NCBI GenBank assembly: GCA_963701965.1
Contig: OY969695.1
Span: forward strand, 1,984,001-2,048,000
Length of the DNA stretch: 64,000 nucleotides
From: an uncultured Gemmatimonadales bacterium
GTDB lineage: Bacteria; Gemmatimonadota; Gemmatimonadetes; Gemmatimonadales; Gemmatimonadaceae
Direction of reading: 5' to 3'
Part shown: positions 1 through 64,000 of the stretch, piece by piece
Numbering within the stretch: the first letter of the stretch is position 1
How the letters are laid out: each line of letters opens with the position of its first letter
The notes under the pieces: model-generated
Database searches by the model: none
Told to the model about the DNA's origin: nothing
Seen by the model: the letters and a program-made list of their open reading frames with translations, nothing else
Position numbers and translations under genes: made by a program

Positions 1-318
1 GACTCGGCGGCGTCCACGAACCGGCTCAATGCGTTCGTGAACGGCCTCACGCCGTATGTGCAGGACGCGACGTTCCTCAAGCTGCGTAACGTCTCGTTGA
101 GCTACACGTTGCCCAAGGTCACGTACGGCTGGGCGCACGGGAAAATCGCCAGCGCCAAGCTGATTGCCAGCGGTTACAACTTGTTCAGCTGGTTCAAGTT
201 CCCGGGACTCGATCCTGAAGTCAGCGTCAACGGAAATCAGACAGTCACACGAGGGCAAGACATCACCCCATATCCGCCGGCCCGAAGCTACTTCCTCGGC
301 ATCGACCTGGGGCTCTGA
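1..318 (+). CDS. SusC/RagA-family TonB-dependent outer-membrane transporter, C-terminal fragment (runs off the window start)
   Basis: Frame open from base 1. C-terminal motifs YVQDATFLKLRNVSLSY, NLFSWFKFPGLDPEV and PYPPARSYFLGIDLGL match the ends of the other two SusC-like proteins here. Followed directly by a SusD-like lipoprotein. Confidence 0.93.
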   Translation, partial: DSAASTNRLNAFVNGLTPYVQDATFLKLRNVSLSYTLPKVTYGWAHGKIASAKLIASGYNLFSWFKFPGLDPEVSVNGNQTVTRGQDITPYPPARSYFLGIDLGL

Positions 319-320
319 TC

Positions 321-1886
321 ATGACACATACGAAACTGCGCGCCTCTTTCCTGGCGCTTGCGGCAGCCGCGGTAGCCTTCACGGCTTGCTCGGATACGAA
401 CGTCCCATTCTTCACCGCTCCGACCAGCGTGCCGAGCACGCCGCCGGGCGTGCAGAACGGCATGACCGGCTTGTTCGCCGGCTCGCGGAACGATGTCCAG
501 AGCTTCATTCTGGACATGACCGGGTACGGACGCCAAGGCGCCAACTTCACCAACACCGAGCCGCGGTTCATCACGTATGACCTCGGTGTCGTCCCGATTC
601 CGTCGCAGAGCGGCACGATCTGGACGAACGCGTTCGCCAATATCCTGCAGGCGCATCAGATCCTCGCGACACTGCCGTCGGTGATTCCGGCATATACGCC
701 GGCGCAGATCTCGGCGCTGACGGGCGTCGTGCAGACCATGATCGCCTACAACTACATGCACATGCAGATCGACCACGACTCCGGTGGTGGCACGATCCAG
801 CCGGCCACGACGGCGGCGAACACGCCGCTGCCCGCGGCGCTCTGCAATCAGGACATGTGGAAGTACATCGTGGCGTTGCTCGACTCGGGGAACGCCCAGC
901 TCAACACCGCTGGTGCCACGCCGATTCCCGTGAAGTTGCCGAACGGCTTCTCCGCGGTGAGTCAGGTTGCTGGACCCAGCACTGCCGCTGGCTCGTTCGC
1001 CGCGTTCAACCGGGCGCTTGCCGGTAAGGCGAACTTCGAGTTGGCGTACGCGCTCGCTCGTGGCCCTGGTGGCTCGGCCCCAACGGCGACCACGCCGGGG
1101 AGCCCCAACGTCGCGGCCCTGACCCGCGCGGATAGTGCGCTCACCAACTCGGCGCTCTACGCGCCGGGCGCCCTGGCGGCTGGACCTGCCGGGAGTTGGG
1201 CGGCCGATGCGCATAGCGTATTCTGGGACTTTTCCGCGACGTCGGGCGATCTCGTGAACCCGATGAATGCGCTGGTCGGAACGTATGTAATGCTCAAAGA
1301 ATTTGTCACGCTCGTCGACACGGCTGACCTGCGGTGGAAAGCGAAGTTCGCGCCGTACCCCGCGACGGTTCAGCAGCCGACGTACGCGCCGGTGGCGGTG
1401 CAGGTGTCCTATGCCATGTACGACCAACCGGGCAGCCTTATCCCGATCGTGCGGAACGAGGGCCTCGTCCTATGGCGTGCCCAGATTCAGCTCGGGCTGG
1501 GGAACTTGGCCACGGCCGCGGCCCTGACCGACCAGGTCCGTACCACGGTTGGTGGGGAGCCAGCGGGAACGACCGGGCCCACCACGGTCAGGAACTCGCT
1601 CGGAACCACGGTCACCTTCGCCAAAGTCGACCCGACCAGCTACACGTCGGTGCGCGACTACATCATGAGGGAACAGCAGGTCTCGACGGCGATCGAGGAT
1701 AACGGCGACCGGACGGCGGCGATTCGCGACTACCGGTTGGAGCTCGTCGCCGATACGACGTGGGATTCGTCGAACCCGACGATCAAGAAAGCAGCACCAA
1801 ACGGCGACCAGCACACGACCGTTGACCCCATCCCGTTCGCCGAGCTCTCGGCGCGCGGCGGAGCGTTTAACAAAACCTGCCCGTAA
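321..1886 (+). CDS. SusD/RagB-family surface lipoprotein (cassette 1)
   Basis: Lipobox AVAFTAC; PIVRNEGLVLWRAQ motif like the PIIRNEEL motif of the other SusDs; immediately downstream of susC. Confidence 0.88.
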   Translation: MTHTKLRASFLALAAAAVAFTACSDTNVPFFTAPTSVPSTPPGVQNGMTGLFAGSRNDVQSFILDMTGYGRQGANFTNTEPRFITYDLGVVPIPSQSGTIWTNAFANILQAHQILATLPSVIPAYTPAQISALTGVVQTMIAYNYMHMQIDHDSGGGTIQPATTAANTPLPAALCNQDMWKYIVALLDSGNAQLNTAGATPIPVKLPNGFSAVSQVAGPSTAAGSFAAFNRALAGKANFELAYALARGPGGSAPTATTPGSPNVAALTRADSALTNSALYAPGALAAGPAGSWAADAHSVFWDFSATSGDLVNPMNALVGTYVMLKEFVTLVDTADLRWKAKFAPYPATVQQPTYAPVAVQVSYAMYDQPGSLIPIVRNEGLVLWRAQIQLGLGNLATAAALTDQVRTTVGGEPAGTTGPTTVRNSLGTTVTFAKVDPTSYTSVRDYIMREQQVSTAIEDNGDRTAAIRDYRLELVADTTWDSSNPTIKKAAPNGDQHTTVDPIPFAELSARGGAFNKTCP

Positions 1887-1893
1887 TGCAATT

Positions 1894-2504
1894 GTGGGCA
1901 GGTTGCGGAATGCCCTAACCGTAGTAGGCGTGGCGTGCGCGGCCCTCTGGGCCGCGCCGCCCGCCGAGGCGCATAACGCGGCCCGCATAACGCGGCCTCG
2001 CATAACGCGGCCTCGCATAACGCGGCCTCGCATAACGCGGCCTCGCATAGCGCTGGATCCGAGGGGCGCGCGTGTCGCCCGCCGCTGTACAAGATCGACC
2101 TCCTCCCCCTCGATGAATCGGTCGCCGGCAAGGGTGTCGCCAGCATAGAGCCCGCCGTGACCCCGTTCGGGATGGCCCTGACCCCCGACGGACATGTGAT
2201 CTACGACGTCCACATCTCGCTCTCCAACCTGCCGCCGGCCTCCGAGTTGGGCGGCGCCGAATACGTTGCGTGGGTGACCTCGCCGGATCTCGACCGCGCC
2301 GAGCGGTTGAGCCCCATCGGCCACGATGGCACGGCGCAGGGACGCGTGACGATGAACAAGTTCATCATCTTGGTCACCGCCGAGCACACGCCGGTCGGGG
2401 CCCATTGGACCGGCCGCGTCGCGCTGCGCGGGTTCTCGCCAAGCACCTTTCTGCAGAACTTCTCCAGCGAAGAACTGTTCCTGGGCGGCACACCGCCATG
2501 CTGA
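1894..2504 (+). CDS. Small secreted RskA-C-like protein with N-terminal HNAAS repeats; frameshifted at ~1984
   Basis: GTG at 1894 opens a signal peptide (VGRLRNALTVVGVACAALWAAPPAEA). After a 1-nt shift the frame reads (HNAAS)n-HSAGSEGRACRPPLYKIDLLP... into ORF 2157..2504, which is clearly paralogous to 13548..14030. Stop overlaps the MCO start. Confidence 0.75.
1971..2053 (+). repeat. 15-bp tandem repeat GCATAACGCGGCCTC (one 14-nt unit, four perfect units, one partial unit)
   Basis: Read directly: units at 1971 (14 nt), 1985, 2000, 2015, 2030 and a partial at 2045. Confidence 0.97.
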
Positions 2505-4168
2505 GGCGCCTGTTGGCGATCGCATGGCTGCTGCCGATCGCCGTTCGGGCGCAACAGATGTCCGGCATGGACATGTCCGGTATGGATATGTCGGGCGACA
2601 CCGCGGCCGACCGCGCGCCGCCGATGCCCAAGGGCATGCCGATGATGCCGGGCATGGTCGGGAAAGGTCCGAGCATCGTCCAGTATCTGCCGGCCGACGC
2701 CGCCAGCATCAAAGCCGCCGTCCCGAGCACCGTGGTGACGGTCGCCAACGGCGACACGTTCAACCTAGACGCCAGCCTCGTCCGCCGAACGATCAACGGT
2801 CGCACGTTCGTCATGTACGGGTTCAACGGACAGTACCCGGGTCCGATGATCCGGGTGAAACAGCAGTCCACGATCACCGTGCGGTTCACCAATCACTTGG
2901 ACATGCCGTCGTCCGTGCACTGGCATGGCATTCGGTTGGACAACCAGTACGACGGCGCCGTCGGCGTCACGCAGGACGCGGTCCCACCCGGCGGGACCTT
3001 TGTCTACACGGTCCGGTTTCCGGATGCGGGTTTGTACTGGTACCACCCCCACGTGCGGGAGGACATCGAGCAGAATCTCGGATTGTACGGGAACCTGCTC
3101 GTCGACTCGCCGGATGCCAACTATTACAACCCCGTCAATGCCGAGCGCGCGCTCATCCTGAGCGATCTCTTGATCGACAAGAAGGGGCTTTTCCCGTACG
3201 GGAAGGACACGCCCGACTTCACGATCATGGGGCGCTTCGGAAACGTGATGCTGGTCAACGGCGAGCCACGGTACGCGCTCACGGCACACAAAGGAGACGT
3301 CGTGCGGCTCATGCTGACCGACGTGTCCAGCACGCGGAGCTACAACCTGAGTCTAGGCGGGGCCAAGCTCAAGCTCGTCGCCGCCGACGTCAGCCGCTAC
3401 GAGCACGAACAGATGGTCGACAACGTGACCATCGTGCCCGCGGAGCGCTACGTCGTGGATGCCAAGTTCGACAGCGCGGGCACCTTCGCGTTGACCAATC
3501 GCGTGCAGGCGCTGAACAACTTCTTGGGCGAGTACTCACCCGAGATCGACACGCTGGCGATCGTGACTGTCGATCCGACTCCGTCGGCGACGAGTTACGC
3601 CAAGGAGTTCGCGACGCTCCGGACCAACGCCGACGTCGCGTCCGAGATCGCGCGGTTCAAGGAGGCTTTCACCAAGGCGCCGGACAAGGAACTGGAGCTC
3701 ACGGTCAACATCCAGGGGCTGCCGACGCCGATCGTGGCGCTGATGGCCATCGACACGTCGTACTACTCGCCCGTCGAGTGGAACGACGGCATGCCCGACA
3801 TGAATTGGGTGTCGACGGCCAAGCAAGTGCGGTGGATCATGCGCGACAAGGCCACCGGCAAGGAAGACATGGACATCGACTGGCACTTCAAGAAGGGCGA
3901 TATGGTGAAGATCCGGATCCATAACGACCCCCAGTCGATCCACCCCATGGGCCATCCCCTGCACTTCCACGGTCAGCGCTTTCTGATCATCTCCCGCAAC
4001 GGCATACCCAACCCGTATCTGGCCTGGAAGGATACCGAGCTCATTCCCGTCGGGGAGACCGTCGACATCCTGCTCGACGCGTCGAACCCCGGGCGCTGGA
4101 TGGCGCACTGCCACATTGCCGAGCATCTCGAGGCCGGCATGCACCTCGTGTTCACCGTGGATCCATAG
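2498..4168 (+). CDS. Three-domain multicopper oxidase with Met-rich N-terminus (MCO1)
   Basis: All four Cu-ligand motifs present: HWHG, WYHPH, HPLHFHG, HCHIAEHLEAGM. Signal peptide followed by QMSGMDMSGMDMSG...PPMPKGMPMMPGM. ATG at 2498 overlaps the upstream stop. Confidence 0.95.
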   Translation: MLRRLLAIAWLLPIAVRAQQMSGMDMSGMDMSGDTAADRAPPMPKGMPMMPGMVGKGPSIVQYLPADAASIKAAVPSTVVTVANGDTFNLDASLVRRTINGRTFVMYGFNGQYPGPMIRVKQQSTITVRFTNHLDMPSSVHWHGIRLDNQYDGAVGVTQDAVPPGGTFVYTVRFPDAGLYWYHPHVREDIEQNLGLYGNLLVDSPDANYYNPVNAERALILSDLLIDKKGLFPYGKDTPDFTIMGRFGNVMLVNGEPRYALTAHKGDVVRLMLTDVSSTRSYNLSLGGAKLKLVAADVSRYEHEQMVDNVTIVPAERYVVDAKFDSAGTFALTNRVQALNNFLGEYSPEIDTLAIVTVDPTPSATSYAKEFATLRTNADVASEIARFKEAFTKAPDKELELTVNIQGLPTPIVALMAIDTSYYSPVEWNDGMPDMNWVSTAKQVRWIMRDKATGKEDMDIDWHFKKGDMVKIRIHNDPQSIHPMGHPLHFHGQRFLIISRNGIPNPYLAWKDTELIPVGETVDILLDASNPGRWMAHCHIAEHLEAGMHLVFTVDP

Positions 4169-4184
4169 GAGGAGGTCGCTACTG

Positions 4185-5585
4185 ATGCACAAACGTGTTC
4201 TGATCGCAGCCGCGCTCGTGCCTGTGCTCGCCCTGGCCCAACAAGGTCAGGGGGCGCCCGGCGTGTTGCCCAACGTCAAGAGTGGAGGGAGCACCAATAT
4301 CCATCTCTTGGGTCACGTCCCGTTGGGCGGGTTTTTCCGCGTCATGGACGATGAGATCGAACAGGACCCAGGCCGGCCCTACGCCTACGTATCGCAGGCG
4401 CACGATCGGCCGGGCTTCACGATCATGGACCTGCACGATCTGAATCACATCCACGTCCTGTACAACTGGCGCATCGAGAACGCCGACCTGCACAAAGGAC
4501 TCGGCGGCATGGACGGCAAGTACTTCAAGATCAAGGGCAAGTACTACTACGAGCAGTCTCTGCAGTTCATGCAGGGTGGTCCTGACGCCGATCTCGGCGC
4601 GGTCATCGCCGACGTCACGGGTCTGCCCGACACCAACAAGATCAAGATCGTGGCGCGGCTCCGTGAACCGGACCACCCGGGCGGCTTCCACAATACGTTC
4701 GTCTACAAGCACTCCGACGGGCGCGTCCTCCTGTTCAATACGTTGAACGCGCCGTTCGTCGAGATCTGGGATTTGGAAAAAGTTCTGGCGTCACCCGATA
4801 ACCCGAAGGCCGGTCTGATTGGACAGGTGCCGGTCCCCGGGGGAGAATCGAACGACCGCATGGGCCGCTACGGCTACCATGACTTCTATCTGGGTTACGA
4901 TCCCGCGACCCACCAGGACAAGTTCTACGGCGCGGGACGCGGTGGGTACTACATCTTCGACGTGACCGATCCCACGCAGCCCAAGCTCCTGACGTCGATC
5001 ACGGGTTCGGCGGGTATCGAGTTCGGTCACACGTTCACGCCGACGCCCGACGGCAAGTACGCGGTCGCCGAGACCGAGTACGAGTACGCGCCGCTCCGCA
5101 TCTTCGATCTGCAGCCGGGCTTGAGCGGTCAGGTGCAGGCCATCACGCGGCCAATCGGCGCCTGGACGGCCGACTGGCACGATCTCGCGCACAACCACGA
5201 GATCCGCTGGCCCTACGTGTTCGTCTCCGCGTACGAAGATGGGCTCCAGATCTTCAATATGATCGATCCCAAGAACCCGGTGACGGTCGGCTGGTACTAC
5301 ACCTGCCAGTGCGCCCATGAGACCGGCTTTGGCGGGATCCCGGCCTGGAACGGCACCAGCGTCGAGAACGGCGCGTTCGGCATCGACATCCGGAACTACG
5401 ACGGCGTGATCATGATCAGCGATGCCAACACCGGGGTATGGTTCTTCAAGTTGGATGGCTTCGACGGATGGAACGGCACCGACTGGGGGATGCCGAACAT
5501 CTCGAGCGTGCAGGACTACGATCACGGACCACCGGGCGCCAGCGGGCAGAAGAAAATGGCGCAGGCCACGCCCGGCGTACAGTAA
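4185..5585 (+). CDS. Secreted LVIVD-repeat-like beta-propeller protein (cassette 1)
   Basis: Strong RBS AGGAGGAGG at 4167-4175; signal peptide; blade-like repeats (YYIFDVTDPTQPKLLTSI, YVFVSAYEDGLQIFNMIDPKNPVTVGWY); paralog of 15714..17120. Confidence 0.75.
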   Translation: MHKRVLIAAALVPVLALAQQGQGAPGVLPNVKSGGSTNIHLLGHVPLGGFFRVMDDEIEQDPGRPYAYVSQAHDRPGFTIMDLHDLNHIHVLYNWRIENADLHKGLGGMDGKYFKIKGKYYYEQSLQFMQGGPDADLGAVIADVTGLPDTNKIKIVARLREPDHPGGFHNTFVYKHSDGRVLLFNTLNAPFVEIWDLEKVLASPDNPKAGLIGQVPVPGGESNDRMGRYGYHDFYLGYDPATHQDKFYGAGRGGYYIFDVTDPTQPKLLTSITGSAGIEFGHTFTPTPDGKYAVAETEYEYAPLRIFDLQPGLSGQVQAITRPIGAWTADWHDLAHNHEIRWPYVFVSAYEDGLQIFNMIDPKNPVTVGWYYTCQCAHETGFGGIPAWNGTSVENGAFGIDIRNYDGVIMISDANTGVWFFKLDGFDGWNGTDWGMPNISSVQDYDHGPPGASGQKKMAQATPGVQ

Positions 5586-5602
5586 CAGGGCTGCTGGGCA
5601 GG

Positions 5603-5638
5603 ACAACGGGCGGCAGAGGGTACTCTGCCGCCCGTTGT
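5603..5638 (+). terminator. Perfect 16-bp stem-loop (ACAACGGGCGGCAGAG-GGTA-CTCTGCCGCCCGTTGT); terminator or mRNA-stabilising hairpin
   Basis: Inverted repeat read directly, 17 nt after the LVIVD1 stop; weak U-tract. Confidence 0.6.
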
Positions 5639-5670
5639 GCATCGCGGCACCGTCGCGTTACTTCGACGCC

Positions 5671-7743
5671 ATGCGCGGGCGACTCGCTCGTACTCTGTTG
5701 CTGGTCATCGCCGTCGCCTGGGCCGCCACGGCGCGTGGTCAGGTGTGCGATGCCGGCGACCGCGCGCTCGCCGCGAGCCGCGACCTTTATTGCCTCACGC
5801 TCGTTCCCGCCGCCGGCTTCGACGGCGCGCGCGGACACGTGGAGCTGGGGCGGATCGCCGGACCGTTCACGGTCGCCGTCACCGCCGACGGCAACCCGCT
5901 CTACGAACCGGTCATCACCATCACCGGCCTCTCGCCCACCGCGCGGTACGAAGCCTGGGTTTCACCGCCGACCATGTACCCCATGGAGAGCCTCGGCGCG
6001 GTGACGAACGGCCGCACCAGCCTGCGGCGCGTGGGTATCGACCCATTCGTCCTGCTGGTCAAAGAGGTGCCGAGCGGCCGTCTCGTGCTCCGCGGCCAGT
6101 CGCCCAGTTCGCGGCTCCAGCCCGCCGATTTTCTGCAGTTCGCGGTCGGCGCCGTACCCGACTCCACTCCGCCGCCGCCCGTTGATACCGCGGCGGTCCG
6201 CTGGACGACCGTGCCAATGTCTCCGGGGATCCCGATGCTGGCCGCCGAGATGGCGCTCCGCCCCTCGGTAGCCGCGACGCTCCCCCACCCGGAGGGCCCA
6301 GTGCCCAACGCCCGCCCGCACACGATCGTGCGCCTCGCCGACGGCGACACGTTGCATTTGCGCGCGGGTCTCGTGCACCGGACGATCCGCGGACGGCCCG
6401 CGGTCATGTACGCGTACAACGGTCAGATCCCCGGCCCGCTGATCGTTGTCCCCCAGGGGGCCGAGATCACGGTCGACTTCGCGAATCATCTCGATCAACC
6501 GACGAGCGTGCACTGGCATGGCGTCCGGCTGGACAACGCATCCGACGGCGTCCCGGGGTTGACCCAGCCGCCGATCGCGCCGGGTAGCCACTTCACGTAT
6601 CGCGTGCGGTTTCCCGACGCCGGGACCTACTGGTATCACCCGCACGTGCGCGAGGACACGCAGCAAGATCTCGGACTCTACGGCAACATCGTCGTCGAAC
6701 CGCGCGGCGGCGCGCTACTACCGCGCGAGCAGGTACTCATGCTCGATGACATCTCGGTGACGGCCGACGGCCTCGTGCCTTACGGACGCGACGCCGCGAC
6801 GCACGCGCTCATGGGTCGCTTTGGCAATGTCCTGCTCGTGAACGGGGAACCGGCCTATCATCTCACCGCTCGGCGCGGCGAGGTCGTGCAGTTCCGCCTC
6901 ACGAACGCCTCGAACACGCGCGTCTTCAATCTGTCATTTCCCGGCGCCCGCATGAAGGTCGTGGGCAGCGACGCGGGAATGTTCGAGCGCCCGGAATGGG
7001 TCGAAAGCGTCGTCATCGCGCCCGCCGAGCGGTACATCGTGCAAGTGCGGTTCGACACCCCCGGTCGTGTGCCGTTCGTCAACCGCGTGCGCTCGCTCGA
7101 TCATCTCTTTGGCCGCTTTCTCACGCTGGCCGACACCCTGGGCATCGTCCACGTGCGGTCACCGTCCGTGCCTCGTGACGCGGGCTTCGACCGGCTTGTC
7201 GCCGACCGTCGGATGACCGCCGACATCGAGCGCCTTCGGCCGTATTTCCAGCGGCTACCCGATCACACGCTGCTCCTGACGCTCGAGACCCACGATCTCC
7301 CCTTCGTCACCCGCCAGCTCATGCTGCTCGACTCTGTGTACTTCACGCCTGTGGAGTGGACGGAGAGCATGCCCAACATGAACTGGGCGGCGACCAGCGA
7401 TCAGGTACGCTGGGTGTTGCGCGACCCGGCAACCGGCCGGGAGAACATGGACATCGACTGGACCTTTCGCCGGGACACGGTCATCACGCTGCGGCTGGTC
7501 AACGACCGGAACACGCTCCATGGCATGCAGCACCCGATCCACATCCACGGCCAGCGCTTTCTCGTCCTCGCCGTGAATGGCGTGCCCAATACGAACCTGG
7601 TGTGGAAAGACACCGTCCTGGTGCCGGCGGGAGCGGCCGTGGACATCCTGCTCGACTTGTCCAACCCCGGCCAATGGATGATCCACTGCCACATCGCCGA
7701 GCACCTGACCGCCCAGATGATGGCCGCCTTCACGGTGGAGTGA
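5671..7743 (+). CDS. Multicopper oxidase with fused N-terminal RskA-C-like domain (MCO2)
   Basis: Motifs HWHG, WYHPH, HPIHIHG, HCHIAEHLTAQM. Signal peptide. The N-terminal ~130 aa align by eye with the small proteins at 1894..2504 and 13548..14030. Confidence 0.93.
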   Translation: MRGRLARTLLLVIAVAWAATARGQVCDAGDRALAASRDLYCLTLVPAAGFDGARGHVELGRIAGPFTVAVTADGNPLYEPVITITGLSPTARYEAWVSPPTMYPMESLGAVTNGRTSLRRVGIDPFVLLVKEVPSGRLVLRGQSPSSRLQPADFLQFAVGAVPDSTPPPPVDTAAVRWTTVPMSPGIPMLAAEMALRPSVAATLPHPEGPVPNARPHTIVRLADGDTLHLRAGLVHRTIRGRPAVMYAYNGQIPGPLIVVPQGAEITVDFANHLDQPTSVHWHGVRLDNASDGVPGLTQPPIAPGSHFTYRVRFPDAGTYWYHPHVREDTQQDLGLYGNIVVEPRGGALLPREQVLMLDDISVTADGLVPYGRDAATHALMGRFGNVLLVNGEPAYHLTARRGEVVQFRLTNASNTRVFNLSFPGARMKVVGSDAGMFERPEWVESVVIAPAERYIVQVRFDTPGRVPFVNRVRSLDHLFGRFLTLADTLGIVHVRSPSVPRDAGFDRLVADRRMTADIERLRPYFQRLPDHTLLLTLETHDLPFVTRQLMLLDSVYFTPVEWTESMPNMNWAATSDQVRWVLRDPATGRENMDIDWTFRRDTVITLRLVNDRNTLHGMQHPIHIHGQRFLVLAVNGVPNTNLVWKDTVLVPAGAAVDILLDLSNPGQWMIHCHIAEHLTAQMMAAFTVE

Positions 7744-7785
7744 TTACGTTTCGCGTACGACCGCCCATACCCGAGGAGAGCTCCT

Positions 7786-8958
7786 ATGGCAGATCAGCAC
7801 GGCGACGCGAATATCACGCGCCGCGGTTTCGCATCGTTGACCGGTCTCGCGGCGCTGGGCGCGATGTCGCGGGGCGGTCTCGAGCGGCCGATGACGCTCG
7901 CCGAGCGGGTCATGGCCGCGCCAGCGGAGCCCATTCCGGCGTTTACGTACAACATTGAGAATCAGACGGGGAAGGTGACCGAGGGCGGGTCGGGCAAGGA
8001 GGCGACCGTCAAAGAGTTCGCCATCTCCGAGGGGCTGGCCGGGGTGTCCATGCGCCTCAAGCCGGGCGGTTTGCGCGAGCTGCACTGGCACGCCCTGGCG
8101 GCGGAATGGGCATTCATGATCAAGGGCCGTTGCCAGATCACCGTGTTCGATCCCGACGGGCGCATGGAGCGGGTGGATTTCGCGCCGGGTGACATCTGGT
8201 ATTTCCCCCGCGGGTATGGCCACTCGCTGCAGGGCCTGGGTCCCGAGGAGACGCACTTCATTTTGATCTTCGACAACGGCCATTTCTCCGAGTACGGCAC
8301 CTTCAGCGTGACGGATTGGATGTCGTTGACTGCTCCCAAAGTGGTGGCCCAGAACTTCGGGATGCCGGCGTCCACGTTCGCCAACATCCCGAAGAAGGAG
8401 ATGTATATCGGCCAGGGGCGCGTGCCGGCGCCCGTACCGGCCGATCCCCCGGCGGGATCGGACCGAGAGGGGGCGTTGTCGCACCGCTATCGGTTGATGG
8501 CGCAGGTGCCCCATGAGTTCCCCGGTGGCACGCTGCGGGTGGCCTCGTCGGTCGAGTTTCCAATGTCGACGACCATGACCGGCGCGTACATGACCATCGC
8601 GCCCGGCGGGCTTCGGGCCATGCATTGGCATCCCAACGCCGACGAGTGGCAGTACTACCTGCAGGGGCGGGCGCGGGTGACGCTCTTTGGATCGAGCGGG
8701 CGGTCCCGCACCGAGGAGGTGGGACCGGGCGAGGTGGTCTACATCCCGCGCGGGTTCGGGCACCACATCGAGAGCATCGGGGCCGAGGAGGCGCACGTGG
8801 TGATCGGCTTCAACTCCGGCATCTACCAGGAGTCGAGCTTCTCCCAGTGGCTGCGCTCGGTTCCGCCCGAGCTGGTGACCGACAACTTCGGGATTCCCGA
8901 ACAGGTGGTGAGTGCATTCCCGAAGTCCACGCTCCCGATTGTGGGCGCCGGGCAGTAG
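7786..8958 (+). CDS. oxdC: Bicupin oxalate decarboxylase-family protein with Tat signal
   Basis: Two cupin Mn-binding motifs (RELHWHALAAEW, RAMHWHPNADEWQY); lid-like FSEYGTF; twin-arginine TRRGFA; RBS GAGGAG upstream. Confidence 0.85.
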   Translation: MADQHGDANITRRGFASLTGLAALGAMSRGGLERPMTLAERVMAAPAEPIPAFTYNIENQTGKVTEGGSGKEATVKEFAISEGLAGVSMRLKPGGLRELHWHALAAEWAFMIKGRCQITVFDPDGRMERVDFAPGDIWYFPRGYGHSLQGLGPEETHFILIFDNGHFSEYGTFSVTDWMSLTAPKVVAQNFGMPASTFANIPKKEMYIGQGRVPAPVPADPPAGSDREGALSHRYRLMAQVPHEFPGGTLRVASSVEFPMSTTMTGAYMTIAPGGLRAMHWHPNADEWQYYLQGRARVTLFGSSGRSRTEEVGPGEVVYIPRGFGHHIESIGAEEAHVVIGFNSGIYQESSFSQWLRSVPPELVTDNFGIPEQVVSAFPKSTLPIVGAGQ

Positions 8959-8997
8959 CGTTCAAGCGCGGTCCCTAGCGTTCAAAAACAGAAACGG

Positions 8998-9037
8998 AAC
9001 AGGCGGCAGAGCGAACTCTGCCGCCTGTTTTGTTTTC
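8998..9037 (+). terminator. Intrinsic, probably bidirectional terminator (AACAGGCGGCAGAG-CGAA-CTCTGCCGCCTGTT followed by a T-tract)
   Basis: 14-bp stem with downstream TTGTTTT and an upstream A-rich tract, after the oxdC stop. Confidence 0.85.
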
Positions 9038-9075
9038 GTCTTGGTTCAGATGTAGGGTCGCCTTGCCCTGTTTGA

Positions 9076-9130
9076 TTGACATCGCATCTCATTTCTGTTA
9101 TGGCTGCCGGCGTAACGTTTCAGTACTGAA
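9076..9130 (+). promoter_or_regulatory. Putative sigma70 promoter for cassette 2 with a downstream palindrome
   Basis: TTGACA at 9076-9081, 17-nt spacer, TGnTATGGC at 9096-9104; perfect palindrome TTCAGTACTGAA at 9119-9130. Confidence 0.5.
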
Positions 9131-9219
9131 GCGTCGGTCATCCACCCCGTACTCCTTGGACGAGGGGCGCGCTTTGTCGTGCCCCTTGCCCAAGAACATC
9201 CGACTGGGGCAAACGCGAA

Positions 9220-12168
9220 ATGCGATTCTCTCGTGCGCTCGTGCTGTTCGGCGCTTTCGCCGTCCTTCCCGCCGTAGCCCGCGCCCAAGGGCGCGTCATC
9301 GGCGGTCGTGTGACGGACGGCGAGAGCGGGCAACCGCTCTCTGACGTGCAGGTGGTCATCAAGGGCACCCAGATCGGCGCCCATACCCACGACGACGGAC
9401 AGTACGTTCTCCCAACGCAGACCGGCGCCGTGACGTTGACGTTCCGGCGGATCGGATACAAAGCGGCCGAGCTCGCCGTCGCCGCCACGGAGACGAGCGC
9501 CAACGTCGCGCTCACCCGCGACGTGCTCAAGCTCGAAGAAACGATCGTCACCGGTGAGGCGACGAACGTCACCCGGCGGAACGCCGCCAACGCCGTAGCG
9601 ACCGTGTCGGCGGATCAGCTGTCGCAAGTGCAGGCCCAGACTCTCGATCAACAGCTCGCGGGCAAGGTCGCCGGCGCGGACATTCAGCAGAACTCCGGCG
9701 CGCCCGGCGGCGGCCTTCAGGTCAGGCTCCGCGGCGCCTCCACCATCATCGGCCAGTTCGATCCGCTCTACGTGATCGACGGGATCATCGTCAGCAACAA
9801 CGCGATTCCGCCGGGCACGAACGCGATTACGCAGGCGGCGAGCGCCAGCGGCATCTCGTCGAACGAGGACAACCCGACGAGCCGCATCGCCGATATCGAC
9901 CCCAATGACATCGAGAACATCGAAATCCTGAAGGGGCCGTCCGCCGCCGCGATCTACGGATCCAAAGCCGCCAACGGCGTCGTGCTCATCACGACGAAAC
10001 GGGGCCGGGCGGGCAAGACCCGCATCAACATCGCGCAACGGTTCGGATTCAGCGCACTGTCGCACGAACTGGGTTCCCGGACGTTCGACTCCACGGGCGC
10101 CATTGCCCAGTTCGGGTCGGCGGTCGCGCCACTCTTCCACTCTGGTGTCACCTACAACCACGACGAGGAATTGGCCGGTCACAAGCCGCTGTCCTACCAG
10201 ACGACGGCCAACATCGGCGGCGGCACGGACGCCACCAAATACTACGCCTCCGGCATCAACGAGTACGACGGCGGCATCATCGACAACACGTACTTCCGGA
10301 AGCAGTCCGTATCGGGCTCGCTCGACCAATCGATCGGCAGCAAGGTCCAAGTCGGGTTCAACACCTCGTTGATGCACACCGCGGCGGGGCGCGGGCTCAC
10401 GAACAACGACAACGTGACGGCATCCTTCTACACCGCGATGGCCGGCATCCCGAGTTTCTTGAATCTGCAGGCCAATAACAACGGGCAGTTCCCCAACAAT
10501 CCCCTGGGGCCCAGCAATCCGTTGCAGACCGCCGCCCTGCTGCACAATGACGAGGGGGTCTACCACGGCTTCGGCGCGTTCCGCGGCACGTGGCATGTGC
10601 TGGAACAGCGCAGCAACTCCCTGGACCTGACCACCACGGCCGGCGTCGACTACTTCCAGCAGCAGAATTCGGTCTACGCGCCACCGTCGCTGCAGTTCGA
10701 GCAATCCTCGCCCCCGCCGGGCGTGAGCGTGCTCACGAACTCGAACAACCTGAATACCAACGTCAATCTCAACCTGATCGACCGGTTCACGCCTGGCGGA
10801 TTCTCGGCGACGACATCGTTCGGGGTCGAGCAAGAGACGCGGACGCTGAACGTCGCCGCCACCGCGGCCCGCGGGTTGAGCGGGACGCTCACCAGCGTGT
10901 CGAGTGGCACGTCGGTGGCCGTGCAACAAGCCCGCGAAGACGTCGTCGACCAGGGCGTGTTCTTGCAGGAGGAGTTCTTGACCTTGGCGGATCGGCTCCT
11001 GCTGACGGCGGGTGCGCGCGCCGATCGCAGCAGCAACAACGCCAATACGAGTCACTTGTATGTCTATCCCAAGGCCGCGGCGTCCTATCGGCTGCCGACT
11101 CAGACGTCGTTCTTGGACGAGATCAAGTTCCGCGCGGCCGTCGGCGCCTCGGGCAACGAGCCCCAATACGGCCAGAAGTTTGGCGAGCTGGTGACGGCCA
11201 ATCTCGCGGGGCTGCCCACGCAACAGGTCAAGGGTTCGATCGCCGCGCCCGACCTCCGGCCTGAGCGCTCGTTCGAGATCGAAGGAGGTTTCGACGCGAC
11301 GCTGTTCCACGGCCGGGCGACGCTGGGCGTGACGGGCTATCAAAAGCGCACCACGGATCTCCTGCTCTCGCGCGCTCTGGCTCCCTCGTTCGGAGACACC
11401 ACCGAGTACTTCAACGCCGGCGTCATGCGGACCCGCGGCATCGAGGTCGAGGCGTCCGTGATCGCCGCCCAGGGACGGAATCTCAACTGGACCATCACCA
11501 GCACGTTCTCCAAGCAGGCAGCACTCATCGTCGAACTGCCCGTGCCGTCGTTCAGCCCTGGTGGCTTCCCGACGGAGTTCGGCACGTTCATGATCGAACA
11601 GGGGGCGTCGCCGACGCAGATTGTCGGGAACGTGACGCTAGCGAATGGCACGCTCACCACGGGGAAGATCGGCGACGCCAACCCGGACTACCGCGTGTCC
11701 CTGGCCAACAACGTCACGTTCCGGCAACTCCACCTGTCATTCCTGTTCGATGCCTCGAAGGGTCAGGACGTCGATAACCTGACCGAGCTGCTGTACGACT
11801 TCGGCGGCAACACGAAGGACTACGCCGACCTGATCACGGTAGGCGGCAAGCAGGTCATGAAGGGGGTGTATCGGCTCACCCAATGGCCCACGAATACCTC
11901 GGTGTACGTGCAGGATGCCTCGTATATCAAGCTGCGCGAGATCAACATCTCCTACGACCTGCCGACGTACATGCTGTCGCCGTTCGGCCGGGGACTGCAT
12001 TCCGCCTCGCTCAGCTTCTCCGTGCGGAATCTCTTCACGCTGACGCACTATCAGGGCATGGACCCCGAGGTCTCGAACTTCGGCAACCAAGCCATCTCGC
12101 GAAACGTGGACGTCGCGCCATTCCCTCCGAGCCGCACCTTCTGGTTCGGCATCAACCTGGGGCTCTGA
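9220..12168 (+). CDS. SusC/RagA-family TonB-dependent outer-membrane transporter (cassette 2)
   Basis: Signal peptide, carboxypeptidase-regulatory-like N-domain, plug motifs PLYVIDG and [34 protein letters not shown]-terminal DPEV...PPSRTFWFGINLGL. Confidence 0.96.
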   Translation: MRFSRALVLFGAFAVLPAVARAQGRVIGGRVTDGESGQPLSDVQVVIKGTQIGAHTHDDGQYVLPTQTGAVTLTFRRIGYKAAELAVAATETSANVALTRDVLKLEETIVTGEATNVTRRNAANAVATVSADQLSQVQAQTLDQQLAGKVAGADIQQNSGAPGGGLQVRLRGASTIIGQFDPLYVIDGIIVSNNAIPPGTNAITQAASASGISSNEDNPTSRIADIDPNDIENIEILKGPSAAAIYGSKAANGVVLITTKRGRAGKTRINIAQRFGFSALSHELGSRTFDSTGAIAQFGSAVAPLFHSGVTYNHDEELAGHKPLSYQTTANIGGGTDATKYYASGINEYDGGIIDNTYFRKQSVSGSLDQSIGSKVQVGFNTSLMHTAAGRGLTNNDNVTASFYTAMAGIPSFLNLQANNNGQFPNNPLGPSNPLQTAALLHNDEGVYHGFGAFRGTWHVLEQRSNSLDLTTTAGVDYFQQQNSVYAPPSLQFEQSSPPPGVSVLTNSNNLNTNVNLNLIDRFTPGGFSATTSFGVEQETRTLNVAATAARGLSGTLTSVSSGTSVAVQQAREDVVDQGVFLQEEFLTLADRLLLTAGARADRSSNNANTSHLYVYPKAAASYRLPTQTSFLDEIKFRAAVGASGNEPQYGQKFGELVTANLAGLPTQQVKGSIAAPDLRPERSFEIEGGFDATLFHGRATLGVTGYQKRTTDLLLSRALAPSFGDTTEYFNAGVMRTRGIEVEASVIAAQGRNLNWTITSTFSKQAALIVELPVPSFSPGGFPTEFGTFMIEQGASPTQIVGNVTLANGTLTTGKIGDANPDYRVSLANNVTFRQLHLSFLFDASKGQDVDNLTELLYDFGGNTKDYADLITVGGKQVMKGVYRLTQWPTNTSVYVQDASYIKLREINISYDLPTYMLSPFGRGLHSASLSFSVRNLFTLTHYQGMDPEVSNFGNQAISRNVDVAPFPPSRTFWFGINLGL

Positions 12169-12171
12169 ACC

Positions 12172-13548
12172 ATGACGATGCGTCGAATTGCGCTCTGTGG
12201 CATGGTGGTCGCGCTCGCGGCGTGCCGTGATACGACCGTGCCCGATCTCAACAGCGGCAGTGTCAGCGGATTCGAGACGAATCCGACTGCAGATGGCGCC
12301 AACGCCCTCGCCGTCGGTCTCATTCGCGGCGCACGGGACAACAATGCGCTCATCGTCTCGACGATCGGCCCGTTTGGTCGCGAGGGCTACGAGCTGAATC
12401 TGGCTCGCGGCGACCTGCCCGACTACATCATCGGCCCCCTCACACCGGGCACGTTCTACGTTGCCCAGCTCTGGATCGGGGAATACGCCGACCTGCGCTC
12501 GGCGGGCCTTCTCCTCGACAAGGTCGGCAGCATCAGCAACTTGTCGCCGGCGCAGCAGGAGGGGCTGAGGGGCTTTGCCCAGACGATGCAGGCCTACGAC
12601 CTCACGCTCCTGGCGGAGACGCGCGACACGCTAGGCCTGCCGATCGACGTGTACGTCGATCCGACGGGTACACCGGCGCCGGTCGCCACCAAGACGGTCG
12701 TGTACCAGCACATTCTCAATCTGCTCGATTCCGCGTCCACGCACCTGAATGCCGCGGGGAGCGGGTTCTCGATCTCGACGTTAGACCTTGACAAGGCGGG
12801 CTTTGCGGACTTCGACACGCCGAGCACGTTCCTCACGTTCAACCGCGCGCTCCGCGCGCGGGTTGATATTCTCACGAATCAGTATGCCGACGCACTGACC
12901 GACCTCTCCGCATCGTTTCTCACGACTGGTACCGGCTCCCTCAACATCGGTCCCGTGTTCGCGTTCTCGGCGAATTCCGGGGACGAACCGAACCCGCTGT
13001 TTTCACAGTTCCTGTATGCCGAGCCGGATCTCATCACCAACGCGCAGCGACAGGCCGGCGACACGGTGCGGGATGCGCGAATTCTGGCCAAGCTCATCCC
13101 CGCCGTGCAGTCCGCCACGTTGGACGGGGTGACGTCGGACCTCGCGTTCGCGGCCTACCAGAGCCTGGGCGCGCCGCTACCGATCATTCGGAATGAAGAG
13201 CTGATCCTCTTGCGCGCCGAGGCGAACATTGGCCTGGGCAACCTCGGTCCGGCGGTGACCGACCTCAATCTGATTCGCACGCAGTCGGGCGGTCTCGCTC
13301 CGCTCTCCGGAGCGGCGGCGGCCAGCGCCGATTCGCTGCTCGAAGACCTGCTCTACGAGAAACGATACTCGCTGCTGTGGGAGGGCGGACACAACTGGGT
13401 GGACATGCGCCACTATAGCAAGCTGGCCGAGATTCCCAAGGGGCAACTCGCGACCTCGAAGATCTTCACCGTGGTACCGTACCCGATCGAGGAATGCAAC
13501 GCGCGGGTACCGAAGCCCAAGGGCTGCACCAACGACGCAGGGTTGTAA
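12172..13548 (+). CDS. SusD/RagB-family surface lipoprotein (cassette 2)
   Basis: Lipobox VVALAAC; PIIRNEELILLRAEA and LLYEKRYSLLWEGGHNWVDMR motifs. Confidence 0.93.
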   Translation: MTMRRIALCGMVVALAACRDTTVPDLNSGSVSGFETNPTADGANALAVGLIRGARDNNALIVSTIGPFGREGYELNLARGDLPDYIIGPLTPGTFYVAQLWIGEYADLRSAGLLLDKVGSISNLSPAQQEGLRGFAQTMQAYDLTLLAETRDTLGLPIDVYVDPTGTPAPVATKTVVYQHILNLLDSASTHLNAAGSGFSISTLDLDKAGFADFDTPSTFLTFNRALRARVDILTNQYADALTDLSASFLTTGTGSLNIGPVFAFSANSGDEPNPLFSQFLYAEPDLITNAQRQAGDTVRDARILAKLIPAVQSATLDGVTSDLAFAAYQSLGAPLPIIRNEELILLRAEANIGLGNLGPAVTDLNLIRTQSGGLAPLSGAAAASADSLLEDLLYEKRYSLLWEGGHNWVDMRHYSKLAEIPKGQLATSKIFTVVPYPIEECNARVPKPKGCTNDAGL

Positions 13549-14030
13549 TGCTGGCGAAGGGCCGGATCCTGCTGACGCTGGGCGCGCTGTGGCTGGCGCG
13601 CCCAGCGATGTATGCGATTCCACTCATTGCGACGCCCACGGGGACGGGGGCGTCGGGAGTGGCGACGTTGTCGCGTCCCGAGTCGCCGTTCAGTGTCCCG
13701 GTGACGCGGGATGGGCACGTGATCTACAACGTGGCCATCACGGTCCAAGGACTGCCGCCGGCCAGCGCGTTCGACGGCGCGACGACCTACGTCGCCTGGG
13801 CGACCGTTCCCGACCTGTCGCTCGCCCGTAGCCTCGGCCCCATCACGGCCGACGGCAGGGCCAAGGGCCAAGTGGCCTGGAACAAGTTCATCGTGCTGGT
13901 CACGGCCGAAAAGACCGCGGGCGCGCATTGGACCGGACCCATCCTGCTCAAGGGCGTGAGCCCGAGCACGTGGATGCAACGGTTCCAGGCCCACGTCATC
14001 GGGAACGGCGGCAATCCCGACCCGCCATGA
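13548..14030 (+). CDS. Small secreted RskA-C-like protein (cassette 2)
   Basis: TAATG coupling to susD and ATGA coupling to the MCO. Shares DGHVIY, LPP..YVAW, NKFI(V/I)LVTAE, GAHWTG..L.G.SPST with the cassette-1 paralog. Confidence 0.85.
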   Translation: MLAKGRILLTLGALWLARPAMYAIPLIATPTGTGASGVATLSRPESPFSVPVTRDGHVIYNVAITVQGLPPASAFDGATTYVAWATVPDLSLARSLGPITADGRAKGQVAWNKFIVLVTAEKTAGAHWTGPILLKGVSPSTWMQRFQAHVIGNGGNPDPP

Positions 14031-15703
14031 GACGGGTCGTGATGCTCATGACGCTGCTCGCGGCCCGCGTGGGAGCGCAGGACACGTCCATGGCGGGCAT
14101 GCACATGAACATGGACATGCCGGGCATGGGTGGGCACCGGATGCCACCGATGCCCGCGGGCATGCCCATGATGTCCGGCATGGAGGGCGCGGCGCCGCAA
14201 GTAAAAGCATTTCTGCCCGGCGCCGGCGTCGATCCGGCGACCGTACCGGTCGCCCACGCCAGCAAGATCATAGAAGTCGCGAACGGCGACACGCTGGATC
14301 TCGACGCCGGCCTCGTCCGCCGCACGATCAACGGCGCGACCTATACAATGTACGCGTTCAACGGCCAATCTCCCGGACCGTTGATCCGCGTCAAGCAGAA
14401 CGCCACGATCGTCGTCCGGTTCACCAATCACATCGACCTGCCGTCCTCGATCCACTGGCACGGCGTGCGACTGGCCAATGCGTTCGACGGCAGCGTGGGC
14501 ATGACGCAGGCGGCCGTCGCTCCCGGCGGACGCTTCATCTACCAAGTGCACTTCCCCGACGCGGGCCTCTACTGGTACCACTCCCACGTCCGCGAAGATA
14601 TCGAGCAAGGCCTTGGGCTCTTTGGCAACATTAGAGTCGATTCGCCGGACCCGCAGTACTACAGCGCCGTGAACACCGAGTCCACGCTCATCCTGAACGA
14701 CATCCTCGTGGATCCGCACGGGCTCATTCCCTATGGTGGCGAGGCGTCGGACTTCTCCATCATGGGCCGCTTCGGGAATCTGCTGCTGGTGAACGGCGAG
14801 CCCCGCTATCATCTGGCCGTCCACAAAGGCGACGTCGTGCGGTTCTTCCTCACCAACGCCTCCAACGCCCGGAGCTACAACATCGATTTCGGCGGCGCGA
14901 CCCTCAAGGTCGTCGGCACCGACGTCAGCCGCTACGAGCGGGAGATCCCCGTGACCAGCGTCGTCATCGCCCCTGCGCAACGGTTCATCGTCGAGGCGCG
15001 GTTCGACACGGCGGGCCGCTTCGTGCTGGCCAACCGCGTCCAAGCCGTCTCCAATTTCACGGGCGAATACGCGACCGAAGTCGACACGCTGGGGACGATC
15101 GAAGTGTCCCCGCAACCGACGGCGGTGGACCACGGGAAACAGTTCGCCACCCTGCGCGCGTACCCGGAGGTCTCCCACGACATCGATCGCTTCCGTGCCC
15201 AGTTCACCAAACCCGTGGATCACGAGCTCACGCTCACCGTCAACATTCAAGGCCTGCCGCACGATCTCGTGGCGTTCATGGCGATCGACACCATGTACTT
15301 CAACCCCGTGGAGTGGAACGACGGGATGCCCGACATGAATTGGGTGTCCACGGGCAAGGAAGTCCACTGGATCCTGCGCGACGCCGCGACGGGCAAGGAG
15401 AACCTGGACATCGACTGGCACATGCACGCGGGCGACGTCGTGAAGATCCGGCTCCACAACGACGAACGCTCGATGCACCCAATGGCGCACCCGATCCACT
15501 TTCACGGCCAGCGTTTTCTCGTGCTGTCCCGGGATGGCGTGGCGAATACCGACTTGGCCTGGCAGGACACGGAGCTCGTCCCGGTCGGCTCGACCGAGGA
15601 CATCCTGCTGGATGCGTCCAACCCGGGCGTCTGGATGGCCCACTGTCACATCGCGGAACATCTCGACGCCGGTATGCAAATGCGGTTTACCGTCGACCCT
15701 TAG
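14027..15703 (+). CDS. Three-domain multicopper oxidase with Met-rich N-terminus (MCO3)
   Basis: HWHG, WYHSH, HPIHFHG, HCHIAEHLDAGM; N-terminal SMAGMHMNMDMPGMGGHRMPPMPAGMPMMSGM; close paralog of MCO1. Confidence 0.95.
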   Translation: MRRVVMLMTLLAARVGAQDTSMAGMHMNMDMPGMGGHRMPPMPAGMPMMSGMEGAAPQVKAFLPGAGVDPATVPVAHASKIIEVANGDTLDLDAGLVRRTINGATYTMYAFNGQSPGPLIRVKQNATIVVRFTNHIDLPSSIHWHGVRLANAFDGSVGMTQAAVAPGGRFIYQVHFPDAGLYWYHSHVREDIEQGLGLFGNIRVDSPDPQYYSAVNTESTLILNDILVDPHGLIPYGGEASDFSIMGRFGNLLLVNGEPRYHLAVHKGDVVRFFLTNASNARSYNIDFGGATLKVVGTDVSRYEREIPVTSVVIAPAQRFIVEARFDTAGRFVLANRVQAVSNFTGEYATEVDTLGTIEVSPQPTAVDHGKQFATLRAYPEVSHDIDRFRAQFTKPVDHELTLTVNIQGLPHDLVAFMAIDTMYFNPVEWNDGMPDMNWVSTGKEVHWILRDAATGKENLDIDWHMHAGDVVKIRLHNDERSMHPMAHPIHFHGQRFLVLSRDGVANTDLAWQDTELVPVGSTEDILLDASNPGVWMAHCHIAEHLDAGMQMRFTVDP

Positions 15704-15713
15704 GAGATCTCTG

Positions 15714-17120
15714 ATGCTGCGAACGACCGTCTTTCTGCTGGCCGTGAGTGCCGCTGCCGCTGCGGCGCAGGACCCGGCACCGTCTCAACCCCCGAAGCTC
15801 GACAAAGTCGGCGGCAGCCCCAACGTGCACCTGCTGTCGCACGTCCCCCTCGGCGGCTACTTCCGCGTGGCCGACGCGGACCTGGAGCAGGAGATGTCGC
15901 GCCCCTACGCCTACGTCGGACAGATCCGCGACCGCCCCGGCTTCACGATTCTCGATATCAAAGATCCATCGAACGCCAAAGTCCTGTACAAGTGGAAGAT
16001 CGAAAATGCCGATCTCCACCAGGGGGACGGCGGCCTCCGCGCCAAGTACTTCAAGCTCAAAGGACGCTACTACGTCGCCGTCTGCTATCAGTTCCTCCAG
16101 GGCTCACCGGACACCGACCTCGGCGCCATCATCTACGACGTGACGGGTCTGCCGGACACGAGCAAGATCAAGGTCGTCGCCCGGATCACCGCGCCCTCCA
16201 CGCCCGGTGGCTTCCACAATCTCTTCATGTACAAGCACTCCGATGGCCGGGTGCTGATGTTCACCACGACCACGACGAGCCAAGCCAACATCTACGACAT
16301 GGAGAAGACAATCGCCGGCGACAAGGACTTCGGATTCATCGGCACGGTCCCAATTCCCCAAGGATCCGCCCACAAAGAAGTCCTGCCGGGCTTCGCGCAG
16401 GGACAGATCGCGATCTCGGGCTACCACGATTTCTACGTGGGCTTCGATCCGGCCACGCGGCAGGACAAGTTCTATGGCGCTGGCGCGGGCGGCTACTACG
16501 TCTACGATGTCACCCACACCGATCAGATCAAGCTGGTCACCTCGGTGGTCGGCTCGGCTGGGGTAGGCTGGGGCCACACCTTCACGCCGACGCCCGATGG
16601 CGCGTTCGCTATCACCGAGACCGAGTATCAGTGGGCGCCACTGCGTATCTACGACCTGCGTCCCGGGTTGGAGGGGAAAGTCCAGGCCGTCACGCAACCC
16701 GTGTCGGTGTGGAACGCCGACTGGAACGACCTCGCCCACAACCACGAAGTCCGCTGGCCGTACGTGTTCGTCTCCGCCTACGAGGATGGTCTCCAGATCT
16801 TCAACATGCAGGATCCGGCGCACCCGAAGACCATCGGCTGGTACTACACATGCGAATGCCAGCACGAGACCGGGTTCGGCGGCCTGCCGCAGTGGACCGG
16901 CAAGAGCATCTATAATGGCGCCTTCGGCATCATGGTGCGGAATGCCGATGGCCTCATCATGATCACCGACTCCAACACCGGCGCCTGGTTCTTCAAGCTC
17001 GACGGGTTCAGTGGCTGGAATGGCGACGACTGGGGCATGCCCAACATCTCCAGCGCGCAGGACTGGGATCACGGCCCGCCGGGATCGGCGGCCCATAAAG
17101 TCGCCACCGCTACCAAGTAA
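15714..17120 (+). CDS. Secreted LVIVD-repeat-like beta-propeller protein (cassette 2)
   Basis: RBS AGGAG; signal peptide; long near-identical blocks with 4185..5585 (HNHEVRWPYVFVSAYEDGLQIFNM, DWGMPNISS). Confidence 0.75.
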   Translation: MLRTTVFLLAVSAAAAAAQDPAPSQPPKLDKVGGSPNVHLLSHVPLGGYFRVADADLEQEMSRPYAYVGQIRDRPGFTILDIKDPSNAKVLYKWKIENADLHQGDGGLRAKYFKLKGRYYVAVCYQFLQGSPDTDLGAIIYDVTGLPDTSKIKVVARITAPSTPGGFHNLFMYKHSDGRVLMFTTTTTSQANIYDMEKTIAGDKDFGFIGTVPIPQGSAHKEVLPGFAQGQIAISGYHDFYVGFDPATRQDKFYGAGAGGYYVYDVTHTDQIKLVTSVVGSAGVGWGHTFTPTPDGAFAITETEYQWAPLRIYDLRPGLEGKVQAVTQPVSVWNADWNDLAHNHEVRWPYVFVSAYEDGLQIFNMQDPAHPKTIGWYYTCECQHETGFGGLPQWTGKSIYNGAFGIMVRNADGLIMITDSNTGAWFFKLDGFSGWNGDDWGMPNISSAQDWDHGPPGSAAHKVATATK

Positions 17121-17127
17121 GCGTTCC

Positions 17128-18867
17128 ATGAAACTCTTCTCCCTCCTGGCGCTGGTGCCGCTCGCGACGAGCGGCGCCAGCGCCCGGGCGCAACAGCCGC
17201 GGTTCGAGGTCAGCTTCCCCGCCTCGCTCAACGCGCAGCCCATCACCGGCCGCGTGTTCGTGACGCTGTTCCAGCGCGCCGACATCGAACCGCGCATCGC
17301 CGCCTATCAGTCGGCGCGCTTCCGCATCGGACGCGTCCCGATCTTCTCGGTCGACATCGACCAGCTGGCGCCGGGCAAGGCGGCGATCGTCGACGCCCGC
17401 GCCGCGGGATATCCGCTGGCCAGCCTCCGCGACCTGCCGGCCGGTGACTACTACGCCCAAGCCGTCCTCAACGTCTACACGCAGTACCGCCGGTCCGACG
17501 GTCACACGATCTGGGCCCACCAGGATCACTGGGAGGGCCAGCGATGGGCCTACGCGCCGGGCAATCTGCTCTCGACCCCGTTCAAGGTGCACCTCGATCC
17601 TGCCAAGGGATTCACGGTCACGCTGGCGTTCGACCACGCGATCCCGCCGCTCGAGCCACCGAAGGACACGAAGTGGGTCAAGTGGGTCCGGATCAAGAGT
17701 GACCTGCTCACGAAATTCTGGGGCGTGCCGCAGGAGTTGGGCGCCACGGTGCTCTTGCCCAAGGGGTACGACGAGCATCCGGACGTGCACTACCCGGTGC
17801 TCTATATCCAGACGCATTTCTCGCTCGACCCGCCATTCAATTTCACCGACGACCCGTCACCGCCACCGCCGGGCATTCAGCTGGCGCCGGCGAGCGCGCG
17901 GTCGAACGTCGAATCGGCGCGCCCTTTCGGTGGGGGTGGGAAGAAAGAAACAGGATACGAGTTCTACCAGTCGTGGATCTCCGACGACATGCCGCGGATG
18001 ATCCTCGTCACCTTCCAGCACGTGACGCCGTACTTCGACGACTCGTACGCCGTCAACTCGGCGAACAACGGCCCGTACGGCGACGCGCTCATGCAGGAGC
18101 TGATCCCGTACCTGGAATCGCACTTCCGCATCATCCGGGAGCCGTACGCGCGCGTCCTGACGGGTGGGTCGACCGGTGGGTGGGAATCCCTGGCGCTGCA
18201 GCTCTATCATCCGGACTTCTTCGGCGGCACGTGGACGTTCTACCCCGATCCGATCGATTTCCGGCGCTATCAGATGGTGGACATCTACTCCGACTCGAAC
18301 GCGTTCGTCGTACCGAACGCGGCGCCGGGCGCACCGGAGCGAATGATGCAGATGACGCCCGAGGGGCAGCCCGTGGCCTCGATGCGGGCCATTGCCCAGA
18401 TGGAGGACGTATCGGGTACGCACGGCCGGTCGGCCGCGCAGTTCGACGTGTGGAACGCGGTCTATGGCCCCGTCGGCGCCGACGGGTATCCGCGGCAGGT
18501 GTTCGACTTCCACACGGGAAAAATCGATCACGAGGTCGCGAGCTACATGCGCGACCACGGCTATGACCTCCGCTACTACGCCGAGCAGAACTGGGCCAAG
18601 ATCGGGCCATCGCTCGTCGGCAAGATTCACATGCTCTCCGGCGACATGGATGATTTCATGCTGGCGCCGGCGATCTATCTCATGCAGGACTTCCTCGAGA
18701 GCACGAAGAACCCGTACTACGCCGGAGATTTTCGCTTTGGGCGGCCCATGAAAGGCCATGGTTGGCAGCCCATGACGAACGCCGATCTGATTCGTGAAAT
18801 GGCGGCGCAGATCGCGAAGAACGCCCCCTCCGGCGAATCCACGAGGGCCTGGCGCGATGCACAATAA
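17128..18867 (+). CDS. Secreted alpha/beta-hydrolase (putative esterase)
   Basis: Signal peptide; nucleophile elbow GGSTGGW; candidate Asp (GDMDDF) and His (KGHGW). Confidence 0.8.
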   Translation: MKLFSLLALVPLATSGASARAQQPRFEVSFPASLNAQPITGRVFVTLFQRADIEPRIAAYQSARFRIGRVPIFSVDIDQLAPGKAAIVDARAAGYPLASLRDLPAGDYYAQAVLNVYTQYRRSDGHTIWAHQDHWEGQRWAYAPGNLLSTPFKVHLDPAKGFTVTLAFDHAIPPLEPPKDTKWVKWVRIKSDLLTKFWGVPQELGATVLLPKGYDEHPDVHYPVLYIQTHFSLDPPFNFTDDPSPPPPGIQLAPASARSNVESARPFGGGGKKETGYEFYQSWISDDMPRMILVTFQHVTPYFDDSYAVNSANNGPYGDALMQELIPYLESHFRIIREPYARVLTGGSTGGWESLALQLYHPDFFGGTWTFYPDPIDFRRYQMVDIYSDSNAFVVPNAAPGAPERMMQMTPEGQPVASMRAIAQMEDVSGTHGRSAAQFDVWNAVYGPVGADGYPRQVFDFHTGKIDHEVASYMRDHGYDLRYYAEQNWAKIGPSLVGKIHMLSGDMDDFMLAPAIYLMQDFLESTKNPYYAGDFRFGRPMKGHGWQPMTNADLIREMAAQIAKNAPSGESTRAWRDAQ

Positions 18868-20785
18868 CACACTCGTCATTCTCGCCCTCTCGGCCGTGGC
18901 GCTGCGTGCCAACGCGCAGGGGCCACTGTCCCCAGAGGAGCTCACCAACATTCGATCCGTCGTGGGCACGGCGGCGCCGCAATGGTCGCCCGATGGGTCC
19001 CGTTTGATGTTCGCCTCACCCCTCGGCGGGTCGGACCTGTGGACCATCCCCGCGACGGGTGGTTTCCCGGTGCCGCTCGACGTCGACATGGGCGAGGTCG
19101 CATTTCTGCAGGGACACCAGCCGACGTTCTCGCCCGACGGAAAATGGATCGCCTATATCTCCAACAAGACGGGCGCGGCGGAGATGTTCGCGACGTCGCT
19201 CGAGGATGGACGGGCGATCCAGCTGACGCATCTCGGGGCCCGCATCAATTCGTACTCCTGGTCGCCGGACAGCCGGTGGATCGCCGTCGCCAATGATCGC
19301 TCCGGGAGCTACGACATTTATAAGGTCGCGGTGCCGACGGGAGCCATCACCCGCCTGACCACGGATACCCGATATGAGGTGTATCCGTCGTGGACGCCGG
19401 ACAGCAAGCGCATCGTCTACGTCCGACTCGATGATCGCTGGCTGGACCATGACGTGCTGACGATCGACGCCGACGGCGGACGGGTCCCGCAGGTGGTGGT
19501 CAAGGACACGGACTTCTTCGACTACGGCGCCGGCCAGACGTTCGGGTACCCGCAGATCTCGCCCGACGGGTCGACGCTGCTCTTTCGCTCCCAACGCAGC
19601 GGCTGGATCAACTACTGGACGGTGCCGCTGGCCGGCGGGACGCCCAAGCTGCTGGCCCCGGAGGCGGCGAATCAAAACGGCGCCCACTGGAGCCCGGACG
19701 GCAAGTCAATCCTGTACGTCGCCCTGTGGAACGGCACGCAGGACCTTCGCGTGGTCGCCGCCAGCGGCGGCACGCCGCGCGTGCTCGTCAAACCCGCCGA
19801 CCAGGGATACATCGATAACGCCTCCTGGTCCCCGGATGGCGCGCACGTCAGCTACACGATGGCCACGACGACGGCGCCCGCGGACCTGTACGTGGTGGCC
19901 GCCGCCGGCGGCACGCCTAATCGTCTCACGATCTCCGTGGCGCCGTCGTTTCGCGACGCGGCGCTGATCGTGCCGAAGAAGATTCACTACAAAGCCGTGG
20001 ACGGCGTCACCACGGCGGCCTACCTCTACGAGCCGCGGCTCGCCGCGGGCCAGAAGGCGCCGGGCATTCTCCTGATCCACGGGGGACCGACCAGCTCGTG
20101 GAACGACACGTATCAGGTCCAGGCGCAGTTCTTCACCATGCGGGGCTACGCGGTACTGCTGCCGAATATCCGGGGCAGCTCGGGTTATGGCAAACCGTTC
20201 GAGGACTCGAACAACGGGTGCTGGGGCCGGTGCGACCTCAAGGACGTCGAGGGCGGCGTCGCTTATCTCAAGACGCTCCCGTACATTGATGCGGCGCACA
20301 TGGGCATCACCGGCACCAGTTACGGCGGGATCATGACGCTGGACGCCGCGGCGTTCGCGCCCGGGCTCTTTCAAGCGGGCATCGCGGCGTCGGGCTATGG
20401 GGACTGGCTGGCGTTCACCGATGAGCAGGAGATGCGCCACATCAAGCTGCTGCACTACGAGCTGGGCTATCTCCCGCAGGCCGAGAAGCTGTACCGGAAT
20501 CTGTCGGCGATCTACTACATCGACTCGATCCAGACGCCGCTCTTCCTGGTGCACGGCGAAGGCAAGTCCCTGCCGCGGTCCGACGCGTCCAAGATCTTCG
20601 TCGATCGGATGGAGATGAAGTACAAGCCCGTGCGGTACAAGACCTACCCGAACGAGAACTACTACATCCAGAGCGCCGCGAACATCCGGGTGCTCATGGT
20701 GGACATGCTGGCGTTCTTCGAGCAATACTTGCGCGATCCGGGGAGCGAGACGGCGACGGCGTCGGGTCTTTCACCGCATCGTTAG
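18857..20785 (+). CDS. S9 (prolyl oligopeptidase/acylaminoacyl peptidase)-like protein with PD40/TolB-type propeller
   Basis: Repeated WSPDG blades; HGGP, NIRGSSGYG, GTSYGG. The canonical Asp and His motifs are altered (see findings). Confidence 0.88.
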   Translation: MHNNTLVILALSAVALRANAQGPLSPEELTNIRSVVGTAAPQWSPDGSRLMFASPLGGSDLWTIPATGGFPVPLDVDMGEVAFLQGHQPTFSPDGKWIAYISNKTGAAEMFATSLEDGRAIQLTHLGARINSYSWSPDSRWIAVANDRSGSYDIYKVAVPTGAITRLTTDTRYEVYPSWTPDSKRIVYVRLDDRWLDHDVLTIDADGGRVPQVVVKDTDFFDYGAGQTFGYPQISPDGSTLLFRSQRSGWINYWTVPLAGGTPKLLAPEAANQNGAHWSPDGKSILYVALWNGTQDLRVVAASGGTPRVLVKPADQGYIDNASWSPDGAHVSYTMATTTAPADLYVVAAAGGTPNRLTISVAPSFRDAALIVPKKIHYKAVDGVTTAAYLYEPRLAAGQKAPGILLIHGGPTSSWNDTYQVQAQFFTMRGYAVLLPNIRGSSGYGKPFEDSNNGCWGRCDLKDVEGGVAYLKTLPYIDAAHMGITGTSYGGIMTLDAAAFAPGLFQAGIAASGYGDWLAFTDEQEMRHIKLLHYELGYLPQAEKLYRNLSAIYYIDSIQTPLFLVHGEGKSLPRSDASKIFVDRMEMKYKPVRYKTYPNENYYIQSAANIRVLMVDMLAFFEQYLRDPGSETATASGLSPHR

Positions 20786-20826
20786 TCGAATCCAGGACCT
20801 GGTCGGCCGCCGTCTCGGGGTCGACC
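20785..20826 (+). repeat. 42-bp imperfect direct repeat, copy 1 (copy 2 at 21389-21430)
   Basis: GTCGAATCCAGGACCTGGTCGGCCGCCGTCTCGGGGTCGACC vs GTCGAATCCTGGGCCCGGTCGGCCGCCGTCTCGGGGCCGACC; 38/42 identical. Confidence 0.9.
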
Positions 20827-20870
20827 GGGTCCCCTGGACGCTGGGCGTGCCCAGGAGAATTTTTCCAGTC

Positions 20871-21356
20871 ATGGACACTCGCCTCGTGGGACTCGCCGAT
20901 CTGCTGAAGTGGAATACGCTGCTCTTTCGGAACTGCCTGGATGGAGTCTCGCCGGAGCAATCGTTCATGCGCCCAACGCCCAAGACGAACCATCTCGCCT
21001 TCGTGGCGGCGCACGTCACGGACTCGCGATATAACCTGCTGAAGGTGCTCGGCGCCCAGCGGCCGAGCCCGATGCAGCAATACATTGGGAAAGCGCGCGC
21101 GTTGGATGAAATCGAGCGCTGGCCGACGCTAACCGAAACGCTGGACGCATGGACGAAAGCAGGACATGCGTTGCGCGATCGGCTGGACTCCCTGACAACC
21201 GCCGATGTCGCGGCGCCGATGGATCCGCCGTTTCTCGGCCCCGACAAGACGCGGTTGGACGGGCTCTCGTTCCTGGCCCAGCACGAGAGCTACCATATCG
21301 GGCAACTCTCGCTCCTGCGCACGTTCGTCGGCTTACCGGCGATGAGGTACTCGTAG
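20871..21356 (+). CDS. DinB/YfiT-family protein
   Basis: NHLAFVAAHV and C-terminal QHESYHIGQL His motifs typical of the DinB superfamily. Confidence 0.85.
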   Translation: MDTRLVGLADLLKWNTLLFRNCLDGVSPEQSFMRPTPKTNHLAFVAAHVTDSRYNLLKVLGAQRPSPMQQYIGKARALDEIERWPTLTETLDAWTKAGHALRDRLDSLTTADVAAPMDPPFLGPDKTRLDGLSFLAQHESYHIGQLSLLRTFVGLPAMRYS

Positions 21357-21357
21357 C

Positions 21358-22146
21358 CTATGGCGTCGAGTCTTTCGCCGAGTCGCCCGTCGAATCCTGG
21401 GCCCGGTCGGCCGCCGTCTCGGGGCCGACCCCGATCGTGCGCAGGTAGAGATTCAGGGATCCGAACGACAGCTTGGATTTGATCTGGAGGACGGCGCGCG
21501 TCGAGTCGTTGGACACCCAGACTTCGGCGTGCCCGCCTTCGGAGAAGATGCCCGGGGTCTTGAAGATCGGCTGCACGACGAGGGCGTCGAACTTGCCCGC
21601 CGGGACCTCTACCTTTTCCTGGCGCAACACCTTGAGAATGACGGGATTGATCTTGGGCCGGAAATACCGGTCCCACTGATACGTTTGTCCCACGACCAAG
21701 GGCTGGGTACGGACGAAATACAGGAAGGTCGCATCATCGAGCGGCTGCTCCACCGATTGCTCGACGGCCTTCCCCTCCTGCTGCATGGCCTTCATGTCGG
21801 GGTAGAACTCGAACCGCCGATGCACGTGCCGGCCGCCCTCGTTGACGTCCTGCCAGAACCGGAGCGACGTCATCGTCTTGGGGTCGAACCAGCTTTGCGT
21901 CGTGTCGTTCACGTGATAGAACAACGCGCTCCCCTGCACTACGAAGAGAACGTGGAGCACGTGCCGGCCACGCAGCGTGTCGGAGCCCACGATCTCCAGC
22001 GTCGCGTGCCCGACGCGCAGCGACCCGAATTTCACGTTGTACGTGAAGCGCTCGCCTTCGTGGAACGGCACGCGCGCCACGGTGTCGGTTTGGGCGGCGG
22101 CGCGGACCCCAAAGACCAGCGCCGCGAGAAGCAGAAATCGCGTCAC
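21358..22146 (-). CDS. DUF3108-like secreted protein
   Basis: Signal peptide from GTG at 22146 (GTGA overlap); PFHEGERFTYNVKFG and EKVEVPAGKFDA motifs. Confidence 0.75.
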   Translation of the reverse strand: MTRFLLLAALVFGVRAAAQTDTVARVPFHEGERFTYNVKFGSLRVGHATLEIVGSDTLRGRHVLHVLFVVQGSALFYHVNDTTQSWFDPKTMTSLRFWQDVNEGGRHVHRRFEFYPDMKAMQQEGKAVEQSVEQPLDDATFLYFVRTQPLVVGQTYQWDRYFRPKINPVILKVLRQEKVEVPAGKFDALVVQPIFKTPGIFSEGGHAEVWVSNDSTRAVLQIKSKLSFGSLNLYLRTIGVGPETAADRAQDSTGDSAKDSTP

Positions 22147-23315
22147 GCCAACGCGGGCTGGGGACGCGGGGCCACCGCGCGACGGCGCGCGATCTGCGCC
22201 CGGAGGCGCAGCAGCCAGAAGAGCACCACGGCGGTCGCCAGCAACGCCGACCGGCCTTCCCATGTGCGCCGGACATCGAACACCGCCACCGGTCGCGCGA
22301 GACGCCGCCCGTCGTACCGGATGACGGGATTCAGGAACATGACGGAGTGTCGGGTCGCGATCACGGTCCGCACATAGGGGTCGTCGGGTCGCAGGACGTA
22401 GGATGCCGAGCGTACGCCGAGCGCACGGCCCCGCAGCACGCCGCCTTGGCCAATGAAGTCGATACGGGTCACGGGTGTATCGCAGCTCACTACCAGCGTA
22501 TCACCGTGAACGTCGATTCGTTCCGGGTGGGCATCGCTCTGGGCATGATGACCGGCGACGGCATAGGCCCGGCCGGCCCGCAGCGCCCCCACGATGTCCG
22601 CGGCCTTGGTGCTCGTGCTGTAGACCATAGTCCACATCGCGCCGGTCTGGCCGGGGTCACGAACATCGTGCGAGTCGTCGCTGCCCAGCGCCCACACGGG
22701 GTGCCCCGACGACAAGGCGGCGTCCCATAGGGAGTCGGACACGACGAAGTGGTTGAGCACTTCGATGAAATCGTAGTGGGTCAGCATCCGCAGATCACGC
22801 ACCGAGTAGGCGCCGCGCAGTCCTGGATGCGCGATAGCCACGAGTCCGGCCTGGGCCGCGACCTGGTCGATGACGTATTGCTTTTGGGCGCGCGTCTGGA
22901 AGAGTGGGAAATCGAGCCAGGCGACGTGGCGGGCGTCGATCGCCAGGAGATGACTCTTCAGGATGTTGTAGCCGTGTTCGTACGTGGGCACGAACGTGGA
23001 GTCGCCGCCTCGGGCCCGGCGCTGGTCGATCTGCATGTAGTCGGAAACGCCATCGACATCATACCCGAGCGATCGGTATCGGCTCACGACCGCGCTATCG
23101 GTCTGGCGCGCTTCGGTCAGCCCACCCCACGCCCGGCCATGGGCATGAAAGTTCGCCGTGCGCCACTCCCCGCCATCCCCCAGCCCTTGGTACGGATTGT
23201 ACAGGGCTGGGCCGGCGAATGGGGCGGGCGCTGGGAAATCGTAAACCGGAACGAGAACGTACGGCGCAACAACGAAGGTAACGATGACGCCGACGACCAG
23301 GAGTGTACGTCGCAC
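22143..23315 (-). CDS. Membrane-anchored PHP-domain metallophosphoesterase-like protein
   Basis: NFHAH, SDY, EHG...H, AHP and GSDDSH motifs; N- and C-terminal hydrophobic segments. Confidence 0.7.
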   Translation of the reverse strand: MRRTLLVVGVIVTFVVAPYVLVPVYDFPAPAPFAGPALYNPYQGLGDGGEWRTANFHAHGRAWGGLTEARQTDSAVVSRYRSLGYDVDGVSDYMQIDQRRARGGDSTFVPTYEHGYNILKSHLLAIDARHVAWLDFPLFQTRAQKQYVIDQVAAQAGLVAIAHPGLRGAYSVRDLRMLTHYDFIEVLNHFVVSDSLWDAALSSGHPVWALGSDDSHDVRDPGQTGAMWTMVYSTSTKAADIVGALRAGRAYAVAGHHAQSDAHPERIDVHGDTLVVSCDTPVTRIDFIGQGGVLRGRALGVRSASYVLRPDDPYVRTVIATRHSVMFLNPVIRYDGRRLARPVAVFDVRRTWEGRSALLATAVVLFWLLRLRAQIARRRAVAPRPQPALA

Positions 23316-23335
23316 CGCATAGGAGTATAGCCGGC

Positions 23336-24322
23336 TTACGGCCCGAACACGAGCACGGCAAACGTGCCCGGAACGACACTGGGACGCGGCGGAGGCGTCA
23401 GCTCAGCGCCGATGAGATATGCGCGGTGCGAGGTCGGGTCCACGGCGATGGTGCGGACGCCGTTCTGGGTATTCACGGTCTCAGCGACGCGATAGCCGTT
23501 CGGCCCGTCGGCCGCCACGACGGTGAGGGTCCCGTCACCATTGGCGCTGAACGCGAGGCCGGTGCCGGGATCGTAGTCGACGGCGTCCACACCATCGCCG
23601 ATCGGCACGGTCGAGACGACGGACCCGGTCTCGATGTCGGAGATCGCCATCACTTTGTTGTGACACCCGCTGAACAGCCGGCGGTGCACGCGATCGATGG
23701 CGAGCGCGGCGGGAACGTGGCAAGGCGCCACGGACCACCGGCGCAGCACGGCCAGGGTCTTGACGTCGATCTCCGCCACGGAGTCGGCGTGCTCGAGGTT
23801 CACGTAGGCACGGCCGCGACCGTCGACCGCGCCGTAGCCCGGCGAGGCGCCCAAGGGCACCGTGCCGACGATGGTGCCTTTCGCGGCGTCGATCACGGTG
23901 ACGTCGTTGCCGTTGCCATTGAACGTGAGCACGCGCTTGGTCGCGGGATCGTAGACGATGGCGTCGGGATCGTCGCCGGTGCCGGTGACGACGCCGATCG
24001 TGGCCAGTGTCTTGAGATCGAAGATGGTCACACTGGCGGTACGCCCGTTGCTGGTGTAGCCCCGACCCAGCTCGTTGGCCAGGGCGACGCCGTGCACCCC
24101 GTCGGTGTGGACAATGGCGCCGAGTTGGCCCCCGGTCTTGGCATCCACGACGTCGACGTGGGCGCCGTGGGTGACGAACAGCCGGTGGGTCGCGGTGTCG
24201 ACGGTGAGATAGTCCCAACCGCTGGCGCCACCGAGGACAACCTTCGCAATCAGATGATAGCCTGGATCGGTGGCAAGGATCAGAGACCCGAGCACCGCGA
24301 GCAAATAGGTGAGGATGCGCAT
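23336..24322 (-). CDS. YncE-family beta-propeller protein
   Basis: GWDYLTVD, GVHGVA, DPDAIVYDP, PIGDGVDAVDYDP repeats; signal peptide MRILTYLLA. Confidence 0.82.
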   Translation of the reverse strand: MRILTYLLAVLGSLILATDPGYHLIAKVVLGGASGWDYLTVDTATHRLFVTHGAHVDVVDAKTGGQLGAIVHTDGVHGVALANELGRGYTSNGRTASVTIFDLKTLATIGVVTGTGDDPDAIVYDPATKRVLTFNGNGNDVTVIDAAKGTIVGTVPLGASPGYGAVDGRGRAYVNLEHADSVAEIDVKTLAVLRRWSVAPCHVPAALAIDRVHRRLFSGCHNKVMAISDIETGSVVSTVPIGDGVDAVDYDPGTGLAFSANGDGTLTVVAADGPNGYRVAETVNTQNGVRTIAVDPTSHRAYLIGAELTPPPRPSVVPGTFAVLVFGP

Positions 24323-24411
24323 GCGCACAGTCTGGCGCGCCCATGGGCGGATGCGCACGGCCGCCAGCGGCACGTATTGTCCGGCAGGCACGTGTCAGGT
24401 GACATTTGGTC

Positions 24412-25518
24412 ATGAACCACCCGTCCGACATGGTGCGGGGCTCGGCTATTGTCTACCGGCTGTACGACGTTGGCTACGAGATCCACTTGGACCGCGCCAT
24501 CGATCTCCTGTCCGGGGCGGGGAATGCCAGCGCTCCGCTGCGCGTGCGTCCCGTTCGTGGCGAAGCGCAAGCGATCCAGATCGCCAACCCGCCGATTACG
24601 GTCGCGCTCGGCGCCGAGGTAGTGGCCGCGCCAGGGGTGTGCGGGCCGGCGGAAGTCTCGGCGCGCATCTTCGATTTCGGAGTGGTGTCGTTGCGGCTGA
24701 CGATTCCGGCTGAGGAGATGACATGGCCGGAGTTCACGCGGTTCGGGAACGCGGTGGACGTCAAGATCGACTTGAGTCCGGTGTTCGAGCGCCACCTGAC
24801 GGCGCTGCTGGCGCGCATCGCGCCGGCGGTCGAACGGCAGGTGGTGCAGACGGTCACCGAAGACTACGTGGTGTTTCGCATCACGTCGGAGACGAGCGCC
24901 GAGACGCTGCGCGATGAGAACATCGTCCCGCTGCTCTTGAACGAACGGCGGCCGTTGTCGAATACGGCAAAGGCCGAGCTACTGCCGCACCGGTTTTCCT
25001 ACTATACCGACGATCTCACGATCCTGACGTGGGACAATGCGCTCATCGTCGAACCCTCGGCCGACGACGCGGACGTGCAGTACATCCTGGAGTTCGCCAA
25101 CGCCCAACTGTTGGAGCTCCGCGTCTACGACGCCATCCTCGACGCCGAGCTGCCGAAGATGTACGACCGCGTGGCGATCGCGCGGCCCCGGGGCGTGACG
25201 CTCTTGCGGGGCCGCTACGCGTCGATCCTCGCCGACCTGCAGGCTTTGGTCGCCGACTCCACCGAGTTGGTCGAGCGCGTGGAGAGCGCGCTCAAGGTCA
25301 CCGACGACGTCTACCTGGCGCGGATCTACACCGCGGCGCTGGAGATCTTTCGCGGCCGGGAATGGCGGCGGGGGATCGACCGCAAGCTGTCGATCATCCG
25401 CGAGACCTACGACATGCTGAACGGCGAGTCCCAGGCGGCGCGGTCAGAGGCCCTGGAGATCCTCGTGGTCGCGCTCATCGCGGCCGAGATCCTGTTGGCG
25501 ATCTTGATGCGGCATTAG
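24412..25518 (+). CDS. RMD1/DUF155-like membrane protein
   Basis: YRLYDVGYEI, ILEFANAQLLELRVYD, DVYLARIY and C-terminal LEILVVALI transmembrane helix. Confidence 0.7.
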   Translation: MNHPSDMVRGSAIVYRLYDVGYEIHLDRAIDLLSGAGNASAPLRVRPVRGEAQAIQIANPPITVALGAEVVAAPGVCGPAEVSARIFDFGVVSLRLTIPAEEMTWPEFTRFGNAVDVKIDLSPVFERHLTALLARIAPAVERQVVQTVTEDYVVFRITSETSAETLRDENIVPLLLNERRPLSNTAKAELLPHRFSYYTDDLTILTWDNALIVEPSADDADVQYILEFANAQLLELRVYDAILDAELPKMYDRVAIARPRGVTLLRGRYASILADLQALVADSTELVERVESALKVTDDVYLARIYTAALEIFRGREWRRGIDRKLSIIRETYDMLNGESQAARSEALEILVVALIAAEILLAILMRH

Positions 25519-25522
25519 CCGC

Positions 25523-25561
25523 TTGCTCGCCGACGGCCCCTGTATGTACATTTATAGTATA
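25523..25561 (+). promoter_or_regulatory. Putative TA-operon promoter/operator
   Basis: AT-rich island in GC-rich DNA: TTGCTC (25523), palindrome ATGTACAT (25544-25551), TATAGT/TATAAT abutting the ATG. Confidence 0.45.
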
Positions 25562-25774
25562 ATGTCATTACAGGCCCGCAAGAAGACATCGCGAAAGACT
25601 TCGAAGACCTATCGCCTCGATACCACCCGCATCGAAGCGGCCCGAAAAGCGCTCGGCGCCAAGACTGCCACCGAGGCGATCGAGCGTGCCCTGGACCTCG
25701 TGGTCCTCCGCCGGGAGCTCGTCGAGGGGACGAAGCGTATGCTCGGCGTCCGGATCGAGCGGTCGGACGACTAG
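25562..25774 (+). CDS. vapB: Putative VapB-type antitoxin
   Basis: 70-aa basic protein (KTYRLD...ARKALGAKTATEAIERAL) directly upstream of a PIN-domain gene. Confidence 0.7.
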   Translation: MSLQARKKTSRKTSKTYRLDTTRIEAARKALGAKTATEAIERALDLVVLRRELVEGTKRMLGVRIERSDD

Positions 25775-25786
25775 CGCGACATCCCC

Positions 25787-26239
25787 GTGCGCCGTCGCAA
25801 GTACGCGCTCGATACGAACCTGTTCATTGATGGTTTCGCGACCCGCGAGGCCAATGCGGAGCTACAGGAGTTCCACGCCGTCTTTGCTCCCTACGAGTAC
25901 CTGAGCGCGGTAGTCGCGGCCGAGCTGCGCGCCGGCGCGCGCACCGCCGCCGACCGACTGGCGCTCCAGCGAGACGTCTTCCGCCCCTTCGAGCAGCGCG
26001 GGCGGGTCATCACCCCGTCCTATCGCGCGTGGTCGGAAGCCGGCGATGTCCTGGCGGCACTGGCGGCCTCCGAAGGCTTGGAGCTCAAACGAGTTACGCG
26101 GAACTTCGGGCACGACGTGCTGATCGCGGCCTCATGCCGCGAAGCCGGCACCATCGTCGTCACGCGGAACCGCCGTGATTGCGAGCGGATCGCTCGCGTA
26201 CTCCCGTTCGACTTCGTCGACGCCTACCCGACATCGTAG
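25787..26239 (+). CDS. vapC: PIN-domain VapC toxin
   Basis: LDTNLFI, VAAEL, DVLIAAS, VVTRNRRD acidic-residue pattern. Confidence 0.88.
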   Translation: MRRRKYALDTNLFIDGFATREANAELQEFHAVFAPYEYLSAVVAAELRAGARTAADRLALQRDVFRPFEQRGRVITPSYRAWSEAGDVLAALAASEGLELKRVTRNFGHDVLIAASCREAGTIVVTRNRRDCERIARVLPFDFVDAYPTS

Positions 26240-26504
26240 GTCTCTCCTGCCATTTCGCACTTTCGCATTTTCGCGCGGATTCGAACTCGTTACATGCGAA
26301 CTGGTGCGGCTGCTGGCGCGTTTGCGAGGCGCCGATCGGTCGTGGAGACGAACGCACGACGCATTGAAGGCATCGCCCGCGATTGGCAGACCGGCCGGTC
26401 TGCACAGCGACGTACCATCTGCCGATCGCGCAGACTTCGCCAACGACACCCGCAGCCGACGATCGCTGCTTGCGAGGCGTTATAACTCGTGCGACCCATC
26501 ACCA

Positions 26505-27726
26505 TTAGACGGTAAGCGAGCGCACTCCCTCCACGAACCGATCCACTTCCTCCTCCGTCGCATAGCACGCGCACCCCGCGCGGACGACGCCCTCGGGACA
26601 CACTTTCGCGATCACCGTCGATGCGTAGAAATCGCCGCTCGACGCGAAGAGAGCGGCCCTTGCCAGATGGCGTGCGACATCGTCGGGATGCGCGCCGCGG
26701 TAGGAGAACGACAGCGTCGACGTGCGCGGCCGGTCGGGCTTCGGCCCGTAGAGCGTCACCGCGGGGATCGCGGCGAGACCCATCCAGAGCCGCGTGAGCA
26801 GCGCGCGCCCCGCGTGATCGAGCGCCGTGAGCGACGAGACGAGACGCTGGCGTCGTGTGCCCGTCGCCAGAGCGAGCGACGCCAGGAAGTCGATCGCGGC
26901 GCGGGTGCCGATGATGCCCTCGTGATCGAGCGTGCCGGTCTCGAAACGCTCGGGCGCCGTATCAGGGGCTGGATCGAGCTTCGGCACATCGATCGACGAC
27001 AGCAGGCGACGCCTGGCCGTACAAGACGCCGACGTGCGGGCCGTAGAATTTGTACGCCGAGCAGGCGAGGAAGTCGCAATCCCACGCTCTGACGTCAATG
27101 ACGGCGTGCGGCGCGTAGTGCACCGCGTCGACGTAGAACAACGCGCCGGCACTGCGGGCCAGGCGCCCAATTGTCATCAGATCGTTGATCGTGCCAAGCG
27201 CGTTGGAAGCGGCACCGACGGCGACCAAGCGCGTGCGCGGGGACAGGAACCGGGACAGCGCCTCGAGATCGAGCTCGCCCGTGGCGGCATCGAACGGCAC
27301 TACCCGAATCGTGATACCACGCTCGCGCGCCAGCGCCTGCCATGGGGCGACGTTGCCCTGGTGATCCAGCTCGGTGACGATCACCTCGTCGCCCGGCCCC
27401 CACGCGCGCCCCAGCGCGCGGGCCACGTGGAACGTCAACGTCGTCATGTTGGCACCGAACACGATCTCGTCCGGCGTCGCGTTCACGAGATCGGCCGCCG
27501 CCGCGCGCGCGTCAGCGATCATCGCGTCGGTCTCCGCGCTCGACGGATACGGCCAGTGCGTGTTGGCGTTGTGATGATAGAGATAGTCCGCCATCGCCTC
27601 GACCACCGGCGTGGGCACCTGGGTGCCGCCCGGGCCGTCGAAATAGGCGACCGGGAGACCGTTGTGGCAACGCGTCAACGCCGGGAATGCGGCGCGGATC
27701 TCGGACGTCGTTTTAGGCGTCGTCAT
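26505..27726 (-). CDS. Cysteine desulfurase-like class V aminotransferase (VC1184-type), frameshifted at ~27015
   Basis: YFDGPGGTQVP, DAVHYAPH and CSAYKF (PLP lysine) in ORF 26962..27726 continue as ERFETGT...RAGCACY in ORF 26505..27170. GDFYA sits where SufS has GHHCA. Confidence 0.85.
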
Positions 27727-27768
27727 GGTTTAAAGCTAAGAATGAGCAAGTCACGAAGTGATCCAATA

Positions 27769-27972
27769 TCACGTCACCCAATCTCACGTCACCCAAGTTC
27801 ACGTCACTCAGTTCACGTCACGCAAGTTCACGTCACCCAGTTCACGTCACCCAGTTCACGTCACCCAGTTCACGTCACCCAGTTCACGTCACCCAGTTCA
27901 CGTCACCCAGTCTCACATCACCCAGTCTCACGTCACCCAGTCTCACGTCACCCAGTCTCACGTAATCCAATA
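27769..27972. repeat. Intergenic tandem repeat of 14-15-bp units TCACGTCACCCAGT(C), 13 units plus a degenerate 14th
   Basis: Units counted at 27769, 27784, 27799, 27813, 27828, 27842, 27856, 27870, 27884, 27898, 27913, 27928 and 27943. The unit at 27958 is the end of the MFS gene. Confidence 0.97.
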
Positions 27973-29115
27973 TCGCCAGGCCACGGCGATCGTCGCGAGC
28001 TGCACCGCGACGACGAGCGCCACACAGCCGGGCCACCCGCCCCAGCGCCAGAGGATGCCAGGGAGCTCGCTGCCGACGCTTCCCCCGAAATAGTAGCAGG
28101 CGACGTAGAGCCCGGCCGCCGAGGACCGCGTCGCGGCCGGCGCGGCATGCTGGAGAAAGGACGTCGACGCCGACTGACAGACGAAGACCGCCGAGCTGCA
28201 GACCGCGAGCCCGAGCGCCACCAGTGCGAGATTGTGCGTCAGCGTCAATGGCATGGCGCCGGCCGCGATGGCCAGCGCGATCGAGAGCGCACGCCGCGAT
28301 CCGAAGCGATCGATCCACCGCCCCGCGATCGGCGTCACCGGCACTCCGACCAGATACACGACGAAGATGCTGGAGAGCAGCGCCGGTCCGAGCAGGAACG
28401 GCGGCGCCGCCAGATAGAACGTGACATACGTGAACGTCGCCACCAGCGAGAACAGCACACAAAAACCCACCACGTACGTCGCCAGCAACCGCCGATCGGT
28501 GAAATGCGCGAACATGGCGACGAACCCCCGCGCGAATGGAACCCGCCGCGGTTGGAATCGCGTCTCCGCGGGAAGCCATCGCCACGTCACCAACGCCCCC
28601 GCGATGTTGAGCGCCCCGAGGACGACGAACGCCATCCGCCACCCCGCAGCCGCGGTGACAAAACCCGTGATCACGCGGCCACTGAAGCCCCCAATGACGT
28701 TGCCCGTCACCAGCGCCGCCATCGCCGCCCCCACCCCGCGACCCGCGAACTCCTCCGTCACATAGGCAATGGAGACCGCAAAGACCGCCGGCATGACCAT
28801 CCCCTGCAAGAACCGCCAGAACACGAGCGCGTGCAGCGAATGCGACGTCCCTGCCAGCATGGTCGGGATGGCGAGCAACGCCATGGCCGGCACGATCACC
28901 CGTTTTCGCCCCAGCCGGTCCGCCGCCAATCCAACCAGGGGCGCCGCCAGCGAGACGGCGAGCGTCGACGCGCTCACCGTCGCGGCGACCGCCGCTTTGG
29001 AGACGTGAAACTCCGCCTCCAGCGTGGGCAGGAGCGGCTGCGTCGCGTAGAGGCCGAGAAAGGCGCACACACCGCTGGCGCCGACCGCGAGCAACTCCTG
29101 ACGGGTCGCGTTCAT
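27958..29115 (-). CDS. MFS transporter (YnfM-like)
   Basis: LYATQPLLP, GLAADRLGRKRVI motif A, about 12 hydrophobic segments. Confidence 0.9.
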   Translation of the reverse strand: MNATRQELLAVGASGVCAFLGLYATQPLLPTLEAEFHVSKAAVAATVSASTLAVSLAAPLVGLAADRLGRKRVIVPAMALLAIPTMLAGTSHSLHALVFWRFLQGMVMPAVFAVSIAYVTEEFAGRGVGAAMAALVTGNVIGGFSGRVITGFVTAAAGWRMAFVVLGALNIAGALVTWRWLPAETRFQPRRVPFARGFVAMFAHFTDRRLLATYVVGFCVLFSLVATFTYVTFYLAAPPFLLGPALLSSIFVVYLVGVPVTPIAGRWIDRFGSRRALSIALAIAAGAMPLTLTHNLALVALGLAVCSSAVFVCQSASTSFLQHAAPAATRSSAAGLYVACYYFGGSVGSELPGILWRWGGWPGCVALVVAVQLATIAVAWRYWIT

Positions 29116-30575
29116 GCCGCGCGCGCCGCGGCCGCCAACACCTCATCGATCAACGCGTCGATGTCGGACTCCTGCGTCAGATGATTGACGAGGCACGCCC
29201 GCAACCAGAAGCGCCCGTCCAACACCGTCCCTGAAAGAAACGCCCGCCCCCCGAGCTGAATGTCGCGCAGCACCGCACGATTTCTTTCGTCAGACCCTGC
29301 AATTCGAAAGCACACGATGCTGAGCGACGACGGCTCCCACAACTCGAGCGACGGCAACGCCCGCACGCCCGCCGCCAGGCGGGCCGCCAGTCCGCAGTCC
29401 CGGGTGATGCGCGCCGCATAGCCCGCGAACCCGTGGTGCCGCAGCGCCATCCATGTCTTGAGCGCGCGAAACCCACGCGTCTGCTGGATGCCGTACTCGC
29501 TGAACCACGGCGGCCCTTGCACACCGTGCGCGTTCTCGTCCGTCCGCAAATACGCCGGCACCAGGCTGAACGTCTCCCGCATGAGCGCCGCATCGCGCAC
29601 GACCACGAGCCCACTCTCCACCGGCACGGACAGCCACTTGTGCGGGTCCATCGCCACGCTGTCGGCGCGGGCGATCGGCGCCAGCGCCTCGCGATACGCA
29701 TCGGTGAGAATGGCCGGCGCCCCGTAGGCGCCATCGACGTGCAGCCACAGCCCGCGCCGGGCGCACACGTCGGCGATAGGGCCCAGCGGGTCGATCGCTC
29801 CCGTGTTCACCGTTCCGGCACTGGCAACGACCGCCATGGGGCAGTCACCGCGCGCCAGGTCATCGGCGATCATCCCGTCGAGGGCCACGGGATCGAGGCG
29901 CAGCGCGGCGTCCGTCGGAACGGCGCGCAGTGCTGTGCGCCCGAGGCCCAGAATCTCGACGGCCTTTTGATGACAGGAATGGGCCTCCGCCGACGCGTAG
30001 ACCCTGAGGCGGGCATCGGCCGGCAGCCCGTCGGCGCGAACGTCCCAACCGAGCCGGCGGCACGCCGCGGTGCGGGCGACCGCCAGCGCCGTTAGCGCGG
30101 CCGCCGACGATCCGCTCACCAGCAGTCCCATGGCCTCCGCCGGCGCCCCGAGGATGGCTTTGACCCAGGCCACGACCTGATGCTCGACGTAGACCGCGGC
30201 GTGGTTGCCGCCCGCCACGCTCGGGTTCATAGTCGCGGCCAACGCTTCGGCGAAAATGCCGATCACGGTGGGCGGCGAGTTCACCCAACCGAAGAACCGC
30301 GGGTGCCCGTTACCGAACGGATACACCGCGATCTCGCGCGCGAAGTCGGCGAGGATATCATCGGGGGTTGCCGGAGCCAGCGGCGGCGGAGCGCTCGCCC
30401 AGGCGCGCGCCTGCTCGCGCGGCACCGGTCGAAAGACGGGCTCATCGGACAGTTCGGCGAGATATCGCGCGATGAGATCGACGACCAGCCCACCGACCCG
30501 CCTGACCTCGGCGTCTGTCCACTCGGTACCGTTAGTGGGGACCATGTTCACGGGCGAAAAAAGCCTTGCATCCAC
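29112..30575 (-). CDS. Group II PLP-dependent decarboxylase (aromatic amino acid/glutamate decarboxylase family)
   Basis: HPRFFGW, AGTVNTGAIDP, WLHVDGAYG, DPHKW. The start may be at 30546. Confidence 0.9.
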   Translation of the reverse strand: MDARLFSPVNMVPTNGTEWTDAEVRRVGGLVVDLIARYLAELSDEPVFRPVPREQARAWASAPPPLAPATPDDILADFAREIAVYPFGNGHPRFFGWVNSPPTVIGIFAEALAATMNPSVAGGNHAAVYVEHQVVAWVKAILGAPAEAMGLLVSGSSAAALTALAVARTAACRRLGWDVRADGLPADARLRVYASAEAHSCHQKAVEILGLGRTALRAVPTDAALRLDPVALDGMIADDLARGDCPMAVVASAGTVNTGAIDPLGPIADVCARRGLWLHVDGAYGAPAILTDAYREALAPIARADSVAMDPHKWLSVPVESGLVVVRDAALMRETFSLVPAYLRTDENAHGVQGPPWFSEYGIQQTRGFRALKTWMALRHHGFAGYAARITRDCGLAARLAAGVRALPSLELWEPSSLSIVCFRIAGSDERNRAVLRDIQLGGRAFLSGTVLDGRFWLRACLVNHLTQESDIDALIDEVLAAAARAA

Positions 30576-30602
30576 AGCGCGAAACGGCGACTCTCTGTAA
30601 CG

Positions 30603-31286
30603 ATGGAGTCACAGGAAGAGTTTACGCCACCGCCGGTCGACGCGTTCGCAATCGGGTCCGCTCCCGAAGCCGCGCCCGAGACCAAGGCACAGGCGCGGCG
30701 CGTGAGGCGCACGCCCGCGTACACGCTCGACCTGCTGGTGGTGCGGCACGGGCCGGCCGGCGATCGCGAGGAGTTCGCGCGCACGGGCCGCGACGATGAC
30801 GAGCGGCCGCTGACCGCCAAGGGCATCCGGCAGATGCGGCGGGCGGCGGGCGGCCTGGTGGAGCTGATCGAGTCCGTGGACACCCTTGGCACCAGTCCCC
30901 TCGTGCGGGCGCGGGAGACCGCCGCCATCGTGGCCGAGGCCTGGGACGTCGCGCCCGACGAGGTCGGCGCCTTGGGTGAGGGAGACCGGCGCGGGATGCT
31001 CCGGTGGGTCCGGAACACGGCCGCAGTGGTCGCCCGGAAACGCCGCAAAAGCCACCCGGCGGACGCGGCCCATGTCACCGTCGCCATCGTCGGTCATGAG
31101 CCGGACCTCGGCGCGTTCATCGCCTGGCTGCTGTCGGGCCGGCCCGCCGAGGCGGTCGGTGACCCCTGGATCGAGCTCAAGAAAGGCGGGGCGTGTCTGC
31201 TCTCCTTCGCCAGCCGGCCGACACCGAGGCACGGCCGTCTCGAGTGGTGCCTGACGCGGTCCCAGCTCGAACGATTGAGGCGCTGA
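30603..31286 (+). CDS. sixA: SixA-like histidine phosphatase
   Basis: VVRHG, RPLTAKG, TSPLVRARETA, VGHEPDL, LKKGG. Confidence 0.8.
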   Translation: MESQEEFTPPPVDAFAIGSAPEAAPETKAQARRVRRTPAYTLDLLVVRHGPAGDREEFARTGRDDDERPLTAKGIRQMRRAAGGLVELIESVDTLGTSPLVRARETAAIVAEAWDVAPDEVGALGEGDRRGMLRWVRNTAAVVARKRRKSHPADAAHVTVAIVGHEPDLGAFIAWLLSGRPAEAVGDPWIELKKGGACLLSFASRPTPRHGRLEWCLTRSQLERLRR

Positions 31287-31291
31287 CCCAC

Positions 31292-32689
31292 ATGAGTGGA
31301 TTGGGGGAGTTTCTCGACCAACCGGTCGAGCGGGCCGCGCGTCTCGTCGCGATCGACCTCCTGCGCCAGGCGGCCGCGGCGCGGGAGCGGCTGATCGATC
31401 CCGCCGACGTCGAAGCGCTCCACGATTTTCGCGTGGCGATGCGCCGGCTCCGGACGTGGCTCCGCGCCTATCGTCCGCACCTGGGCGGCAGCGTCCGCAA
31501 ACGCGAGCGCCGGCGGCTCAAGCGCGTCACGTGCGCGACCGGCGCGGCGCGCGACACCGAGGTGCAGCTCGCCTGGCTCGCCGAGCGTGAGTCGACGCTG
31601 GATGTCGCCGAGCGGTTCGGCGCCACGCACCTCCGCCACCGGTTGGAACGCAAGAAGCACGAGGCAACGGCTGGCATGCACACCGCCATCAGCCGGCATT
31701 TCGCGCGGGCGGCGGGCGAGTTGGCGGTCGCCCTGCCCGTCTATTACATCCCGGCCCGCGTCGATGAGCCGTTGCGCACCACGCCGATGGCCGCGGCGGC
31801 GGCCGAGGTCGTCCATCGCAGCACGGCGTTGTTGCGCGACCGGCTGCGGCGGGTCCGCTCCGTCGACGATCAGGAGTTGGCGCACGACGCGCGCATCGAA
31901 GGCAAGCGGCTGCGCTACGTGCTGGAGCCCATCGCCGACTGGGTCGAGGGCGCGCCCGAGATCATCCGGCAGCTCAAACGGCTCCAGGACGTGATCGGCG
32001 AGCTGCACGATGCCTGCGTGCTGTCGCGCGAGGTGCTGCGCGATGCCGAGTCGTCGTCGCCCACCGATGTGGCGCGCCCGGGCATCGTCGCATTGGCCGC
32101 CGCCCTGCGGGCCCGCGAGCTGGCCGCGTTCGCGGAGTTGCAGAGCGCATGGCTCGACGGCAGCGATCACGCGCGGCAGTTTCTGGACGCCCTGGGCTTG
32201 TTGGCGGCGCACCTCGGCTCCCGCGCGACCGCCGACCGCGAGATCGAGCGCAAGTACCTCCTGCACGCGTTGCCGGATCGCGTGCACGACGCGCCGGTGC
32301 GGCACATCGAGCAGGGGTACGTGCCGGGTACCCGGCTCGCCGAGCGCTTGCGGCGCGTCCACTGCGATGGCGACATCACGTGCTATCGCACGATGAAACT
32401 GGGCACCGGCGCCAGTCGCACCGAGGTCGAGGAGGAAGCGGCGCCCGACGTGTTCGATGCCATGTGGCCGCTCACGGCCGGCCACCGCGTCCACAAACGC
32501 CGCTACGCGATCACCGAGGGTGACCGGATCTGGGAGATCGACGAGTACACCGACCGGGAGCTCGTCGTCGCCGAGGTCGAGCTCCCCGACGTCGACACGC
32601 CCGTCGCCCCACCGGAGTGGTTGGCGCCCTATGTCGTGCGCGAGGTGACCGGCGACCCCGCGTACCTCAACATCAACCTGGCGGGCTGA
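31292..32689 (+). CDS. CHAD-CYTH two-domain protein
   Basis: CHAD motifs LHDFRVAMRRLR, HDARIEGKRLRY, LQDVIGELHD; CYTH motifs EIERKYL, KRRY, EIDEY, VAEVEL. Confidence 0.88.
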   Translation: MSGLGEFLDQPVERAARLVAIDLLRQAAAARERLIDPADVEALHDFRVAMRRLRTWLRAYRPHLGGSVRKRERRRLKRVTCATGAARDTEVQLAWLAERESTLDVAERFGATHLRHRLERKKHEATAGMHTAISRHFARAAGELAVALPVYYIPARVDEPLRTTPMAAAAAEVVHRSTALLRDRLRRVRSVDDQELAHDARIEGKRLRYVLEPIADWVEGAPEIIRQLKRLQDVIGELHDACVLSREVLRDAESSSPTDVARPGIVALAAALRARELAAFAELQSAWLDGSDHARQFLDALGLLAAHLGSRATADREIERKYLLHALPDRVHDAPVRHIEQGYVPGTRLAERLRRVHCDGDITCYRTMKLGTGASRTEVEEEAAPDVFDAMWPLTAGHRVHKRRYAITEGDRIWEIDEYTDRELVVAEVELPDVDTPVAPPEWLAPYVVREVTGDPAYLNINLAG

Positions 32690-33469
32690 TCGCGCCCCTC
32701 ATCGCCGCGATCGTCCTGCTCGCGATCGCCCTCACGATCACCACCCGCAAGTGGTGGCGGGAAATGCATCGGCGCCGGGCGCAGGGATACGGGCGACCGT
32801 GGCGCATCGCGCGCGTGCCGCTGGAGCGGCTGGACCCGGTGTTCGCGCGGGACCCGCAGTTGGGCTACTCGCTGGACACCGAAGTGGCCTTCGTCTCCCG
32901 CATCGGCACCCGAGATGCTCGGCGCGACGACGGACTACGAAGCCTGGATTCTCTCGGTGCTGGCGCGGCGGGCCACGACGATGTTCGAGTTTGGCACCTG
33001 CACCGGTCGCACGGCGTACCTGTGGGCGCGGAACGCGCCGGCCGAGGCCACGGTGCACACGCTGACGCTCGCTCCCGACGGCGTGGACGCCTATCGCGCC
33101 GCGCCGGGCGACGCGGCCGAGGACGAACGCGAGGCGCGCATCGAATCCGTCTTCCAGCATTTCGTGTACAGCGGCACGACGGTGGCGCCCAAGATCCGGC
33201 AACTCTATGGCGACAGCAAGGCGTTCGACGAGACGCCGTACGTGGGCCGGTGCGATCTCGTCTTCGTCGACGGATCGCACGCCTACTCGTACGTCGTGAG
33301 CGATTCCGAGAAAGCGCTGCGCATGGTCAAACCCGGCGGCATCGTGTTGTGGCACGACTATGTGGGCGGGCCGGACGCGCCGGGCACCTATCGCGCGCTC
33401 AACGAGATCGCTGATCGGTTACCATTGGTGCATCTTGCGGGCACCACGCTCGTGGCCTACCGTAAATAG
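32686..33469 (+). CDS. Membrane-anchored class I SAM-dependent methyltransferase (Methyltransf_24-like), frameshifted at ~32905
   Basis: FEFGTCTG, LVFVDGSHAY and PGGIVLWHDY in ORF 32915..33469. The N-terminal hydrophobic segment lies in another frame starting at ~32686 (CTG overlapping the upstream TGA; start uncertain). Confidence 0.72.
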
Positions 33470-33490
33470 CCTGCACCTTCGGAGCACGAC

Positions 33491-33925
33491 ATGCACTCGT
33501 GTGGCATTCTCGTCGCCACCGGCGTCGCCCTGTGTAGCGTCGCCTGTTCGGACGCCACGAGCGTCGCCAATCCCACCCCACAGACCATTGCGCTCTCCGG
33601 CACCTGGACGGTGTCGGACAACACATCCCATGAGATGAAGCTGACGTTGGTCGAGGGAGGCGCCGTCACGGGAGGCGACACCGTCACGGGCACAGCCACG
33701 AGTGACACGTCGTCCCTTGGCATTCAGGGCGTCTACCTCAAGAACGACACGTGCCAGAGTGTCTGTGCCCAGATCGGGCTGTTGCTCACGAATGGGGGAG
33801 CCGACTCGGTGATCGTCCGCGCCGGTCCCGAGGACAACAACCATTTATCCGCGGACGTCACGCCGTCAGCGAGCGCGACGCAGTTCGCGCGGTGGACCGG
33901 AACCCAGATCTTTACCCGCCAATGA
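33491..33925 (+). CDS. Hypothetical lipoprotein
   Basis: GGAG RBS, lipobox-like CSVAC, LSGTW beta-strand start; ATGA overlap with the next gene. Confidence 0.6.
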   Translation: MHSCGILVATGVALCSVACSDATSVANPTPQTIALSGTWTVSDNTSHEMKLTLVEGGAVTGGDTVTGTATSDTSSLGIQGVYLKNDTCQSVCAQIGLLLTNGGADSVIVRAGPEDNNHLSADVTPSASATQFARWTGTQIFTRQ

Positions 33926-34479
33926 CCCGAACCGCATCGACCATGGTCGCGCTGGGCGCGGCCGCTCCCGACTTCGCGTTGCCCGACGTCGTGACCCACC
34001 GCGTGATCACGCGCGATGAGTTCGCCGCCAGCACCGCATTACTCGTGATGTTCATCTGCAACCACTGCCCGTTCGTCGTGCACGTCGAGGACGAGCTGGC
34101 CCGCATCGGGCGCGAGTACGGCGGGCGAGGCGTGGGCATCGTCGCCATCTCCGCCAACGACACGATCACCCAGCCCGAGGACGCGCCGGACAAGCTCGCG
34201 GGGCAAGCGCGTCGCGCGGGGTTCACGTTTCCGTATCTCTACGACGAGTCGCAGCGCGTGGCGCGCGCCTACGACGCCGCATGCACGCCCGATCTCTTCC
34301 TGTTCGGCCCCGCCCGCACCCTCGTCTATCGCGGCCAGTTGGACGACAGCCGACCCAACAACGGACGCCCGGTGACAGGAATGGATCTCCGCGCCGCACT
34401 GGACGCCGTGCTCGCCGGCAAGCCGGGGCCCGCGGAACAGCGGCCGAGCGTGGGATGCAACATCAAGTGGAAGGCTTGA
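33922..34479 (+). CDS. Thioredoxin-like AhpC/TSA-family protein
   Basis: APDFALPD, FICNHCPFV, FPYLYDESQ, ACTPD, YRGQLDDSRP, SVGCNIKWK. Confidence 0.9.
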   Translation: MTRTASTMVALGAAAPDFALPDVVTHRVITRDEFAASTALLVMFICNHCPFVVHVEDELARIGREYGGRGVGIVAISANDTITQPEDAPDKLAGQARRAGFTFPYLYDESQRVARAYDAACTPDLFLFGPARTLVYRGQLDDSRPNNGRPVTGMDLRAALDAVLAGKPGPAEQRPSVGCNIKWKA

Positions 34480-35062
34480 CGGATCGGCGCTGAATTTTGA
34501 TCACGAGGAATATGCCGAGTAGCACGGCGCCGGCGGCGACCAGCCCGCCCCGGCCCAGGAGGTGGTGCAGCCGCGGCAGGTTGTAGCCGAACGAGTAGGC
34601 GAGCAGCGCGATCGCAATGGACCAGCACAAGCCGCCCAGCGCGTTGTAGATCGAGAACGTCGCAAACGGCATGCGGACGACACCGGCCAGCACCCCGGCG
34701 ACGATCCGGAGGATGGCCACGAAGCGCGCCAGGAACACCGTCTTGGCGCCATGCCGCGCATAGAACGCGCGGCCCCGCTCGATCTGGGCCTCGTCGAGAC
34801 CGATGTAACGTCCGACGCGGTGCACGAACGGGAGGCCGCCCGCGCGTCCGATCCAGTATCCGCCCGATCCGCCGGCGATCGTCCCAATGGTCGACGCGGC
34901 GATGACGCCCGCGAGCGAGAGTCGCCCCTGCGCGGCGAACGCCGCGGCCGTGATCAGCGCGGTCTCACCCGGGAGGGGCAATCCCAGGTTTTCGGCGCAC
35001 ACCAGGAGCGCGACGACGCCGTAGCCATACTGGCCGATGAGCTGCCCGATCGACCCCCACAC
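34463..35062 (-). CDS. DedA-family membrane protein
   Basis: ENLGLPLPGET, GYWIGR, ARFVAILR, FSIYNALG. Confidence 0.92.
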   Translation of the reverse strand: MWGSIGQLIGQYGYGVVALLVCAENLGLPLPGETALITAAAFAAQGRLSLAGVIAASTIGTIAGGSGGYWIGRAGGLPFVHRVGRYIGLDEAQIERGRAFYARHGAKTVFLARFVAILRIVAGVLAGVVRMPFATFSIYNALGGLCWSIAIALLAYSFGYNLPRLHHLLGRGGLVAAGAVLLGIFLVIKIQRRSVKPST

Positions 35063-35102
35063 TTATTGGCACGGACGCATGACGGGGAATAATACTTCCC
35101 AC

Positions 35103-35504
35103 ATGCGAATGCTGGCGATGCTGGTCCTGAGCGTGACGGTATACAAGAGCGCCACCTGCGGGTGCTGCGCCAAGTGGGTCGAGCGGATGCGGGCCGCGGG
35201 CTTTACCGTCGACACCGTGAACGTCGCCAGCCAGGGCGCGCTCGACGTGATCAAGCGCGACCACGGCATCACGGCGCGGCTCGCGTCCTGCCACACGGCC
35301 GTCGTCGGCGGGTACGTCGTCGAGGGGCACGTCCCGCCGGAGGACATTCAGCGCCTGGTCCGCGAGCACCCCGCGGGGATCGCGGGTCTCGCCGTCCCCG
35401 GTATGCCAAGCAGCGCGCCCGGTATGGACGCGCCGACGGGGGAGCACTACGACGTGCTGGCGCTGCAGAAAGACGGCAGCACCAGCGTTTACGATCACCG
35501 GTAA
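35103..35504 (+). CDS. DUF411-family CGCC metal-binding protein
   Basis: VYKSATCGCCAKW, SCHTA..GYVVEGHVP, GLAVPGMP. Confidence 0.88.
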   Translation: MRMLAMLVLSVTVYKSATCGCCAKWVERMRAAGFTVDTVNVASQGALDVIKRDHGITARLASCHTAVVGGYVVEGHVPPEDIQRLVREHPAGIAGLAVPGMPSSAPGMDAPTGEHYDVLALQKDGSTSVYDHR

Positions 35505-38243
35505 CTATTCGGCGCGAATCGCCACCAGCGGCGCCACCCGCGACGCGCGCAGCGCCGGGAGATACCCGGCCAACGCCGCGCTCGCGGCGAGCACCACCGT
35601 AGCCAGTCCGATCGACGGTGGATCGAACAGTCCGATCCCGAAGAGTTGTCCTTTCACGAGTCGCGCACCGGCGATGGCGACCGGGATACCGACCGCCATC
35701 CCGATCCCCGTGAGCAGGATGGCCTCCCGTAGGACCATACGCGTGACGGCCCCGGGTGCGGCGCCAAGGGCCATGCGGAGGCCGAACTCGCCGGTGCGCC
35801 GGGCGGTGCTGTACGCCATGACGCCGTAGAGGCCGAGCGCCGCCAACACCAGCGCCAGGATGCCGAAGAACGACACCATCGTGGCCACGAGCCGATCCTG
35901 GCTGATCGAGTCGCGAATGAGATCCGTCAGGGGCTCGACATCGAGCACGATGAGCGAGGGACCGGCGGCGGCCAAAGCGCGCCGAACCGCTATCGCGAGG
36001 CGCGCCGGATCACCGGTCGTCCGGATCTCCAGATTCACGCCCGCCGGGGAGTTCGGCATCTGGAGGACGGGCATGTACAAGCGCCGCACTGGCGGCTCCC
36101 GCACGCCGTTCTCCTGAATGTCTCCCACGATGCCCACGATCTCCGGCTTCGACGCGCTGTCCAGCTGCACATGGTGGCCGATCGCGTCGCCGTTGGGGAA
36201 GAAGAATCGGGCCATCGTCTGATTGAAGACCACGACTTTGGCCCCGGTCTCGTTGTCCCGCGGCTCGATGTCCCGACCCTGCAGGATGTGGGCGCCGATC
36301 GATCGGAAGTAGTGCGGCCCGACGACGTCGGATGCCACCAGCGTATCGCTGTCGGCGTGCGCCACGTACCCCTCGACCTGCATCGTCGAACCCGACTCGG
36401 TGCCGCTGAAGATGCCGTTCTCCGAAGCCGTCACGGCGGCCACGCCCGGCACTTGCTGGACGCGGGCAATGAGATCGCGCAGCAGCGCGTTGAACTTCGG
36501 CCCCTCGTAGCCGCTGCGTCCCGCGTCGATGCGCGCGATCAAGAGACCATCGCGCGCCACGCCCACGTCGGCGTTCGCCAACCGTATCGTGCTGCGGACG
36601 AGCATGCCCGCGCCCACCAGCAAGAGCATTGAAAGCGCGACTTGGACCACCACCAGCCACCGGCCCATCGGCATGCGCCCCTGCGCGATGCCCCGGCCTC
36701 CGGACCGGATCGTGTTCGCCACGTCCTGTCGGGTGGCCCGGAGCGCCGGCACCAGTCCGAACAACACGGCGGTCAGGAGCGACACGCCGGCCGTGAATCC
36801 CAGCACGCGGCCATCAAGGTGGAGCGCCAGCGGAATCGGTTGGTTCGTGCTGGCGAGTCGCAGCAACACCGTACTGCCGGCCATCGCAAGGATGAGGGAC
36901 AGCCCGGCCCCGATCGCCGCCAGCACCACGCTCTCAGTCAGCAGCTGCTGCACCAGCCGCGCCCGCCCCGCGCCCAGCGCGATGCGGACGCCGATCTCGC
37001 GACCGCGCGCCGCGGCGCGCGCCAGCAACAGGTTGGCGACATTCGCGCAGGCGATGAGCAGGACCAATCCTACGACTCCCATGAGCGTCACGAGGGGCGC
37101 CGCGTAGACTCCGCGATAGTACGAGAACCCCATGGCGCCGGCCACGATCATGGCAGGGCGCGTTCGGATCTCCCGCTGCACGCTCTGGACGTTGGCCGCG
37201 GTCGCGTGGTCGAGTAGCGAGCGGTGCACGAGCGCCGCGGTCTCGAGCTTGGCCTGTGCCAGTGTCACGCCGGACCGGAGCCGGCCCATGAAGAGCAGCC
37301 AGTTGGTCGTGCGGTCGTCGAGCCACGGGCTGTGCGGCTCGAGCGTGGGCTCCATCGTGACGGGTATCCAGAAGTCCGGGGCCTGGCCCACCACGTCACC
37401 GAAGAACCCGCGCGGCGCGACGCCGATGATCGTCAGCGGCACGCCGTTTACGACGATGACGCGACCGAGCGCACTGCCGTCGCCGGCAAACCGGCGCTGC
37501 CAGTACGCATAGCTGATCACAACGACCGGGCTCGCGCCCGGCACCTGATCCTCGTCGGACGCGAACGTGCGACCCGCCGCCGTCCCAACGCCCAGCACCG
37601 AGAAGAAATTCCCGGAGACGTAGCGGCCGTGCGGATGCTCGGCCTCATCGCGCGACGGCGCCCCTGCCGCACCGGCCGTGGCGACGACGACATCGAGCCG
37701 CTCGCTCCGGCCCGTAGCGTAGATGCCGGCAAAGACGTGGTTCTGGTCGCGCACGTCCTTGTATACCGGGTAAGACTCGATCGTGGTCGACGGCGCGCCC
37801 TGTGATAAGCCGCCCGTCCGTTTGGGATCGCCGACCGTGACCAGTTGCTCGGGGTGCGGCACCGGGAGCGGTCGCAGCATGAGGGCATCAATCAACGTGA
37901 ACGTCGCCGTGTTGGCGCCGATCCCCAGGGTGAGGATTAGCAGCACGACAGCGGCGAACAGCTTGTTGTGCAGCAGGGTGCGGACGCCATAGTGCACGTC
38001 CTGCCGGAGATGCAAGAAAAAGTCGGCCTGTCGCATGGCGCGGTCCCGGTCATAGTCGATGGCGAGGCACGCGCCGCGGATCGCGGACAGGTCGCCGAAG
38101 CGCTCCAACGCGGCCGCCCGCGCGAGCGTAGGATCCTCGCCGCGCGAGACCAACGCCCGCTCGCGCTCGCCGAGGTGAAACGCGATCTCCTCGTCCACAT
38201 CGCGCTCGACGCGTCGCGGCCCGCGGTCGAGGCGGAACGTCAC
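35505..38243 (-). CDS. Duplicated MacB/FtsX-type ABC permease (ADOP-like)
   Basis: DEEIAFH prefix, QDVHYGVRTL, LIACANVANLLLAR, EIGVRIALGA, GLYGVMAY...EFGLRMALGA; GTGA overlap with padR. Confidence 0.92.
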   Translation of the reverse strand: MTFRLDRGPRRVERDVDEEIAFHLGERERALVSRGEDPTLARAAALERFGDLSAIRGACLAIDYDRDRAMRQADFFLHLRQDVHYGVRTLLHNKLFAAVVLLILTLGIGANTATFTLIDALMLRPLPVPHPEQLVTVGDPKRTGGLSQGAPSTTIESYPVYKDVRDQNHVFAGIYATGRSERLDVVVATAGAAGAPSRDEAEHPHGRYVSGNFFSVLGVGTAAGRTFASDEDQVPGASPVVVISYAYWQRRFAGDGSALGRVIVVNGVPLTIIGVAPRGFFGDVVGQAPDFWIPVTMEPTLEPHSPWLDDRTTNWLLFMGRLRSGVTLAQAKLETAALVHRSLLDHATAANVQSVQREIRTRPAMIVAGAMGFSYYRGVYAAPLVTLMGVVGLVLLIACANVANLLLARAAARGREIGVRIALGAGRARLVQQLLTESVVLAAIGAGLSLILAMAGSTVLLRLASTNQPIPLALHLDGRVLGFTAGVSLLTAVLFGLVPALRATRQDVANTIRSGGRGIAQGRMPMGRWLVVVQVALSMLLLVGAGMLVRSTIRLANADVGVARDGLLIARIDAGRSGYEGPKFNALLRDLIARVQQVPGVAAVTASENGIFSGTESGSTMQVEGYVAHADSDTLVASDVVGPHYFRSIGAHILQGRDIEPRDNETGAKVVVFNQTMARFFFPNGDAIGHHVQLDSASKPEIVGIVGDIQENGVREPPVRRLYMPVLQMPNSPAGVNLEIRTTGDPARLAIAVRRALAAAGPSLIVLDVEPLTDLIRDSISQDRLVATMVSFFGILALVLAALGLYGVMAYSTARRTGEFGLRMALGAAPGAVTRMVLREAILLTGIGMAVGIPVAIAGARLVKGQLFGIGLFDPPSIGLATVVLAASAALAGYLPALRASRVAPLVAIRAE

Positions 38244-38602
38244 GCCGGCACCGGCACCGTGGCGCGGAGGGCGCGACTCGCGGCCTCCACGAACTCGTGC
38301 CACGAGGAGCTCCCGGTGGTGAGACGCCGGCGGCCGGTCGCGCTCAGTCGATAGAACTTGGCGCGCCGGTTGTTGGTCGAGACGCCCCACTCGGCCTCGA
38401 CGAACCCCTGCTTCTCGAGCCAATGCAGCGCCGGATAGAGCGTGCCCTCCCCCACCAGCAAGGCGGCGCCCGTCGCCTGGTCGATCCATTCGGCGACGCT
38501 GTATCCGTGCCGCGGCCCCCAGCTCAGCGCTTTCAGAATGAGCAGGTCCAGCGTCCCTCGGGTGAGGCTGACGCTCAGGTCATCAGTGGCCCACGAGTCC
38601 AT
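38240..38602 (-). CDS. PadR-family transcriptional regulator
   Basis: GTLDLLILKAL..GPRHGY, GTLYPALH, NRRAKFYRL. Confidence 0.92.
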   Translation of the reverse strand: MDSWATDDLSVSLTRGTLDLLILKALSWGPRHGYSVAEWIDQATGAALLVGEGTLYPALHWLEKQGFVEAEWGVSTNNRRAKFYRLSATGRRRLTTGSSSWHEFVEAASRALRATVPVPA

Positions 38603-38655
38603 GGCCCACGATACGCACAGCCCCATCGCCTTGCAAGGGGAAGGCCCGGCCGCGA

Positions 38656-39180
38656 TCAGCCAGTGAACACCGCCGTCTCCCCGCACGCCGGTCGCGCGGT
38701 CGCCCGCGTGTCGGCGTGGCTTTGGCGGACGACAACCCCACGCTCGTCGTACTGAAGACGGAACGCGTGCGCATCAATGATCGACCGCGTATCGGCGGTG
38801 CGGTAGCCGACGGCCAGGTCGCCAACCACGTGCGGCACGCCGCCGGGCGGGACGGTCAGGCGCTCGACCGTCGTGAACTGCCGGTCGAACGCGTCGCCGT
38901 GTTCCGTCTGGCCGGGGCTGTTCACGTACATCCGCGTCGGGTCGAAAGCGAACTCATCGGCGGCCAGGATCGAATCAATGCGGGCGACGAGAAAGAGGAG
39001 ACCGGGTCCCGACTCCCCCCGATCGTACGGCAATGTGGTGGCGAAGGCCGAGCACATGCCGAGGGGGGTGTAGAAGATGGCGACGCGCGCCGGCTCCGGC
39101 GCCAAATCCGGCCGCGATCCCGCCGCCCCGCAACCCACGGTCAAAGCGACGACAAGCAGGATCCACCGCGAAGCGTTCAC
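38656..39180 (-). CDS. Hypothetical lipoprotein
   Basis: Lipobox-like LTVGC after a hydrophobic stretch; fills the gap between genes. Confidence 0.5.
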   Translation of the reverse strand: MNASRWILLVVALTVGCGAAGSRPDLAPEPARVAIFYTPLGMCSAFATTLPYDRGESGPGLLFLVARIDSILAADEFAFDPTRMYVNSPGQTEHGDAFDRQFTTVERLTVPPGGVPHVVGDLAVGYRTADTRSIIDAHAFRLQYDERGVVVRQSHADTRATARPACGETAVFTG

Positions 39181-39267
39181 ATGGACACGGTGACCCCATC
39201 CCGCGCGTCACAGAAGTGTCGCAGGACGCAACTGTATGACACAGCGGGCGGAATTATATTGATATAA

Positions 39268-41055
39268 ATGGAATCCGTACCGGTCGCCCCGTCGCTCGAA
39301 CCGACGCTGCGCGACATTCGCGCTCCGGCCCCAATGGCGCATAACCGCCACCTGCTCATGACGACATCCGGCCTGGCGGTCGTCGTCGGCGTCCTGGCGG
39401 CCCTCGCGGCGAACATCCTGCAGCGCCTCATCGGCCTGATCACCAACCTCGCGTTCTACGGGCGGTGGTCCACCGCGTTCTCCTCGCCCGCCCAAAATCA
39501 CCTCGGCCTCGCGGTCATCGTCGTCCCCGTGCTCGGCGCCATCGTCGTCGGCGTCATGGCGCGCTATGGCTCGTCGGCCATCCGCGGCCACGGCATCCCC
39601 GAGGCGATGGAGCAGGTGCTCCTCAACCAGAGCCGGATCCCGTACCGCATCACCTTTTTGAAACCGGTCTCGGCGGCGATCGCGATCGGGACCGGCGGCC
39701 CGTTCGGAGCCGAGGGACCGATCATCGCGACGGGCGGCGCCCTGGGCTCGCTGCTGGGACAGGTGCTGCGCACGTCGGCGGACGAGCGCAAAACGCTGCT
39801 GGCCGCGGGCGCCGCGGCGGGTATGGCCGCGACGTTCGGCACGCCGGTCTCGGCGGTCCTCCTGGCGATCGAGCTGCTGTTGTTCGAATACAGCCCGCGC
39901 TCCCTCATCCCGGTCTCTCTCGCGTCGATCACCGCGACCGCCATTCGCGCGGCGTTCTCCGGATGGACCCCGGTGTTCCCAATGGAAGCGGTGTTGCCGC
40001 CGCACGGCGCGGCGCTAGCGACGTACCTGCTGCTCGGTATCGTCATCGGGATCGCCGCCGTCGGCATCACGCGCGTGCTCTACGCCATCGAGGACCGCTT
40101 CGAGCATCTGCGCGTGCACTGGATGTGGTGGCCGGCGATCGGCGCCGTGGTGGTGGGCATCGTCGGCTGGATCGTGCCCGATACGCTGGGCGTCGGGTAC
40201 ACGAACATCGACCACATTCTGGCCGGCACAATCACGGGGAAGGCGCTTCTGGCCCTCGTCGTGTTCAAGCTGATCTCGTGGGAGATCGCGCTGGGGAGCG
40301 GGACGTCCGGCGGCACCCTGGCTCCGCTCATGACGATCGGCGGGGGACTCGGCGCCCTGGCGGGCGGATGGGTCGCGCTCCACATCCCGGCCCTCGGCGT
40401 CGATCCGCGCATGGCGGCACTGGTCAGCATGGCGGCGATCTTCGCCGGTGCTTCCCATGCGGTGCTGGCGTCGTCGATCTTCGCGTTCGAGGCCACGCGG
40501 CAGCCCAATGGCCTGTTGCCGGTCCTCGCGGGTTGCATGGCGGCGTACTTCGTCTCGCTCCGCCTCATGCCGGACTCCATCATGACGACGAAACTGGCAC
40601 GCCGCGGCACGCGCGTCCGCTCCGAGATGGTCGCCGACTATCTGGATCGCGTGCTGGTCCGCGACATCGCATCGGCCCGGCCGGTCACGATCCAGGCCTC
40701 GGATCCGATCGAGGAGGTCCGCGACTGGATCGTGTCGCGCGCGCCGGGCTCATCGCATCAGGGCTACCCGGTCGTCAATGCCAACGGCGACTTGATGGGC
40801 GTGATTACCCGCCGCGAGCTGCTCGAGCTGGAACTGGAAGTCACCGCCCGGGTGGGCGAAATCGTCCGCCGGGCGCCGGTCGTGATCTTCGACGACAACT
40901 CGGCGCGCGAAGCCGCGGACCACATGGTCCGCGAAGGGGTCGGCCGACTGCCCGTCGTCCGTCGCGACGCGCCGCGCCGCGTCGTCGGCATGCTCTCGCG
41001 GACGGATCTGGTCGCGGCCCACCGGCCTCGACTGGCAGCGCAGGACGCCGGCTAA
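39268..41055 (+). CDS. CLC-family chloride channel/antiporter with CBS domains
   Basis: GHGIPE, GAEGP, GTSGGTLAP; C-terminal CBS pair (GYPVV, GRLPVV). Confidence 0.93.
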   Translation: MESVPVAPSLEPTLRDIRAPAPMAHNRHLLMTTSGLAVVVGVLAALAANILQRLIGLITNLAFYGRWSTAFSSPAQNHLGLAVIVVPVLGAIVVGVMARYGSSAIRGHGIPEAMEQVLLNQSRIPYRITFLKPVSAAIAIGTGGPFGAEGPIIATGGALGSLLGQVLRTSADERKTLLAAGAAAGMAATFGTPVSAVLLAIELLLFEYSPRSLIPVSLASITATAIRAAFSGWTPVFPMEAVLPPHGAALATYLLLGIVIGIAAVGITRVLYAIEDRFEHLRVHWMWWPAIGAVVVGIVGWIVPDTLGVGYTNIDHILAGTITGKALLALVVFKLISWEIALGSGTSGGTLAPLMTIGGGLGALAGGWVALHIPALGVDPRMAALVSMAAIFAGASHAVLASSIFAFEATRQPNGLLPVLAGCMAAYFVSLRLMPDSIMTTKLARRGTRVRSEMVADYLDRVLVRDIASARPVTIQASDPIEEVRDWIVSRAPGSSHQGYPVVNANGDLMGVITRRELLELELEVTARVGEIVRRAPVVIFDDNSAREAADHMVREGVGRLPVVRRDAPRRVVGMLSRTDLVAAHRPRLAAQDAG

Positions 41056-41062
41056 AACTCGG

Positions 41063-41404
41063 CTGGGCGAGGGACACCCGCTGCTCGGACGCCGGATGCC
41101 GGATCTCGACCTGGTCACCGCCAATGGCCCGCTGCGGGTCTTCAATCTGCTGCACCGTGCGCGGCCGGTGTTCATCAACTTCGGCGCGCCCGGCGGCTTC
41201 GACATCACACCCTGGGCGGATCGCGTGCCGCGCGTTGACGCGACCTACGCGGGCACCTGGGAGCTTCCGGCGATCGGAGCGGTCACGGCTCCGACCGCCG
41301 TCCTCGTTCGGCCGGATGGATATGTGGCCTGGGTGGGAGACGATACCCAGGTGGGACTCGCTGACGCGCTCACCACGTGGTTCGGATCCCCTATCGCGGC
41401 GTAA
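41063..41404 (+). pseudogene. C-terminal remnant of an FAD-dependent aromatic (Rox-like) monooxygenase
   Basis: LGEGHPLLGRRMPDLDL...VLVRPDGYVAWVG is the typical C-terminal domain. No N-terminal FAD domain; the CLC stop lies 7 nt upstream. Confidence 0.72.
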
Positions 41405-42920
41405 CGTCGCGCTCCATCGCGGCCTCGGCTTCGAGATTGCGATGATCCTCCTGCACGCTGGCCACGGCCAGCGTGCGGCCCCCAGCGCGGAAGAACACCG
41501 AACCCTTCCCTTGGGCGATCGTGGGATCGGCATCGGCCCGATCCCACCGCGTCGCGAAGCCCGAGTAGCGGATCGTGACGTCGTAGTGTTGGCTCCAGAA
41601 GAACGGCACGGCGTCGAATCGCTGGTGGGCGCCGAGGATGTTCTCGGCCGCGGCCTGACCCTGGCGCTCGGCGAGCACCCAATGCTCGATCCGCATCGAC
41701 CGCCCCGTGTGGGGATCGGGCCATCGCGCGATGTCGCCCGCGGCCCAGATGCCCGGCTGGCTGGTTTCCAGAAATTCGTTCACCACCACGCCATCATCGA
41801 CGTCGAGGCCCGCGGACTCGGCAAGCGCGACGCGCGGCCGGACGCCAACACCCAACACGACCACGTCGGCGCCAAGCGATGTCCCGTCGGCGAGCACGAC
41901 CGCGCCCGGGTCGATGCGCGCCACCCCCGCCGACAGATGAAACCGCACCCCGTGCCCTTCGTGCAGCCGGCGAATCATCGCCGAGAGATCCGGGCCCATC
42001 ACGCGCGCCAACGGCTCGGCGTCCACGGACACGACGTCCACGTCGAGCCCGCGCGTCCGGAGCGATGCCGCCACTTCCAGTCCAATGAAGCTCGATCCAA
42101 TCACCACCGCCCGCCGGGCGCCGCGCGCCGCGGCGATAATGGCGTCGCTATCGGCCAGCGTCCGCAAGCAATGGACATGGGATGCGTTGGCACCCCTCAC
42201 ATCCAGGTTGCGTGGCTCGGCGCCCGTGGCCAGCAGCAAGGCGTCGTAGGGGATGGCGCCGCCTTGGGCTAAACGCAGCTGGCGGACGGCCACGTCGATC
42301 GCGATGGCGGTGCCGCGGCGGATGGTAATTCCGTGTTCGTCGTAAAATCCCTCCGGCCGCAGCGGGATCCACTCGGCCTGGGCGTGCCCGTCGAGATAGT
42401 CCTTGGACAGGTTGGGACGGTCGACCGGCTCCGCCGCGTCCTGCTCCACGAGTGTCACCGGCCCGCCATAGCCGCGGCGCCGTAACATCTCGGCCGCCGC
42501 GGCGCCGGCGGCGCCGGCGCCGACGATGACCACCGACGACGGCTGCACGCGCGGGGCCCCGGCAGGCAATGGGGCAAGTGGGGCAAGCGGATCACGCTCG
42601 CGCTTCGCGCCGACGTAGACACGATCGCCGCGCCGCTCGACGGACCAACACGGGATGGGATTGAGCGCCGGCGCGCGCAGGGCCTCGCCGGTACGCAAAT
42701 CGAAGCAGGCGTGGTGCAGCGGACACCGCACGGTGTGCCCGACGATGAGCCCCTCGTTGAGCGGGCCGCTGTAGTGGGTACAGGCGGGGGCGACGGCGTA
42801 GACGTCGTCGCCGATCCGCAGGACCATGACGGCCTCTCCGTCGGCGTGACCCAGGTGCATGGCCGAGTCACCGAGCGTGTCCCAGGCGATGCCCTCTTGG
42901 CGAAGATCTGGTCCAGTCAC
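41391..42920 (-). CDS. Rieske [2Fe-2S] plus FAD/NAD(P)H oxidoreductase (AIF/ferredoxin-reductase-like)
   Basis: CTHY...CPLHH Rieske motif; GAGAAG, RPNLSK, LATGA, GSSFIGLE, AAGDIA, VPFFWS. Confidence 0.92.
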   Translation of the reverse strand: MTGPDLRQEGIAWDTLGDSAMHLGHADGEAVMVLRIGDDVYAVAPACTHYSGPLNEGLIVGHTVRCPLHHACFDLRTGEALRAPALNPIPCWSVERRGDRVYVGAKRERDPLAPLAPLPAGAPRVQPSSVVIVGAGAAGAAAAEMLRRRGYGGPVTLVEQDAAEPVDRPNLSKDYLDGHAQAEWIPLRPEGFYDEHGITIRRGTAIAIDVAVRQLRLAQGGAIPYDALLLATGAEPRNLDVRGANASHVHCLRTLADSDAIIAAARGARRAVVIGSSFIGLEVAASLRTRGLDVDVVSVDAEPLARVMGPDLSAMIRRLHEGHGVRFHLSAGVARIDPGAVVLADGTSLGADVVVLGVGVRPRVALAESAGLDVDDGVVVNEFLETSQPGIWAAGDIARWPDPHTGRSMRIEHWVLAERQGQAAAENILGAHQRFDAVPFFWSQHYDVTIRYSGFATRWDRADADPTIAQGKGSVFFRAGGRTLAVASVQEDHRNLEAEAAMERDVTPR

Positions 42921-43750
42921 AGCACCCCCATAAAGAAGGCCACCCCGAGACCCGCGAGAACCAGTACGCTGACAATGATCGCGATGCGCATCCCCCGACG
43001 ACGAGCCGAAATGGGCGGAGCCGAAGCGGGCGGAGCCGGCGCCGCACGCCGGAGCGTATCGGCCAACCGGGCGACGGTGGGATCAGGGGCCGCGCCAAAG
43101 GCTTGCGCCACCCGACCATCATAGACCCGCGCCAGGTCGAGCGCGGCGCCGCGCTGTCCGGTCGCCGCGAGAGCGCCCATCAGGCCGGACACGGCGCGGG
43201 CGCTCAGGGGATCGACCACGACCAGCCGCTGCCAGTAGTCGACCGCTTCGGTGGGGCGACCCCGCCCAGCCGCATCGCGCGCCAAATGCTCGAGCGCATC
43301 GGCATATGACCGCGCGCACCGGGCGGCCTCGACCTCCACCCACTGCGCAAACGCCGGCGCACGATCGATCACCACGCCGTCGAGTAGTGGTCCGGCATAG
43401 AGCCCCACTGCCTCCGACCACGCCTTTCGCTCGACCGCCGCGTCAAACGCCACGAGATCGAGCGATGCGGCGTCGGGATCGAGGGCGACAGTTGTTTGGT
43501 TCGCGACCACGGCCTGAGGCCCAAAGGTCCTCCGGGCTGCCGATAACGCCTGGTCGAGCAGATTCCGACCCCGGGTCGGATCGCGGTCAGGCCAGAAGTA
43601 TCCGATCAGCTTCTCGCGACTGGCGCCACCGCGGCCACAGGCGGCCAGAAACACCACGAGCGCCAACTGGCGCCGCTGAATCGGCGCCTCACACGACTCG
43701 CCGTCCCTCTGGATCGCCAGTCCACCAAACGCCTTTATGAGGCTCAGAAG
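42917..43750 (-). CDS. BTAD (SARP-like) domain regulator with C-terminal transmembrane helix; true start uncertain
   Basis: SREKLIGYFWPD, LYAGPLLDG, DPLS...LMGALAATGQRGAAL. Homologous-looking sequence (IKAFGGLAI) continues upstream of the TTG at 43666 with no in-frame start. Confidence 0.75.
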   Translation of the reverse strand, partial: LLSLIKAFGGLAIQRDGESCEAPIQRRQLALVVFLAACGRGGASREKLIGYFWPDRDPTRGRNLLDQALSAARRTFGPQAVVANQTTVALDPDAASLDLVAFDAAVERKAWSEAVGLYAGPLLDGVVIDRAPAFAQWVEVEAARCARSYADALEHLARDAAGRGRPTEAVDYWQRLVVVDPLSARAVSGLMGALAATGQRGAALDLARVYDGRVAQAFGAAPDPTVARLADTLRRAAPAPPASAPPISARRRGMRIAIIVSVLVLAGLGVAFFMGVL

Positions 43751-43825
43751 CCACCTAACGATAATTCAGGGGGAATTCAGAACCAATTGAGTCGCGTTTG
43801 GGAAGCTAATCCTAGTGTCCTCGCC

Positions 43826-44293
43826 ATGTCAGACGAAACCGTCATCACAGGGCGAGTCGAGTGGGCTGGGAGCGGCGAGGTCGTCCCCGGCGCCATCGTG
43901 TCGATCTACACACTCGTCCCGGCTGGGCTGGTCGGTCGAGCGGAAGCGGATGAGAGCGGAGACTATTGGATGAAGACCGACCGACACTGGGCGAGCGCGT
44001 TCGACATTTATGTCGTCGTGCTCAGCCGCCGGGGTGAGCTCTTACAGGTCATAGCCGACGGACCGCGCTGGTTGAGCGGCGCGCGGTCCCGGCTGGACGT
44101 CGCGGTCAGGGGACGATGGCGCCGGTCCGGCCCCTCGGACGCGGTCCGCGCGGAGAGCGGCCCGTCCCCTCCGGCACCGCCCACCAAGTGCGCGATCCCC
44201 ACGGCCTTTTGGCCGTCGCATCACGCCGGGCGCGCCGAACCGCCGGAGTTTCTCGGCGGCGGCCGGGGCGTGCGTCGTCTCACTCTTCGCTAA
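43826..44293 (+). CDS. Hypothetical protein (carboxypeptidase-regulatory-like beta domain)
   Basis: ITGRV...VPGAIVSIY...ADESGDY pattern; ATG at 43826. Confidence 0.45.
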   Translation: MSDETVITGRVEWAGSGEVVPGAIVSIYTLVPAGLVGRAEADESGDYWMKTDRHWASAFDIYVVVLSRRGELLQVIADGPRWLSGARSRLDVAVRGRWRRSGPSDAVRAESGPSPPAPPTKCAIPTAFWPSHHAGRAEPPEFLGGGRGVRRLTLR

Positions 44294-44307
44294 GAGCGCG
44301 GGTACCC

Positions 44308-44703
44308 ATGGATGCATCCGAGGCGATTGTCGCCGGACTCGCCGTCGATGATCGCGCCGTACGACAAATCCGGAGTGCCGTTCGGGACGTGCACATCTGC
44401 CGGCGATCCAACGAGCTCTTGGGATTCGTGGCCTCGACGCCCGGTGTCGTCGCCGTGATTACCGAGCTGTGGGATCTCGATGGGCGTCCGGTCGCGTCCG
44501 CCGTACGCCATGTGCGGCGCACGCACGCCGAGCTCCCGATCATCGCGTTCTGCCGGCTCACACCACACACGGCGCGCGAGCTCGTCACCCTGGCCGCCGC
44601 CGGGATCTCGGCGGTCGCCCTGCGGGATCAGGAAAACCTAGGGGATCTGGTCCGGGGCGCGATCAGACGCGAAACCGGCTCGCGACTGTCCGAAGGCGCG
44701 TAG
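44308..44703 (+). CDS. Stand-alone degenerate receiver-like domain protein
   Basis: Alternating beta/alpha pattern ([10 protein letters not shown]...LPIIAF...AAAGISAV) with no output domain. Confidence 0.45.
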
Positions 44704-46366
44704 CGCTGTCCGCCAGGTGCGCCGCGGTCGCGGCGACCTCCTGGGCCGTCGCCGCGGTCTGCTCGGCCGCCGCCGCCGCGCCCTCGGCGCGCGAACCTTG
44801 CTCATCGGCCTGCCGGGTCGTCGCCTGCACCTGGGCGATCAAGATTCCGACCGCCTGCCGGCTCGTATCCGCGGCCGTCCCTACCGCTGACGCAATGACG
44901 CCCGTACCCGCGACGGCGCCGTCGATAGCGACCAACGCTTGTGACGTCGCGTCCGACACCTGGTTGACATCGCCGATCTCGGTGACGCTGGCCCGATAGC
45001 TCTGCGAGGCGGCGACGAACTGATCCCGCATGCCGCGGACGATCCGCGCCGCCTCGGTGGCCGCCTCACCGCTCTGGGTCGCCAGCTTGCGCACCTCGTC
45101 GGCGACGACGCCAAAGCCGCGTCCTTGATCTCCGGCACGCGCCGCCTCGATCGCCGCGTTCAGCGCCAGGAGATTGGATTGCTCGGCGATCTCGCGCACG
45201 CGATCGACGAAGGTCTGCACCGTCTCCGCGGTGGCCCGCAGTTGATCCACGCCCTCGCCCGACGTCCGCACCACGGTCGCCAGGCGGTCCAGCGTCAGCA
45301 CGGCCGTCGACAGTCCATCCCGCACCCGCGACGCACCCGCGCGGACTTCGTCGCCGAGCTGGCGTGCTTGCGACGCGGCCTCGGACAGCCCGTGGGTCGA
45401 TCGCGTGACGTGGCCGATGGCCGCGCCCGAGGCGGCGAGGGACTCGCGCTGGGCGGTGGCCGCGGTGGCCACCATCTGGACAGCCTCGCTGATCTCGCCC
45501 GTGGACGCCGCGGTGGCCGATGATGCGGCGGTCAACGCCGACGCCGCATCGGCCACGTCATCGGCCTCGCGCTGCACTTCCGCGATCGCCACGCGAAGGC
45601 GCGAGGCCGTATCGGCGAACGCGCGGGCGAACGCCGCGTACTCGTCGTCCAATCCGTCCGGCGCGATCCCCACGCGCAGATCGCCGTCGCCCAGGGCCCG
45701 CGCCGCGTCGGTCAGCCGCACCAGCGGCCGCGTCACCGCGCGCACGGTGTTGCGCGTGGAAAAGATGCCCAACCCCAAGCCGATCACCAACAGACCCAGC
45801 AGCGCCAGCCGCCACTGGGCGACAAGCGACTCGGCGCGCGCCAACGTCACCGCCGTCCAATGGTTCTGCGCTCCGCCAATGAGATCGGCCGCATCGAACA
45901 GCGTGTCGACCGTCTGCATCGCCAAGGTCGCCTGCCGAAAGGCGTCGGCCGGCCGGCCAATGTCCCGATAGGCCCGCGCGACCGCGAACCGCACCTCGAG
46001 GGCGCTCTGGGCCGCGCCGATCCGCTCGAGCGTGACCCGCTCCGCCGTTCCCAGCGAGCTGGCTTGCACCAGCCCGTCGCGCTCGTCGGCCGCCGAGGCC
46101 GTCAGGGAATCGAGGCGGCGCTCCCGCAGGGAGTCGGAGACGCCGGACGCCGGCGCCATGAGCACGGCCTGCGACAGTGCCACGAACCGCAGCGTGGCAT
46201 CGCTGGCGCGCGACAGGCGCCCGCTGACGTTGGCTTCCTGCTGCATGCCGCGCTGCAGATTGGCGCGCACCGCGGCGAGGGCCACGATCCCCAACCCTCC
46301 ACAGGCCACGAGCGTGACCAGCACCGCGCCAAATCCGAACCGCAGCCGGTGGCGAACGGCGCTCAC
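44663..46366 (-). CDS. Methyl-accepting chemotaxis protein
   Basis: Two TM helices, HAMP (PLVRL...GDL), signalling hairpin [37 protein letters not shown]. Confidence 0.95.
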
Positions 46367-47466
46367 GGCACGACCTCGCCAATGGTGACCGCCTTGTCCA
46401 CGGCATCGCCACCGTGCGCGCCGAATCGGATCATCCCCGTGACCCCGGCGAACGGCGGCGCGCTCGCGATCCAGTCGCGCACCTTGGTGCGATCCGCTCC
46501 CGCGGCGCGCACGGCCTGGCCGATGAGCGAGGCCGCGTCATATGCCAATGCCGCGCGCTGATCGGGCGGCGTGCCGTACTGGTGGCGGTAGGCCGTCTCG
46601 AATGCCCGTACGACGGGACTCGCGGAGCCGGCATCGTAGAACGCCGTGAAGCGGAGACCGGCGAACTCGCGCGCGGTCGACGGCGCCGTCAACGCGCTCA
46701 GATCGTCGCTCCCGAGGACGCGCACGCGGCTTCCAGCGCGGCGCACCGCCCGCACAATGTCCTCGGCGTCGGGCGCCGACCCGGCGATCACGAGGAGGTC
46801 GGCATTCCGGCGGGCCATGCGCACGGCGTAGGCGTCGTACTCGGTGATCCCGTGGAGATAGGGATCGCGCTCCAGCAAGGCAAGGTGATGCGCGGCCAAC
46901 TCGTCGGCGAACGCGCTGGAGAATCCGCGGCCGAAGAGGTCATCGCGATAGAGGAGCGCGATCCGGACGGCGCGCATCGAGTCGACGGCGAACCGCGCCA
47001 GGGCGCGGGCCGACGCGTTGTCGGTGGGGCAGACGCGGTACACCCAGTGCGTCGTGCGGGTCACCCACCAGTTGGTCGCGGTCGGCGTGATGGCCAACAG
47101 GGCGTGCCGTCCGCCGTGCTCGGCGTCGGCATAGATGGGCGCCGCGGCCATCGTCGCGGCGCTCCCGGTGTGCCCGACGACGGACACCACGGCCGGGTCG
47201 TCGCGAAATGCGGCCGCGATCACGATATCGCCGACGTTGCGCGCCGGCAGCCGGACGGCCAACGGCGGCGCGCCGGTCGGTCGCGTGGCATTGTAGGCCC
47301 CGAGTGCCAGCCGGACGCCGTTCACGTAGGCCTCGCCCACACCGCTGTCGCTGCTGTAGGCGACGCCGACGTAGACGCTGTCAGCCCCGCGGCGGATGCC
47401 GGCCCCGGACGCGGACGAACATCCTATCACGAGTACGACGCCGAGGCATCTGAGCGAGGAGAACAT
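46363..47466 (-). CDS. LivJ/K-like (type I periplasmic) substrate-binding lipoprotein
   Basis: [44 protein letters not shown] overlap with the MCP gene. Confidence 0.87.
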
Positions 47467-47531
47467 TCAATGTGGGCTGATCTCCAGTTGGACGGTGGAA
47501 CCACGGCGTCCGCAACCGGATTGGGAGCAGA

Positions 47532-48143
47532 ATGCGACGGACCCTCGCGGTCTTCCTCCTGGCCGGCACGGCGCTGCTCGGCGCCGGCGCCGGCCTGCAC
47601 CCCATGCTGGCGGCCAATGCATCGGCGACGCTGGGCATGATCGCCGCCTCGGCGCATTTCCGGGCCATTCACCTGGCGATGCTCGCGGGATCGGCGTTGG
47701 TGATGACCGGAGCCTGGGTCCGCATCTACAATGGGCCGGCCGACGCCGGACGCCGGTTCGGACCGGCGCTCGGCATCATCGTCGTCGGCTTCGCGCTCAA
47801 TGCGTATGACATGGCGTTCATGGCCTCCGCGGGTGTCGGGCTCGCGTCGCGATTCTCGGCCGGCAATGTGGGCACGGTCCCGCTCTTCGACGCGATGCAC
47901 GCCATCGGGCTCATGTATGCGCGTTTCGGCAACTTCCTCGTCGCGCTGGGCGCCCTGCTGCTGGGGGCGGCGGAGTGGCCCACCCGGCAATGGTCGGCGA
48001 TCCTGGCCTGGGGCGCGGGCATTGGAGGACTCGTGGGCGTGGTGGCGTTCCCCGACACGAGTCGGCTCATCCTCGCGGCCGTCGCGCTCTTGTCCGGGTG
48101 GCAGGTCGTCACCGCCATCTGGGGGCTTAAGTTAGAGACATGA
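47532..48143 (+). CDS. Hypothetical integral membrane protein
   Basis: About 6 hydrophobic segments; GGAG RBS; ATGA overlap with the GT4 gene. Confidence 0.65.
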   Translation: MRRTLAVFLLAGTALLGAGAGLHPMLAANASATLGMIAASAHFRAIHLAMLAGSALVMTGAWVRIYNGPADAGRRFGPALGIIVVGFALNAYDMAFMASAGVGLASRFSAGNVGTVPLFDAMHAIGLMYARFGNFLVALGALLLGAAEWPTRQWSAILAWGAGIGGLVGVVAFPDTSRLILAAVALLSGWQVVTAIWGLKLET

Positions 48144-49300
48144 TGGAGTCGGATATCCGTCTGGCGTTGTTCTGCGACAGTTATCTCCCGCAGGTCAATG
48201 GCGTGTCGTTTCTGCTGGAGCGACTGGTCCATGCGCTGCGCGCGCGGGGCGGTGCCGTGCGGGTGTATACCACGACTGACCCACACGCCGGGATCGAACC
48301 GGATGTGCGGCGGTGGCCGAGTCTCGAGTTCTGGCTCTACCCGGAGCATCGGTTGGCGCTGCCGACGCCGGCATCGGTCAAACGCGAGCTGGAAGCGTGG
48401 CGGCCGACGCTCGTGCACGCCGCGAGCCCGTTCGGCCTGGGACTCGGCGCCCGCGCCGGAGCGAAGGCCCTCGGCCTGCCCTTCGTGACGTCGTACCACA
48501 CCAGTTGGAGCGCGTACACGAAGTTCTACGGCCTCGGCGCCCTGAGCGCGTTCGCGTGGCGGTACATCCAATGGTTCCACAACAGTGGCGATCGTACGTA
48601 CTGCCCGACGCACGCGGTGCGCGAGGAACTGGAGTCGCACGGGATCCGGCGGACGGCCATCTGGTCCCGCGGCGTCGATACGGCGCGATTCACGCCGGCG
48701 GCGCGGTCGGCGGCGCTCCGGGCGCGACTCGGCGCCACGGACCGCACGGTGGTGTGCGCCTACGTGGGGCGACTGGGCGCCGAGAAGGGATTAGCGCTCG
48801 CCATGACGGGCATGCACCGCGTCATGGCCCGGGCGGGTGGAGACGTCGTGTGCGCGATCGCGGGAGACGGACCCTTCGAGGCCGAGTGCCGCCGGCTGGC
48901 GCCGCCGGGCACGGTGTTCACGGGACGATTGATCGGCCGGGAGTTGAGCGAATTCTACGCGTCGGCGGATGTGTTCATCTTCCCGTCGACGACAGACACC
49001 TTCGGCAATGTCGTGCTCGAGGCAATGGCGTCGGGACTGCCGGTCATCGGCGCCGACGTCGGACCGACGCGCGAGCTCCTCGGCCGCGCGCGGGGCGTCG
49101 TCTTTCCGCCGGATGACGAGGCGGCATTCGCCGAGCGGGTCCTCGAGCTGGTCACCGATCATCCGCGCCGCGCGGCGCTGGCGCGCGAAGCGCTCGCCTA
49201 CGCGCGCACGCGGACGTGGGACGCGGTCTTCGACGAGCTGTTCGCGGACTATTTGCGCTTGAGCAACGGCGGCGCGCCGGCGGCGGCCGCCGTAGCCTGA
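48140..49300 (+). CDS. GT4 glycosyltransferase
   Basis: DSYLPQVNGV, SYHT, WSRGVD, YVGRLGAEKG, FPSTTDTFGNVVLEAMASGLPVI. Confidence 0.95.
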   Translation: MMESDIRLALFCDSYLPQVNGVSFLLERLVHALRARGGAVRVYTTTDPHAGIEPDVRRWPSLEFWLYPEHRLALPTPASVKRELEAWRPTLVHAASPFGLGLGARAGAKALGLPFVTSYHTSWSAYTKFYGLGALSAFAWRYIQWFHNSGDRTYCPTHAVREELESHGIRRTAIWSRGVDTARFTPAARSAALRARLGATDRTVVCAYVGRLGAEKGLALAMTGMHRVMARAGGDVVCAIAGDGPFEAECRRLAPPGTVFTGRLIGRELSEFYASADVFIFPSTTDTFGNVVLEAMASGLPVIGADVGPTRELLGRARGVVFPPDDEAAFAERVLELVTDHPRRAALAREALAYARTRTWDAVFDELFADYLRLSNGGAPAAAAVA

Positions 49301-49306
49301 ACCGCG

Positions 49307-49945
49307 CTAGGCGGCGGCTTCGGCGAGGACCGCGCTCGCGACTTCGACCAAGTCGCAACCATCCTCGCTCGCTTCTTCTTCCATGAGCCGCAGCGCATCG
49401 GCCGGCGTGAGTCGCGTGCGCTCGACGATCTGGGCGACCGCCCGCTCGACGATGTTTCCGGTAGGGGCAGCCTCGGCAGGGGCGGGCTCGGCCGCCGGCT
49501 CTTGAGCCTCGGCCACGGGCTCCTCAACCGGCATCTCGATGTCGGGCTCGGGCTCGACCACTTCGAGGGCGAGGGCTTGGGCGGCGCTGATGACGCTCCG
49601 CACGTCGGCGTCGAGCTCATGGTCATCGGCCGTGGCGCACCCAAGAGCCACAGCGCCCCAGTTCGGCCGGGCCGATCGCTCGGCGGCTATTGGGTGGTAG
49701 GAGAGCAGTAGCGCCGCGGTCCCGGCCCGGGCCCGCGTGGCCGTGATGGCCGTGTGGACGCCGAGTCCATCGCTCAGGTGGGTCCCGAGCACGAGGGCAT
49801 CCGGCGCCGATGTCGTGACCGCGTCGAGCGCCTCGTGCACGGTGGCGACCTCCGCGACGACGTCATAGCCGAGCGCCGCCAACCGCAGCCCGACCTTACG
49901 CGCCCGCGCCAGCCCCGACTCCGCAACCACAACCCGTAGCGACAC
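49307..49945 (-). CDS. Receiver-like plus ANTAR domain protein
   Basis: N-terminal LRVVVAE...GYDVVAE...PDALVLG; C-terminal IVERAVAQIVERTRLTPADALRLM...VEVASAVL. Confidence 0.65.
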   Translation of the reverse strand: MSLRVVVAESGLARARKVGLRLAALGYDVVAEVATVHEALDAVTTSAPDALVLGTHLSDGLGVHTAITATRARAGTAALLLSYHPIAAERSARPNWGAVALGCATADDHELDADVRSVISAAQALALEVVEPEPDIEMPVEEPVAEAQEPAAEPAPAEAAPTGNIVERAVAQIVERTRLTPADALRLMEEEASEDGCDLVEVASAVLAEAAA

Positions 49946-50050
49946 TGCCTAACCCTCGTTCATGCTGTGTGACACGAACATAGTCAGTCAGAAAGTCGCA
50001 CGAAGTGACTACCGTCACACTGACCGCCACCCTCGTGGCCTTCCTTTAGT

Positions 50051-50452
50051 TCAAGACGATTCGACGAGGGCGAAGGTATTGCCGTAAAGATCACTAAACA
50101 CAGCTTGCACGCCCCAGGGCTGGGCGGTGGGCGGTTCGCTGAACTTCACGCCCCGCGCGGAGAGTATCTCGTAGCTGGCGCGACAGTTACGAGTGCCGAG
50201 GACCCATGTGGGCCCCTGTCCGATCCGCGACGCGCGGTCGCCGGTGGCGCGTTGCAGGACGATCTCCACTTCTTCGCCTTTGCTGCCGACGGTCACCCAC
50301 CGTTCGCCGTGCGGCAGGGGGACGTCGAGGCGCTTCTCGAACCCCAGGATCCCGGTGTAATAGCGAAGGGCCTCGTCGTAGTCCCGAACGTAGATGGCGA
50401 CGTGGGAAAGCGTGACCCCGGTGTCGTTGGGCATACGCGCGCCGGTGGTCAA
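50051..50452 (-). CDS. VOC/glyoxalase-family protein
   Basis: HVAIYVRDYDEALRYY..LGF, PWGVQAVFSDLYGNTFALVE. Confidence 0.9.
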   Translation of the reverse strand: MTTGARMPNDTGVTLSHVAIYVRDYDEALRYYTGILGFEKRLDVPLPHGERWVTVGSKGEEVEIVLQRATGDRASRIGQGPTWVLGTRNCRASYEILSARGVKFSEPPTAQPWGVQAVFSDLYGNTFALVESS

Positions 50453-50901
50453 CGCACGGGGGCGTGCGAGAGGCGCTCGAGCCGGTCGATCAGCTCCTGC
50501 CGCTCTGGCCCGGTGAACAACGCCACCACATCGCGCTCCTCGGCCTCGAGCAGTTGTTTTGCCTCGGCATGGCGCGTTGCGCCCGTGGCGGTGAGCTGGG
50601 CCCGCACGCTGCGGCGATCGGACGGGTCCTGGGCCCGTGACACCAATCCCTCCGCTTCGAGGCGATCGATCAGCGCGGTCATGTTGGATTTGACACAGGC
50701 ATTGCGCACTGCCAGCTCGCCGAGCGGCAGCGCCGTGCCGGCCCGCACGAGATTGTCGAGCACGTGGAACTTCGGCAGCGACAACCCCACCGTGGTCAGC
50801 ACGGTTTCCAATCTCGCTTCGCAGGCGCTGGCCGCGCGAAAGAGAGCCGGCGTCACTCCTGGCGCGGGTTCGCAGCCTGCGGCTACCGCCCTATAGTCCA
50901 C
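50449..50901 (-). CDS. MarR-family transcriptional regulator
   Basis: NMTALIDRLEAEGLVSR..DPSDRRS...LTATG. Confidence 0.92.
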   Translation of the reverse strand: MDYRAVAAGCEPAPGVTPALFRAASACEARLETVLTTVGLSLPKFHVLDNLVRAGTALPLGELAVRNACVKSNMTALIDRLEAEGLVSRAQDPSDRRSVRAQLTATGATRHAEAKQLLEAEERDVVALFTGPERQELIDRLERLSHAPVR

Positions 50902-50924
50902 CTATGAACTGTACCCACTGCCCC

Positions 50925-51242
50925 CTACGCCGTCAACCCGGACCGACAGCACCCGCGGGTACCCCGTAGGAGCCAACACACCGCGGCCACGACCAGGATC
51001 ACCGGCAGGAAGACAAACAGCGCGACTTTGAGCAGTGCCAGCGCGATGCCGAACGCCACCAGGAGCAGAACGAAGATCACCAGTGGTATCCCGATCGCCG
51101 CCAGTACCAGAAGCAGCGGCACGCCCACGATGGCCGCGGTAATCGCCAACGGTACGCCCAGGAACACGAGCACGGCGCCCACCGGTAGCAGCACGCACAA
51201 CGTCAGGAAACCCCACACCGCCATCCGGATCAACCCGCCCAT
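50925..51242 (-). CDS. Small hydrophobic membrane protein
   Basis: Almost entirely hydrophobic 105 aa; GAGGGG upstream. Confidence 0.55.
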   Translation of the reverse strand: MGGLIRMAVWGFLTLCVLLPVGAVLVFLGVPLAITAAIVGVPLLLVLAAIGIPLVIFVLLLVAFGIALALLKVALFVFLPVILVVAAVCWLLRGTRGCCRSGLTA

Positions 51243-51353
51243 AACTCACCCCTCGTCATATGCGTATGAGTCGCCATCTGGTACGCGGCCAACCGGCGGG
51301 AAGTTTCGCCCGAACGAGTACCGAAAGAGGCGGCCGGCGACTAGCGTTCGAGC

Positions 51354-52589
51354 ATGGGTCGGACGGGCGCCGCCACGCTTCCGCTGCACTACGGGCGGGT
51401 CCCGCCGTGGCTCGCGACGCGTATGGCGAGTCTCGGTCGGGTCATCACGGAAGCGGTGATCCTGCACTACGGTCGCGCGGAGTTTCTGCGACGGTTGGCG
51501 CATCCCGGGTGGTTCCAGGCGTTTGGCGCGGTCATGGGGATGGATTGGCACTCGTCGGGCATCACGACGTCCGTCCTCGGAGCGCTCAAGCGCGGGTTGG
51601 CCCCGGTCGAATGGGAGCTCGGGCTGCACGTCTGCGGCGGCCGGGGAAACGAATCCCGGAAGACGCCGTCCGAGCTCGCGGTGCTGGGCGACCGCCTGGG
51701 CCTCGACGCGGGGCCTCTGGTGCGGTCCAGCCGTCTCGTCGCCAAGGTCGACAGCGCGGCGGTGCAAGATGGGTTTGGGCTGTACCTGCACGGCTTCGTC
51801 GTCGCGGATGATGGCGCGTGGGCCGTCGTGCAGCAGGGCATGCATCCGCACCGGCGGGAAGCGCGGCGATATCACTGGCTAAGTGAACATTCGACGAGCT
51901 TCGTCGAGGCGCCGCATAGTGCCATCGACGGGCTTCCCGCGCGGGATCCCATCGTCAACCTGACGGATCGACGCGCGCGCGCTTCGCGCGACGCGCAAGT
52001 CGCTCTGGTGTGCGAGGGCCCGGATCCCGTCGTGCGCGAGATGGCGCGGCTGGAGCGATCTCACGTGTTGGTCTCGCCGGTTCGGCAATTGGAGTCGGCG
52101 CAGCAAGTCTTGGCGTTGCCATTTCATCACGATGTGCGCGCGGAGAACGTCGAGTTGCGCCGTTTGCGCGGCGCCTTAGCGGCCGCGCACGAGCGTGGGC
52201 CGGTGGATTTCGCGGACGTGCTGCTCACTCCTGGGGTGGGACCCAGAACCGTGTTTTCTCTGGCACTGGTGGCCGAGGTGCTGCATGGAGCGCCGGCGCG
52301 GTTCTCGGACCCGGCGCGCCATTCGCTGGCGCACGGTGGCAAGGACGGGCACCCGTTTCCCGTGCCGCGCCGGGTGTACGACGAGACGATCCGGGTGATG
52401 AAGGACGCCGTGGCCAAAGCGCGACTCGGACGGTCGGACCGGCTCTCGGCGATTCAGCGATTGGATGCCGAGGTGCGACGACTGGAGCGGGAGCCCGGTC
52501 CGGAGATCGACTTCGAGACTTTCGTCGCCGGCGAGTGGGATCGCGCGCCGGCCTACGGCGGGATGACGGTGGCGGGGCCGGTGGGCTAG
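51354..52589 (+). CDS. DUF763-family protein
   Basis: LPLHYGRVPPWL, WFQAFGAVMGMDWHSSGITT, AKVDSAAVQDG, AHGGKDGHPFPV. Confidence 0.9.
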   Translation: MGRTGAATLPLHYGRVPPWLATRMASLGRVITEAVILHYGRAEFLRRLAHPGWFQAFGAVMGMDWHSSGITTSVLGALKRGLAPVEWELGLHVCGGRGNESRKTPSELAVLGDRLGLDAGPLVRSSRLVAKVDSAAVQDGFGLYLHGFVVADDGAWAVVQQGMHPHRREARRYHWLSEHSTSFVEAPHSAIDGLPARDPIVNLTDRRARASRDAQVALVCEGPDPVVREMARLERSHVLVSPVRQLESAQQVLALPFHHDVRAENVELRRLRGALAAAHERGPVDFADVLLTPGVGPRTVFSLALVAEVLHGAPARFSDPARHSLAHGGKDGHPFPVPRRVYDETIRVMKDAVAKARLGRSDRLSAIQRLDAEVRRLEREPGPEIDFETFVAGEWDRAPAYGGMTVAGPVG

Positions 52590-53737
52590 CGCGCCGAGGA
52601 CGTGGCCTGGGCACCCGCGGGCTGCAGCACGACGCGGCCTACGCGGTTGTCCCAGGAGAAGGTCAGCGCGCCCCCGTTCACACTGATGGTGAACTGCTCC
52701 ACGGGATGCGCCGCGGTCGTCATCTGCATCGGGATGCGCGCCAGGTCGGCCGTCGAGTCGTACTCCGTGCCCCACTCTTTCGTCCGCTTGCTCACGACGA
52801 GCGTCCAATCGGTCGCCGTGGGCAGCGAGAACAACGTATAGGCGCCGGCGGGCACGCGGGTATTCCCGAGCATGACATTGCGATCGACAAAAAGACCGGT
52901 CGCGGCGTTGGCGCCGGTGCGCCAGATCGTGTTGTAGGGCACGACGCCGCCGAAGATCACGCGGCCGCGCCTGGATGGGCGACTATAGTCGACGACGACT
53001 TGCACGCCGCCGACTTTCGCTTTCACCATGCTGCGCGGAGAAAGCGTGGCCAGTCCTTTGCCCCGCGCTTCGCGCGCCAGAAATTCGTTCGCCCATTTGT
53101 CGAGATCGGGCGGCGGCACGCGCGTCACGATGGCCTGGAGCGTGCCGCCGGGCGTCGTGGCGCTGAGCAGCCGGCCTTGGGCGTCGATCGTCGCCCGGAT
53201 CGTCCCCACCGATGTCGAGAACAGCACCAGGTCGGGCGCCGTGCGCACGGCCGTGCCCGGGAACGTCAGGTCGAAGTAGAACGCGGCGACGGGAACGGGC
53301 TTCCCGTTGGCGGCGATCGCCCGTTGGATCGGGGCCTCGTACTCGCCGAACGTCGGTTCATACACCGGCACGCTGCCGGGGAGGTTGGGCATCGTGGAGT
53401 GATGCGTGGCGCCATCGCCCGTACGCGTCATCCGTACCGAGTCGCCGCGAAAGTCGGCATCGTAGCGCAACGCGCGCGGCGCGCCCGGCGCCGCGGACTT
53501 GTATTGCTGCACGCTGTAGGACTGCACGGCCCCGTCCGGCGTCGTCCGCACGACGTAGGAGTAGCGCGCGGTATTGGGCATCCGCGAGATGATCTCGCCC
53601 GCGATCGAGTCGCGCGTCCGGACAAAGCGCTCGACGCCGATCGTGTCGTTGCCGAGGCACGTCACGAACCCGCCTTGTTCCTGGGCGGCGACGGGCATGC
53701 TCCAGAGGACGAGCGCCGCCGTGGCGAGTATTTTCAT
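52586..53737 (-). CDS. DUF2911-domain secreted protein
   Basis: LSPR, VDYSRPSRRGRVIFGGVVPY..WRTGAN, PAGAYTLF, WGTEYD; signal peptide MKILATAAL. Confidence 0.88.
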   Translation of the reverse strand: MKILATAALVLWSMPVAAQEQGGFVTCLGNDTIGVERFVRTRDSIAGEIISRMPNTARYSYVVRTTPDGAVQSYSVQQYKSAAPGAPRALRYDADFRGDSVRMTRTGDGATHHSTMPNLPGSVPVYEPTFGEYEAPIQRAIAANGKPVPVAAFYFDLTFPGTAVRTAPDLVLFSTSVGTIRATIDAQGRLLSATTPGGTLQAIVTRVPPPDLDKWANEFLAREARGKGLATLSPRSMVKAKVGGVQVVVDYSRPSRRGRVIFGGVVPYNTIWRTGANAATGLFVDRNVMLGNTRVPAGAYTLFSLPTATDWTLVVSKRTKEWGTEYDSTADLARIPMQMTTAAHPVEQFTISVNGGALTFSWDNRVGRVVLQPAGAQATSSAR

Positions 53738-53800
53738 GGCGTCCAATATCACCGCGGACCCATGGCAAGCAAGCACGTCCCCGCTCGTCGAGAGGTGACC

Positions 53801-54877
53801 ATGACGAAAAGCGCACCCGCTCAAGACCTGGTGCTGACGGACGCGACCGCCGCGTCGCTCGCGGATGTCGAGGCGCTGGCCCGCGGCGCGCTCTCACCCA
53901 TGGCGCTCGCCTACGTGACCAGCGGCGCCGGCGATGAACGCACCCTCGGCTGGAACGTCGAGGCGTTCGGCCGCATTCGTCTGCGCCCGCGCGTGCTCAC
54001 CGACGTGTCCCGTCTGGATACGTCGGCCGAGCTCTTGGGCCTTCGGCTGCCGATACCGCTGCTGCTGGCGCCGACGGCGTATCACCGGCTGGTGCATCCG
54101 GAGGGCGAGCTGGCCACCGCGCGCGGCGCCGCGGCCGCCGGGATTCCGTGGATCGTGAGTACGTGCACCACCACGACCTTGGGCGCCATTCAGGAGGCCG
54201 CGCCTACTGGCACGCGCTGGCTGCAACTCTACATCACGAGCGACCGCGACCGCGCGCGCGATCTCCTGCAAGAGGCGGAAGCGACCGGGATCGGCGCGGT
54301 GTGTCTCACGGTCGATACCCCGGTGCTCGGCACGCGCAACCAGGAACAGCGAGTCGGTTTTCGTCTGCCGGCCGACTGCGTGTCGCCCTACCTCAATCAC
54401 ATCGAAGCCACCTTCGTGTCGCTCACCTGGCGCGACGTCGATTGGCTGCGCGGCACGACGCGCATCCCCATCCTGCTCAAGGGCATCCTCGCCGCCGAGG
54501 ACGCGACGCGGGCCGCCGACGAGGGCGTGGCGGGCATCATCGTCTCCAACCACGGCGCCCGGAATCTCGATACCGTGCCCGCGACGATCGACGCGCTCCC
54601 CGAGATCGCGGATGCCGTGGCCGGCCGCTTGCCCATACTCCTCGACGGCGGCATCCGGCGCGGGACCGACATCGTGAAGGCGGTCGCGCTGGGCGCCACG
54701 GCCGTGCTCATCGGACGACCGTACTTGTATGGTCTCGCGGTCGCCGGCGCCGCCGGTGTCGAGCACGTGATCCGGACGCTGCGCGTCGAATTGGAGGCCG
54801 CGCTCAAGCTCATGGGCCGCCCGTCGATCGGCGCCATTGACCGGTCCGCGCTGTGGGACCACGCTTCGGGGCGGTGA
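53801..54877 (+). CDS. FMN-dependent alpha-hydroxy acid oxidase/dehydrogenase
   Basis: LRPRVL, LAPTA, LTVDTP, LKGI, VSNHGAR, DGGIRRGTDIVKAVALGA, GRPYLYGL; GAGG RBS. Confidence 0.95.
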   Translation: MTKSAPAQDLVLTDATAASLADVEALARGALSPMALAYVTSGAGDERTLGWNVEAFGRIRLRPRVLTDVSRLDTSAELLGLRLPIPLLLAPTAYHRLVHPEGELATARGAAAAGIPWIVSTCTTTTLGAIQEAAPTGTRWLQLYITSDRDRARDLLQEAEATGIGAVCLTVDTPVLGTRNQEQRVGFRLPADCVSPYLNHIEATFVSLTWRDVDWLRGTTRIPILLKGILAAEDATRAADEGVAGIIVSNHGARNLDTVPATIDALPEIADAVAGRLPILLDGGIRRGTDIVKAVALGATAVLIGRPYLYGLAVAGAAGVEHVIRTLRVELEAALKLMGRPSIGAIDRSALWDHASGR

Positions 54878-54915
54878 TCGCTAAATTGCAGGACACTCCG
54901 GAGGAGAGCCGATTC

Positions 54916-56050
54916 GTGGCGACCACCTTTCTCAACACCGAGCTGCTGCCGGTGGCGGCCAGCCGGACGCTGCCCCGCCGCTACTTCACATCGCCGGCGA
55001 TCCTCGAAGAGGAGATGGAGAAGATCTTCGCCCGCCAGTGGTTGTGCGTCGGACGGGCCGATCGCATCGCCAACCCGGGCGACTATTTCCTCCAGTCCAT
55101 CGGGCGGGAGAGCATCATCGTCGTGCGGGACCGGCAGGGACGCATTCACGCCAACTACAATGTCTGCCGCCACCGCGGCACGCACATGATCGAGGCGTCC
55201 CAGGGCAAGCTCGGCGAGACGATCCAGTGTCCGTACCACGCCTGGACCTATGCGCTCGACGGGCGCTTGATGGGGTGTCCATTGGCGGATGCGATCGAGG
55301 GGTTCAACAAGGCGGACTATCCCCTGCACCGCGTCGCCACGCACGTGTGGGAGGGCTTTCTCTTCATCAACCTGTCCGAGGACGCGGAGCCGTTCGAGCG
55401 GGTCTACGCTCCGTTGCTGGGGCGCTTCAGCCACTTCAACCTGCCCAATCTCAAGGTGGGCGGGCAGATCGACTACGAAGTCAACGCCAACTGGAAGCTC
55501 ATCGTCGAGAATTACCAGGAGTGCTATCACTGCGCGCCCATCCACCCGGCGCTCACGAAGCTGAGCCCTCCGACGAGCGGCGAGATCAACTTGTACGAGG
55601 GCCCGTTCATCGGTGGCTATATGGTCCTCGCTGAAGGAAACGAGACCATGTCGATGACGGGGCGCGCCTGCGGCGCGCCTGTCGCCGACGATCTCCCGGC
55701 CGAGGAGTATCCCCGCATCTATTACTACTCGTTGATGCCGAACGTGCTTCTGAGCTTGCATCACGACTATGTCATGCTGCATACGCTGTGGCCGCAGTCG
55801 ACCGGGCGCACGTTGATCCACTGCTATTGGTTGTTCAACGAGAAGTCGCTGAACAACCCGGCGTTCGACCCCCAGGATGGGATCCGGTTCTGGGACATGA
55901 CGAACCGCGAGGACTGGCACATTCTGCGAGCAGAGCCAACTCGGCGTCGTCAGCCGGGTATACCAGCCCGGCCCCTACTCCCGCCGCGAGAACTGCTCAG
56001 CCGCCTTCGACGCCGAGGTGCTGCGCTGTCTCGGGCATAACCGAGAGTAG
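54916..56050 (+). CDS. Rieske non-heme iron oxygenase alpha subunit (choline monooxygenase/GbcA-like), frameshifted at ~55924
   Basis: NVCRHRG...CPYHAW Rieske; NWKLIVENYQECYHC..IHP mononuclear Fe site. After a 1-nt shift it continues CEQSQLG...YQPGPYS to TAG at 56050. Confidence 0.9.
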
Positions 56051-57616
56051 TTCCAGAGCGGCGTTGCGGCCGTTGATGCCCATGACACTGCCGCCTGGAT
56101 AAGTCCCCGCGCCACACAGGAACACGCCAGGCATTGGCGTGCGCGCGGTCAAGCGGCGATCCCACATATAGTCGGGGAGAATCTCGCCCTGGAAGATGTG
56201 ACCGCCCGTGAGTCCCACGCGCTGCTCGATATCCTTGGGGCCGAGGACCTCGAGATCGATGATCGCATCGGGGAAGTTCGATACGTAGCGACCGATCGAT
56301 TTGACGACAAGGGCCCCCACTTCGTGGCGCCGGGTGTCCCAGTTGCCCTCGGCGAACTCGTGGGGCACGAATTGGGAAAAGACGCTGAGTGTCTCCACAT
56401 CGGTCGGCGCGACGCTGTGATCGTAGACCGTGTGGAGATAGAGCTCCGTCCAGACTTTGTCCGGTAGGATACCGGCGTTGGCCTTGCCGTGGGAGTCGAT
56501 CCACTCGGCCTTCGTGAGCGGCGTGTTGATCTGCCCGGTGTGGTGCGGTTCGCGCGTGCCCGGCCGCGCCCGAAAGTTCGGCAACGCGGTCAGCGTCATG
56601 TTGACCTTGACCGTCACGCCCTTGATCGGCACGCGCTCGACTTGTGCCTTCCACGCCGGGTCGGCATCGGCGCCGAGCAGCCGCAGGGTCACCCTCGGAT
56701 CGGCGTTGGAGACGACGAACGGGGCGCTGATCTTTTCGCCGGATGCGAGCTCGACGCCTTCGCCCGGAACGATGCGGGCCACTGGCGTCCCGGTGGCGAC
56801 GACGGCGCCGCTCTCCCGCGCGACGTCGCAGAGGAGAAACGACACCATCCCCATGCCACCGGTGACATAACCCCACGTCCCCGGTTGGCCGAACATCGTG
56901 CCCGACGCGTGGTGATAGTAGACGGACGCGGTGCCGGGATCGGCGGGACTGGCGTTCGTGCCGATGACCCCTTGGCCCAGGTACGCCATCTGCAGGCGTT
57001 CGTCGGAGATGTAGCGCTCGACGTACTCGCACATTGACCACTCGAAGAGGAGCTTGCGCGCCTCTTCGTCGCGGCCGAGTCGGGCGTCGATGGCGTCGCG
57101 GGTGGGGGCGGCGCCGATCCAGAGATCGCGGTCGTCTGGCGGGCGCAGTGCGTCGCGCAGCCGCCGTTTGACTTGGACCATGGCCTTCCATCCTTCGAAA
57201 TCGCGCGGGGCGAAGCGCCGGACCTCGGCGTCGCACTGCGCGTCATCGTGCCACAGCTGGATGCTGGAGCCGTCGTCGAACGGGACGAACATCCCGCCCA
57301 ACGCCGGCTGCCAGGTGAAGCCGCGTTCGACGAGCGCCAGCTCGTCGATCACGGTCTGATGGAGGAGCCCACAGACGTAGGCGCAGGGCGAGAACCGGAC
57401 GCCGGGAAACGGCTCGTCCATGGTGGCGGCGCCGCCAACGCGCTCGCGCGCCTCGAGCACCAGCACTTTCCGGCCGGCGCGCGCCAGATATGCGGCGCAC
57501 GCCAGGCCGTTGTGTCCTGCCCCAACAACAATCACATCCCACCGCCGCCGGGCCAGGGTCGCAACGGGCTCGACGAGCCCGATGCGTCCCAGCTTCGCGG
57601 CGGTCGCCGACGTCAC
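55997..57616 (-). CDS. Phytoene dehydrogenase-like FAD/NAD(P)-dependent oxidoreductase
   Basis: VGAGHNGL, LEARERVGGA, WGYVTGGMG, GGHIFQG, CGAGTYPGGSVMGINGRNAA; GTG at 57616 overlaps the susD stop. Confidence 0.9.
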   Translation of the reverse strand: MTSATAAKLGRIGLVEPVATLARRRWDVIVVGAGHNGLACAAYLARAGRKVLVLEARERVGGAATMDEPFPGVRFSPCAYVCGLLHQTVIDELALVERGFTWQPALGGMFVPFDDGSSIQLWHDDAQCDAEVRRFAPRDFEGWKAMVQVKRRLRDALRPPDDRDLWIGAAPTRDAIDARLGRDEEARKLLFEWSMCEYVERYISDERLQMAYLGQGVIGTNASPADPGTASVYYHHASGTMFGQPGTWGYVTGGMGMVSFLLCDVARESGAVVATGTPVARIVPGEGVELASGEKISAPFVVSNADPRVTLRLLGADADPAWKAQVERVPIKGVTVKVNMTLTALPNFRARPGTREPHHTGQINTPLTKAEWIDSHGKANAGILPDKVWTELYLHTVYDHSVAPTDVETLSVFSQFVPHEFAEGNWDTRRHEVGALVVKSIGRYVSNFPDAIIDLEVLGPKDIEQRVGLTGGHIFQGEILPDYMWDRRLTARTPMPGVFLCGAGTYPGGSVMGINGRNAALELLSVMPETAQHLGVEGG

Positions 57617-59054
57617 TGCCCCGTGATCGGCGGCGTGCAGCTCGTGCCCAGATTGCGGGCCTGACATTCGGAGCTTGGCACTGGCATGATCGACGCGATG
57701 TGCCCTCCCGGCACGTCGACCGGAATCGCCGCCAGCCGGCCGTAGCGCCGGGCATCACCCCACCGTGTCCCCTGCTCCCACATCAGCGAATACCGCCGCT
57801 CATACAGCAATTCCGTGAGCAACGAGTCCGCCGAGAGGCCTGGCGCGAGGGGGGCGAGGTGGCCGGATCCAACGCGGGTGATGTTGATGTCCGCGGTCGC
57901 CGCCGCCAGCTGAGTGGAGCCGAGCTCGGCTTCGGCGCGCAGCAACACCAACTCCTCGTTCCGAATGATCGGCACTGGTTGAGCCGGGTTGGGCGTGGTG
58001 CCACCCGTCAAGTAGATCTTGAACTTGAGATTGCCGATGATCGGGAATGTGCCGATCGATTGCCCAACGTCGGTGACGGCGATCTTCGCGGCGACGCGCG
58101 CGTCGCGCACGGTGCCGCTCGGTTGCAACTCGGCGTCACTCGTGTCCTCCGGCAGCGCGAAGTACAGAATGCCGTTCAACGGATCCGAGAGACCGTTCTG
58201 CGTGTCGCCAGGATTCGCCGAGAAATCGAAGAACACGCCGCTTTGGAATGCGCCCGGCGACGCCGAGGCGAACCCCGAGCTGAACAGCGAGTCCAGCAGC
58301 CCGAGCGCGGCCGTGTAACAGGCCCCCGTGTTGCCTTTGCACTTGCTGCCGTCCGTCGCGCGGAAGACCCAGGCCTTCGCCGCCAACGCCTGCGTGAACT
58401 GCGCAAACGTCGCTGGTGTGTTCGCCGCGGAATAGCCCGGCGGGATCGGGAATGGGAACCCGGCGGCATTCCCCTTCAACTTAGTCCGTGCATTGGCCAA
58501 GAGACCGATGATCGCGCGATAGATGCTGTCCTCACTGACGAACGGCGCCGGCTGACCCGCCGGATCGATGTCCGTGCCGTACGGCGCGCCGAGCTGCCCG
58601 CGCGTTTGCACGACGTAGAAGAACGCCAATGCCTTCATCGTCTCGCCGAACGCGATCGACGTACTCTTCTATCGGCGCTCAGGTCCGGAGCGTTCGGTAC
58701 GGCATCCAGGTAGAGGTTGGCGTTCCGAATCTGCACGAACGGCGATGTCCAGTTGGAGCCACCGAACCCGGAGGGCGAGAGCGGTCCGAAGTACGGCTCG
58801 GTGTAGTCCGGCTGGTTATTGCCCGACAGGTTGATGCCTTCGCGACCCATGGAGCCAAGGCGCCACACGTAGGACTCGATGTCGTTTCGCGACTGGTCGA
58901 AGATGCCTGTCGCAGCCACCGACAAGTTGGCCCGGTTGGGATTGGAGTAGACGGAGGCCGTCGTCGGCGCGTTGGGATCCGTGACGTTGAAGTCGTAGCA
59001 CGCGGCGCTGGCGAGGATCGCGGCGCCTAAGCTCAGAATCGAAAGAGTTTTCAT
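57613..59054 (-). CDS. SusD/RagB-family lipoprotein (third pair), frameshifted at ~58650-58670
   Basis: Lipobox ILASAAC from ATG 59054; PIIRNEELVLLRAEA and LLYERRYSLMWE in ORF 57613..58638. Confidence 0.85.
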
Positions 59055-59056
59055 GG

Positions 59057-62051
59057 TTAGAACCCCGCCGAGACGGTGAAGTAGAACGTCCGCGACGGCG
59101 GATACGGCGCGAGGTCGACGCCGCGAGTGATCGCCTGCTGGCCGAAGTTCGAGACCTCGGGATCGTAGCCCCAGTAGTTCGTGATGACGATGAGGTTGCG
59201 GCCCGAGACGCTGAGCTGGACGCCGTGGGAGCCGAACAGGTAGCGGCTGTACTGCAGCGGGAAGATCATACGCCAGCTTGACCTCGCGCAGCTTGAGGAA
59301 CGTGGTGCTCTGCACGAATGGCGTGGCAATGCCCGTGTTGCAGTCGTTGAGCAGCTCGGTGCCGAAGGCGCCGTGGTCCACGAGACCGTTGCAGCCGTAG
59401 AGCGAGAGCGTCTGGTTCTGCGCGACGCCGCCTTTCTGCCAGTCCAACAAGCCGGTCAGCGTGAAGCGCGAGTACGTGAACGTGCTGCCGAAGGACCAGT
59501 CGAAGTCCGGGTTCGACCTGCCCCAAGCGGCGTCACGGCGAAACGAGCCGTCGGGCAAGATCGCCGTCTGGCCGATGATCTGCGAGATCGGCGCGGCCTG
59601 GCTGGACGAGGAACTCGCCGAAGCCCAGGCCGAATCCGGCGGTGCCCGGCCGGAAGCTCGGCACACCGGCCGGCAGCATGAGCACTTCGTTGTGCAACGT
59701 ATTGAACGATGTGTTGAACGTCCACGTGAAGTTCCGCGTCTGGATCGGGATCAACGTGGCGCCGATCTCCAGCCCTTCGTTCTGGAACGTGCCGCCATTG
59801 GCGATGATCTCGTTGTAGCCGCTCGACGGGGCGGGCGTCCGCGGGAGGAACAGATCGTAGGTGCGACGGTGGAAGTACGTCAACTCGAGGTCGACGCGAT
59901 GACTGACCAACCGGTCGATGTCGAACGCCGCCCTCGAACTCGCGCGTGCGCTCTGGCCGGAGGTCGGGCGCGCTGCGATCGCGGCAGTCGCGTCAGACCA
60001 ACGCCACCGACGCCGCCAATGGCGACGTTGTCGGCCAGCACGCTGAACTTCTGGCCGAAGATCGGCTGATTGCCCGTCTCGCCGTAGTCGGCGCGCAGCT
60101 TGAGTTCCGTGCCCGCGGCCAAACAGCTCCTTGAACCGGTACGCGGCGGCGACTTTCGGATAGAGATAGTACGCGCTGCCAAGGCTGTTGGCCGAGCTCC
60201 GCTCGGCGCGAATACCGGCTTCGATGTTCAGCCGCTCGTCGAACAGGTTCAGATCTTCCTGTCCGTAGAACGACAGCGTCCGCTCGACGGAGTTGAACTC
60301 GAACGGCGACGACGACCGAGCCCGCGTCGATGTTGGTCTGCGTGCCGACCAGATTCGACGTGAAGGTCCGGTGCTGATCGCAGCTGCCGGTCCTCGTACG
60401 TCATGCCCGAACGACGTCGTCGCCTTGAACAGGGTCGTCGACGGCGTGAAGGTGTGGATCGCGTTCAAGTTCCAGTTGTACTGCCGGCTCTCCGCCTGGC
60501 CCGGACCGACACGCCCGGCGTGGCCTGGTTGGCTTGCATGAAGACGTCGGCGGGCAGGACGACGTTGGTGCCCGTGGTTGAAGAAGTCCATCCCGCCGGC
60601 GGCGACGAGCTGCAACGAGTGGTGCTCGCTGTTGAGCGGCACCTGAATACGACGCGTGCGGCTGCTCGCCGACGAACCGGTTCGTCAGCGCGCTGTTGAT
60701 GCCGAGTGTCCTGGGTCTGCAGCGGGTTCGCGCCCTGATACGTGAACTGGTCGGCTGCGGATACGACCCGTTCGACAGCTGCGTCAACGGCTCGAAGCTC
60801 GGGATGTACGCAATGGCGTACGGCAGACTGGCGCCGTTGTTGTCGTTGTTGTTGAAGCCGCGGTCCTCGCGCGTGTGCGTGTAGACCATGCTCAACGATC
60901 CCTCGAAGCCCTTCGCCAGGTGCTGATTGAGGTTGAGGCGCAGCGACTGGCGATCGGCGGCCGTGTTCCGCTCGATGCCCCCGTTCTGCGTCAGGCCGCC
61001 GGAGAGGAAGTACTGGGTGTTGTCGTTGCCGCCCGAGAGGTCGAGCATCGTCTCGCTCTGGAGCGGCTTCTGGCCCGCGATATCCTGCAGTGATCGTAGA
61101 TCGGCAGCGCCCCGTTCACCAGGTACGGGGCGATCGTCGTGGGGGTGAGGCCGAATGCGGCGTCGGCTTGCGGGACCGTCCACGACTCGGACTCGGGACC
61201 ACGCAGGAGCTCCGAGAAGCCCGTCCGCTGGGTCACGTTGATCCGGAGCTTGCCGGCCTTGCCGCGCTTGGTCGTGATGACCACCACGCCGTTCGCTGCC
61301 TTCGACCCATAGATCGACGACGCCGCCGCGCTCTTCAGGACCTCGATCGACTCGATGTCGGCCGGGTTGAGGTCCGCCAAGCGGTTGGCGGCATCGTCTT
61401 CCTGGACCGCCGGTGGTCGGGTTCCCGCTCGACCCCGTGGCGTTGAACAACCCGGTCGGCGATCGTCTCGTTGCTGTAGATCACGCCGTCCACGACGAAC
61501 AGCGGATCCGAGTTGCCGATCGCGGTGCTGATTCCGCGAATCTGCACCTGCACGCCGCCGCCCGGTGCGCCCGAGTTCGTGCGGATGTCCGCGCCCGGCA
61601 CCTTGCCTTGAAGCGCGAGGTCGATCGTCTGGGCCGGCGCGTTCGTCAGCTCCGACGCCGAGACGACGTCGGTCGGCGTCGTGGCGTTGGCCTTCGTGGT
61701 TGTCGTCGCCTGACCGGTCACGACCACCTGCGACAGCTTCGTGGCCTCTTCGGTCAGCAGCACCTCGATGGTGCTGTCGGCAGCCCCGACGACGACCGTC
61801 TTCGGCTGATAGCCGATGGCGCGAATGAGAAGGGTTTGTTGGCCCGCGGGTGCGGTCAGACGGAACTTGCCACCGTTGTCCGCGCTCGCCCGCCCCGTGC
61901 CGCCCTGCACCAGAATCTGGGCCGCGGAGACCGGCTGCCGGTCGCTTTCGCGAACGACCGAGCCATTGATGTGCCGCTCCTGACCCTGCGCAATCAGAGG
62001 CGGCGTAAACGCGGTGAGCGCGAGTGCGATCCATACTATTGGACGCGCCAT
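59057..62051 (-). CDS. SusC/RagA-family TonB-dependent transporter (third pair), broken by many frameshifts (assembly errors or pseudogene)
   Basis: Successive fragments in different frames: signal peptide plus [40 protein letters not shown]; barrel pieces; [10 protein letters not shown]...[16 protein letters not shown]. Confidence 0.85.
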
Positions 62052-62197
62052 GAAGTCTCCCTGGGGGATGAGGGTGAAGAACGCGCTACATGCGCGTCTG
62101 CACTGCGTAAATCAATAGGCGGTTAAAATGGCCGCCCCGATACCGATAGGGCCACCGTCAGGCGTTCCCGCCCGGAAGTCAAGAAATCGTTCGAGAC

Positions 62198-62228
62198 TTG
62201 ACATACCCCCTGGGGGTACGCGCACCTT
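62198..62228 (+). promoter_or_regulatory. copZA promoter with palindromic metal-regulator operator TACCCCC-T-GGGGGTA
   Basis: TTGACA at 62198-62203 directly followed by a perfect 7-1-7 inverted repeat at 62204-62218. Confidence 0.75.
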
Positions 62229-62234
62229 TCCAGG

Positions 62235-62444
62235 GTGCAGCAGATCACTCTGACTATTGCCGGGATGAGCTGCGACCACTGCGTCGCCGCCGTCCGACGG
62301 TCCCTGGATGCCCTGCCGGGCGTACGCGTCGACACGGTCGGTGTCGGCGCCGCCTCGGTGACGTATGACCCCGCGCGCACCAACGTCGATCAGATGGCCC
62401 TCGCCATCGCCGACGAGGGGTATGAGGTGACGGACCGGCGATGA
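62235..62444 (+). CDS. copZ: Copper chaperone (HMA domain)
   Basis: GMSCDHC motif, 69 aa, ATGA overlap with the P1B ATPase gene. Confidence 0.88.
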   Translation: MQQITLTIAGMSCDHCVAAVRRSLDALPGVRVDTVGVGAASVTYDPARTNVDQMALAIADEGYEVTDRR

Positions 62445-64000
62445 CGCTCACGTTTCCAGTCACCGGGATGACCTGCGCCGCCTGCGCCGCGCGCATCCAG
62501 CGGGCGCTGGAGCGGGAGCCGGGCGTCGGCGAAGCGACGGTCAACCTGCTCCTGGAGAACGCGACGGTCGACTTCGACCCGGAGGCTACCGGGCCGGAGC
62601 GCCTGATCGCCGCCGTCCGCCGGACGGGGTACGATGCCGCCATGCCGGTGTCGCCCGCCACCGTCGTGGAGACGCAAGCGGCGCAGGAACGGGACGACGA
62701 GCGCGAACGCGTCGTGCTCCGGCGCAAGGCGGGCGTGAGCCTGGCGCTCGGCGCCCTGGCGATGATTCTGTCGCTGCCGCTCATGTCCGGCGCCGATCCC
62801 ATGGCGGGGTGGGTCAGCCGGCACCTCACGGCGACGGTCCACACGGCCGCGCCGTGGCTCTTCGCCATACCCCAGCCCGGGATCACCTATACCCTGCTGG
62901 GGCTCGCGCTCCTCGTCATGATCTGGGCCGGTGGCGGCATCTACCGCCGCGCGTGGATCGGGGCGCGCCATGGGTCGGCCAACATGGACACCCTGGTCGC
63001 CGTGGGCACCGGCGCGGCGTTCCTGTACTCGGTGACCGCTACGGTCGCGCCCGCACTCTTCACCAGCCGCGGACTGCCGGCCGACGTCTACTACGAAGCG
63101 GTGATCGTGATCATCGCGTTCGTGCTCACCGGCAACGCGTTCGAGGCCCGCGCCAAACGCCGCACGACCTCGGCCCTCCGGGCGCTGGCCAGCCTCGCGC
63201 CCCGGACGGCGCGCGTCCTGCGCGCATCCGAGGAGACGGACGTGCCAATCGACGCCGTGCGGCGCGGGGATACGATCGTCGTCCGCCCCGGCGAGCGGCT
63301 GCCCGTCGACGGCGAGGTCGTGAGCGGACGCACCGCCATCGACGAATCGCTGCTCACCGGCGAGTCCCGACCCAACCCCAAACAACCCGGCGATCGCGTC
63401 ATCGGGGGCAGTGTCAACGGTACCGGGAGTATCCGCTACCGCGCCACGACCCTGGGCGCCGAGAGCGTGCTGGCCCGCATCGTCGCCCTCGTGCGCGACG
63501 CGCAGGCGAGCCGCGCCCCAATCCAGCGCCTCGCCGACCGGATCAGCGGGATCTTCGTTCCGGCCGTGATCGCCCTCGCGCTCCTGACATTCCTCGTCTG
63601 GCTCGTGGCCGGCGGGCCCGGCGCCGTCGTCCACGCGTTGGCCTCGGCGGTGACCGTGCTCATCATCGCCTGCCCCTGCGCCATGGGCCTCGCGGTGCCG
63701 ACCGCGGTCATGGTCTCCACCGGCCGCGGTGCCGAACTGGGACTCCTCATCAAAGGCGGCGCCGCGCTCCAGCGCGCCGCGGACATCGACACCGTGGTGC
63801 TCGACAAGACCGGGACGCTCACCCTCGGCCAGGCCGTGGTCACCGACGTCGTCACGCTCGACGACGCGCCCGCCGAGGACGCGCTCCTCCTGGCGGCTTC
63901 ACTCGAGTCCGCCAGCGAGCATCCCCTGGCCGCAGCGCTCGTGCGCTCCGCGCGCGAACGCGGCGGCGTGCTGCAGGCGCCCGGCGCGTTCGCGTCGTTC
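62441..64000 (+). CDS. copA: Cu(I)-translocating P1B-type ATPase, partial (runs off the window end; absent from the ORF track)
   Basis: Translated by hand: GMTCAAC, ANMDTLV, YYEA, DESLLTGES, IACPCAMGLA, DKTGTLT, SEHPLA. Confidence 0.95.
   Translation, partial: MTLTFPVTGMTCAACAARIQRALEREPGVGEATVNLLLENATVDFDPEATGPERLIAAVRRTGYDAAMPVSPATVVETQAAQERDDERERVVLRRKAGVSLALGALAMILSLPLMSGADPMAGWVSRHLTATVHTAAPWLFAIPQPGITYTLLGLALLVMIWAGGGIYRRAWIGARHGSANMDTLVAVGTGAAFLYSVTATVAPALFTSRGLPADVYYEAVIVIIAFVLTGNAFEARAKRRTTSALRALASLAPRTARVLRASEETDVPIDAVRRGDTIVVRPGERLPVDGEVVSGRTAIDESLLTGESRPNPKQPGDRVIGGSVNGTGSIRYRATTLGAESVLARIVALVRDAQASRAPIQRLADRISGIFVPAVIALALLTFLVWLVAGGPGAVVHALASAVTVLIIACPCAMGLAVPTAVMVSTGRGAELGLLIKGGAALQRAADIDTVVLDKTGTLTLGQAVVTDVVTLDDAPAEDALLLAASLESASEHPLAAALVRSARERGGVLQAPGAFASF

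Follow-up and report, generated by a model that had tools for sequence, protein, structure and literature searches.

The small gene X that precedes each multicopper oxidase (MCO) gene in this locus very probably belongs, together with that oxidase, to a widespread envelope module that also includes a likely metallohydrolase partner. The module is defined by gene linkage, gene fusion, conserved ligands and two types of partner enzyme, all of which are seen in the sequences, and to these are added folds and an X-MCO interface that are predicted. X was found in 220 of 401 Gemmatimonadota genomes, and no match for X or for the propeller protein LV was found on plasmids. The locus lies in a window of 64,000 nucleotides from an uncultured Gemmatimonadales bacterium (contig OY969695.1, positions 1,984,001 to 2,048,000), and all coordinates given here are those of the window.

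The original prediction described a five-gene order, susC-susD-X-MCO-LV, that occurs twice, and the coordinates bear this out (1-5585 and 9220-17120, Table 1). The overlaps it reported are also present: TAATG at both susD/X joints, ATGCTGA between X1 and MCO1, and ATGA between X2 and MCO2. SusC1 is 999 amino acids long when the part of its gene that starts upstream of the window is included, and SusC1 and SusD1 were assigned by homology; a Pfam scan of susD1 returned no match. The 3.6 kb between the copies consists of a fused X-MCO3 gene and a bicupin gene, on either side of which stand the only two copies of a hairpin in the genome. X-MCO3 is 31% identical to X1 and X2 and 50-53% identical to MCO1 and MCO2, and in the MCO tree it groups with a fused, amidohydrolase-linked clade. 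The bicupin is probably a passenger of the locus, and its label is absent from every other module locus examined. Past LV2 the run of copy 2 continues, after a gap of 7 nt, with an esterase and then an S9 peptidase. Oxidases had been thought to take the place of hydrolases here, which is not supported, as the run itself encodes the esterase, the peptidase and the probable metallohydrolase LV; glycoside hydrolase and lyase families were not found among the 15 proteins of 321-22260. A promoter scan performed at chance level (3 found versus 3.0 expected).

Table 1. Features of the X-MCO locus, with positions in the window
Feature	Position	Strand	Remarks
susC1 3' end (C-terminal 105 codons)	1..318	+	TonB-dependent SusC/RagA-type transporter
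susD1, SusD-like lipoprotein, 521 aa	321..1886	+	27% identity to SusD2; lipobox by eye
X1, small MCO-partner gene, frameshifted as assembled	1886..2504	+	three different frames hold the start, the signal-like stretch and the domain
15-nt tandem repeat, 5.7 copies, within X1	1970..2053	+	
MCO1, three-domain multicopper oxidase, Met-rich N-terminal tail, 556 aa	2498..4168	+	Pfam Cu-oxidase_3/_1/_2
LV1, predicted seven-bladed His-ringed propeller, 466 aa	4185..5585	+	M89-D90 of the LV family kept
GC-rich hairpin	5609..5632	.	one of two genome copies
Fused X-MCO3, 690 aa, X domain and MCO in a single polypeptide	5671..7743	+	
Oxalate-decarboxylase-family bicupin, twin-Arg-like signal	7786..8958	+	TIGR03404, 367 bits (cut-off 254)
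Second hairpin copy, terminator-like	9002..9025	+	
susC2, 982 aa	9220..12168	+	TIGR04056, 459 bits (cut-off 368)
susD2, lipoprotein, 458 aa	12172..13548	+	Pfam SusD_RagB, E 6e-7
X2, intact MCO partner, 160 aa	13548..14030	+	predicted SOD-like beta-barrel without the SOD metal ligands
MCO2, 558 aa	14027..15703	+	all T1/T2/T3 ligands; Met-rich tail; His/Met at two CueO Cu5 positions
LV2, propeller, 468 aa	15714..17120	+	L-R replaces M89-D90 of the LV family
Putative esterase (PF00756), exported	17128..18867	+	conserved beside type-2 cassettes
S9 peptidase with PD40 propeller	18857..20785	+	11-nt overlap with the esterase

The two copies have diverged, as had been noted, and they have done so unevenly (37% identity for SusC, 27% for SusD, 49% for X, 63% for MCO and 63% for LV). 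Both show purifying selection, with rough dN/dS values of 0.26 for MCO and 0.23 for LV at a dS near saturation. Export signals had been assigned to all four proteins encoded after susC in each copy; judged by eye, this fails for X1, which is frameshifted as assembled. The reading frame from the ATG at 1886 is only 10 codons long, a second frame holds a signal-peptide-like stretch (1894-1971), and the conserved domain is found in a third (2064-2504) after the repeat, which supplies one His per unit when read in the frame of the domain. Over 2064-2501 the domain is 49% identical to X2 and 54-56% identical to type-1 relatives. An assembly error is a plausible cause of the frameshift, since split genes occur elsewhere in the genome: a crude count gives 13 of 127 probed loci (a number of these probably being query artefacts), and split susC and susD paralogues were seen as well. 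In the one DNA run (0.09 share), no piece listed covers the span of the break (1886-2060).

The linkage between X and the MCO was seen from either direction. The MCO gene lies directly downstream of X in 78 of 80 loci, with the two fused in 13, and when the search was started from the MCO, X was upstream in 56 of the 64 loci with at least 44% identity and room upstream. Longer proteins that contain X carry an MCO Pfam domain in 90 of 93 cases. A fusion of X to an amidohydrolase (P0071) had a collapsed or chimeric look and was left out.

The predicted structure of X is a Greek-key beta-barrel like that of Cu/Zn-SOD. Alignment to a loop-less SOD1 gave a Z of 9.5 and an rmsd of 3.0 over 102 residues, and the top 12 rows of the structural alignment (VIA-align) were all SOD or CCS entries, with X resembling SOD and CCS domain II at Z 9.5-7.0; the margin is modest, the best Z being 9.5 and that of the next unrelated entry 7.0. 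X was rejected as a SOD enzyme since the His/Asp metal ligands of SOD are missing: no barrel His is conserved above 51%, one tail His is present in 51 of 71 members, and the barrel has no strongly conserved Cys or His. The label "RskA-like" that had been given to X has weak backing in Pfam, where 2 of 71 members match RskA_C (best E 0.006). One X fusion carries a precomputed PF10099, and the Atlas neighbours of X include YoqH (PF26349; 20% of one cluster, 0.94) and RskA_C (35% of one cluster, 0.83), the latter taken as a lead only. Unlike the RskA anti-sigma factor, X shows no membrane anchor or linked sigma factor; X2 has a single N-terminal signal-like stretch, and its gene neighbours are those of SusD/LV and MCO. 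An anti-sigma role was rejected for want of a cytoplasmic sigma-binding part, a membrane helix or an adjacent ECF sigma gene. Homology to YacC was rejected as well (probability 0.2%), and a profile match of X to a surface-layer propeller reflects a short repeated motif only and was disregarded.

X is predicted to dock on the MCO beside the T1/substrate site. The complex prediction scored 0.93 against 0.00 for the best control. The mark applied to such scores was attained by 116 of 157 solved complexes but by 2 of 215 mismatched pairs, counts that carry over only roughly to the alignments used here. At least 65% of contacts are shared between the runs, the partner pLDDT is at least 85, and the predicted interface includes MCO positions 427-428 and 434, adjacent to the T1 ligand His435. 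A loop of 10 residues in this interface is missing from all 14 sister MCOs that have no X, which are probably a single lineage. Compared with the consensus, these 14 sequences have an identity of 0.33 over the interface and 0.65 over the remaining positions; in 20 X-positive MCOs the values are 0.72 and 0.79, respectively.

The copper sites of the MCO bear on its likely chemistry. All 68 of 68 MCOs compared keep the ten His, the Cys and the axial Met unchanged, and His431 and Met433 align with D439 and M441 of CueO, two ligands of Cu5, the cuprous-oxidation site (as described in part of PMC11494321). CueO M355 and D360 are unmatched by the alignment, with the invariant Met381 and Met384 nearby. 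Each of the 76 separate MCOs has at least four Met (median 8) among the 45 residues that precede the core; the fused forms are poorer in Met (at least four in 17 of 28). Because the copper ligands, two positions of the CueO Cu(I) site and the Met-rich tails are kept, Cu(I) oxidation would be the likeliest chemistry of the MCO, an assignment that is tentative. The His/Met motif is not special to the X-MCO module, since the sister MCOs without X also have it.

These CueO-like features are also consistent with plain periplasmic copper detoxification, in which the X-MCO would shield neighboring metallohydrolases from mis-metallation and the SusC/SusD linkage would be incidental in genomes rich in SusC/SusD pairs (the present one has 22 SusC genes), most module loci having no SusC/SusD at all. 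This reading is improbable, as the MCOs score far below the family cut-offs of CueO (NF008205; 147, 123 and 170 bits versus 525) and CopA/PcoA (TIGR01480; 126-166 bits versus 479), genomes hold up to 7 matches to X, and the partners are of two fixed types. The flanks speak against it as well. The 316 flanking genes fall into 248 clusters, and a scan of 140 of these clusters (long proteins cut to 330 aa, E<=1e-25) found no copper-transport, copper-efflux or copper-regulator family and no SCO family among the 140 proteins; a CopM/DUF305 gene lies near 4 module loci, and one more is present in this genome. An Fe(II)/Mn(II) oxidase with an accessory subunit, either Mnx-like or serving ferroxidase-based uptake, is the least probable reading that was considered. 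MCOs with accessory subunits do oxidize Mn (according to a portion of PMC5622069), and an invariant E376 and a near-invariant D368 lie near the T1 face, but the Met-rich tails favor Cu(I), iron permease and P19-type genes do not recur among the flanking genes, and the Foldseek matches of X to P19/FetP are poor (TM 0.30-0.38), on which ground X was also rejected as a P19/FetP protein.

The partner enzyme depends on the form of the X-MCO. Separate X and MCO genes are found with the His-ringed propeller LV (61/65; 16/17), and in fused forms LV is replaced by an amidohydrolase (10/13; 31/41) that is not encoded in the window. This split represents one or two events rather than many, because it follows the MCO tree. 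The "LVIVD" label given to LV is weak by Pfam (4 of 57 members), but it is upheld by a model that is a seven-bladed propeller (pLDDT 88.7) and by Atlas clusters named LVIVD at 0.95-0.99. H149, H219, H269, E285, H323 and H325 are kept in 56 of 57 members, and H24, H83, H149, H156, H219, H269, H323, H325 and H365 are each conserved in 54-57 of the 57; in the predicted model four of the His stand at the start of the inner strands of successive blades. The only PDB sequence matches of the LV profile are to a binuclear propeller hydrolase (E 0.03-0.06). Judged by this conservation, LV is probably a metalloenzyme, and probably a new one. The amidohydrolase (Pfam Amidohydro_1) keeps the metal motifs HxH, Lys, His, His and Asp in 31, 29, 28, 27 and 30 of 31 sequences, and its best PDB matches are carboxypeptidases, prolidases and amide hydrolases.

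It is highly improbable that the X-MCO serves cofactor maturation, with LV as a copper (or Fe/Mn) enzyme, the X-MCO setting the oxidation state of the metal or delivering it to LV or the amidohydrolase, and X playing a part like that of the docking domain, of SOD fold, in the CCS chaperone. The conserved LV His exceed the need of a binuclear hydrolase, X is like SOD and CCS domain II, and X-MCO3 is followed by the bicupin, which we take to be of the Mn-dependent type. Against this, the conserved face of X is occupied by the MCO in the model, LV exists without X-MCO at three loci (L005, L178 and L194), and amidohydrolases as a rule work with divalent metals, no oxidase being involved.

SusC and SusD are not part of the conserved core; the importer is attached in some lineages only. 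Of the 65 separate-gene loci, 14 have a SusD gene no more than 6.5 kb upstream; 13 of these 14 fall in a single MCO clade and the other belongs to its sister group. None was found upstream of the 13 fused loci or of 58 X-positive metagenome loci, where many contigs are short. The proposal that the five-gene order is conserved holds for 4 of 5 same-genus genomes and one genome of another family (L184). The idea of a duplicated cassette did not survive: of the genomes examined this one alone has the tandem, which was not seen at the X loci of four same-genus genomes (fragmented assemblies), and a whole-cassette duplication was rejected on the grounds that SusC1 and SusC2 belong to different clades and that the divergence is uneven. 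The SusC1 clade is expanded, mostly without the module. A SusC tree that had suggested a subfamily dedicated to the module took in only module-adjacent SusCs from other genomes; such a subfamily was rejected, as X-MCO occurs in just 1 of 20 loci picked by similarity to SusD2.

The other contents of those 20 loci, an esterase in 5 and LV in 3, each more frequent than X-MCO, are among the points in favor of a two-step organic catabolism. The X-MCO would then oxidize a small imported organic substrate (an aromatic amine, a phenolic or a modified peptide), X would confer specificity or act as a dirigent subunit, and the product would be hydrolyzed by LV or by the amidohydrolase. This corresponds to the second option of the original prediction, with hydrolases put back in. 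The partners are indeed hydrolase-type, copper genes are absent from the scanned flanks, the esterase and S9 peptidase follow copy 2, and LV2-type proteins of SusC2 cassettes have a changed site residue. Additionally, a gene cluster for chloranilic-acid degradation has the LVIVD protein CadB1 next to an FAD oxidoreductase (in a part of PMC13191619), and a fungal MCO with a non-catalytic dirigent partner has been reported (10.1101/846196, in part). We regard this catabolic role as rather doubtful, because the Met-rich tails of all 76 separate MCOs and the invariant His/Met beside T1 are metal-oxidase features, the T1 face is covered by X in the prediction, and no ring-cleavage or other pathway gene recurs among the flanking genes.

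The reading that we prefer, with confidence a little short of even, is that the X-MCO oxidizes Cu(I) from a metal-organic complex and that the likely metallohydrolase partner breaks down the organic part; the copper-chelate chemistry in itself is likewise put forward tentatively. The Met-rich tails would gather Cu(I) and hand it over to the His/Met site beside T1, and X would restrict entry to the site, favoring metal over bulky phenolics as the thing oxidized. The freed ligand would then be cleaved by the partner hydrolase, LV or the amidohydrolase. The lineage studied here has the module placed behind SusC/SusD pairs, which would deliver the cargo and which also travel with esterases and propellers; neither SusC nor SusD is enriched in Met or His, and the absence of copper-transport and copper-regulator families from the flanking clusters scanned also weighs against the copper reading. 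In its fullest form, which is unlikely, the module would be a new kind of periplasmic "strip and digest" machine in which a two-subunit oxidase, gated by the metal-free SOD-fold X, extracts Cu(I) from an imported metallophore or metal-peptide complex and an interchangeable metallohydrolase destroys the ligand, with one soil lineage having wired it to SusC/SusD.

Gemmatimonadota are abundant and poorly studied in soil and sediment, and the usual label for their MCOs is generic laccase. If X, whose protein family is unassigned, caps the substrate face throughout this MCO subfamily, expressing the MCO by itself would give a misleading picture of the enzyme, and lignin-degrading potential would be overstated by "laccase" counts from these genomes. 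X gains a concrete and testable role as the predicted partner of the MCO, and LV, as a His-ringed propeller, that of a probable new metalloenzyme. The locus bears on whether SusC/SusD importers serve metal-organic cargo; if they do, the SusC/SusD-linked module would be a utilization locus for metal-organic complexes. Rubrivirga sp. IMCC43871, a named isolate with a complete genome and the order LV-LV-X-MCO (L085), is a possible experimental handle.

The X-MCO envelope system is apparently undescribed, as no description of it was found in the open-access literature (supplements excluded), in agreement with the original prediction, which likewise named no described system of this architecture. 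E. coli CueO shares with the module MCO the three-domain organization, the axial Met, the Met at the M441 position, a metal ligand at D439 and a Met-rich region. The module MCO differs in having His at the D439 position and its Met-rich part at the N-terminus, and in its obligate partner protein, its hydrolase-like neighbor and the lack of a clear Tat motif by eye; unlike those of cue or cop loci, the scanned flanking clusters hold no copper-transport or regulator families. Three other systems pair an MCO with further proteins. In the parts of the reports concerned, Mnx of Bacillus sp. PL-12 is a Mn-oxidizing MCO, MnxG, complexed with the small accessory proteins MnxE and MnxF (PMC5622069), the iodide oxidase of Iodidimonas is an MCO, IoxA, complexed with IoxC of unassigned role in a conserved cluster (PMC9415286), and cutFOG of Rhodobacter capsulatus has a small MCO-operon gene that is needed for the MCO (PMC8456105). 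By description, Mnx is set apart by its size of ~200 kDa and two accessory proteins, versus one SOD-fold partner, often fused, on a 556-aa MCO; Iox is set apart by an IoxC of 71 kDa and SCO1/SenC genes in its cluster, versus 16 kDa for X. CutF, in the portion of its report concerned, has a putative Cu-binding motif and is needed for maturation, whereas X is a predicted bound subunit without strongly conserved barrel Cys or His. For LV, the comparison is with Sb-PTE of Sphingobium sp. TCM1 (PDB 5hrm), a phosphotriesterase with a binuclear metal center by the title of its own report (cited in PMC11656708). Both are seven-bladed (Foldseek E 1.4e-11, TM 0.58, 12% identity), but Sb-PTE ranks 4 among generic propellers and falls outside the top 50 on realignment, and generic WD40 propellers score equal to or above it against LV. 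Lastly, the locus shares with the polysaccharide utilization loci (PULs) headed by SusC/SusD the tandem susC-susD followed by exported enzymes in tight coupling, and it is unlike them in encoding an oxidase, an esterase and a peptidase as its enzymes and in a link to SusC/SusD that is limited to certain lineages.

Both five-gene runs near the start of the window, which the original prediction had read as a susC-susD-RskA-like-MCO-LVIVD cassette present twice, were confirmed in their boundaries and in the overlaps between their genes. Here MCO is the multicopper oxidase, X the small protein encoded before it and LV the LVIVD-type propeller, with 1 and 2 denoting the copies; residue numbers of MCO and LV follow the alignment of each family. 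The gene list stood only in part: X1 is split, and a fused X-MCO gene (X-MCO3, 5671-7743) and an oxalate-decarboxylase-family bicupin gene, which lie between the copies with a hairpin on each side, had been missed, as had the esterase and then S9 peptidase genes into which the second run continues. susC1 is a complete gene that extends upstream of the window. Among the ten genes of the two runs only X1 is broken as assembled, being split across three frames around a 15-nt repeat. The source genome is a single contig of 5.12 Mb in which other genes are also split (crudely 13 of 127 probed loci), among them a badly split module (X and MCO with their partner) at 470-474 kb, and the break in X1 may therefore be an assembly error. 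The hairpin pair may mark how the insert of X-MCO3 and bicupin arrived; no bicupin was seen in other module loci.

Features of the two gene runs and related loci in the same genome
Feature	Position	Remarks
15-nt tandem repeat in X1	window 1970-2053	would yield an X1 tail with repeated His; absent from type-1 relatives (cassettes like copy 1)
24-nt hairpin	window 5609-5632 and 9002-9025	only two copies genome-wide; flanks X-MCO3 and bicupin insert; paired change in extended stem
Oxalate-decarboxylase-family bicupin	window 7786-8958	twin-Arg-like signal; directly 3' of fused X-MCO, the usual amidohydrolase position
Exported esterase	window 17128-18867	seven paralogues in this genome; adjoins SusD2-like genes more often than MCO does
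FecR-susC-susD-LV-X-MCO-LV locus	1.73 Mb	
LV-X-MCO locus	470 kb	
Fused X-MCO plus amidohydrolase	675 kb	
Lone LV	4.69 Mb	

Several neighboring arrangements were also observed. Close paralogues of susC1 and susD1 (65% and 52%) form a pair 14 kb upstream that no module follows (L001:1349-5816), and another susC/susD pair in the window, both genes frameshift-split (57613-62051, minus strand), lies upstream of a flavin oxidoreductase gene, with a Rieske oxygenase gene (54853-56040, plus strand) convergent toward it. A heavily frameshifted locus (L003:6200-12900) holds CopM/DUF305, a choice-of-anchor-B-like LVIVD protein, LV, X and MCO in a single run, and its DUF305-LVIVD pair is seen again near four other module loci. 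Near one fused X-MCO gene, an exported-looking protein with two His-pair motifs (L004:5566-6759, minus strand) has no Pfam match at 1e-5; these motifs are reminiscent of copper monooxygenases.

By their record titles, related loci come almost entirely from Gemmatimonadota, with a few from Rhodothermales, Rubrivirga, Balneolaceae and Vicinamibacterales. X is present in 220 of 401 genomes of the phylum, a tally in which the unpublished G157 and this genome are counted. Among the 80 top-ranking of 174 GTDB loci, an order set by likeness to X2 and thus biased toward close relatives, 78 have the MCO gene directly downstream of X. Of these 78, the 65 with separate X and MCO genes include 61 with LV next to them and none immediately followed by an amidohydrolase gene; among the 13 fused genes, none has LV beside it, and an amidohydrolase gene comes right after 10 of them and lies within 3 kb of 12. 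The same exchange of partner was observed in a second sample of 40 further regions, about 10 of which overlap the first set (fused, n = 20: amidohydrolase 18, LV 0; separate, n = 23: LV 18, amidohydrolase 1). Metagenome loci found via the MCO carry X upstream in 56 of the 73 with room for it (56/64 at 44% identity or above, 0/9 below), and the 58 X-positive loci divide into 41 fused (amidohydrolase 31, LV 0) and 17 separate (LV 16, amidohydrolase 0). A FastTree tree built from 110 MCO sequences places the fused forms in one clade (support 0.987) and two deep branches, so the dichotomy between LV and amidohydrolase reflects few events. Gene content around the module differs strongly between loci (316 flanking genes in 248 clusters), and the module is therefore self-contained. 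In two locus groups (L036, L038, L069, L082) it is recurrently preceded by a DsbD/CcdA membrane protein gene and a split AhpC/TSA redoxin gene.

The PUL-like framing of the original prediction holds in one lineage but not elsewhere. Of the 65 separate loci, 9 have SusD immediately upstream and 14 have it within 6.5 kb on that side, and it was found upstream in none of the 58 X-positive metagenome loci, many of which are on short contigs. All 14 SusD-linked loci fall in or beside one MCO clade (0.989), in which MCO1 and MCO2 represent sister subgroups. The five-gene order of copy 2 recurs in four of five same-genus genomes and in a single genome from a different family (L184), and a variant of it has the esterase inserted (L039-L043). 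Copy-1-like cassettes lacking LV are found at L045-L047 and L049, and SusCD neighbors in a looser arrangement at L102, L124, L130 and L149. SusC1 and SusC2 fall in different clades of a SusC tree from which one split SusC was omitted, and most SusC1 paralogues among the 22 SusC genes of this genome have no module. When 20 loci were selected solely for similarity to SusD2, X-MCO occurred in one, LV in three and the esterase in five. Most simply, X-MCO would have been recruited to SusCD-hydrolase loci in a single lineage and been paired with two different importers. A rough dN/dS of 0.23-0.26 between the copies, though with dS near saturation, points to purifying selection, in line with the earlier view that both have been maintained. 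In one genome, G127 (L194 and L129-L131), SusCD pairs are surrounded by several LV and amidohydrolase paralogues in arrays, some of which include X-MCO and some of which do not.

The structures that best match the confidently predicted fold of X (pLDDT 88.9) are chains of Cu/Zn-SOD and CCS (Z 9.5, rmsd 3.0 over 102 residues; unrelated rows from 7.0), and conserved metal ligands were looked for in its barrel and not found; the likeness to RskA is only a lead. Longer proteins containing X have an MCO domain in 90 of 93 cases; the remaining three appear to be chimeric or broken fusions. The predicted X-MCO complex scored 0.93 against 0.00 for the best control. In a benchmark that is only rough with the alignments used here, this mark was attained by 116 of 157 complexes of solved structure and by 2 of 215 mismatched pairs, and the two halves of a split gene tend to attain it as well. 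Contacts agreed by at least 65% between runs, with partner pLDDT of at least 85. No solved MCO structure with an X-like partner was found; the model supports, but does not show, binding of X to the MCO. The predicted interface comprises the most conserved X residues (28-41, 95-96) and MCO residues 232-297, 369-377, 427-434 and 449-471, which would form the domain 2/3 face beside the T1 ligand His435. A 10-residue MCO loop at about 288-297 is absent from 14 of 14 X-less sister MCOs. Identity of the X-less sisters to a consensus built from X-positive sequences was 0.33 at interface positions vs 0.65 elsewhere, a selective divergence that 20 X-positive MCOs do not share (0.72 vs 0.79). The X-less sisters probably represent a single lineage; its members (L255, L260-L276; 38-46% identity) mostly keep the His/Met motif beside T1 and lack the interface loop.

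None of the copper ligands varies among the 68 MCOs compared. Assignment to CueO or CopA was rejected as the scores miss the family cut-offs. The Cu5 ligands of CueO are M355, D360, D439 and M441, and a double mutant has no cuprous oxidase activity (PMC11494321). D439 and M441 align with His431 and Met433 of the MCO; M355 and D360 are unmatched, but the corresponding insertion contains two invariant residues, Met381 and Met384. A Met-rich N-terminal tail is present in 76 of 76 separate MCOs (median 8 Met per 45 residues), and 17 of 28 fused MCOs have at least 4 Met. Oxidation of Fe or Mn by such an enzyme is very improbable. Plain copper detoxification is an unlikely role, as copper pump and copper regulator families had no match when 140 proteins encoded in the flanks, out of 248 clusters, were scanned; a CopM/DUF305 gene does lie near five loci, and an HMA-bearing P-type ATPase (window 62441-64000) is 45 kb from the module. 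A DUF411 protein is encoded at window 35037-35504, also distant from the module.

The LV model is a seven-bladed propeller (pLDDT 88.7). H149, H219, H269, E285, H323 and H325 are conserved in 56 of 57 LVs, the sole exception having lost all six. Because four conserved His begin the inner strands of successive blades, an axial metal site may be present, and LV is probably a new metalloenzyme. The binuclear propeller hydrolase Sb-PTE provides the only PDB matches of the LV profile (E 0.03 and 0.06) and ranks fourth in Foldseek, but it falls outside the top 50 on realignment and the link is therefore suggestive only. At residues 89-90 LV1 has the usual Met89-Asp90 whereas LV2 has Leu-Arg, a sequence difference that hints at different functions; Leu-Arg occurs in four further aligned LVs, three from SusC2-type cassettes (like copy 2) of other genomes and one from the 1.73-Mb locus of this genome. 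At L053:5843-7282 a second LV copy without any of the conserved His/Glu, likely a pseudo-enzyme, adjoins an intact LV. The amidohydrolases retain their metal motifs and resemble carboxypeptidases and amide hydrolases.

Our tentative reading, held at somewhat less than even chances as a whole, is that the Met tail would capture Cu(I), which would be oxidized at the His/Met site with access gated by X, that the freed ligand would be hydrolyzed by LV or the amidohydrolase, and that in this lineage SusCD would deliver the cargo. The main rival, in which an organic substrate is oxidized and then hydrolyzed, is doubtful, and a role in cofactor maturation is quite unlikely.

The feature is real and apparently undescribed: no published description of the X-MCO module was found in open-access main texts, which agrees with the original prediction, where no described system of such architecture was known. 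MCOs with accessory proteins are described for Mnx (PMC5622069), Iox (PMC9415286) and cutFOG (PMC8456105). The X-MCO module belongs among these systems of an MCO with an accessory subunit.

Follow-up and report, generated by a model that had tools for sequence, protein, structure and literature searches.

The locus considered here raises the question of why a bacterial multicopper oxidase carries an additional domain of about 125 amino acids at its front, and what that domain does for the enzyme. The window, that is, the whole 64,000-nt stretch of Gemmatimonadales DNA analysed, encodes three multicopper oxidases (MCO1, MCO2, and MCO3) and two small proteins (Table 1). Three Cu-oxidase domains lie over the Pfam cut-off in each of MCO1-3, and the alignment assigns each of them ten His, one Cys, and an axial Met as copper ligands; judged by domains and ligands, they are three-domain laccase-like multicopper oxidases. 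MCO2 begins with a signal-like N-terminus followed by the partner domain and the three Cu-oxidase domains, and its N-terminus is about 130 residues longer than those of MCO1 and MCO3. An earlier note, made from the sequence alone, claimed that this extra segment is homologous to the two small proteins and that all three oxidases are paired with it, and proposed a dedicated oxidase partner with a substrate-presenting, copper-loading, or docking function.

Table 1. Features of the window discussed in the text
Feature	Position	Strand	Remarks
SusC partner of SusD-like lipoprotein 1	ends at 318	+	
SusD-like lipoprotein 1	321..1886	+	
Small protein 1 gene, frameshifted in assembly	1894..2504	+	Domain 2085-2501; stop overlaps MCO1 start (ATGA)
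15-bp tandem repeat (HNAAS peptide units) in small protein 1 gene	1970..2053	+	First unit one base short
MCO1, split-type oxidase	2498..4168	+	Met-rich N-terminal arm
LVIVD-like / choice-of-anchor-B-like propeller 1	4185..5585	+	Conserved companion of split form
MCO2 ORF	5671-7743	+	690 aa; ATG 5671, stop 7743
MCO2 signal peptide, Sec-like	5671..5739	+	By eye; no twin-arginine consensus
Partner domain in MCO2, predicted eight-stranded beta-barrel	5785..6159	+	Alignments, fold model; conserved Cys pair before barrel
GPF-x6-DG hairpin of MCO2 domain	5854..5898	+	Equivalent of predicted oxidase-binding hairpin by alignment; interface modelled on paralogue small protein 2
MCO2 linker, low model confidence	6160..6312	+	pLDDT <50 at model residues 128-151; Met/His-enriched in relatives
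MCO2 three-domain multicopper oxidase core	6313..7743	+	All copper ligands present
MCO2 copper ligands			H281, H283, H323, H325, H621, H624, H626, H672, C673, H674, H678, M683
Bicupin, oxalate decarboxylase family	7786-8958	+	Downstream of MCO2
Cassette 2 SusC	9220-12168	+	
Cassette 2 SusD	12172-13548	+	
Small protein 2, intact	13548..14030	+	160 aa; start overlaps SusD stop; stop overlaps MCO3 start (ATGA)
Small protein 2 residues 45-58, core of predicted interface	13680..13721	+	ESPFSVPVTRDGHV
MCO3, split-type oxidase	14027..15703	+	Met-rich N-terminal arm
MCO3 domain-2 hairpin, touched by small protein in model	15035..15076	+	Thermus lid-hairpin position by alignment range
MCO3 domain-3 insert (MYFNPVEW), touched in model	15293..15316	+	Largely gapped in 13 outgroup oxidases
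LVIVD-like propeller 2	15714..17120	+	
Esterase-domain protein, then S9 peptidase		+	After propeller 2

The front domain of MCO2 and its stand-alone relatives

We compared the front domain of MCO2 with the two small proteins. It is 31% identical to small protein 1 over 137 columns (E 2e-16) and 30% identical to small protein 2 over 138 columns (E 1e-15), and the local scores of 150 and 151 exceed the maxima of 59 and 65 from 1000 shuffles each (z >20). The small proteins are 49% identical to each other. The results show that the N-terminus of MCO2 is homologous to both stand-alone proteins, as the earlier note had it, and that each oxidase of the window is paired with the domain, twice through a coupled upstream gene and once through fusion; MCO1 and MCO3 themselves are without it. 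The note placed the fusion in the third oxidase, but by position it is the middle one that is fused.

In small protein 1, the signal-peptide part (GTG 1894) and the domain are in different frames, and the tandem repeat lies between them; its first unit (1971-1984) has 14 bp, not 15. The upstream frame is matched by an intact homologue at 54%, and no contig bridging the frameshift site was found among the contigs from three public sequencing runs. It is plausible that the frameshift is an assembly error, because another domain copy in the genome (L003) is broken many times.

Pairing of the domain with one oxidase subfamily

In the genome of this bacterium, the domain occurs six times and the subfamily comprises six oxidases; all are paired, four as split forms (one heavily frameshifted) and two as fused forms. 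When this genome and 60 related ones are taken together, the domain is present in 25, and at 43 of the 44 domain places read it runs into or directly precedes an oxidase (22 fused, 21 split), the exception being a remote domain match (E 7.6e-6) that fronts an OmpA protein. The reverse search of the same 60 relatives and the own genome, which started from the oxidase, yielded 48 loci of the subfamily with an identity of at least 43%. Five of these are cut by contig ends and one, in an unpublished genome, was left out, and the domain is fused or directly upstream at all 42 testable loci (coordinates compared by hand). At the loci of 13 more distant outgroup oxidases, the domain was found at 0/13 within the 3.5-4.5 kb examined.

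A second reverse test used a pattern made from oxidase domain 3 only, and the best 80 of its 596 matches were taken. Among these 80, 74 loci are split, 1 is fused, 4 are cut by contig ends, and 1 is without the domain directly upstream, so that the domain is fused or directly upstream at 75/76 testable loci; in the single exception it lies 3.4 kb upstream, past an inserted permease-like gene. The closest named relatives of the oxidase among the best 80 of 596 matches are Gemmatimonadota records. The stop and start codons overlap by -4, -1, or -7 bases at 60 of the 75 split loci. Because the loci are related by descent and the ranking is biased towards split types, these locus counts do not equal counts of independent events. 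Pairing with the domain is a trait of the oxidase subfamily and is widespread in the Gemmatimonadota sample. The fusion is no assembly artefact, because 119 of the 120 long domain-bearing proteins among the matches listed carry Cu-oxidase domains and all four copper motifs are kept in 115/115 full-length fused relatives.

On the oxidase tree (support 100) and on the domain tree (support 98) alike, a single change divides fused from split forms. When the oxidase tree is rooted on the 13 outgroup oxidases, with 3 of 40 short rows left out, the split forms are nested inside the fused forms. A constraint that keeps the fused forms together is not rejected (p-AU 0.51), and we make no claim for fusion or fission because this value allows a fused clade despite the nesting. 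Tree distances of the domain and the oxidase correlate at r 0.83 (20 split pairs), a match that is expected anyway because linkage alone gives it.

Fold of the domain and its predicted place on the oxidase

The full MCO2 model (pLDDT 86, pTM 0.88) shows the domain as an all-beta barrel of about eight strands (pLDDT 74-95) with short C-terminal helices. The oxidase core matches Thermus laccase and CueO (best Z 39.2; Foldseek E 2.6e-40), and Foldseek with the fused model gave oxidases only in the PDB and, in the other search, two viral oxidases followed by noise. Among the structure matches listed, the sole one to the domain is 6flh_A, a loop-less apo SOD1 barrel (Z 9.2, rmsd 2.5, 94 aligned, with the whole-protein MCO2 model as the query). 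The single-sequence fold of small protein 2 reaches pLDDT 45, and structure matches with this weak model stay at Z <= 5.2. A PDB sequence search with the domain profile returned no significantly similar solved structure. The surface-layer propeller 1l0q was rejected as a match to the domain; it rests on a short P.G..V..DG repeat. At E <= 1e-10, the domain family falls into 486 clusters of 50% identity.

The earlier note had also seen a resemblance to the C-terminal domain of the anti-sigma factor RskA. The pattern itself is visible: L-P..Y.(A/L)W..TxE is in register with RskA over 68 columns of a low-probability alignment, a global alignment in which the SPF-DG hairpin corresponds to a gap of RskA. 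Significance is not reached. None of the three window domains passes the RskA_C Pfam cut-off (29.4 bits); 6 of 62 relatives match weakly at E <= 0.1 (best 4.5e-5), and one further relative scores 26.3 bits, under the cut-off. Aligning the domain with a 17-sequence RskA alignment by hhalign gave a probability of 2.5-7.6%, with a score of 20.8 against 17.8 for the best of 30 shuffles. Language-model neighbours of the domain in the Atlas score 0.84-0.88; RskA_C occurs on 35% of the top cluster (0.88, 190 shared features) and on 14-35% of the members of the three nearest named clusters, all scoring below 0.9. YoqH (PF26349) appears as a precomputed match in 13 of the 120 relatives among the matches listed and on 20% of one Atlas cluster, and matched neither the window proteins nor the relatives in local Pfam scans. 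For the window proteins, likeness to the RskA C-terminal domain (PF10099), YoqH, and SOD-like/CHRD barrels does not reach significance or the cut-off. A distant kinship to the RskA_C fold is plausible.

To locate the domain on the oxidase, we turn to the model of small protein 2 with MCO3. The complex scores 0.92 in three runs, compared with 0.01 for the best of three controls; at least 76% of contacts recur between the runs, and the partner has a pLDDT of at least 81. When the tool was tested, 116 of 157 solved pairs and 2 of 215 mismatched ones reached its mark, which holds only roughly here, with custom alignments as input and fused proteins in the oxidase alignment. A high score is expected for two parts that also occur as one fused gene, since the model may have picked up the fused geometry, and the pass shows conserved packing rather than binding in the cell. 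Sequence searches of the PDB gave no complex of this kind. Docking on the oxidase, one of the functions suggested earlier, is predicted by the model, and a dedicated partnership is supported by the three co-occurrence counts, the matching trees, and the complex score.

The interface of small protein 2 consists of residues 45-58, 112-113, and 139-146, including F48, D55, G56, and S140. It adjoins G136-x-S138-P139, which together with F48, D55, G56, and S140 is among the columns most conserved in both forms. F48, D55, and G56 are conserved at 97-100% in split and fused forms alike, and the contacts of lowest error are made by the invariant P47/F48 and D55/G56. On the MCO3 side, with residue numbers counted from window position 14120, the interface takes in the strands 254-289 and hairpin 306-319 of domain 2, the domain-3 insert 392-399, residues 471-493, and residues 449 and 456, which adjoin the type-1 copper ligand His457. 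In the laccase of Thermus, the hairpin Ala292-Gln307 covers the substrate entrance, according to part of PMC11766367. The alignment range sets residue 304 of the MCO3 query at Thermus 284, from which we infer that hairpin 306-319 would sit at the position of this lid hairpin, near the type-1 site. A large share of the interface (254-289, 471-493) may flank the pocket instead of covering it. Conservation is no higher in interface columns than in the others (0.65 vs 0.68), and subfamily-specific columns are not significantly enriched there (11/48 at the interface vs 61/424 elsewhere, p 0.14). Residues N254, S280, V307, G315, P396, V397, and W399 occur in 92-100% of the subfamily and are absent from the outgroup.

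Candidate roles of the domain and comparison with known systems

The reading that we consider probable, given the pairing and the model, is that the domain serves as a permanent subunit that braces the lid on the type-1 side, stabilises the oxidase, and shapes its substrate range. The proposed course would start from the pattern observed across the Gemmatimonadota loci, in which each oxidase gene has a single domain, either fused or coupled to it. Both chains would be exported by Sec and fold in the periplasm, and the SPF-x5-DG hairpin and the GxSPS helix are predicted to pack on the domain-2 edge strand and hairpin, the domain-3 insert, and the His457 loop. Bracing of the lid over the type-1 copper site would then make the enzyme more stable and restrict the substrates it accepts, as in fungal laccases with small subunits. 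Any copper handling would fall to the oxidase, through its Met/His-rich arm or linker, and not to the domain. The weakest step concerns the substrate: an imported organic nitrogen compound is slightly favoured because SusC/D, peptidase, amino-acid permease, and amidohydrolase genes are neighbours, and free Cu(I) is a weaker candidate, its oxidation through the Met-rich arm being possible.

Export and the metal ligands bear on two other roles. If the domain bound the oxidase only during folding and copper uptake, as a CutF-like factor or a pro-domain when fused, and then left or became dispensable, the one-to-one pairing would be explained equally well. The Tat-like pattern is rare (2/119 fused and 0/66 split oxidases), and Sec export would mean periplasmic folding, which suits such a maturation factor; PcoA and CueO are Tat substrates, according to part of PMC7558416. 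We nevertheless judge a transient role quite unlikely, since in about half of the family the domain stays covalently attached, the joint model of the fused protein is confident, the partner in the complex model is the folded oxidase, and the domain has no CxxxC or other conserved ligand. A copper chaperone, in which an SOD/CCS-like barrel binds copper and passes it to the oxidase, would agree with the SOD1 barrel match and with a C-terminal His that is 90% conserved among split proteins. That His, however, is lost in fused proteins (Leu in 78%) and in small protein 1 (Glu), the SOD1 match is to a loop-less apo variant, and no His, Cys, or Met column and no CxxxC motif or SOD His/Asp/Cys metal ligand is conserved in the domain across both forms. 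The Cys residues stand as terminal pairs, with an N-terminal pair in 108 of 119 fused proteins and, in 20 of the 26 small proteins ending in Cys, a second Cys before the first strand, an arrangement that would suit disulfides. Met and His make up 15% of the split oxidase arm and 11% of fused linkers, compared with 7% of the core. As the two forms share no conserved metal ligand, the earlier note's suggestion that the domain itself loads copper finds no support, and direct copper delivery is unlikely; we regard the chaperone as highly improbable.

The surroundings of the genes allow a further role, in which the hairpin anchors the domain to the oxidase and the free face of the domain binds the propeller (split clusters), the amidohydrolase (fused clusters), SusD, or a polymeric substrate. 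The propeller is present at 21/21 split loci of the related genomes and the own genome and at 69/74 in the oxidase-pattern set, an amidohydrolase gene lies 3' of 18 of the 20 fused loci that have downstream sequence, and a peptidase S51 domain is fused ahead of the partner domain in one relative. An SOD-like barrel is also reused in chordin as a binding scaffold, without metal ligands, according to part of PMC13382577. Against such an adaptor, the conserved alignment columns are core or oxidase-contact positions with no second conserved patch identified among them, and the fused MCO2 of the window is followed by a cupin of the oxalate decarboxylase family where fused relatives mostly have the amidohydrolase; we consider it unlikely. 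An RskA-type anti-sigma domain that regulates an ECF sigma factor is hardly credible, even with the weak RskA_C similarity given by several methods and one other locus of the genome at which ECF and FecR genes precede a SusC gene. RskA anti-sigma factors have a cytoplasmic sigma-binding N-terminus and a membrane helix, and their gene lies next to an ECF sigma gene. By eye, the proteins described here show neither a cytoplasmic sigma-binding part nor a membrane anchor that would be retained; the domain directly follows a signal-like start of about 20 residues. No ECF sigma gene adjoins the domain; the gene immediately before it encodes SusD or the propeller, the one after it the oxidase (an oxidase at 43/44 places), and a separate RskA gene over the cut-off is found elsewhere in the genome. 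The earlier view that the domain has no anti-sigma role agrees with this anatomy.

A broader version of the bracing-subunit reading can be put forward tentatively. In this view the oxidase class would be active only as an obligate two-part enzyme in which an RskA/SOD-like barrel, recruited as a subunit to brace the lid, sets the substrate range at the type-1 copper. The pair would work with a His/Cys-rich metallo-propeller (split) or an amidohydrolase (fused) to oxidise cargo imported by SusC/SusD, in a periplasmic catabolic route undescribed in Gemmatimonadota.

To our knowledge, bacterial three-domain laccase-like enzymes are treated as monomers. Oxidase accessory subunits are known for Mnx and one fungal clade. 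In the fungal NLAC enzymes (Pleurotus POXA3, PeNL), parts of PMC10443355 and PMC10741624 describe a small subunit that is a four-helix bundle, raises stability and activity, and in a model contacts substrate-binding loops and an insert specific to the subfamily. The system described here likewise pairs a three-domain oxidase one-to-one with a small protein modelled on substrate-side loops and a subfamily-specific insert, but the bacterial partner is a predicted beta-barrel encoded in the same operon or fused. MnxG of Bacillus sp. PL-12 was, according to a 2017 paper (PMC5622069), the sole characterised oxidase needing accessory proteins for overexpression, and it forms the Mnx complex with MnxE3F3, of which MnxE/F make a copper-binding hexamer. 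Both systems have a bacterial multicopper oxidase with small accessory proteins encoded adjacent; MnxG, however, is much larger (1217 residues in 9bxa), whereas here one domain accompanies each gene and is fused in about half of the family, and the PDB search gave no sequence match between the domain and MnxE/MnxF-type chains. CutF of the Rhodobacter capsulatus cutFOG operon is exported by Sec, encoded upstream of a multicopper oxidase, and required for its activity, and carries both a CxxxC and a C-terminal PPR motif, as given in part of PMC7558416. The small protein genes are likewise directly 5' of the oxidase, but the domain has no conserved CxxxC and also exists in fused form. The oxidase core shares its fold with the Thermus thermophilus laccase and E. 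coli CueO, both of which have built-in lids over the substrate entrance according to part of PMC11766367. Identity to these enzymes is 25-30%, neither has the extra barrel domain, and the window oxidases differ in an N-terminal Met-rich stretch and in the predicted bracing of the lid by a separate domain. The window oxidases also miss the NCBIfam cut-offs for CueO (122-170 bits vs 525) and CopA (126-166 vs 479).

The domain belongs to none of the NLAC small subunits, MnxE/F, and CutF, and it is without the anti-sigma parts of RskA and the metal ligands of SOD; its best reading is as a bacterial analogue of the fungal laccase small subunits. In the full-text literature searched, which mostly covers work other than subscription papers and supplements, we found no description of the domain-oxidase pairing. 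If the analogy is true, the pairing would represent a separately evolved accessory-subunit solution with a different fold, spread over hundreds of Gemmatimonadota contigs (at least 596 stretches match the oxidase pattern), and would assign a role to a so far unannotated domain family. Split-type 'laccases' mined from soil metagenomes may express poorly or shift their substrate range without the upstream gene, and the natural fused and split pair in one genome makes a direct comparison possible.

Between positions 1 and 21,000, the window contains a run of genes on the + strand. SusC/SusD genes are near a minority of split loci (10 and 9 of 74 within 5 kb), and an amino-acid-permease-like gene lies upstream of four fused loci. 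For the combination of LVIVD propeller and multicopper oxidase, no paper was found in the full-text literature searched, and a sequence search of the PDB with the propeller gave no match. Across 34 sequences, the propeller retains six His without exception, together with a CxCxH motif and several Glu.

The propeller accompanying split oxidases

The secreted propeller, present in two copies in the window, is tied to split oxidases. Comparison of 34 propeller sequences shows that the His and Cys residues H83, H149, H212, H262, H316, H318 and the C354-x-C356-x-H358 motif are invariant, as are the Glu residues E39, E278 and E319. The propeller gives only weak family matches, to LVIVD and choice-of-anchor-B, and a PDB sequence search returned no match. 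Judged from its sequence, the propeller is a candidate metalloenzyme of a new kind.

Positions of the features discussed
Feature	Coordinates	Strand	Genome and contig	Remark
Secreted propeller, first copy	window 4185-5585
Secreted propeller, second copy	window 15714-17120
Bicupin, oxalate-decarboxylase family	window 7786-8958			immediately after MCO2
15-bp tandem repeat	window 1970-2053			inside small protein 1; encodes HNAAS units
Sixth cassette	L003:6980-14925		G000:C1 ~469000-477000
Cassette with regulatory genes	L001:8177-19552		G000:C1 ~1730000-1741500
Coiled-coil plus OmpA protein	L071:7699-9159	-	G045:C52	remote partner-domain relative at its front

Further cassettes in the source genome

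The sixth cassette of the source genome (L003) contains a DUF305-like gene, two propellers, a small protein and an oxidase, and is disrupted by many frameshifts. The propeller adjoining DUF305 belongs to a second family with about 8 copies across the genome, several of which are split over two frames. Another cassette (L001) has the order ECF sigma, FecR, SusC, SusD, propeller, small protein, oxidase and second propeller, with gene names assigned by eye and by BLAST of the genes to themselves; it is apparently under FecIR-type control.

Variants of the partner domain and its surroundings

The remote partner-domain relative in the OmpA protein of locus L071 lacks the SPF hairpin, and may bridge the partner domain to RskA_C-like domains. 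The 1002-aa protein P0336 is a triple fusion of a peptidase S51 domain, the partner domain and an oxidase, in that order. At L126/L197 (G106:C3), the small gene and its oxidase are separated by a gene resembling an ABC permease, roughly 900 codons long. The bicupin takes the place held by an amidohydrolase at other fused loci. Within the repeat of small protein 1, unit 1 is shorter by one base, which may be a slip in the assembly or a switch that the repeat turns on and off.
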